This document shows, piece by piece, positions 1 through 64,000 of a DNA stretch of 64,000 bases. The position numbers and the translations under genes were made by a program. Origin of the DNA: Acidobacteriota bacterium (GTDB taxonomy: Bacteria; Acidobacteriota; UBA890; WLXD01); NCBI GenBank assembly GCA_965248695.1, contig CBDFKD010000002.1, positions 4,800,001 through 4,864,000 on the forward strand, given 5' to 3'. Each line of letters begins with the position of its first letter. Within the stretch, counting starts at the first letter, position 1. The notes under the pieces were generated by a model. It saw only the letters and a list, made by a program, of their open reading frames with translations. It did no database searches and was not told the DNA's origin.

Positions 1-618
1 AGCACGGCGCTACCGGGCGACGAGGCCCCCGACCGATTTACGTACGATCCTGGCACACCGGTCCCCTCGCGCGGCGGCCAGTGGTGCTGCTTGGGCACGC
101 CGCTTATGGCCGCCGGTAGCTTCGACCAGTCCGAAATCGAGATGCGCCACGACGTGCTCGTGTACAGCACCCCGGTGCTCCAAGAGGGGGTCGAAGTAAC
201 CGGCCCGATCGAGGCCGTTCTGTACGTCTCTTCGTCGGCGACCGACACCGATTTCACCGCCAAGCTCGTCGACGTGGCGCCGGACGGCAGTGCCTACAAC
301 ATCCAGGAAGGCGTCATGCGCGCCCGTTATCGCGAGGGCTTCGACAGGAAGGTATGGATGACGGATGGCGAGGTGGTGCAGCTGCGCGTCGACCTGTATG
401 CCACCGGCAACTACTTCGCCCCGGGGCACCGCATCCGGCTCGAGGTGTCGAGCTCGAGCTTTCCGCGCTACGAGCGCAACCTCAACACCGGCGGCAACAA
501 CTACGACGAGAAGGAATGGGTAGTGGCAGAGCAAACCGTGCACCACTCCGCCGAATACCCATCGCACGTGATCCTGCCGGTGATTCCAGCGCGCAACGCG
601 ACCGCATCGGCCCAATAG
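1..618 (+). CDS. CocE/NonD family hydrolase, C-terminal part (5' end outside window)
   Basis: Frame 1 is open from base 1. Motifs FTYDP..PVPSRGG, DVLVY, GPIEAVLYVSSSATDTDFTAKLVDV and GHRIRLEVSSSSFPRYERNLNTG are typical of the CocE/PepX C-terminal domain. Confidence 0.9.
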   Translation, partial: STALPGDEAPDRFTYDPGTPVPSRGGQWCCLGTPLMAAGSFDQSEIEMRHDVLVYSTPVLQEGVEVTGPIEAVLYVSSSATDTDFTAKLVDVAPDGSAYNIQEGVMRARYREGFDRKVWMTDGEVVQLRVDLYATGNYFAPGHRIRLEVSSSSFPRYERNLNTGGNNYDEKEWVVAEQTVHHSAEYPSHVILPVIPARNATASAQ

Positions 619-630
619 CCGAGCCCGAGG

Positions 631-2415
631 ATGAGCGGGCGACCAGTGCAGCGGCAAGCGTGCGCCTGCGTTGCACTGCTCGGCACCTTGATCGCGCTCG
701 CCGCAACGACGCCGCTCCTGTGGGGGCAGGAGTCTGCGTCTTCGCCGATCCGTTTTCGCGACGTCACCCACGAGGCGGGTGTCGAGTTTCGCCAGCACAC
801 CGGTGGGCAGGGGAGGCGGCACCTCCCCGAGACATCCGGCTCCGGCGGTGGGTGGCTGGACTACGACTCTGATGGGCTCTGGGACCTCTATCTGGTGGAC
901 AGTGGCCCGCTTCCCGGTGGCGATTCCGATCTGGTCCCATCAGGGGCACGACCGGCGGGAGCGAACGCCATGTTTCGCAACCGCGGAGATGGTCGGTTTT
1001 CGCCGGCACTCGGGGTCGCGGCGGACCGTGGCCATGGTCGCGGGGTTTCGTTTGCTGATTACGACAACGACGGGTTCGTCGACATCTTCGTTGGCAACTG
1101 GGGGCCGGACGCGCTGTATCGCAACAACGGCGACGGTACATTTGCCGAGGTCACCGTGCGTGCGGGCCTGGGTGACGAGCGGCTGGCGTCGAGCTCGACA
1201 TGGGCCGATCTCGACGCCGACGGATGGGTCGATCTGTACGTCGTGACCTACGTCGCCTACGACCCAGAGACGGCGCCGGCGTGCGGCGACCCGGCGGCCG
1301 GGTTGATCGATTTCTGCCATCCGGCCCTCTTCGAAGGGCAGCCCGACATGGTGTTCCACAACCGCGCGGACGGAACGTTCTCGGATCGGTCCGCCGAGCT
1401 CGCCGGCGCCATGGCTGCGGACGGCAAGGGGCTCGCCGTGGCAGTGGAAGATCTCGATGATGACGGCCTCCCGGACATCTACGTCGCCAACGACACGACG
1501 CCGAACTACGTTCACTTCAACCAAGGCGATTTTCGCTTCGAGGAACGCGGCATGCTCTCGGGGCTGGGGATGGGGGAGAACGGCCAGTCACAGGCGGGCA
1601 TGGGGATCGCCATCGGCTACATCGACGGCGACTTGGATCTGGCGGTAGCGAACGGGCACATCCTGGAGCTGGCTGACGACTACCCGCAGCCGAATCAGGT
1701 GTTCGCCAACCAGTTGACCACGCTCCGCGCTGCGGCCGGCGTCGCTGGCGTTCTGGCGACCGCGCCGCCGAGTCCGCCTGGGGGCGCCCCCGAACCGCCG
1801 TCGTGGCGGCCAGCGGGCCCGTTGTTCAACGACGCATCCGAACAGGCGGGCGCGTCGATCACGCGCCGGCGGGTGTCCCGCGGTCTGTCGGTCGGCGACG
1901 CCGACGGCGATGGGCTTGCCGATCTGCTGATCACCAACGTGAACGACGTGGCCGAGTTGCTGCACAACGTGGCCGACGACCCGGGCAACGCCGTCGTGCT
2001 GCGCCTGCGCGACACCGAGGGGAACCGCGACGCGATCGGCGCCGATGTTTGGATCACGCCATGTCCGACTCCGGATCCGGAGGCCTGTTCGTCCGGCAGC
2101 GGCGCGGTTGGTGGCGCGGCGGGGTACCCGCAACGGTATCGAGTGCGAGGCGCGTCCTCCTACGCTTCGCAGAGCTCGAATGATCTCCACGTTGGCCTGG
2201 GAGCCTCGCCGGGCGCGCAGGTGCAGGTGCGCTGGCCGGACGGAGCCGTCGAGAGCCTCGGCTATGTCGCGGGCGGGCGGGTCCTGCTCATTGTCCGGGG
2301 TCGCGGTGTCGCCGCCGCCCGGACGCTCGCCCCACACAGGGTTCCGGCGAGCCCACTAGTACAGGACCGCTTCCGAGCCGCGCTCTTGGATGAGCGCCTC
2401 GATATGCGCCACTAG
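631..2415 (+). CDS. CRTAC1-family secreted protein (FG-GAP repeats + ASPIC/UnbV), apparently with an internal deletion
   Basis: Signal peptide, FRDVT, repeated DYDNDG/DLDADG motifs, NRDAIGA, SYASQS..LHVGLG and VRWPDG. Confidence 0.85.
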   Translation: MSGRPVQRQACACVALLGTLIALAATTPLLWGQESASSPIRFRDVTHEAGVEFRQHTGGQGRRHLPETSGSGGGWLDYDSDGLWDLYLVDSGPLPGGDSDLVPSGARPAGANAMFRNRGDGRFSPALGVAADRGHGRGVSFADYDNDGFVDIFVGNWGPDALYRNNGDGTFAEVTVRAGLGDERLASSSTWADLDADGWVDLYVVTYVAYDPETAPACGDPAAGLIDFCHPALFEGQPDMVFHNRADGTFSDRSAELAGAMAADGKGLAVAVEDLDDDGLPDIYVANDTTPNYVHFNQGDFRFEERGMLSGLGMGENGQSQAGMGIAIGYIDGDLDLAVANGHILELADDYPQPNQVFANQLTTLRAAAGVAGVLATAPPSPPGGAPEPPSWRPAGPLFNDASEQAGASITRRRVSRGLSVGDADGDGLADLLITNVNDVAELLHNVADDPGNAVVLRLRDTEGNRDAIGADVWITPCPTPDPEACSSGSGAVGGAAGYPQRYRVRGASSYASQSSNDLHVGLGASPGAQVQVRWPDGAVESLGYVAGGRVLLIVRGRGVAAARTLAPHRVPASPLVQDRFRAALLDERLDMRH

Positions 2416-3279
2416 CTGGTCTCGCCGCTTGAAGATGTCGTTGATGACCGGGCCGTCGAGCACGTCACCAGTCTTTTCGGTCACGGTGTCGCGGTCGAGC
2501 GCCTGCAGTGCCTCCCAGAATGCCGTGCGTACCCAGATGATCTTTTCCGGCGCCCGGAGCTCGTCACCCTGCTGGAAGCCGCGCGTGTGGTCGATCAACC
2601 ACACTTTCCAGTCCTTGTCGATCAGCAGATTGCCGGGATTCCGATCGATGTTGCCAATGAGCTCGTCGAAGACGGTCATCTCCTGCGTCTGGCGCCGCCA
2701 GCCGACGAAGTCGGGGGATCGCAGGCCCTGCTTGACGCGGTCCTGCTCCATCATCGTGTCGTTGACCCAGATCTGTGCCGTGCCGCGGTCGCGGTTTAGG
2801 CGTCGGTGCACCGCCGGCGGCACGTTGTCCATTCCCAGGAGCTTGGAGATCTCGTAGGCGGCAACCTCGAACCCCGAGAAATCTCGTAGCTTCTGGTAGT
2901 AGCTGCCATCCGGCATGCGTACCCGGGTGTGCTCTTCATCCACTGCACGGAACGCCGCATAGGCACGCACGCCGTCCTGCTCCAGCACGAGACGGCGCGG
3001 GCCGGTGATTCCGATGTCGATCTTGTCGTTGTCGACGACGTCGGCGGTGCGTAGAAACTCGCTCACGGCGGCCGCGTCCTGGAAGGGAAGCGGGTTGCCA
3101 TCGACGTCGCGCCAGATCTCGTCCTGTGCGGCTACGGCTGCAATGACCTCGGTTGGCGGACCTACGAGTGCCAGCGTTGCGGTGGCGATGAGGGTTGCCG
3201 CGGCTGCAGGAGCGAGGCGTGCCGGGGCGGCGACCACGGCGGAGAAAAGAGACGCTCGAACCGAGGGCGTTGGGGACAC
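2356..3279 (-). CDS. Secreted atypical kinase-fold protein (PI3/4-kinase/HipA-like catalytic motifs)
   Basis: GTG start at 3279 with AGGAG RBS and a hydrophobic N-terminus. Motifs EVAAYEISKLLG..VPPAV and FDELIGNIDRNPGNLL..WLIDHTRGF. Confidence 0.7.
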   Translation of the reverse strand: MSPTPSVRASLFSAVVAAPARLAPAAAATLIATATLALVGPPTEVIAAVAAQDEIWRDVDGNPLPFQDAAAVSEFLRTADVVDNDKIDIGITGPRRLVLEQDGVRAYAAFRAVDEEHTRVRMPDGSYYQKLRDFSGFEVAAYEISKLLGMDNVPPAVHRRLNRDRGTAQIWVNDTMMEQDRVKQGLRSPDFVGWRRQTQEMTVFDELIGNIDRNPGNLLIDKDWKVWLIDHTRGFQQGDELRAPEKIIWVRTAFWEALQALDRDTVTEKTGDVLDGPVINDIFKRRDQLVAHIEALIQERGSEAVLY

Positions 3280-3443
3280 AGTCTGCTCCTTTGGTTGGCG
3301 CGGAGTCTTGGCGGCGACTCTATTACGGCCCTGCGCGCCGGACAAACGGTGGTTGACGCCGGTGCGCGCCGCTCCGACCATGGTCCAGATCGTTCCCGAT
3401 GTCGATCGATCCCGCGCCGGGGTCATCATCGCGAGCAGCTGAT

Positions 3444-4145
3444 TTGGTCGAGAGTCGAAAAATAGGGTGGTACGTTGGCCTCGGCTGCCTGGGAATCATC
3501 GGCCTGCTGGCGATCGCCGCCGGCGCCTGCGGCGTGTGGATATACAGCGAGACGCAGCGCTTCGAGCGCGAGATGACCGATCCCGCGAGCCGTCGTGAGC
3601 GAGTGCTGGAAATGCTCGGTGCCGACACGGTTCCGGAAGGCTACTATCCGATGGTGGCGTTCTCGGTGCCGTTCGTGATCGAAACCGCCATCCTCACCGA
3701 TCGAGCCCCCGATGCCGACGGCGAGCCCGCCGATGGCTTCGACGAACACGGCTTCATCTATCTGAAGATGATCCGTATCGGCCAGGACCAGGCCGAGCTG
3801 CGAGATTTCTTCGAGGGCAGTACCGATGACGCCGACGTGCTGCGCGAAAACGGTATCGGCATCGACACCGACGAGATCATCGGCCGCGGCGTGATCGATA
3901 CGTCGGCGGCGCAACTGCTGTACGTGGCCTCGCGCGGCAACGTCGCCCAGGCTCGCGGCAGTGGCGATGGTCTGCTGTCCATCGCGATGGTGGAGTGCGG
4001 TACCGACGAGCGCATGCGCATCGGTGTGTGGTTCGGTCCCGATCCCGAGCCCGAGATGTCGATCGATGAGCTCGATCTGTCGGGCACGCCGGCGGATCCT
4101 GCCACCATTCGGCGGTTCTACGCCAACTTCAGGCTGTGTGACTGA
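3444..4145 (+). CDS. Hypothetical membrane-anchored protein (start uncertain)
   Basis: N-terminal TM segment (WYVGLGCLGIIGLLAIAAGACGVW) followed by an acidic soluble domain, with coding-like codon usage. Confidence 0.7.
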   Translation: MVESRKIGWYVGLGCLGIIGLLAIAAGACGVWIYSETQRFEREMTDPASRRERVLEMLGADTVPEGYYPMVAFSVPFVIETAILTDRAPDADGEPADGFDEHGFIYLKMIRIGQDQAELRDFFEGSTDDADVLRENGIGIDTDEIIGRGVIDTSAAQLLYVASRGNVAQARGSGDGLLSIAMVECGTDERMRIGVWFGPDPEPEMSIDELDLSGTPADPATIRRFYANFRLCD

Positions 4146-4177
4146 CCGGCGGGGACCAACCCGGAGCGCGGCTCAGG

Positions 4178-4519
4178 TCACGGCGTGGCGGCGCTGACGT
4201 GACCGTAGTGATCGCGCGTCCAGTCAAACGCCACCGGTTCGCCATCGACGAGAATCTCGACGCGCAACGTGCCCTCCTCGACGAGCTTCTGCGCCATGCA
4301 GGACACGTCGGAGCCGCGCAACTCGATCACGAACGGAACCGCCTGGTCGAGTGACTCTCGCCATTCCTGGCCGCCGCTGTGAAGCACGTAGTGGCCAGTG
4401 AAGCGCACACCCTCAGTACCGGTAACGCGCACCAGCATCGGGCGCTCACCCTTGCTGCAGCCGACGGCGGCGGCCAGCAAGCAGATGGCCAAAGTGACGC
4501 TCACGACATGTCGGCGCAT
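4178..4519 (-). CDS. Small hypothetical lipoprotein
   Basis: MRRH plus hydrophobic stretch plus lipobox AVG-C. Lies 14 bp downstream of the pilin gene. Confidence 0.65.
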   Translation of the reverse strand: MRRHVVSVTLAICLLAAAVGCSKGERPMLVRVTGTEGVRFTGHYVLHSGGQEWRESLDQAVPFVIELRGSDVSCMAQKLVEEGTLRVEILVDGEPVAFDWTRDHYGHVSAATP

Positions 4520-4533
4520 GAGCTGAGTCTCTC

Positions 4534-5013
4534 CTAGCAGGAATCCGCGATGATGTTGGGGAGTTGCGCCGTCTCGTCGGGCATACCCGGTGCCCGAAGG
4601 AACGTTCCGTTGGACAGCCAGATATCCGGGTCGAAGTAGTCGCCTACCCACGGATCGGGCGGATTCGGTCCGATGAGCGCGTCAGCGCCCATGCCCTGCA
4701 TCAGGTACGCGCAGCCCGTGTTGATGCCGGTGTACAAGTAGCTCGTGCCCCATCCATCGTCAGGGACGCCGGCGTAGTAGTCAGGCTGCAGCGCGACCAG
4801 CCCCTGGGCACTGGTGGGGAACAGGCCGCTGTGGTCGAGCTGGTAAGTGGCGAGCCCGGTAGAGAGGTTGCGCATGTCGCCGAGGCTACGGCGCTGACGA
4901 CCGCGCTCGAACGCCATCAGCAGCTGCGGCACCACGAGCATGGACAGGATGGCGATGATCGCCATTGATGCCAACACATCGATCAGCGAGAACCCACGCT
5001 CTCTTGTTGCCAT
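4534..5013 (-). CDS. Type II secretion GspG-like / type IV prepilin protein
   Basis: MATRERG|FSLIDVLASMAIIAILSMLVVP class III signal peptide and a DGWGTSYLY motif resembling GspG DPWG..Y.Y. Confidence 0.8.
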   Translation of the reverse strand: MATRERGFSLIDVLASMAIIAILSMLVVPQLLMAFERGRQRRSLGDMRNLSTGLATYQLDHSGLFPTSAQGLVALQPDYYAGVPDDGWGTSYLYTGINTGCAYLMQGMGADALIGPNPPDPWVGDYFDPDIWLSNGTFLRAPGMPDETAQLPNIIADSC

Positions 5014-5135
5014 GACGGACGACTTCTTCGAAGGACTGAGGATGTCTAGTTGAACCTCTGTACGACAAATTAACAGACGCAAGAAACACACTAAAGCTCA
5101 AAAAAACACATGCATGAATCACTGTAGATGTTTAT

Positions 5136-5160
5136 TGACCGCAGAAGTTAACTGCGGTCA
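5136..5160. terminator. Perfect 9-bp hairpin over the ketosynthase stop codon (possible terminator or operator)
   Basis: TGACCGCAG-aagttaa-CTGCGGTCA. No clean U-tract follows. Confidence 0.4.
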
Positions 5161-6740
5161 CGCCAGGGCCGGGAGATCACGCAGGCGTTGATGCCGCCCA
5201 CTCCCATCGACAGCTTGCCCGCTGCACCGGAGTCTGCCGGGCAACCCTCGTCGAGAACGTAGCGCAAGGGGAGGCTGGCGACGCTGGGGTTCAATTGGTC
5301 GGCGGACAGCGGCGTCGGGTGGATTCGGCCGCCGGCGAGGCCGAGGTGCTGCGCCATCAGCTCCCAGCCCCCGCAGCACGACATGCCGTGGCCGAACGTG
5401 CCCTTTCGCGCCGTAACCACGACCCCGTCGCGCACCAACGCGGCCAGGTTGGTGACCTCCTGGTAGTCGCCGGGTGTCGCCGTGGCGTGGAGGTCCCAGG
5501 TGGAGATTTCGTCGGCTGCTACGCCGGCATCTTCCAGAGCGCGGCGAATCGACTCCTGCGGGCCGTTCTGAGAAGGCGTGATGATGTGGTCTGCGTCCGA
5601 GGTGACCCCGACGCCTAGAAGCTCCAAGCCCAGTGGAGTGAAGCCCTGCCCTTCCATGAAGTCGCGATCCCCGACGATCCACACACACGCTCCACCCGCC
5701 ACATGAGTGCCGCGAAGATCCGTTAGCGGAACCGATGGTTCCCGGTCGGCAGCGAGCACGCGGGCCTTGTAGAAGGTTCCGACGCTCAACATGTGGGGTG
5801 GCGGGTCGGCCGCGCCTACGACGACGGCTTTGGCCTCGCCCGTTCGTATGGCCCGCATCGCCAGATGCAGGCTGACGCCGAAGCCCGAGCACGCTGCCAC
5901 CGGCGCGTACGCCGCCCCGGTGATCCGGCCCAGCATCGACACCTGAGCGGCCGGCGTATTGTGGATGTTCCACAGCAGGTTGGCCGACACGGAAAGCCAC
6001 GGCGGTGTCGGACATCCGACCTCCTTCTGGAGGCGCTCGGTTTCCGTGCGCTTGCGGCGCAGCAATCGCAGCTTTCCCTGTTCGACCTCTCCCTGGACCC
6101 CTTGAGCCTCGATCGTATTCAGACACTCCAGGAAAGCGGTCAGACCGTCTGAGCGCCCGGACCAGAAGTGGTCCCACGCTTCCGTGGCGTCGTCGCGTTC
6201 GTCGGCGTCGGCGAACTCCTCCGGCGAGGCCGGCACACTCCACTGGCGACGTAGCTCGACGCGGCGCTCGGATCCGGCCGATCCGAAGGCCGCCCGGTCA
6301 GCGTTGCGCTCCGGCTGGGCCCAGAAGCGATTCCACCGTCTCCGCGCTCGATACAAGTCCACCGAGCAGTCGTAGTACGTCGGCAGGTCACCCAAGCCCG
6401 TGGACACCAGCACCTGGGCTTCGGCGCCCAACGACTGTAGCGCCGCCTCGATCCCCGGGTTCTGTCGGAGCGACTGAATGAATGCCCCGATCGCGTACTG
6501 GGTCGTGAAGCCCATCTTCTTGCGCAGCTGCGGGAACTTCGTGGGTGCGAAACGCTCGTCGATCCAGCCTCGATAGGTCTGCAGATCGAAATCGGGGATT
6601 CCGGCAAGGAAGTTCGACTGGTCGGCATCGGAGAACGGCGACAGCCAGCTATCAGACTTCTCGAGGTTGGCGGCGAACGCCTCCACATCGGCCGAGCGTG
6701 GCGCCACCACACCCCATCCGTAGATTCCGATGCGAGTCAT
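5148..6740 (-). CDS. Beta-ketoacyl synthase (FabF/FabB-like) with ~110-aa insertion
   Basis: GWGVVAP, STGLGD, catalytic AACSG, SDADHIITP, HATATPGD, KGTFGHGM and SMGVGGINA. Confidence 0.85.
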   Translation of the reverse strand: MTRIGIYGWGVVAPRSADVEAFAANLEKSDSWLSPFSDADQSNFLAGIPDFDLQTYRGWIDERFAPTKFPQLRKKMGFTTQYAIGAFIQSLRQNPGIEAALQSLGAEAQVLVSTGLGDLPTYYDCSVDLYRARRRWNRFWAQPERNADRAAFGSAGSERRVELRRQWSVPASPEEFADADERDDATEAWDHFWSGRSDGLTAFLECLNTIEAQGVQGEVEQGKLRLLRRKRTETERLQKEVGCPTPPWLSVSANLLWNIHNTPAAQVSMLGRITGAAYAPVAACSGFGVSLHLAMRAIRTGEAKAVVVGAADPPPHMLSVGTFYKARVLAADREPSVPLTDLRGTHVAGGACVWIVGDRDFMEGQGFTPLGLELLGVGVTSDADHIITPSQNGPQESIRRALEDAGVAADEISTWDLHATATPGDYQEVTNLAALVRDGVVVTARKGTFGHGMSCCGGWELMAQHLGLAGGRIHPTPLSADQLNPSVASLPLRYVLDEGCPADSGAAGKLSMGVGGINACVISRPWRDRS

Positions 6741-6757
6741 CTGTTACAGGCCACTAG
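6733..6757 (+). repeat. CAGGCCACTAG motif copy A
   Basis: CGAGTCATCTG-TTA-CAGGCCACTAG. Contains the ketosynthase start codon on the - strand. Confidence 0.85.
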
Positions 6758-6814
6758 AGGGGATCCGAGGAGTCGGGATGTAACCCTTTGAGCAAATGTA
6801 GGGTACGGGAAGGG

Positions 6815-7225
6815 TTACTGCGGGAGGCCCGGGCTGGCGGACGATTGCGAGGCCCGGCGGTCGTCATCGTCCGTGTCCGCCTCGTCGTTCGGAGGCAGCG
6901 GGGGGAGAAGGTAAACCTTCTCGCCGGGTTTGACCAGACCGAGGCGCTCGCGGGCTTCCCGCTCGATTGTCAATGGCTCGTCGCGGAGCAACCGAATGCG
7001 TGCCCGCAGGGCATCGTTGTCGTGCTCGGCGGCGGCGATCTCTTGCTGCAGTCGCTCTACATCCGCGCGGGCACGATACACGCCGACCATACCTCCGGCG
7101 CCGAAAAAACTGTACGCAACGCCCCAGATGCCGAATCCGGCCGCAACCCAGACGAAGCGGCGGTTCGGTGCAGTGCCGCGCTTTCGCTGTGGCTTCGGAA
7201 TGAGAATCCGAATGCCCATGACCAC
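6815..7225 (-). CDS. ftsB: Septum formation initiator FtsB/DivIC family
   Basis: TM helix, coiled coil and IEREARERLGLVKPGE, immediately downstream of eno. Confidence 0.85.
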   Translation of the reverse strand: MVMGIRILIPKPQRKRGTAPNRRFVWVAAGFGIWGVAYSFFGAGGMVGVYRARADVERLQQEIAAAEHDNDALRARIRLLRDEPLTIEREARERLGLVKPGEKVYLLPPLPPNDEADTDDDDRRASQSSASPGLPQ

Positions 7226-7228
7226 CCG

Positions 7229-9744
<2,516 letters not shown>

Positions 9745-9753
9745 GCGAGCAGC

Positions 9754-9928
9754 CTAGCAGGCCGTGGTGAAAGTGTGGTGGGTCTGGCGACAGGGTTTTG
9801 CGAGGCGCAGGCCAGGAGAGAGGAGGAGGCGATGGTAACTCCATCGTTGACGACAAACGACGCAGCATGCGCGCGCAACCCCAACTCGCCGTAACCAGAC
9901 CCACCACACTTTCACCACGGCCTGCTAG
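9754..9928. mobile_element. 175-bp MITE-like element with 34-bp perfect terminal inverted repeats ending in CTAG
   Basis: CTAGCAGGCCGTGGTGAAAGTGTGGTGGGTCTGG (9754-9787) is the exact reverse complement of 9895-9928. Central hairpin CGATGG-taact-CCATCG. No transposase. Confidence 0.85.
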
Positions 9929-10037
9929 ACGGAGCACGTGTCGCGGTCAAAACACCGACTCTGGCGCTGACGAGTGGGTCGGAGAGTTCCCAGGCCCGCC
10001 GCTTGACGGGTGTCGTCGCGCGGGCGAGCCTCGCCGG

Positions 10038-10928
10038 ATGCGCGACATCGGTTCCTGGTTCGGTCTGACGAACAAGCAAGGCGAGCAACGGACGGCGCTG
10101 ATTCTCGGTTGTCCGTTGGACGACGCGGCGACCGGGCGGTCCGGGGCGTCCGCCGGCCCCGCCGCCATTCGGCGCTGGGCCGGAAGTGCCGAGGCGATCG
10201 ATGAGATCGGACACCCGGTGACCGGGCTGCAGGTCCGTGATCTGGGCGACATCACGATCGAGGCTCCGGTGTGGGCGGTGATTGAGGCGGCCGGACGTGC
10301 GGCCCTGCTTGAGCAACCCGGTGGCTTTCTGATCGGTCTCGGCGGCGATCACTCGGTCACGCCGCCCCTCGTGGCGGCGGTCGCCGAAGAGCACCGCGAC
10401 CTCGCCTTTCTGATGCTCGACGCCCACGCAGATTGCTTCGATACGTACGACGGCGATCGTGATTCGCACGCCTGTGTCGTGCGCCGCGTTTGGGACACGG
10501 TCGGGGTGGCTGCCGAGGCCACCTTTCTCGCCGGCCTGCGATCGTTCGCCCAGGCTGAGCTGGAGTCAATCGAGCGCGCCGGCCTCGTCTGCACGGCGTC
10601 CTCGTGGAGCGCGCTCGGCAGTCGGGAGCTGGCTCGCCAGATCGCCGACCGGGTCGGAGATCGACCGCTATACATATCGCTCGACATCGACGTGCTGGAT
10701 CCAGCCGCGGCCCCCGGGACCGGCTATCCGGTGGCTGGCGGGCCCGATTGCCGCGCCCTACTGGACGTGCTTGCGGCGTTGTGGATCACCACTGATGTTG
10801 TCGGTCTCGACCTGGTGGAGGTCGCGCCGGCGCTGGATCCCAGCGACAGCACCGCCGCCGTCGCTGCCCATGTGCTCCTCCAGGTCCTGGCGCACATCGC
10901 ACGCCGTGGAGTCGGCGGGTCGGAGTAG
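10038..10928 (+). CDS. Agmatinase/arginase-family ureohydrolase
   Basis: GP.AIR, GGDHS, DAHAD, SLDIDVLDPAAAPGTG and DLVEVAP. Confidence 0.9.
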   Translation: MRDIGSWFGLTNKQGEQRTALILGCPLDDAATGRSGASAGPAAIRRWAGSAEAIDEIGHPVTGLQVRDLGDITIEAPVWAVIEAAGRAALLEQPGGFLIGLGGDHSVTPPLVAAVAEEHRDLAFLMLDAHADCFDTYDGDRDSHACVVRRVWDTVGVAAEATFLAGLRSFAQAELESIERAGLVCTASSWSALGSRELARQIADRVGDRPLYISLDIDVLDPAAAPGTGYPVAGGPDCRALLDVLAALWITTDVVGLDLVEVAPALDPSDSTAAVAAHVLLQVLAHIARRGVGGSE

Positions 10929-10938
10929 AATCGCCACA

Positions 10939-11889
10939 ATGGCGCACGCACACCATCATCATCACGATCATTCCCACGGCGGCGGCCGGCAGCGGTCCGG
11001 CGAACGCCGTGGCCTCATGCTGGCGCTGGTTACCACCAGCGTCATCCTGGTGGCGGAGTTCGTCGGCGGCTGGCTGAGCAACAGTCTGGCACTTCTGGCA
11101 GATGCCGGGCATATGCTTTCCGACGCGCTGGCGCTGCTGCTCGCCTACCTTGCCGTCAGCCTGGCGTCACGGCCGGCGACTCGCAGCAAGACCTACGGCT
11201 GGTACCGACTCGAGATCCTCGCGGCGCTGGTCAACGGCGTGGTCCTGGTGTTGATCTCCGGGTTCATCGCCTGGGAGGCGTACGAGCGAATGATGGAGCC
11301 GCCGACGGTCGATGCGCCGCTGATGATGAGCGTCGCCGTGGTCGGGTTGATAGCGAACGGGCTCGGGCTGTTCTTTCTGTCGGGGCACACGCACAGCCTG
11401 AACCTGCGCAGCGCCTACCTGCATGTGCTCGGTGACCTGTTGTCGTCGGTTGCCGTCGTTGTCGGCGGCGTGGTGATGCTCTCAACCGGCGCCTATTGGG
11501 TGGATCCGGCACTGTCGGCGCTCATCGCCGCGGTCATCGTCATCGGCGCCTGGCGGATCCTGCGGGAGTCGGTCGACGTACTCCTCGAGGCCACCCCGGC
11601 GGGCATCGACTACCGGGAAGTGGAGGGTGCGATCGCGGCGCTCGACGGCGTGGAAGGCGTGCACGATCTGCACATCTGGAGCCTTACCTCGGGGGTGAAC
11701 GCGCTCTCTTGCCACGTTGAGGTAAAGCCCGAACGCCTGGTCGAGTGCGAGGGGGTTCTCGACGCGGTCCGTCTGGTCGCACGGGAGAGCTTCCAGATCG
11801 ACCACACGACGGTGCAGATCGAACCGGAGCACTACAAGAGCCGCCAGCCGATTCGGTGGCAGGTGTCCGAGGGCAGTCATGTCACCTGA
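10939..11889 (+). CDS. Cation diffusion facilitator (CzcD/ZitB-type Zn/Co/Cd efflux)
   Basis: His-rich N-terminus, SLALLADAGHMLSD, YLHVLGDLLSS, HDLHIWSLT and HTTVQIE. Confidence 0.93.
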   Translation: MAHAHHHHHDHSHGGGRQRSGERRGLMLALVTTSVILVAEFVGGWLSNSLALLADAGHMLSDALALLLAYLAVSLASRPATRSKTYGWYRLEILAALVNGVVLVLISGFIAWEAYERMMEPPTVDAPLMMSVAVVGLIANGLGLFFLSGHTHSLNLRSAYLHVLGDLLSSVAVVVGGVVMLSTGAYWVDPALSALIAAVIVIGAWRILRESVDVLLEATPAGIDYREVEGAIAALDGVEGVHDLHIWSLTSGVNALSCHVEVKPERLVECEGVLDAVRLVARESFQIDHTTVQIEPEHYKSRQPIRWQVSEGSHVT

Positions 11890-12685
11890 GCGCCTTGCGG
11901 CAGCGCAGATGGAGCGTTATCAAGCGCACCTGCAGCTTCCCGGCTTCAGCATCGCGGCCCAGCAACGCCTCATGGCGGCGCGCGCTCTGGTGGTCGGCGT
12001 TGGTGGCCTCGGCTGTCCCATAGCCCAGTACCTGGTGGCTGCCGGAGTCGGCACGGTGGGGCTGGTTGATGACGACACGATCGAGGCTTCCAACCTGCAA
12101 CGACAGGTGCTCTTCGACGAGGAGGATCAAGGTCGACGCAAGGTAGACGTGGCGGCAGCGCGCCTGCGGGCGCAGAACCCTGCCGTGAAGTTGCGCGAGC
12201 ATCCGATCCGCGTTACCGCCGCCAACGTACTGGCGCTGGTGGCGGAGTACGATCTGGTCCTGGACGGGAGCGATAACTTCGCCACTCGCTATGTCGTCAA
12301 CGACGCCTGTGTGCTGGCGCGTGTTCCACTGGTCACCGGCAGCCTGTATCGCTTCGAGGGTCAGGTCACGGTCATATCTCCACCGCTGACGCCCTGCTAC
12401 CGGTGCGTGTTCCGCCGCCCGCCGGTCGAACAACCACCGTGCCACGATGCCGGACTGCTGGGGGCGCTCGCGGGCATCATCGGCAGCATCCAGGCGGCAG
12501 AGGGTCTCAAGCTGCTCGCCTACGAGGTCACCACGCTCATGGGGCGCCTGTTGCTGGTGGATACGCAGCAGATGAGCTTTCGTTCCGTGCAACTGCGCCA
12601 GGACCCCGAGTGTCCGCTGTGCGGGCGGGCTCCAAGCATCGACCGACCCACGGCCGTTGCGGTGGGCGAGCCGGCGCGCAGCTGA
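11879..12685 (+). CDS. moeB: MoeB/ThiF-family adenylyltransferase (no rhodanese domain)
   Basis: GVGGLG, SNLQRQ, DGSDNFATRY, CYRC and CPLCG. Confidence 0.88.
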   Translation: MSPERLAAAQMERYQAHLQLPGFSIAAQQRLMAARALVVGVGGLGCPIAQYLVAAGVGTVGLVDDDTIEASNLQRQVLFDEEDQGRRKVDVAAARLRAQNPAVKLREHPIRVTAANVLALVAEYDLVLDGSDNFATRYVVNDACVLARVPLVTGSLYRFEGQVTVISPPLTPCYRCVFRRPPVEQPPCHDAGLLGALAGIIGSIQAAEGLKLLAYEVTTLMGRLLLVDTQQMSFRSVQLRQDPECPLCGRAPSIDRPTAVAVGEPARS

Positions 12686-12699
12686 GCCGGGGATCCTGC

Positions 12700-14178
12700 G
12701 TGAGTGGACCGCGGATCTGCGTCAGCCTGGCGGCGCCTGATCTCGCCGCCCTGATTGCCGGGTACGACGAGCTGGGCGACGCCGACCTTGTGGAGATCCG
12801 CCTCGATGCCCTGTCGCCGAGCGCCACTGCCATCGAGGTGGGTGAGGCGGTAGCGCGGGCGCCGGTCGAAGTGGTCGCGACGTGCCGCCGGTGTTCCGAT
12901 GGTGGTGCCTTTGAGGGTTCCGAGTCCGAGCGCCACGCCCTGCTCGATGCGGCGCTCCGTGCCGGAGCGGCATACGTCGACATCGAGCTCGACGCCGAGT
13001 GGGCGCCGGAGATGCTGGCCGGGGCGTCGGAGCACGTGGTGCTCTCGCACCACTGGGCGCGAGAGCGGCCCGACGATGTGGAGCAGCGCGTGGTCCGTAT
13101 CCTCGAGTTACGCCCCGAGGTGGCCAAGCTGGTCGCTCCGGCTCGGGTGCCGGATGACGCCTTGCCGTTGCTGGCGGCGGGTGACAGGTTGCGGGCTGCG
13201 GGCCTCGACTGCACTTGCTTCTGCATGGGCCCAGCCGGTGCCGGTAGCCGGCTGCTCGACCTGTCGCGTGGCGGCGTGTGGTCGTATGCGTCTGTTCCGA
13301 ACGCTGCTCCGACGGCGCCGGGACAATGGCCCGCGAGCATGTTGCGCCACCAGCTCGGCATCGGGCGCTGGCGTGCGGATCAGGCGCGCTACGCGGTGAT
13401 CGGCGATCCGATCACACACTCGTTGTCGCCGGTGGTCTTCAACGCGGCCTTCGAGCACGCCGCTCGCAAGGCCCTATACATGCCGCTGCCGGGAGATGAC
13501 TTCGCCGCTGTGGCGCAGACCGCCGCGGCAATGGAGCTCACCGGTCTGAGCGTCACCATGCCCTTCAAGCGCGAGGCCGCCGAGTTCGCCGACGTGCTCT
13601 CGGCGGACGCCGAGCGTATGGAGGCTGTGAATACGCTGGTGCGTCGCCACGGACGCTGGGAAGGGCACAACACCGACGGGGCGGCCCTGGTGCAAGCCCT
13701 GACCGCAGCAACGGCGCTAGAAGGCACGATCGTCGCCGTGCTGGGTGCCGGCGGTGCCGCCGCCGCCGCCACAGTCGCCCTGCAGCGAGCTGGGGCGCAC
13801 GTGAGCGTGCTGGGGCGCTCGCTCGATCGCGCCCGCGAGGTTGCAGCGGCGCTCGGTTGTGAGGCGGGGCATCTGGACGGGATCACCGAAGTGGGGGCCC
13901 AGGTCATCGTCAACGCGACCCCTGTGGGCATGGGTGGAACCGCTCATACGCCTATTCCGACCGCCGAGTTGCGAGGAGATGAGGTGGTGCTGGATATGGT
14001 CTATCGTCCGCCGGAGACAGAGTTATTGCGGCAGGCCCGGGGTCGCGGTTGCACGACGATCTCCGGGTTGGAGATGTTCCTCAGGCAGGCGGCGGCACAG
14101 CACGAGATATGGACCGGCGACCCGGCGCCGACCGAGCGCATGCGGGTAGCAGCGTTGACCGTGCTCGGCGTCGCCTGA
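12700..14178 (+). CDS. aroDE: Bifunctional type I 3-dehydroquinate dehydratase / shikimate dehydrogenase (AroD-AroE fusion)
   Basis: N-terminal half: VEIRLD, YVDIE, SHH, VAKL, APGQ. C-terminal half: HSLSP, SVTMPFK, AVNT, NTDG, GAGGAA, NATPVGM, DMVY, GLEM. Confidence 0.92.
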   Translation: MSGPRICVSLAAPDLAALIAGYDELGDADLVEIRLDALSPSATAIEVGEAVARAPVEVVATCRRCSDGGAFEGSESERHALLDAALRAGAAYVDIELDAEWAPEMLAGASEHVVLSHHWARERPDDVEQRVVRILELRPEVAKLVAPARVPDDALPLLAAGDRLRAAGLDCTCFCMGPAGAGSRLLDLSRGGVWSYASVPNAAPTAPGQWPASMLRHQLGIGRWRADQARYAVIGDPITHSLSPVVFNAAFEHAARKALYMPLPGDDFAAVAQTAAAMELTGLSVTMPFKREAAEFADVLSADAERMEAVNTLVRRHGRWEGHNTDGAALVQALTAATALEGTIVAVLGAGGAAAAATVALQRAGAHVSVLGRSLDRAREVAAALGCEAGHLDGITEVGAQVIVNATPVGMGGTAHTPIPTAELRGDEVVLDMVYRPPETELLRQARGRGCTTISGLEMFLRQAAAQHEIWTGDPAPTERMRVAALTVLGVA

Positions 14179-14190
14179 ACGGAGGTATCG

Positions 14191-14961
14191 ATGATGGACA
14201 CAATGGACTCGCCCGATATCCCGGACGCAGATGTTCCGCGTGGAGCGGTCGCGGTCTTCGGCCCGACGCTGAATGCCATCTTCGCCCCGACCAAAGCATT
14301 CGACGTGCTTGCCCGGCGCCCGGTGCTCGCGTGCTGGCCGATTCTCTGGGTGACCGTGCTGATGATGCTGCTCGGCGCCATGAACCTCGACATCACGCGC
14401 CAGATCATGCGCGTCGGGATGCTGGAGGGAATGGCGCAACAGGGGCAGCAGGTCGACGTCGAGCAGGCGCGCTCGATGATCGAGACGATGGACAAGTGGG
14501 CCCCTGCCTGGGCGGTCGGGTTCAACCTGTTCATTCTGATTGCGGTCGGCGTCTTCGCCGCGTTGATTTGGGTCGGTGCCAGCATCATGGGTGGCTCGAC
14601 CAGGTTTTCGCACAGCTTCGCGGTCGCTTCCGTTGGCGCCGTGATTCATCCGTTGCTGGCGACCGCCTTCGTCAGCCTCGTGTGGCGTCTGGATCCGCCG
14701 GAGATTCGCCGTATGGCCGATTTCGTGCAGTCGACCCCCTCACTCGGGCTCGGCCTTCTGTTTGGCAGTACCGAGCTATCGCCAGCGATGGCACAGGTGG
14801 TAGCTCGCTTCGACGTGTTCAACTTCTGGTGGATGGCGATCGTGGTCATCGGCGGCGAGAGGTTGCTGGGGCTGAAGCGCGGCGGAGCGTTGACCCTGGC
14901 GGTGGCGCTTTGGGCGATGTCAATAGGGCTGGTCGCCTTCTGGACCAGCCTGAGCTCCTGA
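14191..14961 (+). CDS. Yip1-like multi-pass membrane protein
   Basis: GGAGG RBS, IFAPTKAF..L motif and about 5 hydrophobic helices. Confidence 0.75.
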   Translation: MMDTMDSPDIPDADVPRGAVAVFGPTLNAIFAPTKAFDVLARRPVLACWPILWVTVLMMLLGAMNLDITRQIMRVGMLEGMAQQGQQVDVEQARSMIETMDKWAPAWAVGFNLFILIAVGVFAALIWVGASIMGGSTRFSHSFAVASVGAVIHPLLATAFVSLVWRLDPPEIRRMADFVQSTPSLGLGLLFGSTELSPAMAQVVARFDVFNFWWMAIVVIGGERLLGLKRGGALTLAVALWAMSIGLVAFWTSLSS

Positions 14962-15123
14962 AGTCCGGCGAGCAGGCGCTCACGGTGGTCTTGGTTCGAT
15001 CGTCGGGCGCCAATTGACCGCGAGCCGGCCGGGTTGCTAGGCTCCTCGGCACTGAGGCGAGACCATGTCCCCGGCGGCATCCACGCCGTCTCCGGGGTAC
15101 CAGCCACGTTGACGGAGAGCGCG

Positions 15124-15258
15124 ATGAGCGCTGAATTCGCCGATTTTACCCGCGCATCCTGTAGGGGCGCTCCGTCGAGCCTCGTCCACCACGCACCGCA
15201 CGCCTGGCGCGACGCCTATTGGTATTGGCGATATCAGCGGCCCGCCTGCGGCGCGTAG
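15124..15258 (+). CDS. trpL: Putative trp operon leader peptide (W/Y-rich)
   Basis: GGAGAG RBS. The 44-aa ORF ends ...HAWRDAYWYWRYQRPACGA and stops 76 bp before trpE. Start is uncertain. Confidence 0.6.
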   Translation: MSAEFADFTRASCRGAPSSLVHHAPHAWRDAYWYWRYQRPACGA

Positions 15259-15313
15259 TTCCCCCAACGGAAACGAACCGGAGGCTGGCCGTGAGGCTAC
15301 GGTCCTCGTATAT
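15238..15313 (+). promoter_or_regulatory. Putative attenuator (antiterminator/terminator pair)
   Basis: CGGCCCGCCT (15238-15247) pairs 9/10 with AGGCTGGCCG (15282-15291). This excludes the alternative hairpin GGCCGT-gaggct-ACGGTC (15287-15304), which is followed by CTCGTATAT. Confidence 0.55.
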
Positions 15314-15334
15314 CTGCGTCCGCGAGCGGAAGCC

Positions 15335-16888
15335 GTGCAACTGACGGCTTACCCCGACCTGGACGGTTTCGTCGCCGCTAGTGCCGGCGCGACGGTTGTG
15401 CCGGTGTGCGTGGAACGCATCGGCGATTTGCTGACACCGGTATCGGCGGCGCTACGGTTGGCCGGCCACGTGCGACGCCCGTTCCTGCTGGAGAGCGCCG
15501 AAGGTGGCGAGCACATCGGCCGCTACTCGTACCTGGGGGGCGACCCGTTCCTCGAGCTGGTCGGCGACGCGGAGGGGCTCGTTCTGCGGCCGGCTGATGG
15601 GCCGGAGCAGCGGCTGGACGGCGATCCGGTGGCCAATCTTGCGGCCATACAGGCTCGCTATCGAGGTGCCGAGATCGCCGGTGCGCCCCCGTTCTCGGGC
15701 GGCGGAGTGGGTTACCTCGGTTACGACGCCGTGCGCTGGGTCGAGCGTGTGCCACACGCGCGGCGTGGTGACGAGCTTCCGTGGCTGTATATGGGGTTCT
15801 ACGACACCCTCCTGGCGTTCGATCACCTCAAGCATCGAATCAAGCTGGTGGCCAACGCCCACGTCGTCGACCCGAACGATGCGAGTGCGCTGCGGTTGGC
15901 GTACGAGGATGCGGTCGAGCGCCTGGCTCGACTGGCCGCGCTGCTAGACACGGATGTGCCGGATTCTGCGCCGCTCGACGCGGTCGGCCCCGCGATGGCA
16001 CCGCCGTTGCGCACTACCGAGGAGCCATCGCGCGAGCGGTTCTGCGCTGGCGTCGAGCGCGCCCGTGAGTACATTCGGGCCGGCGACGTGTTCCAGGTGG
16101 TGCTGTCGCGCCGGCTCGAGTGCCGTACTGACGCGTCACCGTTGACGGTGTATCGGGCCCTGCGGGCCATCAACCCGTCGCCCTACATGTTCTGTCTCGA
16201 TACCGGCGCGGCGGCGATCGTCGGCTCGTCGCCCGAGATGCTGGTGCGGGTGGAGGACGGCGTGGTCGAGAACAGGCCGATCGCGGGCACCCGCCGGCGG
16301 GATGCGGATCCCGAGATTGACCTTCGTCTGGAGAAGGAGCTCCTGTCGGACGAGAAGGAGCTCGCCGAGCATCTGATGCTCGTGGATCTCGGGCGTAACG
16401 ACATCGGGCGAGTGGCGGAGTATGGCGCCGTCGAGGTGCCAGAGTTCATGCGCGTCGAGCGTTACTCGCACGTCATGCACATCGTCTCGTCGGTGCGCGG
16501 TGCGCTACGTGCCGGTGTTTCCCCTACGGAGGCACTGTTCGCCAGCTTCCCGGCCGGGACGGTGTCGGGGGCTCCCAAGATCCGCGCCATGGAGATCATC
16601 AACGAGCTCGAGGACCACGCCCGTGGTGTGTATGCCGGTGCGATCCTGTACAGCGACTTCGCCGGGAATCTCAACTCGTGCATCGCCATTCGCACGATCG
16701 TCATGCACGACGGGATCGCGCGAGTGCAGGCAGGGGCGGGGCTCGTAATCGACTCGCGTGCCGAACGCGAGCTGACGGAGACCGACGAGAAGGCGGCTGC
16801 TCCATTGCAGGCTCTCGCCTGGGCCGACGCGGCCACATTGGCGCAGGCCGAGCCACGGGCTCGCGCCGGGTCGGAGGTGGCCTCGTGA
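15335..16888 (+). CDS. trpE: Anthranilate synthase component I
   Basis: LLESAEGG..GRYS, GDVFQVVLS, NPSPYM, KELAEHLMLVDLGRND and PAGTVSGAPK. Confidence 0.97.
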   Translation: MQLTAYPDLDGFVAASAGATVVPVCVERIGDLLTPVSAALRLAGHVRRPFLLESAEGGEHIGRYSYLGGDPFLELVGDAEGLVLRPADGPEQRLDGDPVANLAAIQARYRGAEIAGAPPFSGGGVGYLGYDAVRWVERVPHARRGDELPWLYMGFYDTLLAFDHLKHRIKLVANAHVVDPNDASALRLAYEDAVERLARLAALLDTDVPDSAPLDAVGPAMAPPLRTTEEPSRERFCAGVERAREYIRAGDVFQVVLSRRLECRTDASPLTVYRALRAINPSPYMFCLDTGAAAIVGSSPEMLVRVEDGVVENRPIAGTRRRDADPEIDLRLEKELLSDEKELAEHLMLVDLGRNDIGRVAEYGAVEVPEFMRVERYSHVMHIVSSVRGALRAGVSPTEALFASFPAGTVSGAPKIRAMEIINELEDHARGVYAGAILYSDFAGNLNSCIAIRTIVMHDGIARVQAGAGLVIDSRAERELTETDEKAAAPLQALAWADAATLAQAEPRARAGSEVAS

Positions 16889-17511
16889 TTCTCGTGGTCG
16901 ACAACTACGACTCGTTTACCTACAACCTCGTGCAGGCGCTGGGGGCTTTGGGCGCGGATCTTCAGGTGCGACGCAACGACGACGTCAGCGTCGACTCCGT
17001 ACGCGCGATGGAGCCCGAGGCGGTGGTGCTGTCGCCCGGCCCCGGGCGTCCGGAAACCGCCGGTTGCTGCGTTGATCTGGTGCGCGAGATGGGCGACCAG
17101 ACGCCGCTGCTGGGCGTGTGTCTCGGACATCAGGCTCTGGGGATGGCGTTCGGTGCCGAGATCGAGCTGGCGCCGGAGGTCGTGCACGGCAAGACGACGC
17201 TGGTGGAACATGACGGCTCGCAGCTTTTCGAGGCACTGTCTTCGCCGCTGGAGGCAGCCAGATACCACTCGCTCGTGGTCTCGTCTCGCCGGCTTCCACC
17301 CGAGCTCGAGGTGACCGCGCGGGCTCCGAACGGGTTGATCATGGCCATGCGCCATCGCCGCCGGCCGCTGTTCGGCGTGCAGTTTCATCCCGAGTCGATC
17401 GCTACACCCGAGGGGCCGATGTTGCTGCAAAACTTCCTCACGTTGGCCTCAGGCGATCGGAACGATGTGGCCTCCGGCGATCGGAAAGAAACCGTGGAGT
17501 CGCCATCATGA
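16885..17511 (+). CDS. trpG: Anthranilate synthase component II (glutamine amidotransferase)
   Basis: DNYDSFTYNL, SPGPG, GVCLGHQ, RYHSL and QFHPES. Confidence 0.97.
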   Translation: MILVVDNYDSFTYNLVQALGALGADLQVRRNDDVSVDSVRAMEPEAVVLSPGPGRPETAGCCVDLVREMGDQTPLLGVCLGHQALGMAFGAEIELAPEVVHGKTTLVEHDGSQLFEALSSPLEAARYHSLVVSSRRLPPELEVTARAPNGLIMAMRHRRRPLFGVQFHPESIATPEGPMLLQNFLTLASGDRNDVASGDRKETVESPS

Positions 17512-18530
17512 TCAAGGGTTTCCTGGCCCGGGTCGTCAACGGCGAGAAACTGTCCCGCAGCGAGGCTCGCGAGGCGATGCAGATCGTCATGCGCGGCGAC
17601 GCCACTGCGGCGCAGATTGCCGGGTTCCTGGTTGCGCTCAGGGTGAGAGGTGAGACGGTAGATGAGATTGCCGGTTTCGCCGCTGCCATGCGTGCCGCCG
17701 CGAATCCGCTGGATCTGCAGGTGAGCGGACTAGTCGACACCTGTGGCACCGGCGGAGACGGCGCCAACACGTTCAACATCTCCACCGCCGCGGCACTGGT
17801 GGCGGCCGGCGCCGGGGTGCCGATCGCCAAACACGGCAATCGCGCCGTGTCGAGCGCCTGCGGTAGCGCCGATGTGCTCGAAGCTCTCGGGGTGACGCTC
17901 GTTGCCGACGAGGTCAGCCTGCGGCGCAGCCTCACCGAAGCAGGCCTGGCCTTCCTGTTTGCGCCCTCACAGCACCCGGCGATGAAGCATGCGGTCGGGC
18001 CGCGGCGCGAGCTCGGCATGCGAACGGTGTTCAATCTTCTCGGCCCGCTGACCAACCCTGCCGGGGCGCGGCGTCAGGTTGTCGGTGTCTACGACAGGAC
18101 GCTGGTGCAGCCGATGGCGGAGGTTCTCGGGGCTCTCGGGGCGGCCCACGCGATTGTGGTCCACGGCGCCGGCGGCATCGACGAGCTCTCGTTGCTCGGC
18201 CCAACCGAGGTGGCGGAGTGGGACGGCGAGCACGTTCGGACCTACTCGGTAACGCCTGAGGAGGTCGGATTGCGTGCCGCAGCGGCTGCGGATCTCGCCG
18301 GTGGCTCGGTGGCCGACAACGCCGAGATCGTCCGGGCCGTCCTGGAGGGGGAGCCCGGGCCGCGACGTGACATCGTGCTGCTCAACGCCGGCGCCGCCCT
18401 GCGCGTCGGAGGCGTCGCCCGGACCCTGGCCGAAGGGGTGGAAGCGGCCGCCGCGGCCATCGATACCGGGGCGGCAACAAACACGCTGGCCTTGCTGGTG
18501 GCCGCCACCAATCCCGAGGCGGCATCATGA
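17508..18530 (+). CDS. trpD: Anthranilate phosphoribosyltransferase
   Basis: DTCGTGGDG..TFNIST, KHGNR and FNLLGPLTNP. Confidence 0.97.
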   Translation: MIKGFLARVVNGEKLSRSEAREAMQIVMRGDATAAQIAGFLVALRVRGETVDEIAGFAAAMRAAANPLDLQVSGLVDTCGTGGDGANTFNISTAAALVAAGAGVPIAKHGNRAVSSACGSADVLEALGVTLVADEVSLRRSLTEAGLAFLFAPSQHPAMKHAVGPRRELGMRTVFNLLGPLTNPAGARRQVVGVYDRTLVQPMAEVLGALGAAHAIVVHGAGGIDELSLLGPTEVAEWDGEHVRTYSVTPEEVGLRAAAAADLAGGSVADNAEIVRAVLEGEPGPRRDIVLLNAGAALRVGGVARTLAEGVEAAAAAIDTGAATNTLALLVAATNPEAAS

Positions 18531-19321
18531 TCACGTTGGAGCGCCTCGTCGAGACTGCGCGAGATAAGGCGATCGCCGACCGGGCCACGACTCCACAGGC
18601 AGAGCTCCGCGCGAGGCTGCGCGATTGCGAGGCGCTGAGCCGGCCGGCGGGACGACTGCTGCGAGCGCTGAGCGGGCCCGGTGTGTCGGTGATCGCCGAG
18701 GTCAAGGGCGCTAGCCCGCTGTCGGGGCCCCTGCGCTCTTCCTTCGACCCGGTGGAGCTGGCGCAGAAGTATGTCGGCGCCGGTGCCGAAGCGATCTCGG
18801 TGCTCACCGAGGAGACGTTCTTCGCCGGCAGCTTGGAGCATCTGACCAACGTTGCGAGAGCGGTCGAGCTGCCGGTGCTGCGCAAGGATTTTATCGTCGA
18901 TGCCTATCAAATCGAGCAGGCGGCGGTCGCCGGGGCCTCGGCGGTGCTGTTGATTGCCGAGGCGTTGGAGCCGTTGCAGTTGCGTGACCTCGTCGCACAG
19001 GCGCATGAGCTGCGACTCGATGCGCTCGTCGAGCTGCACGGTCTGGATTTGCTCGACGCTGCGGTTGCCGCGGGGAGCGGCATCATCGGAATCAACAACC
19101 GTGACCTGCGCTCGATGCGTGTCGACTGGCGCCATTCGCTCCGTGTCGCCAAGCTCCTTCCTGCCGACACCGTGCGCGTCAGTGAGAGCGGTATCCAATC
19201 GGCCATCGAGGTCGAACAACTCGGAGCAGCGGGCTTCGATGCCGTTCTGGTGGGCACCAGCCTGGTGCGTGCCACGGATCCGGCTATAGCTCTCGAGCGT
19301 CTGCGGACGGGCGGACCCTGA
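18527..19321 (+). CDS. trpC: Indole-3-glycerol phosphate synthase
   Basis: IAEVK.ASP, ISVLTE, LRKDFI, GINNRDL and SESGI. Confidence 0.96.
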   Translation: MITLERLVETARDKAIADRATTPQAELRARLRDCEALSRPAGRLLRALSGPGVSVIAEVKGASPLSGPLRSSFDPVELAQKYVGAGAEAISVLTEETFFAGSLEHLTNVARAVELPVLRKDFIVDAYQIEQAAVAGASAVLLIAEALEPLQLRDLVAQAHELRLDALVELHGLDLLDAAVAAGSGIIGINNRDLRSMRVDWRHSLRVAKLLPADTVRVSESGIQSAIEVEQLGAAGFDAVLVGTSLVRATDPAIALERLRTGGP

Positions 19322-19950
19322 TGGCCCTGCGCTGGAAGGTCTGCGGAATCACCGAGGAAGTGGGTGCTCTGGCTGCCGTGGAGGCCGGCGCCGACGCCAT
19401 CGGCTTCGTGTTCTACCCGCCGAGCCCACGATCCGTGTCGGTCGACCGTGCCGCCGCTATCGCGGGGCTGCTGCCGGAAGAGACGTGGCGGTTCGCTGTG
19501 TTCGTCGATCCGGACCCCGCCGAGGTGGCCGCGGTAGTGGATGGAGTCGGCGTCGATTTCGTGCAGCTGTCCGGTGACGAAGCACCGGAGCTGTCCCGTT
19601 CTTTGCCGCGGCATGCGTTCAAGGCGTTGCGGCTGAAGCCGCAGACCTCGGCGGCTCAGGCCCAGCGGCTGGCGGATCGATACTCGGACTACTCGCTGCT
19701 GATCGATGCCGCCGTCGAAGGGTCGTATGGGGGCACCGGCGCGCTGGCGAACTGGTCCGCGGCGGCGGCGCTGGCGCAGCGGTATCGGATCATGCTTGCG
19801 GGCGGGTTGACGCCGCAAACCGTGGCGGCGGCGGTGCGAGAAGTCTCTCCCTGGGCGATCGACGTATCGTCGGGCGTGGAGTCATCTCCAGGAATCAAGG
19901 ATCCGCAACGGATTCGCGCCTTTGCGCGCGCGCTGGAGCCTTTTCGATGA
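19321..19950 (+). CDS. trpF: Phosphoribosylanthranilate isomerase
   Basis: KVCGIT, GFVF..SPR, GGTG, LAGGL and DVSSGVE. Confidence 0.96.
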
Positions 19951-21158
19951 GCGAGACGTCGGCCCCACGCGGGCGTTTCGGGGAGTTCGGTGGGCAGTTC
20001 ATCCCGGAGACGCTGATGCCGGCCGTAATCGAGCTGGAGCAGGCGTACGAACAAGCGCGCGAGGATCGGGCTTTCCAGGCCGAGCTAGACGCGCTCCGGG
20101 GCGATTACTGCGGGCGTCCAACACCCCTCTATCAGGCCAAGCGTCTGTCGGCGGAGGTGGGCGGCGCGACGATCTGGCTGAAGCGTGAGGATCTGCTGCA
20201 CACCGGCGCGCACAAGATCAACAACACCGTCGGCCAAGCTCTGCTTGCCCGACGCATGGGCAAGAAGCGCGTGATCGCGGAGACCGGCGCCGGTCAGCAC
20301 GGAGTGGCCACGGCAACCGTGGCGGCGATGTTCGGCATGGACTGCGTCGTGTACATGGGGCAGGAGGACATCGAGCGTCAGGCGCTGAACGTCGTGCGCA
20401 TGGAATTGCTCGGTGCCTACGTCGTTCCGGTGACGTCGGGCAGCCGTACGCTCAAGGATGCTACCAACGAGGCGATCCGCGACTGGGTAACCAACGTCGA
20501 GACAACCTTCTACATCATCGGGTCGGTAGTCGGGCCCCACCCGTACCCGACGATGGTGCGCGACTTCCAGCGCGTCATCGGTGTCGAGGCCGCCGAGCAA
20601 CTACGTGACAACGGCGTCGAGGCACCCGACGTGCTCATGGCTTGTGTTGGCGGGGGTAGCAATGCAATCGGTCTGTTCCACCACTTCATTGATTCCGATG
20701 CTCGTCTGATCGGCGTCGAGGCGGCCGGGCACGGCATCGATAGCGGCCAGCATTCGGCGACGTTGTCGGCCGGAACGCCCGGCGTGCTCCACGGCGCGCG
20801 GTCGTTGCTGTTGCAGGACGACGACGGTCAGATACAGCTGGCGCACTCCATCTCAGCGGGGCTCGACTACCCGGGGGTTGGTCCGGAGCACGCCTGGCTG
20901 CAATCCAGTGGACGCGCCGAGTACGTCGCGATCGAGGACGAGCAGGCGCTCGCCGCATTCGATCGCGTTTGCCAGGTGGAAGGGATCATCCCGGCGCTCG
21001 AGTCGGCCCACGCTATCGCCCACTTGCTGGTCATGGCCGAGCGCGGCGATCTGAACCCGGAACAGCACATCGTCGTGTGCTTGTCGGGCCGGGGCGACAA
21101 GGACGTCGCGACGATTGCCGAGCATCGTAGTGAGCGGCGCGCGAGAACAGACCAGTGA
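19947..21158 (+). CDS. trpB: Tryptophan synthase beta chain
   Basis: [31 protein letters not shown] and [15 protein letters not shown]. Confidence 0.98.
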
Positions 21159-21985
21159 GCCGTATCGAGCGTGTCTTCAACGATCGCGGGGCACGGCCGT
21201 TGATTATCCCGTTCGTCACCGCCGGCTACCCCCACCTCGATTCCACCGTGCCGCTCGTACAGGCCGCGGGCATTGCCGGAGCCGACGTGGTGGAGATCGG
21301 CATACCGTTCTCCGACCCACTCGCCGACGGTCCCACGATTCAGCGCTCCAGCGAGCGGGCGCTCGCCAACGGCATCTCCGTGGCGAAGGTGCTGTCGGCC
21401 GTTGCCGAGCTGCGCGCCGACCCGGCGACGGCGGACCTGCCGCTCGTGCTCATGGGCTACTACAACCCGATCCTGCGTTTCGGCCTGGACACGTTCCTGG
21501 CTGCGGCCGCCGATGTCGGGGTCGATGGGCTGATCGTCCCGGACCTGCCGCCCGAGGAGGCGACGGACTACCGCGATGGCTGCGTGCGGCACGGCCTTGC
21601 GGCGGTTTTTCTGATGGCGCCCAACGCCACCGACGAGCGTATAGCGATCGTCGATGAGGCCTCGACGCACTTCTCGTACTGCGTGACGGTGACCGGTGTT
21701 ACCGGTGCCCGAGGCGACGTCCACGGCCGCACGCTCGAGTTTCTCGAGCGGGTGCGGCGCCAGACGCGAAAACCGTTCGTGGTGGGCTTCGGCGTCAAAC
21801 GACCGGAACACGTCGAGCGCCTCGGTTCGCTTGCCGACGGCGTCGTCGTCGGCAGCGCGCTGATCGACGCGATCGATGCCTCCGACGAGCCGACCAGCGC
21901 TGTCGGGTCGATGATCAGGGATCTTCGAGCGGCCGCCGACCGGCTGGCACAGACGGCCAGCAGAACACCGGAGAACGGCACGTGA
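21155..21985 (+). CDS. trpA: Tryptophan synthase alpha chain
   Basis: [30 protein letters not shown] and GVTG. Confidence 0.98.
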
Positions 21986-22266
21986 CCGACCGGGAGATCG
22001 TCCGCAAGGCCCTGCTCGAGTCTCGCCGATGCATCGACGAGATCGACCTCGAGCTGGTGGCGCTGCTGAATCGCCGCGCGGAACAGGTATGCCGCATCGG
22101 TGAAGCCAAGACGGCGCTCGACGAACCCGTCTATCAGCCACATCGAGAGAAGGAGATCTATTCACGCGCGGTAGCGGCGAACCAAGGGCCGCTCGAGGAC
22201 GGCGCAGTCCACCGTCTGTTCGAGCGCATCCTCGACGAAGCCCGCCGCCTTCAACGAGTCGAGTAG
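21982..22266 (+). CDS. Chorismate mutase (AroQ, type II)
   Basis: RRCIDEIDLELVALLNRR, IGEAK and VYQPHRE. Confidence 0.9.
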   Translation: MTDREIVRKALLESRRCIDEIDLELVALLNRRAEQVCRIGEAKTALDEPVYQPHREKEIYSRAVAANQGPLEDGAVHRLFERILDEARRLQRVE

Positions 22267-22373
22267 GGTCGATAGGAAGACCACACCCGCGAGCTGATTC
22301 GCACCGAACATGGGACACTGAGATGCCGAGTATCGCGGCTGATCTAGCCAGCGCTATTGCTGCAGGAGCCGGA

Positions 22374-23393
22374 ATGGTCATCGTTATGGAGGCTGGGGCC
22401 GACGAGGTCCAGATCGAGCGGGTTATCGAACGGCTCACAGCGCTGGGCTTTGACGCACACCGTTCGTCTGGCGTCGAGAGGACGGTCATCGGCGCGGTCG
22501 GCGGTAAGGCGATCGAGGTCGACCCGCGCGAGCTCGAAGTGCTGACGGGCGTCAAGGAGGTTCTGAAGATCTCCAAGCCGTACAAGCTTGTCGGGCGCTC
22601 GTTCAAACCCGAGGGCACGAAGATCCGCATCGGCGACGTCGTGATCGGTGGCAATGCGATCGTCATGATGGCGGGCCCGTGCGGCGTGGAGAGCGAGGAG
22701 CAGATCCACTCCGTTGCTGAATGCGTGTCGCGCGCCGGCGCCCAGATACTGCGTGGCGGCGCCTTCAAACCACGATCGTCACCGTATTCGTTTCAGGGTC
22801 TGGGTGGGGACGGGCTGCGCTTTCTGCGGGCCGCGGCCGACGCCCATGGCCTCAAGACGATCTCCGAGGTGATGGACGCGCCGCAGATCGAGCTCATGTC
22901 CGAATACGTCGACATCTTTCAGGTCGGGGCACGCAACATGCAGAACTTCGCTCTGCTGAAAGCGCTCGGTCGGCAGCGGACTCCGGTGCTTCTGAAGCGC
23001 GGGCTCTCGGCGACGATCGAGGAGTGGCTCATGTCAGCGGAGTACCTCATGGCAGGCGGCAACCAGAACGTCATTCTGTGCGAGCGGGGTATCCGTACGT
23101 TCGAGGAGTACAGTCGCAATACCTTCGACGTGTCGGCGTTCCCGATCGTGAAGAAGCTGTCCCATCTGCCGAGTATCGGTGATCCGAGCCATGCCATTGG
23201 CATCCGCGACAAGGTTCCTCCGCTGGCCTGCGCCGCGGTGGCCGCCGGCGCCGATGGACTGTTGATCGAGGTCCACCATGACCCCGATGCGGCGCTTTCC
23301 GACGGCCCGCAGTCGCTGTTTCCGGAACAATTCGAGCGGCTCATGGAACAGCTGCGTCAGATCGCGCCGGCGGTCGAACGCTCGATCGCGTAG
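22374..23393 (+). CDS. aroF: DAHP synthase type I-beta with N-terminal regulatory domain
   Basis: AGPC, GGAFKPRSSPYSFQG, GARNMQNF, CERGIRTFE and DPSH. Confidence 0.95.
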   Translation: MVIVMEAGADEVQIERVIERLTALGFDAHRSSGVERTVIGAVGGKAIEVDPRELEVLTGVKEVLKISKPYKLVGRSFKPEGTKIRIGDVVIGGNAIVMMAGPCGVESEEQIHSVAECVSRAGAQILRGGAFKPRSSPYSFQGLGGDGLRFLRAAADAHGLKTISEVMDAPQIELMSEYVDIFQVGARNMQNFALLKALGRQRTPVLLKRGLSATIEEWLMSAEYLMAGGNQNVILCERGIRTFEEYSRNTFDVSAFPIVKKLSHLPSIGDPSHAIGIRDKVPPLACAAVAAGADGLLIEVHHDPDAALSDGPQSLFPEQFERLMEQLRQIAPAVERSIA

Positions 23394-23511
23394 GTCCGGC
23401 CAGCCTGCAACGGGAGCCGCTTGACCCGCAAACCGGCCATGGTAGCCTCGCTCCTTGCCCGCCGTAGCTACTTCAAATGGCGCCCTTGGCGCCCGTCGGA
23501 TTGCTGGAGGT

Positions 23512-24093
23512 ATGGCCGTGAACTCAGCTGAAGCCAGTGTGCTCGGAGCTCGTGACGATACGCTGCCCGTGGCTCGCGTGGTGGTGCTTTCGGTTGCCTT
23601 CGCGGCGACGCTGGCGTTGGCGGCGCAGGTCCGAATACCGCTGCCGTTCACGCCGGTTCCGATCACGCTGCAAACGCTCGTGCTGTACGCCGGCGCAGCC
23701 TGGCTGGGCAGGCGCGCGACGCTGTCGGGCCTGGCGCTCTATGTAGGTCTGGCGGTACTCGGGCTGCCGTTGCTTTCCGGCTGGCGCGGTGGCGCAGGGG
23801 CGTTCGTCGGCGCCACCGGTGGCTACATTCTCGGATGGTTCGTGGCCGCGATCGTGCTGAGTAAGCTTCTCGACGGGCGGGCACATTCGTGGCGGCGTAC
23901 CGCCGGCTCGATGGTGATCGCCTCGGTCGTGGTCCTGGCGTGCGGGACCCTTCACCTTGCCTTGCTGCTCGATCTGACTCCGGCCCAGGCGTTCCTCCTG
24001 GGCGCGGCGCCGTTCATTCCCGGTGACGCGTTGAAGATCCTGCTCGCTTCGGCTGCCGTCAGGGGTTGGCCCAACCCGTTCTCGACACGTTGA
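23512..24093 (+). CDS. bioY: Biotin transporter BioY
   Basis: PFTPVPITLQT, GLP, TGGYILG and PFIPGDALK. Confidence 0.93.
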   Translation: MAVNSAEASVLGARDDTLPVARVVVLSVAFAATLALAAQVRIPLPFTPVPITLQTLVLYAGAAWLGRRATLSGLALYVGLAVLGLPLLSGWRGGAGAFVGATGGYILGWFVAAIVLSKLLDGRAHSWRRTAGSMVIASVVVLACGTLHLALLLDLTPAQAFLLGAAPFIPGDALKILLASAAVRGWPNPFSTR

Positions 24094-25274
24094 AGCTGCA
24101 CGAGTACCAGTCGAAGGAGCTGCTGCGCGAGCGCGGATTGAACGTCGGAGCGAGCGCCGTGACCGGCAGCGCAGACGAGGCACGTGCGGTGGCCGAGAAT
24201 CTGGCCGCCGGCGGGGCGACACGCTTCGCCGTCAAGGCGCAGGTGCACGCGGGCGGGCGCGGCAAGGGCGGCGGGATCAAGCTCGCCGATACCCCGCAGC
24301 AAGCGGGCGAGCTCGCCGCCGCCATGCTGGGGACAGCGCTGGTTACGCCGCAGACCGGCCCGCAGGGCGTCGTCGTACGCAAGGTGCTGATCGAGGCGGG
24401 CGCCGATATCGCCGATGAGCTCTATCTCGGGTTGACCATCGACCGGTCGGCTCGCTGTCCGGTCGTCATTGCCTCCGCCGAAGGTGGCGTGGAGATCGAA
24501 GAGGTTGCCGAGCGCAATCCCGAGGCGATCCTCAAGGAGCTTTGCGCACCTGGCTGGGGGCTGCGGCCGTTCCAGGCGGCCCGTCTCGCCTATCGACTCG
24601 GGCTTCAGGGCAGCGTGGCTCGCGGTGTCGCCGCCACGATCCTGAAGCTGGCGCGGGCGTATGACGAGCTCGACGCTTCACTCGCCGAGATTAACCCGCT
24701 CGTTATCAGCTCCGACGGTGAGGTCATCGTCCTTGATGCCAAGATCGTGATCGACGACAACGCCCTCTTTCGGCGTCCGGAGCTGGCCGATCTGCGGGAT
24801 CGCAGCGAGGAGGAGCCGCTCGAGCTCGAGGCCTCCGAGCACGCGCTCAGCTACGTAGCGCTCGATGGGACGGTGGGTTGCATGGTGAACGGCGCGGGCC
24901 TGGCCATGGGCACTATGGACGAGATCAGCAACGCCGGCGGTTTCCCGGCCAACTTCCTCGACGTGGGTGGCGGCGCATCGGTCGAGCGCGTTGCGAGCGC
25001 GTTTCGGATCCTGATGCGGGGCGAGCGTGTAAGGGCCGTTTTGATCAACATATTTGGCGGAATCGTGCGCTGCGATCGAGTGGCGAAGGGCGTGATCGAG
25101 GCGTTGGAGACCGTCGAAGTGGGCGTGCCGGTCGTGGTTCGCCTGCAGGGCACTAACGCCGAGGAGGGTCGCGAGATCCTGCGTCGCTCGGACCTCGAGT
25201 TCGTCGTCGCCGAGACGTTGCACGACGCGGCACGCCAGGCCGTGGCGGCGGCGGCCGCTGGCGGGGAATCGTAA
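24090..25274 (+). CDS. sucC: Succinyl-CoA synthetase beta subunit
   Basis: [37 protein letters not shown] and [13 protein letters not shown] start. Confidence 0.97.
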
Positions 25275-26149
25275 TGAGCATCCTGGTAGGTGCGGATACG
25301 CGAGTTCTCGTTCAGGGAATCACTGGCGCCGAGGGCTCGTTCCACAGTCGGCAATGTATCGAGTACGGAACCCAGATCGTTGCGGGTGTCACCCCCGGCA
25401 AGGGCGGGACGCGCTTCGACGAGGCGGTACCGGTGTATGACACCGTGCTCGAAGCCGTGCACCAGACCCAGGCTGAGGTCTCGCTGGTGTTCGTGCCCCC
25501 ACCGTTCGCCCCCGACGCCGTCATGGAGGCGGCCGATGCCGGGATGCGGCTGGTGATTTGCATCACCGAGGGCATTCCGACGCTCGACATGGTCGACGTG
25601 GTCGGCTACTGCAACGATCGGGGCACACGTCTGGTCGGCCCCAACTGCCCCGGCGTGATCTCGCCGGGGAAGTGCAAGGTCGGCATCATGCCGGGGTTCG
25701 TGCACCACCAAGGACGCGTCGGCGTGATCTCGCGCTCCGGTACGCTTACCTACGAGGCGGTTGATCAGCTGACGCGCGCCGGGCTCGGTCAGTCGACGTG
25801 CATCGGTATTGGCGGCGATCCGGTGATCGGCACCACCTTCCGAGACTGCCTGGAGCTCTTCGCCGAGGACGAGCAAACCGAGGCAGTGGTTGTCATCGGT
25901 GAGATCGGCGGCAGTGGCGAGGAAGAGGCGGCGGAGTACCTCGCCGCTGACTATCCATTGCCGGTAGTTGCATTCATTGCCGGGCAAACGGCTCCGCCCG
26001 GCAAGCGCATGGGGCATGCTGGCGCGATTATCGCCGGCGGTAAGGGCACAGCGGCGGAGAAAATGCAGGCGCTACGGGAAGCCGGCGCCGAGGTTGTCGC
26101 CAGCCCGTCCGAGCTTGGTGCCAGAACCGTCGAAGTGCTGGCGCGCTAG
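25274..26149 (+). CDS. sucD: Succinyl-CoA synthetase alpha subunit
   Basis: [21 protein letters not shown] and MGHAGAI. Confidence 0.98.
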
Positions 26150-26856
26150 GGACGGTGGCGATACGTCTCCACCCGCGGTGGCCGGCCACGGCCCCGGTTC
26201 GCCAGGACGCCGACCAGTAGCAGTCCTGCCGCGAACCCGCCGATGTGCGCGTACCAGGCCACTCCGGCGTTGCCGCCGCTGCTGGCCGACCAGAGCTGGA
26301 TCAGGAACCAGATCCCCAGCAGCAGCACCGAAGGGAGATACATCACGCGTATGAAGATCACCAGGATCACCAGCGTCAGAACACGCGCCGTCGGAAAAAG
26401 GATCATGTACGCACCCAGGACCCCGGCGATGGCGCCACTGGCGCCGACCATCGGCACGGGGCTCGCCGGCATCAGGACAACCTGCGCACCGGCGGCGGTG
26501 AGTCCGCACAGCAGGTAGAAGACCACGAAGCGTGCCGACCCCATCGCGTCCTCGACGTTGTCGGCGAACACCCACAGGTAGAGCATGTTGCCACCGAGGT
26601 GAAACAGGTCGCCGTGGACGAACATGGAGGTCAGCAGGGTGAGTGGCGCGGGTACCGGCATCTGCATCCATTGCGCCGGAGTGGTCAGTGCGGCCGGTAT
26701 CAACCCGAGGCGCGTCACCAGCGACACATAGGCCTCTTCCCCGCCCGCCATGCGCACCTGCAGCTGATACGCGAAGACCGCCAGGTTGGCCCCGAACAAC
26801 ACGTAGGTGACCCATGGCGTCCCACTCCGCGGGTTGTCGTCGCGCAGTGGAATCAT
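26146..26856 (-). CDS. Rhomboid-family intramembrane serine protease
   Basis: MIPLRD.NP, HLGGNM, GASG and AHIGGF. Confidence 0.93.
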
Positions 26857-27584
26857 GCCGGCTCAGCCGTCGTCAGATCGGCGATCGCCTGACCGACAGC
26901 GGCGGCGACTGCGTGTGCCGAGCTATCTGCCGCAACCTCCACCGGCGAGCCGATGCGCACCTGGATGCTGCCGGGGTCGGCAACCCGCGCCGCAGCCGGC
27001 ATCAAGTTGACGCTGTTGATCACCGCTAGCGGCACCACCGTGCCCGGAGCGGCGCTCGCCAGCGTCACCCAGCTGTCACCGACGCGTTGCAAATCGTCTA
27101 TTCCGCCGACCTCGGAGACGAACACGACGGTGGAGGGCGAGCCGGAGAGGTCAAGGCGGCGACCCGTCGGCACGTCGCCGCGCCCGCCCTTCGATGCGTA
27201 ACCTTCCAGACCTCGATACCAGCCGCCGAACGGGCTACGGAACTGCGATGTCGGCCCGAGGATACGGTGGCACACCGGCAACGCCACCAGCAGGGCAGGA
27301 GTGTCGAGCGCCGACTGTTGATTGGCAACAAAGAGGTAGCTCCTGGAGCGATCGAGGTCCTCGCCGCCAGAGGTCTCCAGGGAGATGCCGTGAATCCGTA
27401 ACAGCGCGCGCGCCCACAGGCGGGCGCAGGAGTGCGCCACCGCACCGTACCCGGCAATGAGCCTAATGACGGTTCCCGGGATGCCGAGAGTCGCCGTTGT
27501 GAGCGCCGTCGCTGCCCAGCTGCCAACGTAGCGGAGGCGCTCTGCGCCGTGGTAGTAGCGCAGCTGGGCAGTGGGTGCGACCAT
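26853..27584 (-). CDS. PlsC-like lysophospholipid acyltransferase, degenerate active site
   Basis: ARLWAR, YLFVANQQSALD (HX4D with H replaced by Q), VVPLAV and PGSIQVRIGSPV. Confidence 0.7.
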   Translation of the reverse strand: MVAPTAQLRYYHGAERLRYVGSWAATALTTATLGIPGTVIRLIAGYGAVAHSCARLWARALLRIHGISLETSGGEDLDRSRSYLFVANQQSALDTPALLVALPVCHRILGPTSQFRSPFGGWYRGLEGYASKGGRGDVPTGRRLDLSGSPSTVVFVSEVGGIDDLQRVGDSWVTLASAAPGTVVPLAVINSVNLMPAAARVADPGSIQVRIGSPVEVAADSSAHAVAAAVGQAIADLTTAEPA

Positions 27585-27718
27585 GTCGTCGAGTTTAGCA
27601 GCCGCGCTCGTGCCGACTTCGGCAGGGTTCCGAGCAGCGGGGTAACATAGCCGCCCGCCGCGCCGGTTGTGGCGGCCCGCGCCATGATCTCACCCGCAAA
27701 TCCCATCTGCGATATGCA

Positions 27719-27743
27719 TCGATCATCTGTCCCAGGCCACTAG
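27719..27743 (+). repeat. CAGGCCACTAG motif copy B
   Basis: TCGATCATCTG-TCC-CAGGCCACTAG, 7 bp before the nhaC-like ATG. 19/21 identical to copy A. Confidence 0.85.
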
Positions 27744-27750
27744 CAGGTTC

Positions 27751-29145
27751 ATGGCGACGTACGGCTGGCTGTCGATCGTTCCTCCGATCCTGGCCATCGT
27801 GCTGGCACTGCGGACGCGTCAGGTGCACCTGTCGCTGTTCGCCGGGATCTGGATAGGGGCGACGATTCTCGCGGAGTTCAACCCTGTCGCCGGCGCTGCA
27901 GGTGCTGTCGAACAACTGGTGCAGGTGATCACCGACGCCGGCAACGCGCGTACGCTCATGTTCACGTTGATGGTCGGCGCCCTGATCGCGTTGTTGCGTG
28001 AGTCGGGCGGCGTTGCCGGATTCGCGGAATGGGCGGTGGCGCGCGGCTGGGTGCGCGGCAGGCGCTCGGCGCAGTTGGTCTCGGCGCTCCTTGGAGTGGC
28101 GATCTTCATCGAATCCAACATTACCTGCCTGGTGACCGGGACCGTCTCGCGCCCGCTCTATGATCGCGTCGGTCTGTCGCGCGCCAAGCTGGCATACATC
28201 TGCGACTCGACCTCGGCACCCATCTGCATATTGATACCGATCAATGCCTGGGGCGCGCTGATCGTCGGCTTGCTTGCCGCCGAGGGGCTTGCTGACCCGG
28301 TCGGGGTATTGGTCGCGGCTATCCCGCTGAATTTCTACGCTCTGCTGGCGCTCGCAACGGTGTTCGCGGTGGCCGCGAGCGGGCGCGACTACGGGCCGAT
28401 GGCAAGAGCCGAGGCCGCGGCGGCCGCAGGCGGTAGCGGTCCCGAGGGGCCGACGATCGACCTGGATGACGGCGCACCGGAAGCCGGAAGGAAGGCGCGC
28501 AACCTGATATTGCCGGTCGTGGTGACCGTCCTGATGGTGCCGTTTGTCCTGTACCTCACCGGGAACGGTGATTGGCGGTCAGGCTCGGGGTCTACCGCCG
28601 TGCTGTGGGCAACCTCGAGCGGCGTGCTGGCGGCGATGCTGCTGTACCGCGTACAGAGCCTGTTCTCGTTCGTCGAGATGACCGAGACTGCCATGCGCGG
28701 TTTCCAGGAGCTTGTTCCGGTGGCGGCGATTCTGGCCCTCGCGCTCGGGATCGGGGCAACATGTAGCGCTCTCGGCACCGGTCCCTGGGTGGCCTCGATC
28801 GCCGCCCCGCTATTGACGCCGGCTACCGTGGCGCCGGTCGTTTTCATCACCGGTTGTGTGATCGCCTTCTCCACCGGCAGCTCGTGGGGCACGTTTGCCA
28901 TTCTGATACCGATCGCCGTGCCGCTGGCGCTGCAGAGCGGCTCCTCGGTGCCGCTGGCCGTCGCGGCGGTGATGGGCGGCGGGATCTTCGGCGATCATTG
29001 CTCTCCGATCTCGGATACGACCGTGATCTCGTCGATGTCTGCCGGGTGCGATCATATCGAGCACGTCACCACCCAGATTCCGTATGCGCTCGTCGGCGGA
29101 GGAGCGGCGGTGGTGCTGTACTTTGTAGCAGGCTTGGTGGTCTAG
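27751..29145 (+). CDS. NhaC-family Na+/H+ antiporter or amino-acid transporter
   Basis: KLAYICDSTSAP, FSTGSSWGTF and GDHCSPISDTT..SS..HVTTQ. Confidence 0.9.
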   Translation: MATYGWLSIVPPILAIVLALRTRQVHLSLFAGIWIGATILAEFNPVAGAAGAVEQLVQVITDAGNARTLMFTLMVGALIALLRESGGVAGFAEWAVARGWVRGRRSAQLVSALLGVAIFIESNITCLVTGTVSRPLYDRVGLSRAKLAYICDSTSAPICILIPINAWGALIVGLLAAEGLADPVGVLVAAIPLNFYALLALATVFAVAASGRDYGPMARAEAAAAAGGSGPEGPTIDLDDGAPEAGRKARNLILPVVVTVLMVPFVLYLTGNGDWRSGSGSTAVLWATSSGVLAAMLLYRVQSLFSFVEMTETAMRGFQELVPVAAILALALGIGATCSALGTGPWVASIAAPLLTPATVAPVVFITGCVIAFSTGSSWGTFAILIPIAVPLALQSGSSVPLAVAAVMGGGIFGDHCSPISDTTVISSMSAGCDHIEHVTTQIPYALVGGGAAVVLYFVAGLVV

Positions 29146-29201
29146 CTCGTAGAAAAACCAGAACCGCCAGACGGTTCCCATGGCCCGCTAGCTGGCGTCA
29201 A

Positions 29202-29606
29202 ATGGCCCGCTTTCATATCGGACGCGACAACTGGTTTCTGGTGATCCCGACGGTGATCCTCGGGCTTGTCAGCCTGTACACTATCAACCGCATGTATCGG
29301 GCCGGGGACATCCGGCGCTCCATCGAGGTCGTCACGACCTTCGAGGCAGGTGGTCAGGCCCCGCTGGGGGAGTACATCGCCGTCGACGAGGGCGATCTCA
29401 GTTGCACCGCCGAAATGCTGTCGAGCTTCTACGGAACCCTCGACGTGCACTGCGTGCCGCGCAACACTGGAATCAATTACCGCTGGCGGGTGCACGTCGG
29501 ACAGCGGTCGTTCGCTCCGATGAACGGCGGCACAAAGGCGCTCATGGAGCGCTACGCTCCGGAAGTCTTTGCCGAGGACCGGATCGAGGGAGAAGATGGC
29601 GGCTGA
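29202..29606 (+). CDS. Hypothetical single-TM protein
   Basis: N-terminal hydrophobic helix and two Cys. Overlaps the next gene's start. Confidence 0.65.
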   Translation: MARFHIGRDNWFLVIPTVILGLVSLYTINRMYRAGDIRRSIEVVTTFEAGGQAPLGEYIAVDEGDLSCTAEMLSSFYGTLDVHCVPRNTGINYRWRVHVGQRSFAPMNGGTKALMERYAPEVFAEDRIEGEDGG

Positions 29607-30888
29607 TCCACGCCTGCAGACAACGCTCGACAACGGCCTCCGGGTGCTCGTGCAACCGCTCCACAACGCGCCGCTGGTGTCGGTGTGGTGCTGGTACCAC
29701 GTCGGCTCCAAGAACGAGGTGCCCGGTCTGACCGGTGCCTCGCACTTCGCCGAGCACATGAACTTCAAGGGCACACCGGGTATCTCGCGCGAGGATCTGA
29801 AGGTCTGGATCGAACGCGCCGGGGGCAGCTGGAACGGGTACACCTGGATCGATCAGACGACGTACTTCGAGACACTGGCCGCCGACGAGCTCGATCTGGC
29901 CCTGCGCATCGAGGCCGACCGCATGACGGAGTGCGTTTACGAGCCGTCGGAGTTCGAGTCGGAGCGCACGGTGGTGCTCGCCGAGATGCATGGCAACAGC
30001 AACAGCCCCGAGTACCTGCTCGACATCGACGTCACCGCAGCGGCGTTCCGTATGCATCCGTATCGTTGGCCCACCATCGGCTGGCAGAGCGATCTGGAGG
30101 CGATGACCCGTGACCAGCTCTACGCCCACTACAAGAACTACTACCACCCGGGCAACGCCACGCTGGTGATCGTCGGTGACGTCGACGCCGCGGCGGCGGT
30201 CGACGCAGCCCGGCATCACTTCGGGGACATTCCGTCGACCGAGACGCCGGCGTACGACGAGATACGCGAACCGCGCCAGGACAGTGAGCGCCGGGTTGTG
30301 GTCGAGCGGCCCGGCACGGCCACCTACCTGCAGGTGGTATATCCGGCGCCAGCGTTCCCTGACCCCGACTTCGTGCCCTTGCTGGTGGCCGACGCTTTGC
30401 TGTCGGGTGGCAAGGGGATCAATCTGTGGAGCGGGGGGTTCGGTCGCAGCGCGCGCATCACCTCACCGCTCTACGGGGCTCTCGTGGAGAGCGAGCTGGT
30501 CGTGTCGATCAGTTCGGCGGTGCTGCCGACGGAGGAACCGTACCTGTATGGCTTCTCGGCGACGCTGCGGGACGGCGTGGAGCCGCGCGCCGCGGAGAGT
30601 GCCCTGGTGGACTCGGTGGAAGGGCTGGCGGCGCGTGACGTCGACGATCGAGCGCTCCGCAAGGCGAAGAACCAGGTGCTGTCGGCTCTGGCGTTCGAGT
30701 CCGAGCGCGTCACCGACGTAGCGCATCAGCTCGGCTACTTCGCCACCATAGCGAGTCTCGAGGCGTTGGACGCGGTGCCCGGCAGCGTGGAGGCGACGAC
30801 CGTCGAGGAGGTTCGGCGCGTCGCCGCTCGATACCTGATTCCGGAAGGGCGCACGGTGGGTTGGTTCGTGCCGCGAGGCGACGCATGA
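29596..30888 (+). CDS. M16B zinc peptidase, catalytic subunit
   Basis: LDNGL, YHVGS, HFAEH (HxxEH), HPY..PTIG and YY.PGNATL. Confidence 0.93.
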   Translation: MAADPRLQTTLDNGLRVLVQPLHNAPLVSVWCWYHVGSKNEVPGLTGASHFAEHMNFKGTPGISREDLKVWIERAGGSWNGYTWIDQTTYFETLAADELDLALRIEADRMTECVYEPSEFESERTVVLAEMHGNSNSPEYLLDIDVTAAAFRMHPYRWPTIGWQSDLEAMTRDQLYAHYKNYYHPGNATLVIVGDVDAAAAVDAARHHFGDIPSTETPAYDEIREPRQDSERRVVVERPGTATYLQVVYPAPAFPDPDFVPLLVADALLSGGKGINLWSGGFGRSARITSPLYGALVESELVVSISSAVLPTEEPYLYGFSATLRDGVEPRAAESALVDSVEGLAARDVDDRALRKAKNQVLSALAFESERVTDVAHQLGYFATIASLEALDAVPGSVEATTVEEVRRVAARYLIPEGRTVGWFVPRGDA

Positions 30889-32174
30889 GGAGACCTGAGG
30901 CCACTCGCACCGAGCTCGACAACGGCCTCGTGATCATGCACCAGGCCAACCACGCGTCGCCGGCTGTCACCGTCAGCCTGAGCGTGGCCGCCGGTGCCTG
31001 CTTCGAGACGCCGGCACAGGCCGGCTTGGCGACCCTGATGGCGCGAGGGCTGATGCGCGGCACGGAGCTCCGAGACAAGACCGCGGTGGGCGAGGTGCTC
31101 GATTTTCGTGGAGCTCACCTGGGCGGCAGCGCCGGCCGGCATACTGCCGGCATGGTCGCCAAGTCGCGTGCCGAAGACCTGCCGGAGGTGATGGCACTGC
31201 TGGCGGAGTGCTCCCGGCGACCGACGTTTCCGGACGTCGAGGTCGGCAAGCTCGTCGGCGACCGCCTGACCGCCCTTCGGGAGGATCTCGATGACCCGGC
31301 CGTCATGGCGATGCACGGCCTGCGCGAGCTCGTCTACCCCGAAGAACACCCGTACGTGTCGCGGCTGGCGGGTACCGAGGCATCCGTGGCAGACATCGGA
31401 GCCGACGATCTACGAGCCTTCCATGCGCGTTTCTTCGGTCCGTCCGCGGCGCTTCTGGTGATCGCCGGCAATGTCGAAGCCGAGGCGGCCCTGTCGATCG
31501 CGCAGGACGCCTTCGACGACTGGACGGACGACGAACCGCGCGGCGGCTACCGCCAGGCGCAAAGCGACGTTGTCGACGTGGCGCCACTTCCCGAGGTTCG
31601 ACGGCACGTCGACCCGATGCCCGACAAGGCCCAGGTGGACATAGCGCTGGGGCATGCCTCGATCCGACGTGCTGATGATCGCTACTACGCCGCCTCCCTG
31701 ATGAACATGATCCTCGGACGTTTCGCGATGGGGGGCCGGCTAGGACGCTCAGTACGCGAAGAGCGCGGTATGGCGTACTACACGTACAGCGCGCTCGGCG
31801 GTGGACTCGGACCGGCGCCGTTCGTAGTTCGCGCCGGCGTGCAGCCGCAACATGTCGAGGATGCCGTCGACGCGGTGCTGGCAGAGATCCGACGCATCCG
31901 TACCGAAACGGTCGACGCCGACGAGCTCGACAACGCCAAAGCCGCCACCGTGCGTGCCCTGCCGCGGGCGCTCGAAAGCAACGAAGGCATGGCCGGCCTG
32001 CTGCATGAGATCGAGATGTTCGATCTCGGTCTGGACTATACCCAACGGCTGGAGGGCCTCATAAGCCAGGTCGATGCCGAGGCCGTGCATGCAGCCGCGC
32101 GCGAACTGCTGTTCCCCGACGCCTACGCGTTGGCGATCGCCGGGCCCTGGTCGCCGCCCACCGATGGAGCCTGA
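30885..32174 (+). CDS. M16B peptidase, non-catalytic partner subunit
   Basis: LDNGL present, HxxEH absent, RL..SVREERGMAY (R/Y pair). Confidence 0.9.
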   Translation: MRRPEATRTELDNGLVIMHQANHASPAVTVSLSVAAGACFETPAQAGLATLMARGLMRGTELRDKTAVGEVLDFRGAHLGGSAGRHTAGMVAKSRAEDLPEVMALLAECSRRPTFPDVEVGKLVGDRLTALREDLDDPAVMAMHGLRELVYPEEHPYVSRLAGTEASVADIGADDLRAFHARFFGPSAALLVIAGNVEAEAALSIAQDAFDDWTDDEPRGGYRQAQSDVVDVAPLPEVRRHVDPMPDKAQVDIALGHASIRRADDRYYAASLMNMILGRFAMGGRLGRSVREERGMAYYTYSALGGGLGPAPFVVRAGVQPQHVEDAVDAVLAEIRRIRTETVDADELDNAKAATVRALPRALESNEGMAGLLHEIEMFDLGLDYTQRLEGLISQVDAEAVHAAARELLFPDAYALAIAGPWSPPTDGA

Positions 32175-32276
32175 AATCGGGGCATCGGTGGCCTCGGCGG
32201 CCGGCCGCGCGGCGCTGCCGACGAGAAGTCTCATCGAGTAAGGTATCCGGCGAGCAACCGAGACCCGGAGGTTCGC

Positions 32277-33035
32277 ATGGCCGCGCCGCTCGCCGACATC
32301 GTCGCTTTCCTGGACCGGTACCTCGACATCGGAGCGATCCCCGACGCGTCGTTGAACGGCCTTCAGGTCGAGGCCGGCGTCGAGGTCGAGCGCATTGCGG
32401 TAGCTGTAGACGCGGCGGCCGAGACGATCGCGTTGGCGGCCGACGCCGGCTGTCAGCTGATGATCGTCCACCACGGGCTTCTTTGGGGCGACCAGGCGCC
32501 GATCAGCGGCCGCCTCGGCACCCGCGTCAGGCAGTCCTTCGCCCGCGGGGTATCGATCTACGCCGCCCACCTGCCACTCGACGTGCACCCGGAGGTGGGC
32601 AACAACGCGTTGCTTGCTCGCGCCCTGGAGGCCGAGCCCGAAGCTCGCTTCGGCGACTATAACGGGCTGCAGATCGGCACCTTGGCGCGCCTGCAGGAGG
32701 GGCTGCCGCTGGCCGCCCTGGCGGGTCGCCTCGCCGCCGTTGGTTGCGACGACCAGGTGATATGGGCCTTCGGCGCTGATGAGGTGAATACGATTGCCGT
32801 GATTACAGGCAGCGGCTGTAGCGCGCTCGACGCAGCTGCGGCACTGAACGCCGACTGCTTCATTACCGGCGAGCCACGGCACTCTGCCTATCATGATGCC
32901 TGCGAGGTCGGCCTGAACTGTATCTTCGCCGGCCACTACGCCACCGAGACGTTCGGCGTACGGGCGCTCGGTGACCTGATCGCGGCGCGCTTTGCGGTCG
33001 AGTCGCAGTGGATCGATGTTCCTACGGGTATCTGA
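32277..33035 (+). CDS. Nif3/YbgI-like dinuclear metal protein
   Basis: NGLQV, VHHGL, HLPLD.HPEVGNN and GHYATE. Confidence 0.93.
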   Translation: MAAPLADIVAFLDRYLDIGAIPDASLNGLQVEAGVEVERIAVAVDAAAETIALAADAGCQLMIVHHGLLWGDQAPISGRLGTRVRQSFARGVSIYAAHLPLDVHPEVGNNALLARALEAEPEARFGDYNGLQIGTLARLQEGLPLAALAGRLAAVGCDDQVIWAFGADEVNTIAVITGSGCSALDAAAALNADCFITGEPRHSAYHDACEVGLNCIFAGHYATETFGVRALGDLIAARFAVESQWIDVPTGI

Positions 33036-33036
33036 G

Positions 33037-33921
33037 ATGAGCGACAGGGCGCGCGACGAACACGAGATCCGCCGTCTGGGGAGCGTCGACGAATACGTCG
33101 CCTGCGAGGATCTCCAGCGCCGGGCGTGGAATTTCGACGGTGACCTGGACGTTATCCCGCGCACTCAGCTGGTCGCCGCACAGGGCGCGGGCGGGATCGT
33201 GCTGGGAGCGTTCGATACGGCGGAGCGATTGGTCGGGTTCTGCTACGGGTTCCGCGGCGAGGACGCCCGGGGTCGACAGGTGCACTACTCGCACATGCTC
33301 GCGGTGGACGCGTCGATGCGCTCCAGCGGACTCGGTGCGCGCCTCAAGTGGGCCCAGCGCGAGCTGGCGCTGGAGCAGGGATTGAGGCTGATGGCCTGGA
33401 CCTTCGATCCGCTGCAGTCGCTGAACGCCTACCTCAACTTCAGCAAGCTCGGGATCATCGTCGAGAGCTACTACGAGAATCTCTACGGCGAGACCATCAG
33501 CGCCTTGCATCGAGGCTCACCGACTGACCGCCTACTGGCCAGCTGGCACCTCGAGTCAGCGCGGGTAGCAAATCGCCGGCGCGGCGAGCGTGGCGCGGCG
33601 GTGGACGAGATCGCGGCCGGCCGGGTCACCTTACCGGAGGCTTTGACGGGCGCGCCGGCGAGCCAGGGGCTTTCGATACCCGGCGCATCCGACCTCGACC
33701 TGGAAGCCGATCGGATCGCCTGTGAGATCCCGACTTCGATTCAGCAGGTCAGGGAGCTGGATCCCGAAGCGGTGTTGGCGTGGAGGATGGCAACGCGTCA
33801 GGTATTCCAGCACTATCTGAGCCGCGGCTACTACGTACGTGAGTGTGTTCGGGTGACGGCTCCGCCGCCGCGGACCCTGTTCATTCTCGAGCACGGGGAC
33901 CCCGAGGCGGCTCTCGTTTGA
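33037..33921 (+). CDS. GNAT acyltransferase (D-amino acid N-succinyltransferase-like)
   Basis: YSHMLAV..R..GLG..LK..QR, WTFDPL..NAYLN..KLG and TDRL. Adjacent to OSBS/NSAR. Confidence 0.85.
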   Translation: MSDRARDEHEIRRLGSVDEYVACEDLQRRAWNFDGDLDVIPRTQLVAAQGAGGIVLGAFDTAERLVGFCYGFRGEDARGRQVHYSHMLAVDASMRSSGLGARLKWAQRELALEQGLRLMAWTFDPLQSLNAYLNFSKLGIIVESYYENLYGETISALHRGSPTDRLLASWHLESARVANRRRGERGAAVDEIAAGRVTLPEALTGAPASQGLSIPGASDLDLEADRIACEIPTSIQQVRELDPEAVLAWRMATRQVFQHYLSRGYYVRECVRVTAPPPRTLFILEHGDPEAALV

Positions 33922-33949
33922 GATCGGCAGCCAGGTATCGGAGGAAGGT

Positions 33950-35077
33950 TTGAAGATCGAGGCGTTGGACCTGATTCAGATCCGGATTCCGCTCGTCGGC
34001 TGGTTCGAGATCTCACGCGGTGGCTTTGGCGAGCGCAACATCCTGCTCGTGCGGGCGCATTCGGAAGGGGCGTTCGGTTGGGGCGAGGCAGGAGCGGACC
34101 GGTTGCCCTTCTATACCTACGAGACCAACGGCACATGCCGGCATATCATCGAGGATCTGCTGGCCCCGGAGCTGTTCGATCTGGAGCTGCCGGAGGAGGG
34201 TGCGGCCATGGCCGTCGCCGCCCACATGACGAAATGGCCATGGCACCCGATGGCGAAGGCCGCCGTCGAAGAGGCCGTTTGGGACCTCGAGGCTCGCCGA
34301 CGCGGCGTGCCGGTACACCGCTTGTACGCTGGCGATCGGCCGGTCCGCGATCGCGTCATGGTCGGTATCTCACTCGGCATTCAACAGGATTTCGAGGTGC
34401 TCGCCGAGCAGATCGAATCGGCGCTTGCGCAGGGATACCGCCGCGTAAAGCTGAAGATCGCCAAGGGGATGGACGTCGAGGTCGTCGCCAAGGTGCGGGA
34501 AAGGTTCGGCGATATCCCGCTCATGGTCGATGCCAACTGTGCGTACGGGCGGGAAGACATCCCGCATATCGTCGAGCTCGACCGCTTCGGTCTGGAGATG
34601 ATCGAGCAGCCGTTCGAGTACGACGAGCTCGAGCTGCACGCCGAGCTCCAGGATCAGGTCGAGACGCCGATCTGTCTGGACGAGTCGGCCAAGACGCTGG
34701 AGGTCACCGAGCGCGCGCTGGATGCGAAGGCGGCGCGTATCATCAACATCAAGTGTTCGCGCATGGGCGGCCGGTCGGTTGGCATCGCGGCGCACGATCT
34801 GTGTGAGCGGCGGCAGATCCCGGTGTGGTGTGGCGGCATGCTCGAAGCGGGCGTCGGCAGGCTGCACAACATCGCCGTTGCCGCGCTGCCCAACTTCACG
34901 CTGTCCAACGACCTGTCAGCTTCCCGTCGGTACTGGGACCAGGACATCATCGATCCCGAGGTGGAGCTCGACGGCGATGGGCACGTGCGGGTGCCACAGG
35001 GACCGGGGATCGGTCACGAGGTCTGCGAGGAGCGCATCGAGCGCTATCTCGTCGAGCGTTGGACCCTGCGCGCCTAG
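33950..35077 (+). CDS. menC: o-Succinylbenzoate synthase / N-succinylamino acid racemase (enolase superfamily)
   Basis: KLK, DAN, IEQP, CLDES, NIK, WCGGMLE and DLSAS.RY. Confidence 0.9.
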   Translation: MKIEALDLIQIRIPLVGWFEISRGGFGERNILLVRAHSEGAFGWGEAGADRLPFYTYETNGTCRHIIEDLLAPELFDLELPEEGAAMAVAAHMTKWPWHPMAKAAVEEAVWDLEARRRGVPVHRLYAGDRPVRDRVMVGISLGIQQDFEVLAEQIESALAQGYRRVKLKIAKGMDVEVVAKVRERFGDIPLMVDANCAYGREDIPHIVELDRFGLEMIEQPFEYDELELHAELQDQVETPICLDESAKTLEVTERALDAKAARIINIKCSRMGGRSVGIAAHDLCERRQIPVWCGGMLEAGVGRLHNIAVAALPNFTLSNDLSASRRYWDQDIIDPEVELDGDGHVRVPQGPGIGHEVCEERIERYLVERWTLRA

Positions 35078-35252
35078 CCACCCGCCGGCAGTCGTCGGGT
35101 CGAGTCTTGGCGGGTGACCCCGGTGCGTCCCGGGCGCCGAAGATGTGGAAGAATTAGAGGTCCTGCCTGCGGCCCCGCGCCGCACCCGCGGCGGTTCGAC
35201 CCGGTCATCACACGCTCCGAGCGTCGCCGCAACCAGCCAGAGGATGTCGCCC

Positions 35253-36632
35253 ATGTCCGTCGCGCCAGCGGGAATCTTCCGCGCCTACGACATCCGCGGC
35301 ATTGTCGGCGACGATGTCAACGCGGACGTGTTTCAGCGCATCGGGCGCGCCTACGGCACGCTGGTGGTCCGCAACGGCGGCTCGCGGGTCGTCGTGGGAC
35401 GCGATGGTCGCCTGTCGAGCCCGGAGCTTGCGGTGGCATTCGCCGCCGGAGTGAACGACGCCGGATGTGGGGTGCTGGACGCCGGCCTGGTGCCGACGCC
35501 GATGCTCTACTTCGGCATCCACCACCTGCAAGCGGATGGCGGCGTAGTGGTCACGGCAAGCCACAACCCGGCCGCCTACAACGGCCTCAAGCTGTGCCTC
35601 GGTACACGCACGCTGTTCGGTGACGACATCCAGGCCCTGCGAGCTGCGGTCGAAGCGGACGATGTGGACAGCGGCACCGGGAGCGTCGAGAGCATCGATC
35701 TGGTCGAGCCCTACGTCGACATGGTGAAGGAGCGCGTGCATCTCGAACGCCCGGTACGGGTCGTGATCGACGCCGGCAACGGTGTCGCCGGGATGATCGC
35801 CGCGCGCATGTACCGTGAGCTCGGCTGCGAGGTCGAGGAGATGTACTGCGATGTCGACGGCAACTTCCCCAACCATCATCCCGATCCCACCGTACCCGAG
35901 GCGGTCGAGGAGCTCGGGCGTCGTGTCGTCGACGGTGGCTTCGATCTCGGCTTGGGGTTTGATGGCGACGGGGATCGGGTCGGGGTCATCGACGAGGCCG
36001 GTGAGATCGTCTGGGGCGATCGTCTGACGATCCTGCTGGCGCGCGACATGCTGGAGCGCAACCCGGGTGCGACCGTGATCTTCGACGTCAAGTGCTCCAA
36101 GCTGCTCGGCGATGACATCGCGAGGCACGGCGGTCGACCGCTGATGTGGAAGACCGGGCACTCCTTCATCAAGCAGAAGATCCGTGAGGAGCGGGCGCTC
36201 CTGGCGGGCGAGATGAGCGGCCACCTGTTCTTCGGCGAGAACTTCTTCGGGCACGATGATGCGGTATATGCGGGCGCCAAGCTGATGGAGATCTACTCGC
36301 GGCAGGCCGGCGTTTTCTCCAGTCAACTGGATGACCTCCCCGAGGTGTTCTCGACGCCAGAGATCCGCCACCCGTCGACCGAGGAGCACAAGTTTGCGGT
36401 CTGCGAGCGCCTGCGTGACGATCTCGCCCGCGAATACGACATCGTGGCGATTGACGGCGTACGTTTGGAGCTCGATGACGGATGGGGGCTGGCACGGGCC
36501 AGCAATACGGGGCCGCAGATCATTCTTCGCTTCGAAGCACAGACGCCGGAGCGTCTCGACGAGATCCGACATCTTGTCGAGACTCGCCTCCATCGCGTGG
36601 AAGTGGAGCTGGGTGCGGTAGCGAGCGACTGA
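35253..36632 (+). CDS. Phosphomannomutase/phosphoglucomutase
   Basis: FRAYDIRG, TASHNP, FDGDGDR, GEMSGH and RASNT. Confidence 0.96.
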   Translation: MSVAPAGIFRAYDIRGIVGDDVNADVFQRIGRAYGTLVVRNGGSRVVVGRDGRLSSPELAVAFAAGVNDAGCGVLDAGLVPTPMLYFGIHHLQADGGVVVTASHNPAAYNGLKLCLGTRTLFGDDIQALRAAVEADDVDSGTGSVESIDLVEPYVDMVKERVHLERPVRVVIDAGNGVAGMIAARMYRELGCEVEEMYCDVDGNFPNHHPDPTVPEAVEELGRRVVDGGFDLGLGFDGDGDRVGVIDEAGEIVWGDRLTILLARDMLERNPGATVIFDVKCSKLLGDDIARHGGRPLMWKTGHSFIKQKIREERALLAGEMSGHLFFGENFFGHDDAVYAGAKLMEIYSRQAGVFSSQLDDLPEVFSTPEIRHPSTEEHKFAVCERLRDDLAREYDIVAIDGVRLELDDGWGLARASNTGPQIILRFEAQTPERLDEIRHLVETRLHRVEVELGAVASD

Positions 36633-37726
36633 TGATGGCCGACGACCACGATCCACACGCCTATGCCGTGATCATGGCTGGCGGTGGCGGCACCCGCTTC
36701 TGGCCGCTGTCGCGGCAGGACCGGCCGAAGCAGTTCTTGCCGATCGTGGGCGCCGACTCGATGTTGCGACAGACCTGGGATCGAACCGTAGCCGTGGTCG
36801 GCGATCCCGATCGCGTGCTGGTGGTCACCGCCGCGTCGTACGCCGATCTCACTGCGCAAGAGCTCCCGGAGCTACTGCCGGCCAATCTGTTGGCCGAGCC
36901 ACAGGCGCGCAACACCGCCCCGTGTCTCGCATGGAGCGCCGCGGTGCTGGCGCAGAGGGATCCCGAAGCGATCATGCTGGTCTTTCCGGCCGATCACGTC
37001 GTCGCTGATGTCGATGGCCTCCGCGACACGGCTGCCGCCGGCGCAGTGGCGGCGCGCGATGGTTACCTGGTCACTTTCGGCGTGCCCCCCAGGTACGCCG
37101 AGACCGGCTACGGCTACGTCGAGACCGGCGCGGCGCTGGAGCTGGCGGGAGGCTCGACCAAGCTGCCGATCAGCGCCGTGCTCGCGTTCAGAGAGAAGCC
37201 CGACGCCGACACCGCGGAGCGCTATGTGGCGGACGGCTCGTTCCTTTGGAACAGCGGGATGTTCGTCTGGGAAGCGCGTACGTTGCTCGCGGCGATGCGT
37301 CAGCATCTCCCCGACGCTCTGGAGGCGGCCAACGCGATGCTCGCCGCCACCACCGCTGAGAGCCGTGCAGAGGCCTACCGGGCGATGCCCGCCACCTCCA
37401 TCGACTACGGCATCATGGAGCGCGCCGACAATGTCGCGTGCGTGAAGGCGGCGTTCGACTGGTCCGACGTCGGCTCGTGGGAGGCGCTCAAGGAGCTGCT
37501 GGCAGGCGACGACCTGGGCAACGTCGTTCATGGCCAGGTGGTTGCAATCGACTCGGCAGACAATCTGGTGCATGTCTCCGACGATGTGGTGGCGCTGCTG
37601 GGAGTCGAGGGGCTCGCGGTCGTACGCGCCGGCGGCGTGTTGATGGTCGCTTCCCTGCAACGCTCCCAGCAGATCAAGGAGCTGCGCGACAAGGTAGCCG
37701 AAGCCACGCAGGACAGGTTTCTCTGA
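36632..37726 (+). CDS. manC: Mannose-1-phosphate guanylyltransferase
   Basis: MAGGGGTRFWPLSR..PKQF, EP..RNTAP, FREKP, WNSGMF, SIDY and WSDVGSW. Confidence 0.95.
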   Translation: MMADDHDPHAYAVIMAGGGGTRFWPLSRQDRPKQFLPIVGADSMLRQTWDRTVAVVGDPDRVLVVTAASYADLTAQELPELLPANLLAEPQARNTAPCLAWSAAVLAQRDPEAIMLVFPADHVVADVDGLRDTAAAGAVAARDGYLVTFGVPPRYAETGYGYVETGAALELAGGSTKLPISAVLAFREKPDADTAERYVADGSFLWNSGMFVWEARTLLAAMRQHLPDALEAANAMLAATTAESRAEAYRAMPATSIDYGIMERADNVACVKAAFDWSDVGSWEALKELLAGDDLGNVVHGQVVAIDSADNLVHVSDDVVALLGVEGLAVVRAGGVLMVASLQRSQQIKELRDKVAEATQDRFL

Positions 37727-37747
37727 TGTCCGACCGACGGTACATCC

Positions 37748-38971
37748 GTGCCTGAGCTGGCGCTGGTCGGCGGCGACCCGGTCCGTACGCAACCGTTCCC
37801 GCGCTCGCCCCAGGCCGGGGAGCGGGAGCGCGAGCTTCTGGGCGTGGTCTTGGATTCTGGCGACTGGGATAGCCGTCACGGGCAGTTCGTGCGGCGGTTC
37901 GAGGCCGAGTTCGCGGCCTTCCAGGGCGCCGGCTACGCGATCTGTGTGAGCAACGGCGAGGCTGCCCTACGCACGGCTCTCGATGCCATGGAGATCGAGC
38001 CCGGGTCGGAGGTCGTTGTCCCCGCCTATACGTTCGTGGCGTCGGCTACGGCCGTGCTACAGGCCGGGCTCGTGCCGGTGTTCGCCGATGTCGATCGACG
38101 CTCGTACGGTCTGGACGCGCGCGCCGTCGAATCGGTGTTGAGCGATCGGACGGCGGCGATCATGCCCGTTCATATCGGCGGTGTGCCGGCGAGCATGCGC
38201 CCGTTGCAGAGCCTGGCAGAGCGCGAGGGACTGGCCATCATCGAAGACGCGGCCCAGGCCTGGGGTTCGCGATACGACGGCGCTGGCCTGGGCACGATCG
38301 GCAAAGCCGGCGGCTTCTCCTTCCACGCCAGCAAGAACCTGACATGTGGCGAGGGCGGTGTCGTACTTACCAATGACGGAGATCTGGCGGAGCGCTGCCG
38401 GTCGGTAGCCAACAACGGCCGTGCGCCGGTAGGTGGCCGCTATACGCATGTCCGGCTCGGCGGCAACTTCCGCTTGTCAGAGTTCCAGGGCGCCGTCCTG
38501 TGCGCGGCGCTGGAACGCTACCCGGAGGAGCTCGAACGTCGCGCCGCCAACGCAGCACAGCTGCGCCAGGCCCTGCGGGAGGTCCCCGGGGTCATCTGTC
38601 AGGCGCTCCCACCAGGTACCGAGCAGTGCTCGTGGCACTTGCTCGTTGTTCGCATCGACAGCCGGGCCTTCGGCGGTGCTTCGAAGCGCGCCTGCGTGGA
38701 TGCGCTCGTCGCCGAAGGCATACCTGCGTCGGCGGGCTACGACGCTCCGGTCTACAGCCAGCCGCTCTTCGATGACACGCGTCGGGCGCCGCATCGGAGC
38801 GGCGACTGCGGTGTTGCCGAGCACGCCTGCGCGAGCGAAGCTGTGTGGGTCCGCCACACTGCGCTCCTCGGCAGCGTCGAAGACGCCTTGGACGTAGCCC
38901 GCGCCTTCGAGAAGGTTCAACGTCACGCCGCTGAGCTGGCACCAGCCGATCCGTTTCTGACGCCTCTCTGA
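37748..38971 (+). CDS. DegT/DnrJ/EryC1/StrS PLP aminotransferase
   Basis: VPAYTFVASA, IIEDAAQAWG and FSFHASKNLTCGEGG. Confidence 0.92.
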   Translation: MPELALVGGDPVRTQPFPRSPQAGERERELLGVVLDSGDWDSRHGQFVRRFEAEFAAFQGAGYAICVSNGEAALRTALDAMEIEPGSEVVVPAYTFVASATAVLQAGLVPVFADVDRRSYGLDARAVESVLSDRTAAIMPVHIGGVPASMRPLQSLAEREGLAIIEDAAQAWGSRYDGAGLGTIGKAGGFSFHASKNLTCGEGGVVLTNDGDLAERCRSVANNGRAPVGGRYTHVRLGGNFRLSEFQGAVLCAALERYPEELERRAANAAQLRQALREVPGVICQALPPGTEQCSWHLLVVRIDSRAFGGASKRACVDALVAEGIPASAGYDAPVYSQPLFDDTRRAPHRSGDCGVAEHACASEAVWVRHTALLGSVEDALDVARAFEKVQRHAAELAPADPFLTPL

Positions 38972-39038
38972 ATCCCGCACGACGCGGCGCATATGCCATG
39001 TTGCGACGCCAAGCCCGGGCCATAGCCGAGAAATCTCC

Positions 39039-40427
39039 ATGACCGACGCGCCCACTCTGCAGAGCCTCGATTCGCTGGTGTCGTTGTGCAAGCGCCGTGG
39101 ATTCATCTTCCAGAGCAGTGAGATCTACGGCGGCCTCAACGGGTTCTGGGACTACGGTCCGCTCGGCGTCGAGCTTCGTCGCCGGGTGCTCGATCTCTGG
39201 TGGAGCCGCCTGGTCGTGCAGCGCGACGATGTCGTCGGGTTCGATGCTTCAATCATCATGCACCCGCGGGTCTGGGAGGCATCTGGCCACGTCGATTCGT
39301 TCTACGACATGATGGTGGACTGCAAGGAGTGCAACCGTCGATTTCGGCTCGACCACCTCATCCAGGCAGCCGTCGACGCCGGCGATCTCGGCAAGATCTT
39401 CCCGGGCTATGAGGGCGATACGCCTCCGTCGGACGGGTCCATCCCCAGTCGCTGCCCGGCTTGCGAAGGTGAGCTGACGGCGCCCCGTCAGTTCGGCCTG
39501 ATGTTCGAGACCCATGTCGGTGCGGCGGCCGATTCCAAGTCGGTCGCCTACCTGCGGCCGGAAACCGCCCAGGCCATCTTCGTGAACTTCCGCAACGTGC
39601 AGCTGTCGACACGCATGAAAGTGCCGTTCGGGATCGCCCAGGTCGGCAAGGCGTTTCGCAACGAGGTCACGCCGCGCAACTTCACTTTTCGCTCTCGCGA
39701 GTTCGAGCAGATGGAGATGGAGTTCTTCGTGCACGCTGAAGAGGAGCGCGAGTGGTTCGACTACTGGGTTGAGCAGCGGCATCGGTGGTACGAGGAGCTC
39801 GGTATCGGGTCGGAACGGCTGCGACTCCGAGAGCACACGTCCGACGAGCTGGCGCACTATGCGAGCTACACGACCGATGTCGAGTACCGGTTTCCCTTCG
39901 GGTGGGCCGAGCTGGAGGGCATCGCCAACCGCGGCTGTTTCGACCTGAGCCAGCATGCCGAGCACTCGGGCAAGGATCAGAGCTACTTCGATCCGGCGCG
40001 TAACGAAAAGTACGTGCCATCGGTCATCGAGACTTCCGCCGGACTCGATCGCACGGTGCTGACGGTGCTGGCGGATGCGTTTGCAGTCGACGAGATCGGT
40101 GGTCAGGAGCGCACCGTGCTGCGATTGGCTCCGCATGTGGCGCCGCGCCAGGTATCGGTGTTTCCGTTGGTCAAGAAGCTGGCACAGCCGGCGCACCAGC
40201 TGGCGGATACTCTGCGCGCGCGCTTTGGCGTCCTCTACGATGACGCCGGCAGCATCGGCAAGCGCTACCGCCGCGAGGACGAGGTGGGCACTCCCTTCTG
40301 CGTCACGGTGGACTTCGACACGCTCGAGGACAACGCCGTTACGGTGCGCGACCGCGACACCACGGAACAGGAGCGTGTCGGACTGGATGCCCTGCCGGGA
40401 TATCTCGGCGAGCGTCTCGGCGGCTAG
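39039..40427 (+). CDS. glyQS: Glycine--tRNA ligase (homodimeric alpha2 type)
   Basis: CKRRGF, YLRPETAQ, FRNEVTPRNFTFRSREFEQME and SIGKRYRREDEVGTP. Confidence 0.96.
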   Translation: MTDAPTLQSLDSLVSLCKRRGFIFQSSEIYGGLNGFWDYGPLGVELRRRVLDLWWSRLVVQRDDVVGFDASIIMHPRVWEASGHVDSFYDMMVDCKECNRRFRLDHLIQAAVDAGDLGKIFPGYEGDTPPSDGSIPSRCPACEGELTAPRQFGLMFETHVGAAADSKSVAYLRPETAQAIFVNFRNVQLSTRMKVPFGIAQVGKAFRNEVTPRNFTFRSREFEQMEMEFFVHAEEEREWFDYWVEQRHRWYEELGIGSERLRLREHTSDELAHYASYTTDVEYRFPFGWAELEGIANRGCFDLSQHAEHSGKDQSYFDPARNEKYVPSVIETSAGLDRTVLTVLADAFAVDEIGGQERTVLRLAPHVAPRQVSVFPLVKKLAQPAHQLADTLRARFGVLYDDAGSIGKRYRREDEVGTPFCVTVDFDTLEDNAVTVRDRDTTEQERVGLDALPGYLGERLGG

Positions 40428-40517
40428 ACAACATGCGGCAAGGCAACGTGCAACCGAATCCTGCTACGGGACGCTAGCCGACCATGCGGGCGTCACACAC
40501 CAGGAGGCGCGCTCGTC

Positions 40518-41237
40518 GTGGCGGCTCGCAAGCGTAGGCGCTCGCGCGCGCTGGCGACACAGCAGCTGGCGCTGGAGGCGTTGCACGATCGGCTCGCAGT
40601 GCTCTACGGGAAGCCGAAGCCCACACGGGCGCTGCCGCCGCTCGACGAGCTCGTCCTGACGATCCTGTCGCAGAACACTACCGATACGAACCGCGATCGC
40701 GCCTGGGAGCAGCTGCGCCAGCGCTTCCCCGATTGGGCCGGCGTGGCCGCCGCATCGCTACAAGCGCTCGAAGAGGCCCTACAACCGGGAGGATTGCAGC
40801 GCGTAAAGGCGCGGCGGATCCAGGAGACCCTGGTGCGTATCCACGACCAGCACGGAGCGTACGCTCTCGATCACCTGCGCGACATGGATCTCGAGGCGGC
40901 GCGCGCCGAGCTCAGCGACATCAAGGGCCTAGGCGCCAAGAGCGTCAACTGCATCCTGCTGTTCTCGCTGCGGCGGCAGGCGTTTCCAGTGGACACGCAC
41001 GTTTTCCGCGTCCTTCAACGGTTGGGCGTTCACCGTCAACGCGACCTCGGGCGAGCGAACGACGAGCTCCAGGATGCCGTGCCCGAGGGGGCGGCCTTTC
41101 CGCTGCACGTCAACGTCATCACTCACGGTCGCCAGGTATGCCACGCCCGGCGTCCCGAGTGCTGGCGGTGCGGGATAGAAGACCTGTGCGGCTTCGGCGA
41201 CAAGAACTTGGAGCCACCGGCCGCGACGAGACGGTAG
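40518..41237 (+). CDS. Endonuclease III-family HhH-GPD DNA glycosylase with 4Fe-4S motif
   Basis: TILSQNT, GLGAKS (HhH Lys), FPVDTHV and C-x6-C-x2-C-x5-C. Confidence 0.92.
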   Translation: MAARKRRRSRALATQQLALEALHDRLAVLYGKPKPTRALPPLDELVLTILSQNTTDTNRDRAWEQLRQRFPDWAGVAAASLQALEEALQPGGLQRVKARRIQETLVRIHDQHGAYALDHLRDMDLEAARAELSDIKGLGAKSVNCILLFSLRRQAFPVDTHVFRVLQRLGVHRQRDLGRANDELQDAVPEGAAFPLHVNVITHGRQVCHARRPECWRCGIEDLCGFGDKNLEPPAATRR

Positions 41238-41307
41238 ACTGCCCGAGGTGCCGGGTGTGGCCGGCGTCACGGGGAGCCGGGGTGACCGAGCCGGCCTGGA
41301 GTATGCA

Positions 41308-42915
41308 GTGGGGACGCGGACGCAGCGGTTCTACCTGACGACACCGATCTACTACGTCAACGACGTGCCGCATCTCGGGCATGCATACACCACCATTGCC
41401 GGCGACGCCATGGCGCGCTTCATGCGCCAGCGGGGCGTCGAGGTGTTCTTCCTGACCGGCACCGACGAGCACGGTCAGAAGGTGGCGCAGGCAGCCGCTC
41501 GCCGCGACATGTCGGAACAGGCGCACTGCGACGAGCTGCATCGCAACTTCAAGGAACTCTGGGAGCGGCTCGGGATCTCGCACGATGCCTTCATCCGGAC
41601 GACCGACCCCGAGCACAAGGAGCAGGTGCGCGACGCTCTGCAGCGGCTCTACGACGACGGGCAGATCTACGAGCAGGACTACGAGGGGTGGTACGACGTC
41701 ACCCAGGAGATGTTTGTCACCGACCCCGACGAGATCGAGCGGCTGCAACAGGACGGCCGCGTCGAGCGCGTGCGCGAGTCGAACTACTTCTTTCGCATGA
41801 GCGCATACCAGCGTGCCCTCGTCGCCGCGATCGAAGGTGGATCGCTAGAGATCCATCCGCACACACGCCGTAACGAGATCCTGGGGTTCTTGCGGCAACC
41901 ACTGGGTGATCTGTCGATCTCGCGCCCCAAGTCGCGGTTGGCCTGGGGCGTCGAGCTGCCCTTCGACACGGAACACGTTTGCTACGTCTGGGTCGATGCG
42001 CTGCTGAATTACTGCACCGCGTTGCGATACCTCAACCCGGGCACGCCTGTCGAAGCCGACTACGCGCCGTTATGGCCGGCGGACTACCACCTCATCGGCA
42101 AGGACATCCTGACAACCCATTCGGTGTACTGGACAACGTTGCTGATGGCACTCGACCTGCCGCTGCCGCGCAATATCTTCGCGCACGGCTGGTGGACCGT
42201 TGAGGGGCAGAAGATGTCCAAGAGCATCGGCAACGTCATTGATCCCAATCGACTCATCGACGAGTTCGGCGCCGACGCCTTGCGTTACTACGTCCTCCGC
42301 CAGATGCCGTTCGGGCAAGATGGTGACTTCGCCGCCGCGGCGCTCGTGGAGCGCATCAACTCCGATCTGGCCAACGACCTCGGCAACCTCGCCTCACGGG
42401 TCTTGAATCTCGTGGAGAGCGACGGCGGAGCGTTCGTGGCCGATCCGAAGCACACTCCGGCGACGGAGGAGTTGCTCCGACGCTTCGAAGGCTCGGTGCC
42501 GAAGTACGAGCAGGAGTTCAGCGATTTCGGCTTCGCTGCGGCCTTGAGAACAGCCTGGGAAACGGTGCGTGCCGCCAACAAGCTGGTGCAAGAGACCGAG
42601 CCCTGGCAACTACGAAAGCAGAGGGACACGACGCCAGCGGACGGTGATCACTTCGATGCCGTGATGTTCGCGTGTGGCAGCGTATTGAAGAGCCTTGCCG
42701 CGCTGCTGTCGCCCGTTATGCCGGACACGATGGGCCGCCTCTGGGCGTCGCTTGGTGAGACCACCGAGCTCGACGAGTTCCGCTACCCGGGCTCCGAACG
42801 GCTCCTGCTCGTCGGGGGCCGGGGTGCCAGCGTTCGCCGGGGCGAGATGCTGTTTCCGCGCATCGACGCGAAGCGCGTACGCAGCTTCGCGGAGCGCGCC
42901 GCGGAGATCGACTGA
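41308..42915 (+). CDS. metG: Methionine--tRNA ligase (short form)
   Basis: TTPIYYVN..HLGH, GTDEHG, YVWVDAL and KMSKS. Start is uncertain. Confidence 0.96.
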   Translation: MGTRTQRFYLTTPIYYVNDVPHLGHAYTTIAGDAMARFMRQRGVEVFFLTGTDEHGQKVAQAAARRDMSEQAHCDELHRNFKELWERLGISHDAFIRTTDPEHKEQVRDALQRLYDDGQIYEQDYEGWYDVTQEMFVTDPDEIERLQQDGRVERVRESNYFFRMSAYQRALVAAIEGGSLEIHPHTRRNEILGFLRQPLGDLSISRPKSRLAWGVELPFDTEHVCYVWVDALLNYCTALRYLNPGTPVEADYAPLWPADYHLIGKDILTTHSVYWTTLLMALDLPLPRNIFAHGWWTVEGQKMSKSIGNVIDPNRLIDEFGADALRYYVLRQMPFGQDGDFAAAALVERINSDLANDLGNLASRVLNLVESDGGAFVADPKHTPATEELLRRFEGSVPKYEQEFSDFGFAAALRTAWETVRAANKLVQETEPWQLRKQRDTTPADGDHFDAVMFACGSVLKSLAALLSPVMPDTMGRLWASLGETTELDEFRYPGSERLLLVGGRGASVRRGEMLFPRIDAKRVRSFAERAAEID

Positions 42916-42922
42916 GCTCCGC

Positions 42923-43666
42923 TCAGCCCCTCACTGCCGCGACGTGCAGGCTCTGGTCGACGTGGGCCGCTCGTCGATGCGCACGGTCGACCGATTCCTC
43001 CAGCGACCGTCCGAGTGCCAGCAGGGCCGCAAGCGCGCCCGCCGCCGTCGCAGCAGCCGCGGGACCGACCGGCTGTGGGTAGTCCAGCACCGCCGTGCGC
43101 TCGCCGTAGGCGACAAAGTCCACCGCGCGCGCGCCGTCGAGGTTGCCGCGTACCCAGGCGGCATAGGCACCGGCGTCGAGGAGCTGTTGCGCCAGGATCG
43201 CCTGGTCGTCAGTGTTCGGGCCGCCGAGCAAGAAGCTGATCTCCGGCGCCGGTAACAGCGCCACCGTCGTCTCGGGTAGAAGACTGGACACCTGTGCTTT
43301 GCGGTTCGCCGCACCTAGCGTGCTGGCCAGACCTGCGCCGGAGGCTGCCACCGGGGCGTAAACCAGGGTCTCGGGAAGCGTCCGCGCAAGACTCTGCGCT
43401 ACTGCGCGCGCCTGCCAGTAGCTCGGCAACAGGCCGATGAGCATCCCGTCGACGCGGCGACGGAATGCCTCGTCGAGCACCCGCTGCAGCGCCCTTGCCG
43501 GTATCGGATGGACGCGCGACGGCTTGCCGTCTGTTCTTTCGAGCACTCCGGTCGTGACCGGCAGAATCTCGTCCACGCCTTCGGCCGCCGCCGCATGTGC
43601 CGCGATCGATAGCCCAGTCTGACCGCGCGGGTCGAGGGCGTCGAGAACCAGGAGACGGGTCACCAT
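42923..43666 (-). CDS. ThiD-like (HMP/pyridoxal kinase, ribokinase fold) protein, divergent
   Basis: LDALDPRGQTGL resembles AGSDPSGGAGI. MLIGLL, LLPETTVALLP..E and C-terminal ALAALLALGRSLEESV follow the ThiD layout. Confidence 0.6.
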   Translation of the reverse strand: MVTRLLVLDALDPRGQTGLSIAAHAAAAEGVDEILPVTTGVLERTDGKPSRVHPIPARALQRVLDEAFRRRVDGMLIGLLPSYWQARAVAQSLARTLPETLVYAPVAASGAGLASTLGAANRKAQVSSLLPETTVALLPAPEISFLLGGPNTDDQAILAQQLLDAGAYAAWVRGNLDGARAVDFVAYGERTAVLDYPQPVGPAAAATAAGALAALLALGRSLEESVDRAHRRAAHVDQSLHVAAVRG

Positions 43667-43867
43667 CAAGGAGGCTCGTTACAGGGATTCATCAGGTGGA
43701 GGCGGCGCAAGCAGTCGACGCCGGGAAGGTCACCACCGGTCAGGAGTGCCGGAGGCCCGCCAACGTGTCGCGCTATGATAGCAGCAGGGGCGAAACGGAG
43801 ACGTTCTTCAGCGACCTGCGACGGATGGCCTGCCGGTGGGCAGGTTGGAGGGCCAGTGAGATCGCCG

Positions 43868-44575
43868 ATGCCTCGAAGCGTGCGGCTGCTGACGATCGTC
43901 GGCATCGTGCTCACGAGTGCCGCACATGCAGGTGCGTCAGCTCCGATCGCGCCGCCGCGTGCGAGCGCGCAGGAACGTTCGGAGCTTCCACTCGAACGCT
44001 TGCTGCGCCGGGTTCAGGAGCGCTATCGAGGGCTGCAGGACCTTCGAGCCCGATTCCGACAAATCAGCATCGCGCGACCGGGAATGCCGGCCCGCGAGGC
44101 GATGGGAACCTGGTTCGCGCGGCCACCGGGGCGGATACGGGTGGAGTACGACGCCACCGGGCGGGTGCTGGTTGCCGATGGCGAGGCGCTGTACTGGTAC
44201 CTTCCGGAGGACCGACAAGTTCAGATCCGGCCGCAGGACTCACTCGCCTCCAGCCAGACGCCGATGCTGTACTTGACCGGTGGAGGGGACCTCGTGAGCG
44301 ACTTCACCGTGGCCGGGATTGACTGGGACGAGAAGGTTGCTCCGGGCAACGTGCAGCTGCGTCTGGATCCGTTGATCGCGGACAGCTGGTACACCCACCT
44401 GATCCTGGAGGTCGAACCGGACACCGCGCTCATCGCTCGACTGGTATCGTTCGGCCTTCTCGGAGAGTCATCCGAGTTTCGTTTTCTCGAGGTCGAGACC
44501 GACGTGGGTTTGGCCGACGAGCTGTTCCAGTTCACCATTCCTGCAAATGCCGACGTCGAGCACCTCGGTAGCTGA
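43868..44575 (+). CDS. lolA: Outer-membrane lipoprotein carrier LolA family
   Basis: Signal peptide, ARFRQ, RPPGRIRVEY, VADG..YWY.PE..QV and FQFTIP. Confidence 0.85.
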   Translation: MPRSVRLLTIVGIVLTSAAHAGASAPIAPPRASAQERSELPLERLLRRVQERYRGLQDLRARFRQISIARPGMPAREAMGTWFARPPGRIRVEYDATGRVLVADGEALYWYLPEDRQVQIRPQDSLASSQTPMLYLTGGGDLVSDFTVAGIDWDEKVAPGNVQLRLDPLIADSWYTHLILEVEPDTALIARLVSFGLLGESSEFRFLEVETDVGLADELFQFTIPANADVEHLGS

Positions 44576-44594
44576 GACACCCCCACCCACAGAG

Positions 44595-45590
44595 ATGCAA
44601 AGCGACAGCCACCCGGTCACACAGATCGCCGCCTTTCACCTAGCGAAAGATCGGCTCGAGCTCGTTGAGCGCGACATCGCCGCGCTGCGCGACTCCGACA
44701 TTCCACTGGTGCGCGACATTGCTACGTACCTGCTCGGCAACGGTGGCAAGCGCGTTCGACCGGCGATGGTGGCGTTGTGTGCTCAGGCGTGTGGATATCG
44801 CGGCAATGGGGATGTGGATTTGGGCGTGATCGTCGAGTGCATCCACACCGCTTCGCTGGTCCACGACGATATTGTCGACGGCGCTAAGGTGAGGCGGGGG
44901 CAGGAACCCGCCAATCGAGTATGGGGCAATCAGTTGGCCGTTCTGTTCGGCGATTTCCTCTACGCCAAATCGCTGGCGATGAGCGTAGCGCTCGGTAAGC
45001 TGCGCCTCGTCGAGGTGCTGACCGACGCCACCTCCCGCCTGGTTGAAGGCGAGATGCTCGATGTGATCCACAACGGTCATGCCGATCTGACGGTCGACGC
45101 CTACATGGATATCATCGATCGGAAGACCGCTTCGCTGTTTGCCGGCTGTGCGCAGGCCGCCGCGGTGCTGGCCGATTCGCCACCGGAACAGGAGGCGGCA
45201 CTTGCCGGCTACGGCCACGATGTCGGCCTGGCGTTTCAGCTTGTCGATGACTTGCTCGACTACGACGCCGATGCAGTCCGACTCGGCAAAGAGCCCGGTA
45301 CGGATCTCCGAGAGGGCAAGATGACTTATCCGCTCATCCACTTGCTGCGGGAAGGCGACGAGTCGGTGCGCAGCCTGGCGATCTCGTGTCTGGGCGACCC
45401 CGATCGCGTCGCGAGTGGTCTTGCCGAAGTGGTCGAGGGGATGCGATCCGCCGGCAGCCTGGACGCCACGTTGCACACCGCGCAGCGGTACGCCGAGCAG
45501 GCGCGCACCGCCCTTTCCGTATTGCCGCCGAGTGAAGCGCGAGACGCGCTCGCCGAGCTCCCCGACTTCATTGTTCTTCGGCGGCACTAG
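44595..45590 (+). CDS. ispB: Long-chain polyprenyl diphosphate synthase (IspB-like)
   Basis: GGKRVRP, ASLVHDDIVD..RRG, KTASLF, FQLVDDLLD and DLREGK. Confidence 0.93.
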   Translation: MQSDSHPVTQIAAFHLAKDRLELVERDIAALRDSDIPLVRDIATYLLGNGGKRVRPAMVALCAQACGYRGNGDVDLGVIVECIHTASLVHDDIVDGAKVRRGQEPANRVWGNQLAVLFGDFLYAKSLAMSVALGKLRLVEVLTDATSRLVEGEMLDVIHNGHADLTVDAYMDIIDRKTASLFAGCAQAAAVLADSPPEQEAALAGYGHDVGLAFQLVDDLLDYDADAVRLGKEPGTDLREGKMTYPLIHLLREGDESVRSLAISCLGDPDRVASGLAEVVEGMRSAGSLDATLHTAQRYAEQARTALSVLPPSEARDALAELPDFIVLRRH

Positions 45591-45606
45591 CGGGCCTCGC
45601 TCGGCG

Positions 45607-46395
45607 GTGCGCCGGCCGGCGCCGGGCCATCGGACGGTCGCATCTCTGCTGCTGACGGCGATTGCCGGGTGCGGGGGTGGCGCGGCGGGTCCAACGGCAA
45701 CCCCGACCGCCTTGCCACCGGCGACAGATCTCACCGTTGAGGCGTTGGCGGAGATTACCAACGGGTTTCGCGCTCGTTTGCTGCGCATCCACACGGATAT
45801 CGAGGCCTGTCACCGAGACCGTTGCGCCGGTCTGCGAGGGACGTTGTTGGTGGCGCGGAGTGGCGCGCTGGCGGCGCACTTGGCCGACGGCGGGGACAGC
45901 GTGGAGATCGCCAGCGACGGTCGTCGACTGGCGCTGCGAGTGGGGGACACTAGCGAGCCCGAGGTGCACGACGCCCTCGACTTGCCACCAGGGGCTCCTT
46001 CGCGGCCGTATCTCGCGTTGGCCCCGCTCGATCTTGCCGACGCGCTGTTGCCGCGAATCGTCGCGTCGGCAGCGGTCGATTCGGGATCAGCGGTCCTCGA
46101 GCGACGTCCCGGCGAGGTGATCCTGATGTTGCTGGCGACCGGCTCTCCGCGGTTGGTCCGACGGATCGTCTTCGACCCGGTAGCCCACGAGATTCGACGC
46201 ATCGAGCGCTTCGATGTAGGCGGCTCGTTACGTCTGGTCATCACCTACGGGGGCTGGGATCCACGACGCGGCCCGCCGGGCGGGCCCGTCAGGCTCACAT
46301 GGCCGCAGCGCGACGCCTCCCTCGACCTGGCGATTCGCTCCGTCGAGATCGAGCCTCCGGTCGATCAGACGTCGTTCCGGCTGCGAACTCCGTAG
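45607..46395 (+). CDS. Hypothetical lipoprotein (possibly LolA/LolB-like fold)
   Basis: Lipobox IAG-C after a hydrophobic stretch, with a beta-rich C-terminus ending VDQTSFRL. Confidence 0.55.
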   Translation: MRRPAPGHRTVASLLLTAIAGCGGGAAGPTATPTALPPATDLTVEALAEITNGFRARLLRIHTDIEACHRDRCAGLRGTLLVARSGALAAHLADGGDSVEIASDGRRLALRVGDTSEPEVHDALDLPPGAPSRPYLALAPLDLADALLPRIVASAAVDSGSAVLERRPGEVILMLLATGSPRLVRRIVFDPVAHEIRRIERFDVGGSLRLVITYGGWDPRRGPPGGPVRLTWPQRDASLDLAIRSVEIEPPVDQTSFRLRTP

Positions 46396-46418
46396 CGCTT
46401 GCTGCTACAGGCCACTAG
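46394..46418 (+). repeat. CAGGCCACTAG motif copy C
   Basis: TGCTG-CTA-CAGGCCACTAG between convergent genes. The CTAG supplies the TAG stop of the - strand gene. Confidence 0.85.
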
Positions 46419-47152
46419 AGTCCGGGGAGTTGTAGCAGCGCGGCGATGATGGCGGCGCAGACCAGGTCGTATTGCCACGATCCACGCGGCCAATTCAGGA
46501 AGATCCAGCGACCCAGAGAGCCCCAGACCTCGAGGCCTTGCGGAGCTTGTTCGTCTCCGGCGGTGCCTTGGTGTCGCTGGCGCAGAACCCGGTAGGCGTG
46601 CAGCAGACGTTGGACGGTGGTCAACCACGTCAGGAAGGCGAGCAGCGTCACCGCCTGCGCCAGTCGTCCGATGAACAGCCCGAGCATCAGCAGCACCAGG
46701 CGCTCGCCGCGCTCGGTGAACCCGACGCGACACTCGGGGATTACGTTCTCGGCGCGCGCGCGCGTATAGGAAACGCCCAACGAACCGCCCAGCGACACGG
46801 CGCTGAGCACCACGTAGAGGGGCTCGCCGAGCATATGAAAGTGGTAGACGACGCCGATGTGAACGAGCGTGTCGGAGGCTCGATCGACAACCGAGTCGAG
46901 CACGCCACCGAATTCGGAGGTGGTGCCATAGGCGCGCGCCACGGCTCCGTCGATGAGGTCGAGTGTGCCGCCGACCACGATCCATCCGGCAGCCGCGAAG
47001 GGTCGACCCTGGGCCAGGTTCCAGGCGGCGATCGTCATCGGAATCAGCGACGAGAGCGTCAGGACGTTCGGTGGTATCCCGACGCCTCCGATCACCGACG
47101 CGAGGGCGCCCTTGACCACCGTCCCGCCGCGTCCGAGTCCCTCGCTGATCAT
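46415..47152 (-). CDS. CDP-alcohol phosphatidyltransferase (PgsA/PIP synthase-like)
   Basis: PNVLT, DLIDGAVAR..G...DSVVDR..D, SYTRARAE and ERGER. Confidence 0.92.
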   Translation of the reverse strand: MISEGLGRGGTVVKGALASVIGGVGIPPNVLTLSSLIPMTIAAWNLAQGRPFAAAGWIVVGGTLDLIDGAVARAYGTTSEFGGVLDSVVDRASDTLVHIGVVYHFHMLGEPLYVVLSAVSLGGSLGVSYTRARAENVIPECRVGFTERGERLVLLMLGLFIGRLAQAVTLLAFLTWLTTVQRLLHAYRVLRQRHQGTAGDEQAPQGLEVWGSLGRWIFLNWPRGSWQYDLVCAAIIAALLQLPGL

Positions 47153-47322
47153 GTCATCCTAGTGCGCCGCGCGGATTGTCAGGCGGGCGGTTTCTCCGGA
47201 CCGACGCGGTGGTGGCGTCATCGTCGATCGTCCGTCGTCGGCGCTGCGAAGCGCGGCTACGATAGGCCGGTGCCCTGAAAGCTGTCAAGAACGGCCAGCT
47301 GGCCACGACGAGCAACGCTGAC

Positions 47323-48255
47323 ATGTCATCGGTAGTGATCATCGCCAACCCGACCGCAGGTGGTGGCCGAGCGGGCCGCGCCGTTGAGCGGCTACGCCCG
47401 CGCCTGAGCGAGTGGGCTCCCGGGTGTCAGCTGATCCTCACAACGGGCCGGGGGCACGCTGCGACGCTGGCCGAGCAGGCGCAACGCGAGGGGGCGGCAG
47501 TCGTGGTTGTTGCCGGCGGCGACGGCACGTTTCATGAAGCGGTCAACGGTTTGCTTGCCGTCGATGCCGGTCCGACGCCTGATCTTGCATGCTTGCCGTT
47601 GGGCACGGGCCGCGATCTGGCCAGGTCCTTCGACATCGCGGATCCGCTCGCTGTGCTCGACGTGCCCTTGGCGCGCCTCGAGCGCCGGCTGCTGGACGTC
47701 GGTGTCGCGCAGCTCATGGGCGGTCCCGAGGGTGGCGGCGAGCGCCCCGTAAAGGTCTATTTCGTCAACCATGTCAACGCTGGGCTGGGCGCGTGGACGG
47801 CGGCGCGCGTCAGCGGCTCGGCGGGGTTGCGCCGAGTGGGCAAGGCAGCGTACGTGCTGGCCGCCGCCCCCCGAGTCGTTGGCGGCGCGCGTACCGATTT
47901 CGCATGGGTCAGTGAATCGGGCCGCGGCCGTGGCCCGCTGCTCAACGTCTCGATCTGCAACGGGCCATCGTTCGGCGGCGGCATGCGCCCGTGTCCGAAC
48001 GCTCGGCATGACGACGGCTGGCTTCACATGGCGCTGATCGATGCCATCCCGGTTTCCAGGATCCCGCGCCTGATGTACAGGGCGGCGCGCGGCGTCGACC
48101 TCGTTGATCCCGCCATCTGCGTCGTTCGCGGGCGGTCCTTCAGGCTCGAGGGCAAAGCGCTCGTGGAGACTGACGGCGAAGTGTCGGGGCGACTACCTGG
48201 ACGCTTCTCGGTGTTGCCCGGAGCGTTGACGCTGCGAGTTCCACCGCCGGATTGA
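47323..48255 (+). CDS. Diacylglycerol/lipid kinase family (YegS/DgkB-like)
   Basis: NPTAG, GGDGTFHE, PLGTG.D, FGGGM and DGE. Confidence 0.9.
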   Translation: MSSVVIIANPTAGGGRAGRAVERLRPRLSEWAPGCQLILTTGRGHAATLAEQAQREGAAVVVVAGGDGTFHEAVNGLLAVDAGPTPDLACLPLGTGRDLARSFDIADPLAVLDVPLARLERRLLDVGVAQLMGGPEGGGERPVKVYFVNHVNAGLGAWTAARVSGSAGLRRVGKAAYVLAAAPRVVGGARTDFAWVSESGRGRGPLLNVSICNGPSFGGGMRPCPNARHDDGWLHMALIDAIPVSRIPRLMYRAARGVDLVDPAICVVRGRSFRLEGKALVETDGEVSGRLPGRFSVLPGALTLRVPPPD

Positions 48256-48332
48256 GAGGCCTGGGGCGGCGGTGTACCGTCGTTCCGACCCTAGTACTAG
48301 CGCCGCCACGTGACCGCACACCGGGAGAGGCT

Positions 48333-50823
<2,491 letters not shown>

Positions 50824-50829
50824 GCGCGC

Positions 50830-51657
50830 ATGGGCGCGGTGACGCTCGGCGATGGCGTGGTCTTCGGCGACGGTGAGCTCGGGCTGATCGCCGGTCCCTG
50901 CGTGATCGAGAGCCGGGACCACTGCCTCCGTATGGCCGAAGCCGTTGCCGAGATTAGCCGCCGGGCGCGGTTGCCGTGCGTGTTCAAGGCCTCCTACTAC
51001 AAGGCCAATCGCACGTCGGTGTCGACTTACCGTGGCCCCGGTGCTGACGAGGGGCTGCGCATTCTCGCGGACGTTCGCGACGCTGTCGGCCTGCCGGTCC
51101 TGACGGACGTGCACGAACCGGCGCAGGCAGCTGCTGCGGCGGAGTGTGTCGACGTCTTGCAGATTCCGGCCTTCCTGTGCCGCCAGACAGACCTGATTCT
51201 GGCGGCTGCCGCAACCGGCCGGCCGGTCAACCTGAAGAAGGGACAATTTCTGGCGCCGTGGGACATGGGTCAGGTGGTCGAGAAGGCGGCCTCTACCGGC
51301 AACGAAGCGTTGCTGGTCACCGAGCGCGGCACGTCGTTCGGCTACAACAATCTCGTCGTCGACTTCAAGGGCCTGCGTTTTCTCGCCGGATTCGGCTATC
51401 CGGTCGTGCTCGACGTTACCCATAGCCTGCAGCTGCCCGCCGGCCAGGGGGAAAGCACCGGCGGACAGCCCGAGTTCGCCGAGCCGCTCGCAGCCGCAGG
51501 TGTGGCTGCTGGAGTCGATGTCCTGTTCATCGAGGTGCACGACGATCCGCCCGCGGCGCTCAGCGACGCCAGCACCCAGCTGCCGCTAGAACGCCTCGAA
51601 CCGCTGATCGAGAAGCTCATCAGGATCCGAGCCGCGACTTCCGCCACGGCCGACTAA
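50830..51657 (+). CDS. kdsA: Kdo-8-phosphate synthase
   Basis: AGPCVIES, KANRTS, PAFLCRQTDL and KKGQF. Confidence 0.97.
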   Translation: MGAVTLGDGVVFGDGELGLIAGPCVIESRDHCLRMAEAVAEISRRARLPCVFKASYYKANRTSVSTYRGPGADEGLRILADVRDAVGLPVLTDVHEPAQAAAAAECVDVLQIPAFLCRQTDLILAAAATGRPVNLKKGQFLAPWDMGQVVEKAASTGNEALLVTERGTSFGYNNLVVDFKGLRFLAGFGYPVVLDVTHSLQLPAGQGESTGGQPEFAEPLAAAGVAAGVDVLFIEVHDDPPAALSDASTQLPLERLEPLIEKLIRIRAATSATAD

Positions 51658-51667
51658 GGCGAGGGAA

Positions 51668-52660
51668 ATGGCCGCCGAACGAACCGATACAGCTCGCCGC
51701 CGCGCCGGGTTGGAGATGGCGCGCGAGGTCCTGCAAACCGAGGCGCAGGCACTGCAGAAGCTCGCCGAGCGCCTCGACGAGGAAGCGCTGGGGCAGGCGT
51801 TGGATCGGCTGCGTGCCTGCGACGCCCGTATCGTCTGCTCGGGGATGGGCAAGTCGGGCATTATCGCCAGGAAGCTGGCCGCGACACTTGCCTCGACCGG
51901 GAGCCCGGCGTTCTTCCTGCACCCGGCCGAGGCTGGGCACGGCGACCTGGGCATGCTGGTCGACGGCGACGTGTTCTTCGCGCTCAGTCACAGTGGCGAC
52001 ACCGGCGAGATCGTTGCGTTGTTGCCGGCGATCCGGCGCTTGAAAGTGGAATTGATCGCCATGGTCGGCGATATCGATTCGACCATCGCGCGCGAGGCGG
52101 ACGTCGTCTTACACGTCGACGTCGATGTGGAGGCATGTCCACTAGGGCTCGCCCCGACCGCGTCGACCACTGCCGCTCTAGCGCTCGGCGACGCGTTGGC
52201 GATGGCCCTCCTGAAGGAGCGCGGGTTCGGGGCCGAGGAGTTCGCCCGCTTCCACCCGAAGGGATCTCTGGGGCGTCGACTGCTACGCGTGCGCACTGTG
52301 ATGCACACCGGTGATCAGGTGCCGCGCGTTGGTGAGACCGCTTCGCTTGCGGAGGCGATCGAGCAGATGACCGCCAAGGGTCTGGGGATGACGCTGGTAG
52401 AGTCGGTCGACGGTAAGTTCGCCGGCATCATCACCGATGGAGACATTCGCCGGCTCGCCCAGAGCGGTATCGACACCGACCAGTCGGCGCGCAGCTGCAT
52501 GACGCCAGATCCGGTGTTCGTCGCCGCCGACGCGCTGGCGACGGAGGCGTTGCGGTTGCTCGAGGAGAGCCGCATCACTGTGCTGATCGTCGATGATGGC
52601 GATCGACGCGCCCTCGGCGTCGTCCATCTGCACGATCTGTGGCGAACGCAGATGGTCTAA
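51668..52660 (+). CDS. kdsD: Arabinose-5-phosphate isomerase (SIS + 2 CBS)
   Basis: GMGKSG, HPAEAGHGDLG, APTASTT, FHP.GSLG and TDGDIRR. Confidence 0.96.
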   Translation: MAAERTDTARRRAGLEMAREVLQTEAQALQKLAERLDEEALGQALDRLRACDARIVCSGMGKSGIIARKLAATLASTGSPAFFLHPAEAGHGDLGMLVDGDVFFALSHSGDTGEIVALLPAIRRLKVELIAMVGDIDSTIAREADVVLHVDVDVEACPLGLAPTASTTAALALGDALAMALLKERGFGAEEFARFHPKGSLGRRLLRVRTVMHTGDQVPRVGETASLAEAIEQMTAKGLGMTLVESVDGKFAGIITDGDIRRLAQSGIDTDQSARSCMTPDPVFVAADALATEALRLLEESRITVLIVDDGDRRALGVVHLHDLWRTQMV

Positions 52661-52681
52661 TCCCCTGTTACAGGCCACTAA
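52657..52681 (+). repeat. CAGGCCACTAG motif copy D (one mismatch, CTAA)
   Basis: CTAA-TCCCCTGTTACAGGCCA-CTAA. The first CTAA contains the kdsD stop. Confidence 0.85.
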
Positions 52682-52715
52682 TGATCCCGCCGCGAGTCCT
52701 ATCTGCGGCCCTATC

Positions 52716-52740
52716 GATTCCCCTTGTTGCAGGCCACTAG
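52716..52740 (+). repeat. CAGGCCACTAG motif copy E
   Basis: GATTCCCCTTG-TTG-CAGGCCACTAG, 59 bp after copy D and 13 bp before the kdsC ATG. Confidence 0.85.
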
Positions 52741-52753
52741 AAGGCTGCGAGAA

Positions 52754-53332
52754 ATGCAGCGACTCTCCAGATCGGACTACGAAGATCGTTTGCGGCGGCT
52801 GCGGCTGTTGATTACCGATGTTGACGGGGTGCTCACCGACGGATCGATCGTCTATGCGGGTGCCGACAGCGAGGCCAAAGTGTTCAACGTTCGCGACGGC
52901 AGCGCGGTGAAGATTGCCTCGGTGATCGATCTCCGGATCGCGGTGGTGACGGCGCGCGAGTCGGCCGCCGTCGGTCGGCGGTTCTCCGAGCTGCCGGTTT
53001 TCGAGCTGCGCCAGGGCGCTTTCGACAAGGTCGGCGCCTGCCTGGAGATGCAGGCGAAGCTCGGGCTGGAAGCGTCGCAGGTGGCCTTTCTGGGGGACGA
53101 CCTGGTTGACCTTGCCGTCATGCGCCACGTGGGAACAGGAATCGCGGTCGCCGACGCGCACCCGCGTATTCTCGAGGCCGCCGACCGGGTCACAGCCGCG
53201 CTCGGCGGACGGGGCGCCCTCCGCGAGGTGGTCGACGACGTGGTGGTCGCGCGAGATCTCTGGGACAGCGTCGAGAACGACTATCTGCGCCGTCAGTCGG
53301 TTGCGCCGGCAGACGAGCCGGATGCACCGTGA
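52754..53332 (+). CDS. kdsC: Kdo-8-phosphate phosphatase (HAD)
   Basis: DVDGVLTDG, FNVRDG, GDDLVD and GGRGALRE. Confidence 0.95.
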   Translation: MQRLSRSDYEDRLRRLRLLITDVDGVLTDGSIVYAGADSEAKVFNVRDGSAVKIASVIDLRIAVVTARESAAVGRRFSELPVFELRQGAFDKVGACLEMQAKLGLEASQVAFLGDDLVDLAVMRHVGTGIAVADAHPRILEAADRVTAALGGRGALREVVDDVVVARDLWDSVENDYLRRQSVAPADEPDAP

Positions 53333-53370
53333 GCCGGTGAGATCGGACCCATGTCCGGGGGCTACGACGC

Positions 53371-54543
53371 ATGCAGGGTGACTGGCCGCTGACACTCGGC
53401 GCTGCACTGGCCCTACTGGCTGTCGGCGCACTGTTGGGTGAGCTGTGGGCACGATTGCGCGCTCCGGGCATGCCGTTGCCAAGTCCGCGGGCGCGGCCGC
53501 ACTATTTGCTCGGCCTCAACTTCCTGGTTTCGCACCAGCCCGATCAGGCGATCCGTGAGCTGTCTCAGGCTGTGCGACAGGAGACCGAAGCACTCGAGGC
53601 GTACCTCGCGCTCGGCAACCTGTTGCGGGAAAGCGGGCAGTCGGAGCGCGCTATCGACGTTCATCGCAGCCTGCTACACCGGCCGAACCAGTCTCGGTGG
53701 GAGCACACACAGGTGCTGTTCTCGCTGGCGATGGACTTCAAGCGCGCCGGGCTGATCGACCGGGCCGCCAGCACTTTCCAGGAAGTCGTTACGGCGGAGC
53801 CTGACAACCTTGCGGCATTGATGGCGCTACAGCAGATCGCCGAGGAGAGCGGTCGCTGGGAGGAGGCGCAACACTTCCAGCAGCGCATCCAGACCGTGTC
53901 ACGCGGCGCTGAGCCCGATCTCGGTCCGGCGCTGCAGACGGAGTGGGGCCGGGCGGTCAGCGGCCACGATCCGGCATCGGCAGCGGGCCATTTTCGCGCT
54001 GCCCTCGATCTGCGTCCGGACTACGCCCCGGCGCGTATCGGCCTCGCCACCTGCCTGCTGGACGAGGGCAAGGCAGCAGCGGCCCGCGACCACCTGGAGC
54101 AGGCGATTCATACGGGCCCGCCGTGGGCGCTTGCGGCGATGGCCGTCCTGAGGCGTACTTGCGAGGCGCTCGGCGACGAGGGGGTTCTGGAGGCGTCGTG
54201 CAACACGATCCTCGAACGCGACCCTCGCGCCTGGCGGGCGTGGCTCGAGATCGCGCGCCTGCGAACCGATCGGGGCGAGTTCACGGCGGCGCGCGAGGCG
54301 CTGCGTGAGGCGCTTGCCGAGCGTCCGGGCTCGCTCGCGGTGCAGCGTCAGCTATGGGAGTTGTTGCGCTTGGAAGGGGAGGGGATCGACCAGTTCGTCG
54401 AACTGCTCGATGAGGCTCTCGACGATGCCCGTTTGCTCGATCCGTACGTATGCTTCCGGTGTCAGTTCAAGAGCGCTGAGCTGTTCGCGCGCTGCCCGCA
54501 CTGTCACGCATGGGAGACGATGGGCGAGGAGCGGCAGGATTGA
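53371..54543 (+). CDS. lapB: LPS assembly protein B (TPR + rubredoxin-like)
   Basis: N-terminal TM, GLNFL...QPDQAI, LGNLLR..G..ERAI..H and C-terminal CFRC...CPHC..W. Confidence 0.9.
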   Translation: MQGDWPLTLGAALALLAVGALLGELWARLRAPGMPLPSPRARPHYLLGLNFLVSHQPDQAIRELSQAVRQETEALEAYLALGNLLRESGQSERAIDVHRSLLHRPNQSRWEHTQVLFSLAMDFKRAGLIDRAASTFQEVVTAEPDNLAALMALQQIAEESGRWEEAQHFQQRIQTVSRGAEPDLGPALQTEWGRAVSGHDPASAAGHFRAALDLRPDYAPARIGLATCLLDEGKAAAARDHLEQAIHTGPPWALAAMAVLRRTCEALGDEGVLEASCNTILERDPRAWRAWLEIARLRTDRGEFTAAREALREALAERPGSLAVQRQLWELLRLEGEGIDQFVELLDEALDDARLLDPYVCFRCQFKSAELFARCPHCHAWETMGEERQD

Positions 54544-54554
54544 GCAACGCGCCA

Positions 54555-54929
54555 ATGTTCGCCGTGCGTGTCGAGACGCGATTCCGGGCTCGCCATCGCA
54601 TCGGGCCCGGAGGGGAAGAGATCGCCGAGCACGAGCACGACTGGCGGGTCGCGGTGCAGGCCTCATCCGCAGAACTGGATCAGATATCGATCGTCGTCGA
54701 CTTCCGCAAGCTGCGCGACCAGACAGAGACGATCCTTGGTCCGCTCCGCGGCACCGTGCTCGAGGAACACGCCGAGCTCGGAGCCTCGGCGGCGACCGCC
54801 GAGGCAGTGGCGCGCTGGCTGTTGCTGGCGCTGACGCGCGAGAACCAGGGCGAGGCGTATCGCATTACCTCGGTCGAGGTCGGATGCGATGCCGGCGTCG
54901 AGTACATTCTCAACGCACCGGCAGGCTGA
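54555..54929 (+). CDS. queD: 6-pyruvoyl/6-carboxy-tetrahydropterin synthase family (QueD-like)
   Basis: F.ARH, HEH.W.V, VVDF..L and TAE. Confidence 0.75.
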   Translation: MFAVRVETRFRARHRIGPGGEEIAEHEHDWRVAVQASSAELDQISIVVDFRKLRDQTETILGPLRGTVLEEHAELGASAATAEAVARWLLLALTRENQGEAYRITSVEVGCDAGVEYILNAPAG

Positions 54930-55548
54930 TGCCGGCGGCGACGTTGTCGAGATCAGCTCTCAGTGTGCCGAGAAGCTCTTGTACACGAGCTGCCGTAGCC
55001 TCGAGATCTCCGCTGTTGTCGATCGTGTAGTCGGCAACCGCCGCCTTCTCGATCTCGGGCATCTGTGCTGCGATCCGGCGACGTACGTCATCCTCGGCCA
55101 GCCCGCGCCCGGCTAGCCGCTTCACTCGCGTCTCGACCGGGGCCAGGACTACGACCAGGCGCTGGTAGCGCGCCGTTCCTCCCGTCTCGACCAGCAACGC
55201 CGCCTCGGTGACGGCGATTCCGCGCTCGACGCGCCAGTCGGCGATGCGTTCACTCTCGAGACCTGGGATACGAGGATGAATGATCGCCTCCAGCCGACGA
55301 CGGGCGATCTCGTCGGCGAACACGATGCTTGCCAGCGCCGCACGGTCGATCGCTCCATCGGCGGCGCGGACGCCGGCCCCGAACAGCGCCACCACCTGGT
55401 CGTTGACGTCGGTACCGGGTGTGAGCAGGTCGCGCACCAACTGGTCAGCATCGATGAGGAGGCAGCCGCCGGCCTCCAGCATCGTTCCGACGGTGCTCTT
55501 GCCGGCGCCGATGTTGCCGGTCAGCCCGACCTTCAGGATGGCCCTCAC
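54910..55548 (-). CDS. coaE: Dephospho-CoA kinase
   Basis: GLTGNIGAGKST, IDAD, LEAIIHP, ALLVE and RIAAQM. Confidence 0.96.
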   Translation of the reverse strand: MRAILKVGLTGNIGAGKSTVGTMLEAGGCLLIDADQLVRDLLTPGTDVNDQVVALFGAGVRAADGAIDRAALASIVFADEIARRRLEAIIHPRIPGLESERIADWRVERGIAVTEAALLVETGGTARYQRLVVVLAPVETRVKRLAGRGLAEDDVRRRIAAQMPEIEKAAVADYTIDNSGDLEATAARVQELLGTLRADLDNVAAGISLPVR

Positions 55549-55564
55549 GGCCGGTTGCAGGCCA

Positions 55565-55568
<4 letters not shown>
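55544..55568 (+). repeat. CAGGCCACTAG motif copy F
   Basis: CTCACGGCCGG-TTG-CAGGCCACTAG spans the whole gap from the folD stop (CTAG) to the coaE start. Confidence 0.85.
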
Positions 55569-56485
<917 letters not shown>

Positions 56486-56530
56486 GAACGTGCTCCTCGG
56501 GGTTGCAAGGTACCCCGATAGATGTTGGGG

Positions 56531-56554
56531 CTAGAGGCTGCGACAGGCCACTAG
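56531..56554 (+). repeat. CAGGCCACTAG motif copy G
   Basis: CTAGAGGCTG-CGA-CAGGCCACTAG, a near-perfect palindrome flanked by CTAG. The right CTAG is the stop of the last BMC-P gene. Confidence 0.85.
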
Positions 56555-56823
56555 GAGCCCCAGTCGATTTGATCGATGATTCCGACGATCGCGGCGTTCG
56601 CGGGCGCCAGGTCGATTCCCATCGCCTGGCTTGCGGAGCGTCCCTCGATGACCACGAGGACCGTCTCGCCGGCTCCGGCGCCGACGCTGTCGACGGCCAA
56701 GAGCTCGGCGCCCGACTCGTCTCCGCCGCGCGCCAGCGGCTGCACCAGCAGCAGCTTGCTGCCGTGGAACTTGGCGTGTTTCTGCGTCGACACGACGTTG
56801 CCGACCACCCGCGCCACGATCAT
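56551..56823 (-). CDS. Microcompartment vertex pentamer BMC-P (EutN/CcmL family)
   Basis: ARVVGNVVSTQK, KLLLVQP, AVDSVGAG.GE and AAIVGIID. Confidence 0.95.
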   Translation of the reverse strand: MIVARVVGNVVSTQKHAKFHGSKLLLVQPLARGGDESGAELLAVDSVGAGAGETVLVVIEGRSASQAMGIDLAPANAAIVGIIDQIDWGS

Positions 56824-57089
56824 GGGGCGTACGACACGGTATCGACGATACCTACGATCGACACATCTGCCGGCACCGAAGCCGGTAGGAAAGCAAAGGA
56901 TGCCTCGCGGCCGGTGACGTAGAACACGGTTTCGCCGACCCCCGACCCGACCGCGTCGACCGCCACCATGGGCCGTCCGTGGGGTGCTCCCTGCGGCGTT
57001 ATCGGCTGTACCAGGAGCAGCTTCGTGCCGCGCAGAGTGTCGTCCTTGACGGTACAGACAACCGTGCCGATTACCCGCGCCATGTCCAT
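56820..57089 (-). CDS. Microcompartment vertex pentamer BMC-P (EutN/CcmL family)
   Basis: ARVIGTVVCTVKD, AVDAVGSG.GE, GREA and D.SIVGIVD. Confidence 0.95.
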   Translation of the reverse strand: MDMARVIGTVVCTVKDDTLRGTKLLLVQPITPQGAPHGRPMVAVDAVGSGVGETVFYVTGREASFAFLPASVPADVSIVGIVDTVSYAP

Positions 57090-57097
57090 CGAGCGGC

Positions 57098-57124
57098 CTC
57101 GTGTCCTGTCGCGCTAGTGGCTAG
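57098..57124 (-). repeat. Degenerate reverse copy of the motif plus CTAG-TGG-CTAG
   Basis: CTCGTGTCCTGTCGC matches the reverse complement of copy G at 13/15. It is followed by CTAGTGGCTAG at a BMC-P stop codon. Confidence 0.5.
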
Positions 57125-57396
57125 CTGCCGTCGTCGACGTGCGCCTCGTCGACGATACCGACGATGGCAGTGTCGACCGGGCAGTTGGCGAGCCCTTCAG
57201 CCATGCGGGCGGATGACCCGCGAACGCACAGCACGGTCTCACGATACCCGGCATCGACCGTGTCCAGGGCGACGTGATAGCCGTCTTCGTCGTTACCGTC
57301 GGGGTCGACCGGGACAACGATCAGGAGTCGACTCCCCGCGAGCTTCGGGTCCTTGCAGGTCGCTACCACCGTGCCTGTCACGCGCGCAAGAAACAC
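57121..57396 (-). CDS. Microcompartment vertex pentamer BMC-P (EutN/CcmL family)
   Basis: ARVTGTVVATCKD, ALDTVDAG, GSSAR and PVDTAIVGIVD. Confidence 0.95.
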   Translation of the reverse strand: MFLARVTGTVVATCKDPKLAGSRLLIVVPVDPDGNDEDGYHVALDTVDAGYRETVLCVRGSSARMAEGLANCPVDTAIVGIVDEAHVDDGS

Positions 57397-57416
57397 GACG
57401 TCTTCTCTCCGATCCC

Positions 57417-57707
57417 TCAGTCACTCTTGCCGATCGGCAAGCAGTCCTCGAGGCTGGTGTGCGGACGCGGGATCACGTGAACCGAAATCAGCTCACCCAC
57501 GCGTCGAGCAGCAGCGGCTCCGGCGTCGGTGGCAGATTTTACCGCCGCGACATCGCCGCGGACGATCGCTGTCACTAGCCCGCCACCGACTTTCTCGTAG
57601 CCGATCACCGTCACCTTGGCTGCTTTTACCATCGCATCGGATGCCTCGACCATTCCGACGAAGCCCCGGGTCTCGATCATTCCGAGGGCCTCTCCGTAAT
57701 CTCCCAT
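57417..57707 (-). CDS. Microcompartment shell hexamer BMC-H (EutM/PduA-like)
   Basis: [27 protein letters not shown] and HVIPRPH. Confidence 0.97.
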
Positions 57708-57751
57708 CGACTGCTTCTCCTCATGCGGGCCGCTTGCCGAGACGGCGGGTT

Positions 57752-58516
57752 TCAGTGGATCGCGCGTAGCGCGTCGGCGATCAGACCGACCAGTTCATCC
57801 TGAGTCAGCGTAATGGTGCCCGATTCATCGGTTGAGGGGTAGCAGATCGCCGGAACGGGCGATCCACCTGCAGCCTCGCGCAAGGCCGACAGCTCATCGA
57901 TCTGCGCTCGACTGAAGTGACGCGGCCCCCCGAGTAGATGGGCGACCAGCGCGATCTGCGCGAAGTGTTCCAGCTGCACCATGCGTTCCTCGGCCTCCTC
58001 CAGCGAGGTGCCGACGGCGACGGCTCCATGGTTGGCCAGCAACACGACATTGAAGTCCCGGATCGGTCCTCGCACCGAATCAGCCAACTCGGGCGTTGAT
58101 GGTCTTCCGTAGGGCGCCACCGGTACACAGCCGAGGAAGGTAATGACCTCGGCGAGCGCCGCCGGCGGTTGCTTGCCGGCGACCGCGTAGCCGGTGGCGA
58201 TCGGCGGGTGCGCGTGCACCACGGCCTGCGCTTCAGGCCGCTCCGCATAGATCGCCAGGTGCAGCTTCAGCTCCGACGACGGGGCACCGCCGCTCAGAGG
58301 TTCTCCGGCGAGGTCGACAAGGACGAGCTCGGTGTCCCGCAATCGTCCCTTGTGCGCTCCCGTGGCGGTGGTCAGCAATCGATCCGGCCCGATCCGGACG
58401 CTGAGGTTGCCTTCGTAGGACGCCAGGATACGGCGCTCGTAGAGCCGTCGCCCGGCCGCCACGATGGCTGCCGCGACGTCGGCTTGGCTGGACAACGGGG
58501 CACCGGTCTCGGGCAC
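57752..58516 (-). CDS. Class II aldolase (fuculose-phosphate aldolase-like) with putative C-terminal encapsulation peptide
   Basis: [19 protein letters not shown] and LANHG. Tail [17 protein letters not shown] looks like an amphipathic helix. Confidence 0.92.
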
Positions 58517-58649
58517 GGGTCCTCGTGGAGGGCGGGGCTGTCGGAGTTTTTCTGACCCACGACACTAACAGGTCGCGTTTGCCTGCGATCGGGGGAGCGA
58601 CTACCGTTGCGCGCCGGGAGATCACCCGCAATCACCGGACCCGCAATCC

Positions 58650-59684
58650 ATGTCCCGTCGCCTCCAGCTTGTCGTCGTCTCACTGCTCGCAGTCGTTCTC
58701 GTCTGGCTGTTTCTGCGGCAAGCCGACCTGCGGCAGGTATGGAGCGCGTTGCGCAATATCGATGCGGTTTGGTTGCTGGCGTCGCTCGGGGCGATCCTCC
58801 TGACCGTACTGCCGCGCGCCTGGCGCTGGCGGCAGCTGCTGTCACCGCTCGGGACCGTCGCCATGCGGCCGCTGGTCGACTGCACGCTCATGGGTTGGAC
58901 GGTCACCGTCGTCCTGCCCGGGAGACTGGGCGAGATCGTTCGTCCGGCGCTGCTGGCACGGCGGACACCGATTCGCGTCAGCGCCGCGATCGGATCCGTC
59001 GTATTGGAGCGTCTCTTCGATGTCGTCGCGGTGGTGCTGTACTTGGGAATCTACCTGGCTGTGTTCCCCCCGCCCCCGCGTCTCGAGGGCGACGGCGCCG
59101 CGGTGTTCGAGGTGATGCGTCTGATCGGCACCCTGGGTCTCGCGGGTGTCGTGTTGGCCGGAGTGGTCGCGGTAGCCGCGAGCCGCAGCGTGAAGCTGCA
59201 CGACGGCATCGACAACCTGGCGGCGTCGTGGTTGCCGGCAAAGGCAGCGTCGATTGTGGATTCCTTTCTCGACGGCATGTCGGGCCTGAAGAGTCCCTGG
59301 CTGGTGGTGCGCATCATCGGTAGCTCGATGCTGCTGTGGGGCATCATCCATCTGATGTACGTGGTGCAGTTCTGGGCCTTCGGTATCGATCTGCCAGCCT
59401 ACGCTTCCATTCCCCTCGTGGCCCTGCTGGTCGTGGGTGTGATCGTACCCACCCCGGCCGCCGTTGGCGCGTTCCACAAGGCGGCGCAGATAGGGTTGGT
59501 GACCCTCTTCGGGATCGACAACGACGTGGCGGTCGCCTATGCGATCGTCAGCCATACGGTGGGTTTCCTGCCGCTCGGCCTCCTTGGGGCGCTATTGCTC
59601 GTGCGCGAGGGATTGACGCTGGGCGCGCTGCGGCGCATTGGGGAAGCGTCGGCGGCGCCGGCCGGAGAGGACCGGGCGCTATAA
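58650..59684 (+). CDS. Lysylphosphatidylglycerol-synthase TM-domain / flippase-like membrane protein (UPF0104)
   Basis: RAWRWRQLL, LPGRLGEIVR, ERLFD and PTPAAVG.FH. Confidence 0.88.
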   Translation: MSRRLQLVVVSLLAVVLVWLFLRQADLRQVWSALRNIDAVWLLASLGAILLTVLPRAWRWRQLLSPLGTVAMRPLVDCTLMGWTVTVVLPGRLGEIVRPALLARRTPIRVSAAIGSVVLERLFDVVAVVLYLGIYLAVFPPPPRLEGDGAAVFEVMRLIGTLGLAGVVLAGVVAVAASRSVKLHDGIDNLAASWLPAKAASIVDSFLDGMSGLKSPWLVVRIIGSSMLLWGIIHLMYVVQFWAFGIDLPAYASIPLVALLVVGVIVPTPAAVGAFHKAAQIGLVTLFGIDNDVAVAYAIVSHTVGFLPLGLLGALLLVREGLTLGALRRIGEASAAPAGEDRAL

Positions 59685-59756
59685 TCCGCCCGACGCTCAC
59701 GATGCGGCGATCCGCGCCGCGTCCATCTGCCCTGCTGTCGGCTTCACGGATTGACG

Positions 59757-60215
59757 ATGAAGTGCCCCTACTGCGGTCACAACAAGGACAAGGTGGTGGA
59801 CTCGCGCGAGGTGCGCGAGGGCAACGTCATACGGCGCCGTCGGGAGTGTTTGGAATGCAGCCGGCGCATGACGACGTATGAGCAGATCGAGGCCGTACCC
59901 ATCGTCGTGGTCAAGAAGGACGGCAGCCGGGAGCGCTTTGATCGGAACAAGTTGCTGTCGGGCATCATGCGAGCGTGTGAGAAGCGCCCGGTGCCCGTGC
60001 AAGAGCTGGAGGCCATCTGCGACCAGGTCGAGACCCGGGCGCAGGAGGGGAGCGGCCGCGAGATCGACTGTCGGGAGATCGGCGAGTTGGTAATGGACCG
60101 CCTCAGAAACCTGGATGAGATCGCTTACGTTCGGTTCGCTTCGGTCTACCGCCAATTCAGGGATGTCAATGCGTTCATGGAGGAGCTCAAGTCCCTCCTC
60201 GACCAGCAAACCTGA
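59757..60215 (+). CDS. nrdR: Transcriptional repressor NrdR
   Basis: MKCPYC, VVDSR, IRRRREC..C, ATP-cone and [10 protein letters not shown]. Confidence 0.97.
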
Positions 60216-61443
60216 GGCGCGCCGCGTCGACTGGCGAAGCCTGGCGCGCCTGCTTGCCGAGGATCCGCTCAGCCGCCTGGCGACGCTTGCCCCCGAGGCG
60301 GCGAACGTGGCGCTGGTCGGAGGGGCTGTCCGCGACACCTTGCTCGGGCGAGCCCCAACTGACCTCGACCTGGTAGTGGAGCAGGGCTTCGACCGCTATC
60401 TCGATGCGATCGAGCTGGCGCGCGGCGCCCGGCCGTCGGATATCGGAGATACGTTCCAGCACACGCACCGCTTCCGCTGGAAGGGTGTGCAAGTCGACAT
60501 CGCCCGCGCCCAGGGCAGCCTCGATGAGGACCTGGGTCGGCGCGATTTCAGCGTCAACGCGCTGGCCCTGCCGCTGGGCCGTGGCCGCGATCCGGAATCC
60601 TCGCTGGTCGATCCGTATGGCGGCCTGGCGGATCTGATCGCCGGGCGCTTGCGGGAGACGACGCCAGGTGTGTTGACGTCGGACCCACTGCGCGCCCTTC
60701 GAGCCGTTCGCTATGCCGCGGAGCTGCCCGGGTTCGGCATCGAGGCGGCGACCGCAGCGGCCATCTCCGCAACCGCCCAGCGGTTGACCGAGGTGGCACC
60801 GGAGCGCGTTCAGACGGAGTGGAGCTTGAACCTCGGCTCGCCCGGATGGCGCCGGGCCTTGCGTATCGGTAGCGATCTGGGCGTCTGCGGACCCAGCCTC
60901 GGCGAGCTTTCCACCAGCACGGCCGTCGATGCCTGGGCGTTGGCAGAGTCCGAGCTCGGTCTCGATGCGCCGCAGCTGCGCGGGCGGTTGGGGGCATTGA
61001 TTCTCGATATGGCCGCGGGGGCCAGCGTCGAGGCAGTGGTGGCCCGTCTGCTAGACGGTCGGTGGCCGCCGGCACAGGTTCAGAGCGCCGATCGAGTGGC
61101 TCGCTGGGCGAGCACTTGTGCTGGTGCCACGCCCGCCCAGCTGGCGACCTGGGCACTGCGTGATCCTGGCGCGGCTGCCGACGCAAGCGCACTCGCGTCG
61201 CGCCTCGACCCCGCCTCCCCGGCCGACGAGCTGCGGCGCGACGCGCAGCGCTCCGAGGAGGCGCGCTGGGTCACTGGCGACGACCTGATCGCGTGGGGCA
61301 TGCCCGCGGGACCGCCGATGGGCCGCCTGCTCCGCGACCTGGCGCTCGGGCAGATCACGCGGCGGTGGCCGGCGGCTGCGGATGCCCGGGAATGGGCGCG
61401 CGGGCAGCTGGAACAGGGCCGCCAGGGCCGGGGCGCCAGGTGA
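60163..61443 (+). CDS. CCA-adding enzyme / poly(A) polymerase-family nucleotidyltransferase (start uncertain)
   Basis: [35 protein letters not shown] and PERV..E. Confidence 0.85.
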
Positions 61444-62465
61444 GCGGGCAGCGCGCGGACCGTATCGGCGAGCTCGCGCTCGTTGAGCGCATCCGCTCGG
61501 CGCTCGATGTGCCGATCCCGGGGCTCGAAGTGGGGCCGGGCGACGATGCGGCAGTGATCGACATGCCATCGCGACGCCTGGTGTTGACAACGGATCGTCA
61601 GACGGAAGGCACGCACTTTCGCCGCTCGTGGCTGTCGCCCAGGGCGCTGGGTCGTCGGGCGCTCGCCGTTTGTGTGAGCGATCTCGCTGCGATGGGCGCC
61701 ACACCGGCGTGGGCGTTATGCGCTCTCGAGCTTCCGGGCAATCTCGAGGTCGACTGGATCGACGAGCTTGTTGGCGGTCTGCGGGACGGCGGACGCGAGC
61801 TCGGATGCCCCACGATCGGCGGTGACGTTACCGTCACGGCGCGTCGGGTCGGGCTGTGTCTGTGCGCCGGCGGGACGCTTGCTGACGGCGTGGCGCCGCT
61901 CCTGCGAGATCGGGCCAGGGCCGGGGATGACTGCTGGTTGATCGGCCACGTCGGGATGGCCGCTGCCGGTCGATTGCTGCTCGAGGGTGGCCTTACCGAG
62001 CCGCTCGATTCGTTGGCGCGCCGCGCCGTCGATGCGTATCGGTCTCCTACACCGCCGCTGGCGTTCAGCAGCCACGTAGCGGCATATCGGCTCGTCGGTG
62101 CGATGATGGATGTCAGCGACGGTCTGGGTCTCGATCTGACCCGAATGTGCAAAGCGTCCGAGGTCGGCGTGGTGCTGGACGGTGACGCCCTGGTGGAGCC
62201 TGATGTGCTCGAACTGGCGAGCCGAGTCGGCAGCTCGCCCCTCGAGCTGGCCACTGGCGGAGGAGACGACTACGCCCTCATCTGCTCTGTGGGTGCGGGC
62301 GACCAGGCAGCGCTCGCTGCCGCCTCGGAGAGCTTCGAGCTGGAGGCCCGGTGCATCGGCGAGTTCGTCAGCGCCGCCGAAGGAATGACGGTCTGTGTCG
62401 GCGCCGCCAGAGAGCCTCTGAGGCAGTCCGGCTGGGACCCGTTCAGCGGCGGTGGGCCGACGTGA
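61440..62465 (+). CDS. thiL: Thiamine-monophosphate kinase
   Basis: GDDAA, TTD...GTHF, SDLAAMGA, GGD, DVSDGL and GGDDY. Confidence 0.94.
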   Translation: MSGQRADRIGELALVERIRSALDVPIPGLEVGPGDDAAVIDMPSRRLVLTTDRQTEGTHFRRSWLSPRALGRRALAVCVSDLAAMGATPAWALCALELPGNLEVDWIDELVGGLRDGGRELGCPTIGGDVTVTARRVGLCLCAGGTLADGVAPLLRDRARAGDDCWLIGHVGMAAAGRLLLEGGLTEPLDSLARRAVDAYRSPTPPLAFSSHVAAYRLVGAMMDVSDGLGLDLTRMCKASEVGVVLDGDALVEPDVLELASRVGSSPLELATGGGDDYALICSVGAGDQAALAAASESFELEARCIGEFVSAAEGMTVCVGAAREPLRQSGWDPFSGGGPT

Positions 62466-63580
62466 TCTCTTTCGCCGTCGAACACCAGGACGCCGCCTCA
62501 TCGGCACGCACCGGTCGGCTACGAACCCCGCACGGTAGCGTGGCGACACCGGCGTTCATGCCAGTGGGAACGTACGGTGCGGTCAAAGGCATGCCCGCCG
62601 AGCAGCTAGAGAGCCTCGGCGTGCAGATCGTGTTGGCCAACGCCTACCACCTCTGGGAGCGACCCGGTGCCGAGATTATCCATGAGGTGGGGGGCCTGCA
62701 TCGATTCATGGGATGGACGGCACCGATACTCACGGACAGCGGCGGTTACCAGGTGATGTCGCTGGCCGATCGGCGCCGCATAGACGATGACGGGGTTACC
62801 TTCCGGTCACCGCTGGACGGACAGTACCGACGGCTTACGCCGGAGCTCGTGGTCGAGATCCAGGCGCTGCTGGGCGTCGACGTGGCGATGGTGCTCGACG
62901 AGTGCATCGCCAGCCCGTCAGAGCACGCCGAGGCGGCCCGCGCTGTTCGCCGCAGTCAGCTGTGGGCCGAGCGCAGTCGGCCGCTCGCGTCGGCGCTGCC
63001 TGGCGGGTTATTCGGTATCGTTCAGGGAGGCATTTATGCCGAGCTGCGCGAGGCCCACGCGCATGCGCTCGTGGCGCTGGAGTTCGACGGGTATGCCATC
63101 GGAGGGCTCGCGGTCGGCGAGTCGAAGCCGCAGACCTGGACGGCGCTCAGCGCCGCCACCAGCGTGTTGCCGGTCGACAGGCCGCGTTACGTCATGGGTA
63201 TGGGGACCCCTGACGATCTGGTCGAAGCGGTGGCGCATGGCGTCGACCTGTTCGATTGCGTCATGCCCACCCGCCACGCGCGCAACGGCGTGGCGTTCAC
63301 CAGTGATGGCGTCGTGACGGTGCGCCACGCACGCCACGCGAACGATGACGGGCCGCTCGACGCTGCATGCAAGTGTCCAACCTGTGAGCGGTATACGCGC
63401 GCCTATCTGCGCCACTTGAAGTTGCGTCGGGAGATGCTCGGGGGCGTGCTGATGACGATCCACAACCTATGGCACTACCTTGACACCATGAGGCGCATCC
63501 GGCACGCTATCGCCTCCGGCGCGTTCGCGGAAATGCGCGCCGCGACGTCGTGTTGCGGCCGCTCGAACGGCGACGGTTAG
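62462..63580 (+). CDS. tgt: tRNA-guanine transglycosylase
   Basis: TPAFMPVGT, TDSGGYQ, GIVQGG, GGLAVGE, FDCVMPTR and C.C..C. Confidence 0.97.
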   Translation: MISFAVEHQDAASSARTGRLRTPHGSVATPAFMPVGTYGAVKGMPAEQLESLGVQIVLANAYHLWERPGAEIIHEVGGLHRFMGWTAPILTDSGGYQVMSLADRRRIDDDGVTFRSPLDGQYRRLTPELVVEIQALLGVDVAMVLDECIASPSEHAEAARAVRRSQLWAERSRPLASALPGGLFGIVQGGIYAELREAHAHALVALEFDGYAIGGLAVGESKPQTWTALSAATSVLPVDRPRYVMGMGTPDDLVEAVAHGVDLFDCVMPTRHARNGVAFTSDGVVTVRHARHANDDGPLDAACKCPTCERYTRAYLRHLKLRREMLGGVLMTIHNLWHYLDTMRRIRHAIASGAFAEMRAATSCCGRSNGDG

Positions 63581-63668
63581 CGCCCGTTTCGAGACGCCGA
63601 CCCCCACGCCTGGCCGGAGGTCATTCCGGCTCTCCACGGGAGAGAGTTCGCTGCCTTCCCTACTGCTG

Positions 63669-63953
63669 ATGGCCACCGCGCCGGGTCAGAATCCGATCAC
63701 CGGCCTGATCCCCTTCGTTGCGATGGTGCTCATCTTCTACTTCCTGTTGATCGCTCCCGTGCGCAAGCGTCAGCGCCAACACGACGAGCTCCTGAGCAAC
63801 CTGAAGAACGGAGACAAGGTGGTTACCAACGGCGGCATCTACGGCACCGTGGTGGGCATCCAGGACGACCGTTTCCGGCTCAAGATCGCCGACCAGGTAA
63901 AGATCGACGTCACCAAGCAGAGCATTACGGGCCTTGCCGAGGGCTCGGACTAG
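63669..63953 (+). CDS. yajC: Preprotein translocase subunit YajC
   Basis: IFYFLLI.P, L..GDKVVTNGGIYG, and it follows tgt. Confidence 0.95.
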   Translation: MATAPGQNPITGLIPFVAMVLIFYFLLIAPVRKRQRQHDELLSNLKNGDKVVTNGGIYGTVVGIQDDRFRLKIADQVKIDVTKQSITGLAEGSD

Positions 63954-63974
63954 TCCTCGGTTACAGGCCACTAG
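63950..63974 (+). repeat. CAGGCCACTAG motif copy H
   Basis: CTAG-TCCTCGGTTACAGGCCA-CTAG. The left CTAG is the yajC stop. Confidence 0.85.
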
Positions 63975-64000
63975 GCTCACGATTCCCTGGAGGGGCAGAG

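Follow-up and report, generated by a model that had tools for sequence, protein, structure and literature searches.

An 11-mer at gene boundaries of an Acidobacteriota genome as the probable leftover of an IS630-type MITE

Eight copies of an 11-mer at gene boundaries

The 64-kb stretch of Acidobacteriota DNA analyzed here (the window) carries the 11-base word CAGGCCACTAG at positions 6747, 27733, 46408, 52730, 55558, 56544, and 63964, and the variant CAGGCCACTAA at 52671, as a sequence-only reading had reported. All eight copies are on the + strand. ORFs and Pfam domains upheld the placement of the copies at gene boundaries and the claim that five of them abut a stop codon (Table 1), and the 4-bp direct repeats described earlier are present: CTAA[17]CTAA at 52657, CTAG[16]CTAG at 56531, and CTAG[17]CTAG at 63950. 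The rarity of the word was also borne out: in dinucleotide shuffles of the window searched with ≤ 1 mismatch, the mean number of matches was 0.68 and the maximum was 3, and none of 100 shuffles reached eight copies. A genome-wide scan, as had been proposed, returned 111 exact copies (57 forward, 54 reverse), and the seven exact copies in 64 kb represent a density about six times the genome mean. This sixfold crowding of remnants, with no full copy among them, is beyond the reach of the explanation given below.

Table 1. Copies of the 11-mer and abutting stop codons in the window (MITE, the miniature element described in the next section).
Feature	Position	Strand	Evidence
Bare right tip of MITE, TCATCTGTTACAGGCCACTAG	6737..6757	+	Sequence, Pfam, relatives
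One-ended 67-bp MITE fragment, right terminus kept, remainder deleted	27677..27743	+	nhmmer
26-bp unit TAG...CAGGCCACTAG between stops of two convergent genes	46393..46418	+	ORFs, Pfam, relatives
Stop of CDP-alcohol phosphatidyltransferase gene	CTA 46415-46417	-	ORF, Pfam
25-bp unit CTAA-TCCCCTGTTACAGGCCA-CTAA, begins in kdsD TAA stop	52657..52681	+	Sequence, Pfam, relatives
Stop of kdsD (SIS+CBS)	TAA 52658-52660		ORF, Pfam
One-ended fragment, ~57 bp, right end of the ...ctatcgattc... inner-repeat subfamily	52682..52740	+	Similarity to MITE ends
Bare tip GGTTGCAGGCCACTAG between folD stop and coaE start	55553..55568	+	Sequence, Pfam, relatives
Stop of folD	CTA 55565-55567		ORF, Pfam
24-bp unit CTAG-AGGCTGCGACAGGCCA-CTAG; its right CTA is the EutN/BMC-P stop	56531..56554	+	Sequence, Pfam, relatives
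Stop of EutN/BMC-P gene	CTA 56551-56553		ORF, Pfam
25-bp unit CTAG-TCCTCGGTTACAGGCCA-CTAG, begins in yajC TAG stop	63950..63974	+	Sequence, Pfam, relatives
Stop of yajC	TAG 63951-63953		ORF, Pfam

The window thus holds two one-ended fragments (57–67 bp), four 24–26-bp units, and two bare tips. The length of ~25 bp given in the sequence-only reading applies to the units, but the copies at 27733 and 52730 tip 67-bp and ~57-bp fragments of a long element. Most sites differ between this genome (G000) and its relatives. The first four bases of the tip at 6737–6757 are common to the start codon region (CAT, 6738–6740) of a ketoacyl-synthase gene on the - strand, and exactly 16–17 bases of the tip are missing in the closest relative, G003; at a nearby CTAG, G002 has a full copy of ~290 bp, and the same CTAG is empty in G004. 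The fragment at 27677, which lies 7 bases upstream of the ATG (27751) of a Na+/H+ antiporter gene (Pfam), matched profile positions 1–67 in nhmmer (C2:4827677-4827743, E = 1.4e-14) and is missing at the corresponding place in G002, G004, and G007. The 46408 junction is occupied differently in three relatives: by a decayed counterpart (caggccacgag) with a separate, full-length 290-bp copy adjoining it in G003, by a 25-bp palindrome with a different end type in G004, and by a single CTAG in G002. The relatives have a single CTAG followed by an unrelated spacer at 52657. The fragment at 52682, ~14 bases upstream of the kdsC ATG, was not among the nhmmer hits at E ≤ 1e-3; window positions 52682–52742 are 83–87% identical to MITE ends elsewhere in G002–G004. 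Fourteen bases are missing in G003 at the 55553 tip. At 56531, five relatives have a single 4-base site and are 20 bases shorter, the site reading gCTAc in G003 and G001, gCTAa in G002 and G004, and gTCAg in G007. At 63950, 27 bases upstream of secD, the relatives are 21 bases shorter, with a single CTAG in G003 and G001 and CTAA in G004, and G002 has its own 22-base insert of the CAGGACAC end type.

Positions 45900–50057 and 51169–64000 showed no difference in independent contig assemblies of four runs from one sample, which may be the source sample itself. Since these contigs are identical to the window over the covered parts, the sites are not assembly collapses, a possibility raised earlier. 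No joint at the sites was among those listed for these contigs; contigs drop rare variants, so the match leaves room for longer alleles.

The MITE family, its target site, and related transposases

When the 111 copies were oriented and aligned, they were conserved over at least 50 bases on one side and ended sharply after CTAG. Pairs of left and right termini were 277–279 bp (15 pairs), 289–291 bp (8), 183–190 bp (4), or 551–566 bp (5) long, and an alignment of 29 full-length copies revealed two subfamilies whose inner ends changed together. The longer MITE that the sequence-only reading had suggested looking for therefore exists, as a hairpin element of 278/291 bp with terminal inverted repeats of ~34 bp and a body too short for a transposase. 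The 278-nt strand folds into one hairpin (-91.9 kcal/mol, z = -10; none of 200 shuffles folded equally well). Along the consensus, 11-mer counts were 77–111 over the first 21 bases, a stretch common to both ends, and ~40 for inner words that occur once per element, indicating ~40 long copies and ~30 extra tips genome-wide. Two larger forms were considered as autonomous copies and rejected: a 1505-bp terminus pair at C2:3763947 encloses an ordinary 440-aa gene and no transposase, and the 564-bp form, which has no long ORF of note, proved to be a nested second MITE.

The word CAGGCCACTAG is made up of the element's eight final bases (CAGGCCAC), the TA duplicated from the target, and the G immediately after the target. 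The idea of an ultra-short element in its own right was accordingly abandoned, because the 11-mer is a terminus of the 278/291-bp MITE and the window holds only its remnants. We interpret the MITE as a putative non-coding miniature transposon of the IS630/Tc1-mariner kind, built as a single long hairpin. It is likely, in our judgment, that such an element inserted in CTAG and that the window copies are what later deletions left of it. On this reading, the copies are commonplace genome debris, although their decay shows two unusual features.

The termini and the empty sites support the earlier proposal of an IS630-like landing in TA within CTAG. The base preceding TAGTGGCCTG is C in 111 of 133 termini, compared with a C content of ~33%. 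A CTAG-MITE-CTAG in G002 faces one CTAG at the corresponding place in G004, and the empty sites that were sought in relatives are single CTAGs, e.g., in G003 and G001 at the 63950 unit, which demonstrates that TA is duplicated inside CTAG. Because the MITE starts with G and ends with C, CTAG is rebuilt on both sides, so that a TAG stop on either strand survives and surviving insertions accumulate at gene ends. The harmlessness to CTAG stops suggested earlier is thereby supported. Insertions are present in some genomes and absent from others, and G000 and G003 differ in this way.

The same CTAGTNNCCTGNNNCAG terminates insertion sequences of the IS630 family in relatives. Their copies were delimited by comparison with each other, and the ends of the DDE_3 (IS630-family) elements were read from these as CTAGTCTCCTGTAACAG in G007, CTAGTGTCCTGAGTCAG in G002 and G004, and CTAGTGTCCTGTCCCAG in G013; they match the first 17 bases of the MITE in 15 places. 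Relatives of the G007 transposase in several phyla have similar ends, the best of 80 public-genome loci (L113) having one mismatch in 16. Among these 80 loci and 30 DDE_3 loci of the order, no partner with identical ends was found, only related ends. In G000 itself, a 96% complete genome, there was no hit to PF13358 (DDE_3), PF01609 (DDE_Tnp_1), or PF01797 (Y1_Tnp, the Y1/RAYT transposase), and tblastn with four transposases of relatives gave none. The transposase check proposed earlier thus had a mixed outcome: IS630-type, IS5-type, and RAYT hits were lacking in the genome, but DDE_3 elements with like ends are present in relatives. The missing partner bears on present mobility, not on kinship. 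G003 is likewise without a DDE_3 hit; that these two genomes nevertheless differ by insertions is a counterpoint to the explanation.

Most copies have CTAG on both sides, as would also be expected of an IS5-type family that duplicates 3–4 bases (CTAG or TAG) instead of TA. However, the left flank of some copies reads TTAG or GTAG although their right flank reads CTAG. Such a difference follows from a duplication limited to TA, with the outer bases supplied by the target, and it excludes a 4-bp duplication of the IS5 type. The genome has no DDE_Tnp_1 hit and the ends match DDE_3 elements, and we give this alternative virtually no credence.

The degenerate palindrome of the sequence-only reading proved weaker than claimed: none of six short window units folded as RNA was clearly better than shuffles (z from -2.4 to +0.9), and in the supposed left arm the inner CTG is part of a small palindrome, CTGT-T-ACAG, within the element's own end. 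A perfect 25-bp copy outside the window folds well (-17.1 kcal/mol, z = -5.2). This fold, the positions in tiny spacers between operon genes, and the lean of bare tips to one strand relative to GC skew, as in some host words, would suit a host site kept for its function at operon junctions, for example a terminator, a protein-binding site, or an RNA hairpin of the REP kind. Yet the closest relatives lack the copies at 56531, 63950, 6747, 27733, and 55558 and there is no conservation between species of the genus, the window units mostly do not fold, homology continues into the MITE for variable lengths, and Y1/RAYT is without a hit. The domesticated site proposed as an alternative is therefore very improbable.

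Decay into 25-bp units and one-ended leftovers

Units in which both arms had ≤ 2 mismatches were exactly 25 bp long in 17 cases, and every other length from 22 to 80 bp was represented at most four times. Of 41 genomes, six carry the exact 25-bp pattern and none its reversed control. The central triplet is TAA/TTA, AGT/ACT, or TCC/GGA, following the end sequence of the element resident in the lineage. This discrete, collapsed 25-bp palindrome, with a center matching each lineage's own end sequence, appears to be new, and it supports the earlier reading of short copies as scars. Further deletion forms measure 183–190, 57, 48, and 39 bp.

Tandem units at one CTAG were observed in G002 and G004, and identical units at several G004 loci. 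The 63950 unit (GTCCTCGG...) and the unit at C2:131735 (GTCCCCGG...) have three departures from the standard left arm in common, and the former also resembles units of G003 (GTCCCCTG...). The shared odd left arm would be consistent with a short asymmetric unit having been copied, or with a source element whose two ends differ. All these observations, together with the TA flanks, the presence or absence between close relatives, and the clean single-CTAG empty sites, are compatible with 19-bp units (25 bp with the CTAGs) that are themselves mobile, as the shortest non-autonomous elements of an IS630-family transposase needing only the outer 8–9 bases per end. We consider this unlikely. The ISY100 transposase protects a whole 24-bp end (PMC2170065), a site that 8-base arms do not provide, and ends three bases apart could hardly be joined in one complex. 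Moreover, repeated collapse at one fixed junction likewise yields identical perfect units, and the other deletion forms and one-ended fragments point to ongoing decay.

We infer instead that full copies came first and collapsed later. In the symmetric case, the interior would be lost between the small palindromes CTG-NNN-CAG at bases 6–14 of each end, leaving a 19-bp palindrome between two TAs, or 25 bp from CTAG to CTAG; gap repair after excision or replication slippage across the hairpin may be the route. In the asymmetric case, a deletion would run from inside one end through the element to just past the other, and a join at 4–6 bases of chance identity would produce a bare tip or a one-ended fragment. 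Identity at the junction was observed twice, in CTAG-TGGCCTGT-AACAGGGA of G002 versus TATAG-AACAGGGA in G001, G003, and G000, and as GCGCC at 27677. The TCAT common to the 6737–6757 tip and the start region of the gene suggests a microhomology join there too, a conditional reading because G003 has no TA at this place, and one further base change must be assumed on top of a simple insertion and deletion.

A full copy and a 25-bp unit at one CTAG were not found as a pair in close relatives, so collapse in place was not directly seen. The full copy of G003 at 46408 stands beside the separate old remnant and not in its place. Sister genomes were consulted at four mini units of G002 and G004: the site of L076 is empty in G002; G004 shares the L078 unit, next to which G002 carries a second one; a different truncated repeat occupies the L073 site in G004; and the flank of L071 is a high-copy repeat.

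One-ended leftovers tend to retain the end downstream of the replication fork, which appears to be new: 61 of 86 do so in three genomes with the window left out, a result that depends on the filter used. With a lax partner filter, p was 0.0076, and 0.16 without the window; a crude exact-partner rule gave 54–55 of 85, and 46–47 of 77 without the window (p = 0.07–0.11). A reversed control word gave 17–18 of 29, and a hand count on contig C15 of G004 with coarse skew sampling gave 14 of 29. Paired termini had no strand bias; this and the balance of 57 versus 54 copies led us to reject a replication-strand word (KOPS- or Chi-like) for the whole motif. Tentatively, and with slightly less than even confidence, we suggest that collapse always occurs at the outermost self-complementary word CTG-NNN-CAG, which would leave each lineage a discrete 19-bp scar typed by its own transposon end, and that one-ended deletions are polar, the fork-downstream end surviving. 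If true, the polarity would be a natural-genome record of strand-asymmetric hairpin bypass in replication, a phenomenon documented to date, to our knowledge, mainly in experiments with plasmids and engineered palindromes. The typed scars would then make it possible to count past transposon visits after loss of the element, and the polarity of one-ended remnants would reveal the replication direction and the strand of hairpin bypass in uncultured genomes. Annotators should mask the 11-mer and the 25-bp units as remnants of a transposon rather than treat them as regulatory sites, and the MITE family conveniently marks recent insertions among species of the genus.

Comparison with known systems

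The family resembles IS630 (Shigella sonnei), the IS630 family, and its MITEs in the TA duplication, the preference for TA in CTAG, and the inverted ends; it differs in that the family transposase is missing from G000 and G003, no exact partner was found, and the MITE is a hairpin over its full length. Correia elements of Neisseria also have short inverted repeats, a TA duplication, a location at gene ends, and both full and internally deleted forms, but their ends are unrelated, and we know of no 19-bp collapsed class among them. REPs are 20–40-bp palindromes with GTAG or CGTC tags that go with a RAYT (Y1) transposase. The present units share with REPs and REPINs the short palindromes between genes, whereas they are tagged CTAG, their palindrome consists of a transposon end, and no Y1_Tnp hit was obtained in the genome.

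The ends indicate the cut-and-paste family of ISY100 of Synechocystis, an IS630-family element that duplicates TA and whose transposase covers the whole 24-bp end, with cuts precisely at the 3' ends and 2 nt inward from the 5' ends; a CTAG preference of IS630 is cited in the reference list of that paper (PMC2170065). Such a 5' cut would leave scars of a few bases, as in the classical Tc1/mariner footprint; the units here retain 8 + 3 + 8 bases and are thus not classical excision footprints. A likeness in mode of deletion exists with a Tc1/mariner element internally deleted at 6–8 bp of microhomology: in Aedes, Ozma gave rise to Gnome, Elf, and Goblin through miniaturizing deletions bounded by short stretches of identity, a process attributed to abortive gap repair (PMC3814204). 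There, the product is a still-mobile MITE of hundreds of bases, whereas here the product is 19 bp, joined at the outermost self-complementary word of the ends.

The MITE family behind the 11-mer

The sequence-only reading had described eight copies of an 11-mer in the window, seven exact CAGGCCACTAG and one CAGGCCACTAA; all eight were found where it had placed them, on the + strand. None of 100 dinucleotide shuffles of the window reached eight matches at ≤ 1 mismatch (shuffle mean, 0.68), and Logan contigs from four runs of one sample were identical to the window at the sites within 45900–50057 and 51169–64000. In the source genome, G000 (5.89 Mb, 65% G+C, two contigs), the window spans C2:4800001–4864000, and the exact 11-mer occurs 111 times (57 forward, 54 reverse). 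When these were oriented and stacked, conservation extended over at least 50 bases on one side (...gataggcaacgttcatctgtta-CAGGCCACTAG) and ended abruptly after CTAG, which indicates that the 11-mer is the end of a longer repeat. It is not an ultra-short element, as had been proposed, and instead terminates a 278/291-bp non-coding MITE, of which the window holds remnants.

The distance between paired left and right termini was 277–279 bp in 15 pairs, 289–291 bp in 8, 183–190 bp in 4, and 551–566 bp in 5, and an alignment of 29 copies separated two subfamilies of 278 bp and 291/279 bp. Both have inverted ends of ~34 bp (CTAGTGGCCTGTAACAGATGAACGTTGCCTATCG), the inner parts of which have changed together at both ends. 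The whole 278-nt strand is predicted to form a single long hairpin (−91.9 kcal/mol, z = −10). Along the consensus, 11-mers occurred 77–111 times over the first 21 bases of both ends and ~40 times for inner single-copy words, which indicates ~40 long copies and ~30 surplus tips in G000. The MITE was found in 20 of the 41 genomes searched. The other four genomes of the genus all carry it, and the sister family gave weaker matches.

A second CTAG-flanked MITE family (~280 bp, ends CTAGCAGGCCGTGGTGGAAGTGTGGCGGGC...) gave 69 BLAST hits in G000, 29 of them ≥ 260 bp, with over 40 matches per genome in G000 and in the related genome G002. The 551–566-bp forms look like first-family copies with a different CTAG-flanked MITE nested inside, near position 84; the single copy that was read had a second-family MITE at an internal CTAG.

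The window sites are real and are accounted for as what is left of a CTAG-seeking MITE family of the IS630 type, a well-known kind of element. The remnants and other MITE copies are summarized in the table. The window is crowded, with 7 exact termini in 64 kb versus ~1.2 expected from the density in G000; all are remnants, and no full copy is present. Pfam confirmed the identities of the genes next to the sites: ketoacyl synthase, Na+/H+ antiporter, CDP-alcohol phosphatidyltransferase, KdsD, CoaE, FolD, YajC, two EutN/BMC-P genes, and a HAD hydrolase at the KdsC position. ORF calls and Pfam likewise bore out a stop codon as a flank at five sites.

Remnants in the window and other MITE copies (bare positions, window coordinates; C2, the contig containing the window)
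Position	Feature	Evidence or comparison
6737–6757	Bare tip	Missing from G003, the closest relative
27677–27743	One-ended MITE fragment, 67 bp	nhmmer E = 1.4e-14; G002, G004, and G007 without the fragment
46393–46418	26-bp unit	Old counterpart present in G003
52657	24–25-bp unit between two CTA(A/G)	
52682–52740	Right end of the second MITE subfamily, ~57 bp	Sequence comparison with MITE copies
55553–55568	Bare tip	Missing from G003
56531	24–25-bp unit between two CTA(A/G)	Relatives: single site, 20 bases shorter
63950, behind yajC	24–25-bp unit between two CTA(A/G)	Relatives: single site, 21 bases shorter
9754–9932	Second MITE family, internally deleted copy	One such copy in the window
C2:5130691–5130986	Second MITE family, example	
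C2:5094743–5095307	551–566-bp form	The copy read
C2:733546–734109	551–566-bp form	
C2:4669338–4669903	551–566-bp form	
C2:4883272–4883822	551–566-bp form	

Target site and kinship of the ends

The base outside TAGTGGCCTG was C in 111 of 133 termini. In some copies, the left flank was TTAG or GTAG and the right flank CTAG, so TA alone is duplicated, and the target supplies the bases outside it. Insertion at TA, mostly within CTAG, as previously suggested, is supported by the C preference and by empty sites in sister genomes: G004 has ggctcCTAGtcgctc where G002 has CTAG-MITE-CTAG, G003 and G001 have a single CTAG where the window has the 25-bp unit behind yajC, and the site of a 25-bp unit and another short element in G003 is one CTAG in G000. 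TA duplication is given as an IS630-family trait in PMC2170065, and a preference of IS630 for CTAG appears in its reference list.

Since the MITE begins with G and ends with C, CTAG is restored on both flanks, which regenerates TAG stops whichever strand they lie on. Base composition predicts four times as many CTAGs as G000 contains (18976 expected, 4485 observed). According to a crude gene call, 869 CTAGs serve as gene stops, and 52 of the 133 termini abut a CTAG gene stop. These figures, with the presumed loss of insertions within genes, account for the location at gene borders.

The search for an IS630, IS5, or RAYT transposase in G000 (completeness, 96%) gave no match to the DDE_3, DDE_Tnp_1, or Y1_Tnp profiles, and tblastn with four IS630-family transposases of relatives also gave none. 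G003 had no DDE_3 match, and there were six matches in G002, one in G004, one partial match in G001, and 43 in G007. When the limits of the insertion sequences in relatives were set by comparing copies, the ends of the DDE_3 elements read CTAGTCTCCTGTAACAG... (G007), CTAGTGTCCTGAGTCAG... (G002 and G004), and CTAGTGTCCTGTCCCAG... (G013), and like ends, the best with 1 mismatch in 16, were found on elements of several phyla in public genomes whose transposases are related to that of G007. The MITE ends resemble these and thus belong to this IS630 subgroup, in agreement with the suspected kinship; the exact partner element was not found among the DDE_3 elements of relatives and public genomes. 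The 43 matches in G007, from the same family and another genus, derive from two insertion sequences of ~1.2 kb with many near-identical copies, which looks like a recent burst. At one locus in G001 (C192:11823–12344), the CTAG terminus of a truncated IS630-family transposase gene, where that gene stops, is also the start of a MITE.

Short palindromic units and one-ended remnants

Each copy had been described as the right arm of a degenerate palindrome. This is weaker for the window copies, whose left arms are poor, but true palindromes exist elsewhere (CTAGTGGCCTG-TTA-CAGGCCACTAG). None of six short window units folded as RNA clearly better than shuffles. At ≤ 2 mismatches per arm, G000 contained 17 units of exactly 25 bp, and at most 4 of any other length between 22 and 80. 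The exact pattern CTAGTNNCCTGNNNCAGGNNACTAG occurred in 6 of 41 genomes and its reversed control in none. Lineage by lineage, the centre triplet of the 25-bp unit matches the end of the resident element: TAA/TTA occurs with GTGGCCTG-TAA-CAG, AGT/ACT with GTGTCCTG-AGT-CAG, and TCC/GGA with GTGTCCTG-TCC-CAG. Bases 6–14 of each such end read CTG-NNN-CAG, which gives the inverted ends a short direct identity as well, and joining both ends there gives a unit of exactly 19 bp.

We take the 25-bp class to be collapsed long copies. After excision, strands resynthesised from both ends could anneal at the first self-complementary word and leave the 19-bp unit; slippage across the MITE hairpin could be another route. 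For Tc1/mariner elements, abortive gap repair with microhomology is described in PMC3814204. No locus with a full copy in one genome and the unit in another was found among those compared with sister genomes. That the short unit is itself mobile seems unlikely, since the ISY100 transposase covers the whole 24-bp end (PMC2170065). Two short units lie side by side at one CTAG in G002 (C9:1628690–1628736), and in G004 (C15:1774448–1774746) a 25-bp unit with the other type of end lies immediately after a full MITE, at a site that is empty in G002.

As for one-ended remnants, G002 has CTAG-TGGCCTGT-AACAGGGA where three relatives have TATAG-AACAGGGA; this is a TA insertion followed by a loss between the near-end AACAG and the far-flank AACAG. 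At 27677, GCGCC is common to the flank and the MITE interior. The bare tip at 6737–6757 can be read as the same type of deletion, with ATGA common to the MITE end and the gene start, although G003 lacks a TA at that position, so that a further base change must be assumed.

Orientation of unpaired termini

The GC skew of C2 is positive between 3.58 and 5.4 Mb and negative on either side of this stretch. With sign switches at ~3.58 and ~5.4 Mb, the arms would be ~1.8 and 4.0 Mb, and this marked inequality is real or else the assembly is rearranged. Crude gene calls on C2 showed no gene-strand bias. A terminus was considered paired when an opposite 10-mer (≤ 1 mismatch) or 20-mer end (≤ 4 mismatches) occurred within 700 bp. 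Unpaired termini numbered 9 + and 25 − under negative skew and 17 + and 4 − under positive skew (Fisher p = 1e-4); with the window left out, the latter became 10 + and 4 − (p = 0.008). Paired termini, the control, numbered 24 + and 16 − versus 14 + and 16 − (p = 0.33), and full MITE copies had no orientation bias. Among the one-ended nhmmer fragments, right and left ends numbered 1 and 8 under negative skew versus 5 and 2 under positive skew (p = 0.035). A lax partner filter weakened the lean (p = 0.0076; 0.16 without the window), as did a crude rule (54–55 of 85 in the predicted direction; reversed control word, 17–18 of 29). Six consecutive unpaired termini at C2:262051–417283 run against the lean, all + under negative skew.

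On sequence retrieved around the individual sites, 12 of 17 termini on G002 contig C8 and 14 of 21 on G004 contig C15 followed the predicted direction (pooled, 26 of 38, p = 0.034; paired controls, 16 of 34). The three genomes together, with the window left out, gave 61 of 86, a figure that overstates independence because the genomes are kin and sites are possibly shared.

The G-rich strand is assumed to be the leading one, as is established for bacterial GC skew; the MITE end that survives then lies downstream of the fork. The lean is compatible with one-ended deletion during polymerase bypass of the MITE hairpin, in leading- or lagging-strand synthesis. In E. coli, according to a review (PMC12708500), interrupted palindromes form lagging-strand hairpins in each replication cycle.

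The open-access literature searched yielded no paper on this MITE family, the 19-bp collapsed class, or polar MITE decay; the parts that merit attention are the scar, which is discrete and typed, and the replication-linked lean. Replication-related orientation biases are reported for whole insertion sequences, with IS630 given as "mixed," in PMC3971601; those biases concern insertion, whereas the lean described here concerns decay.
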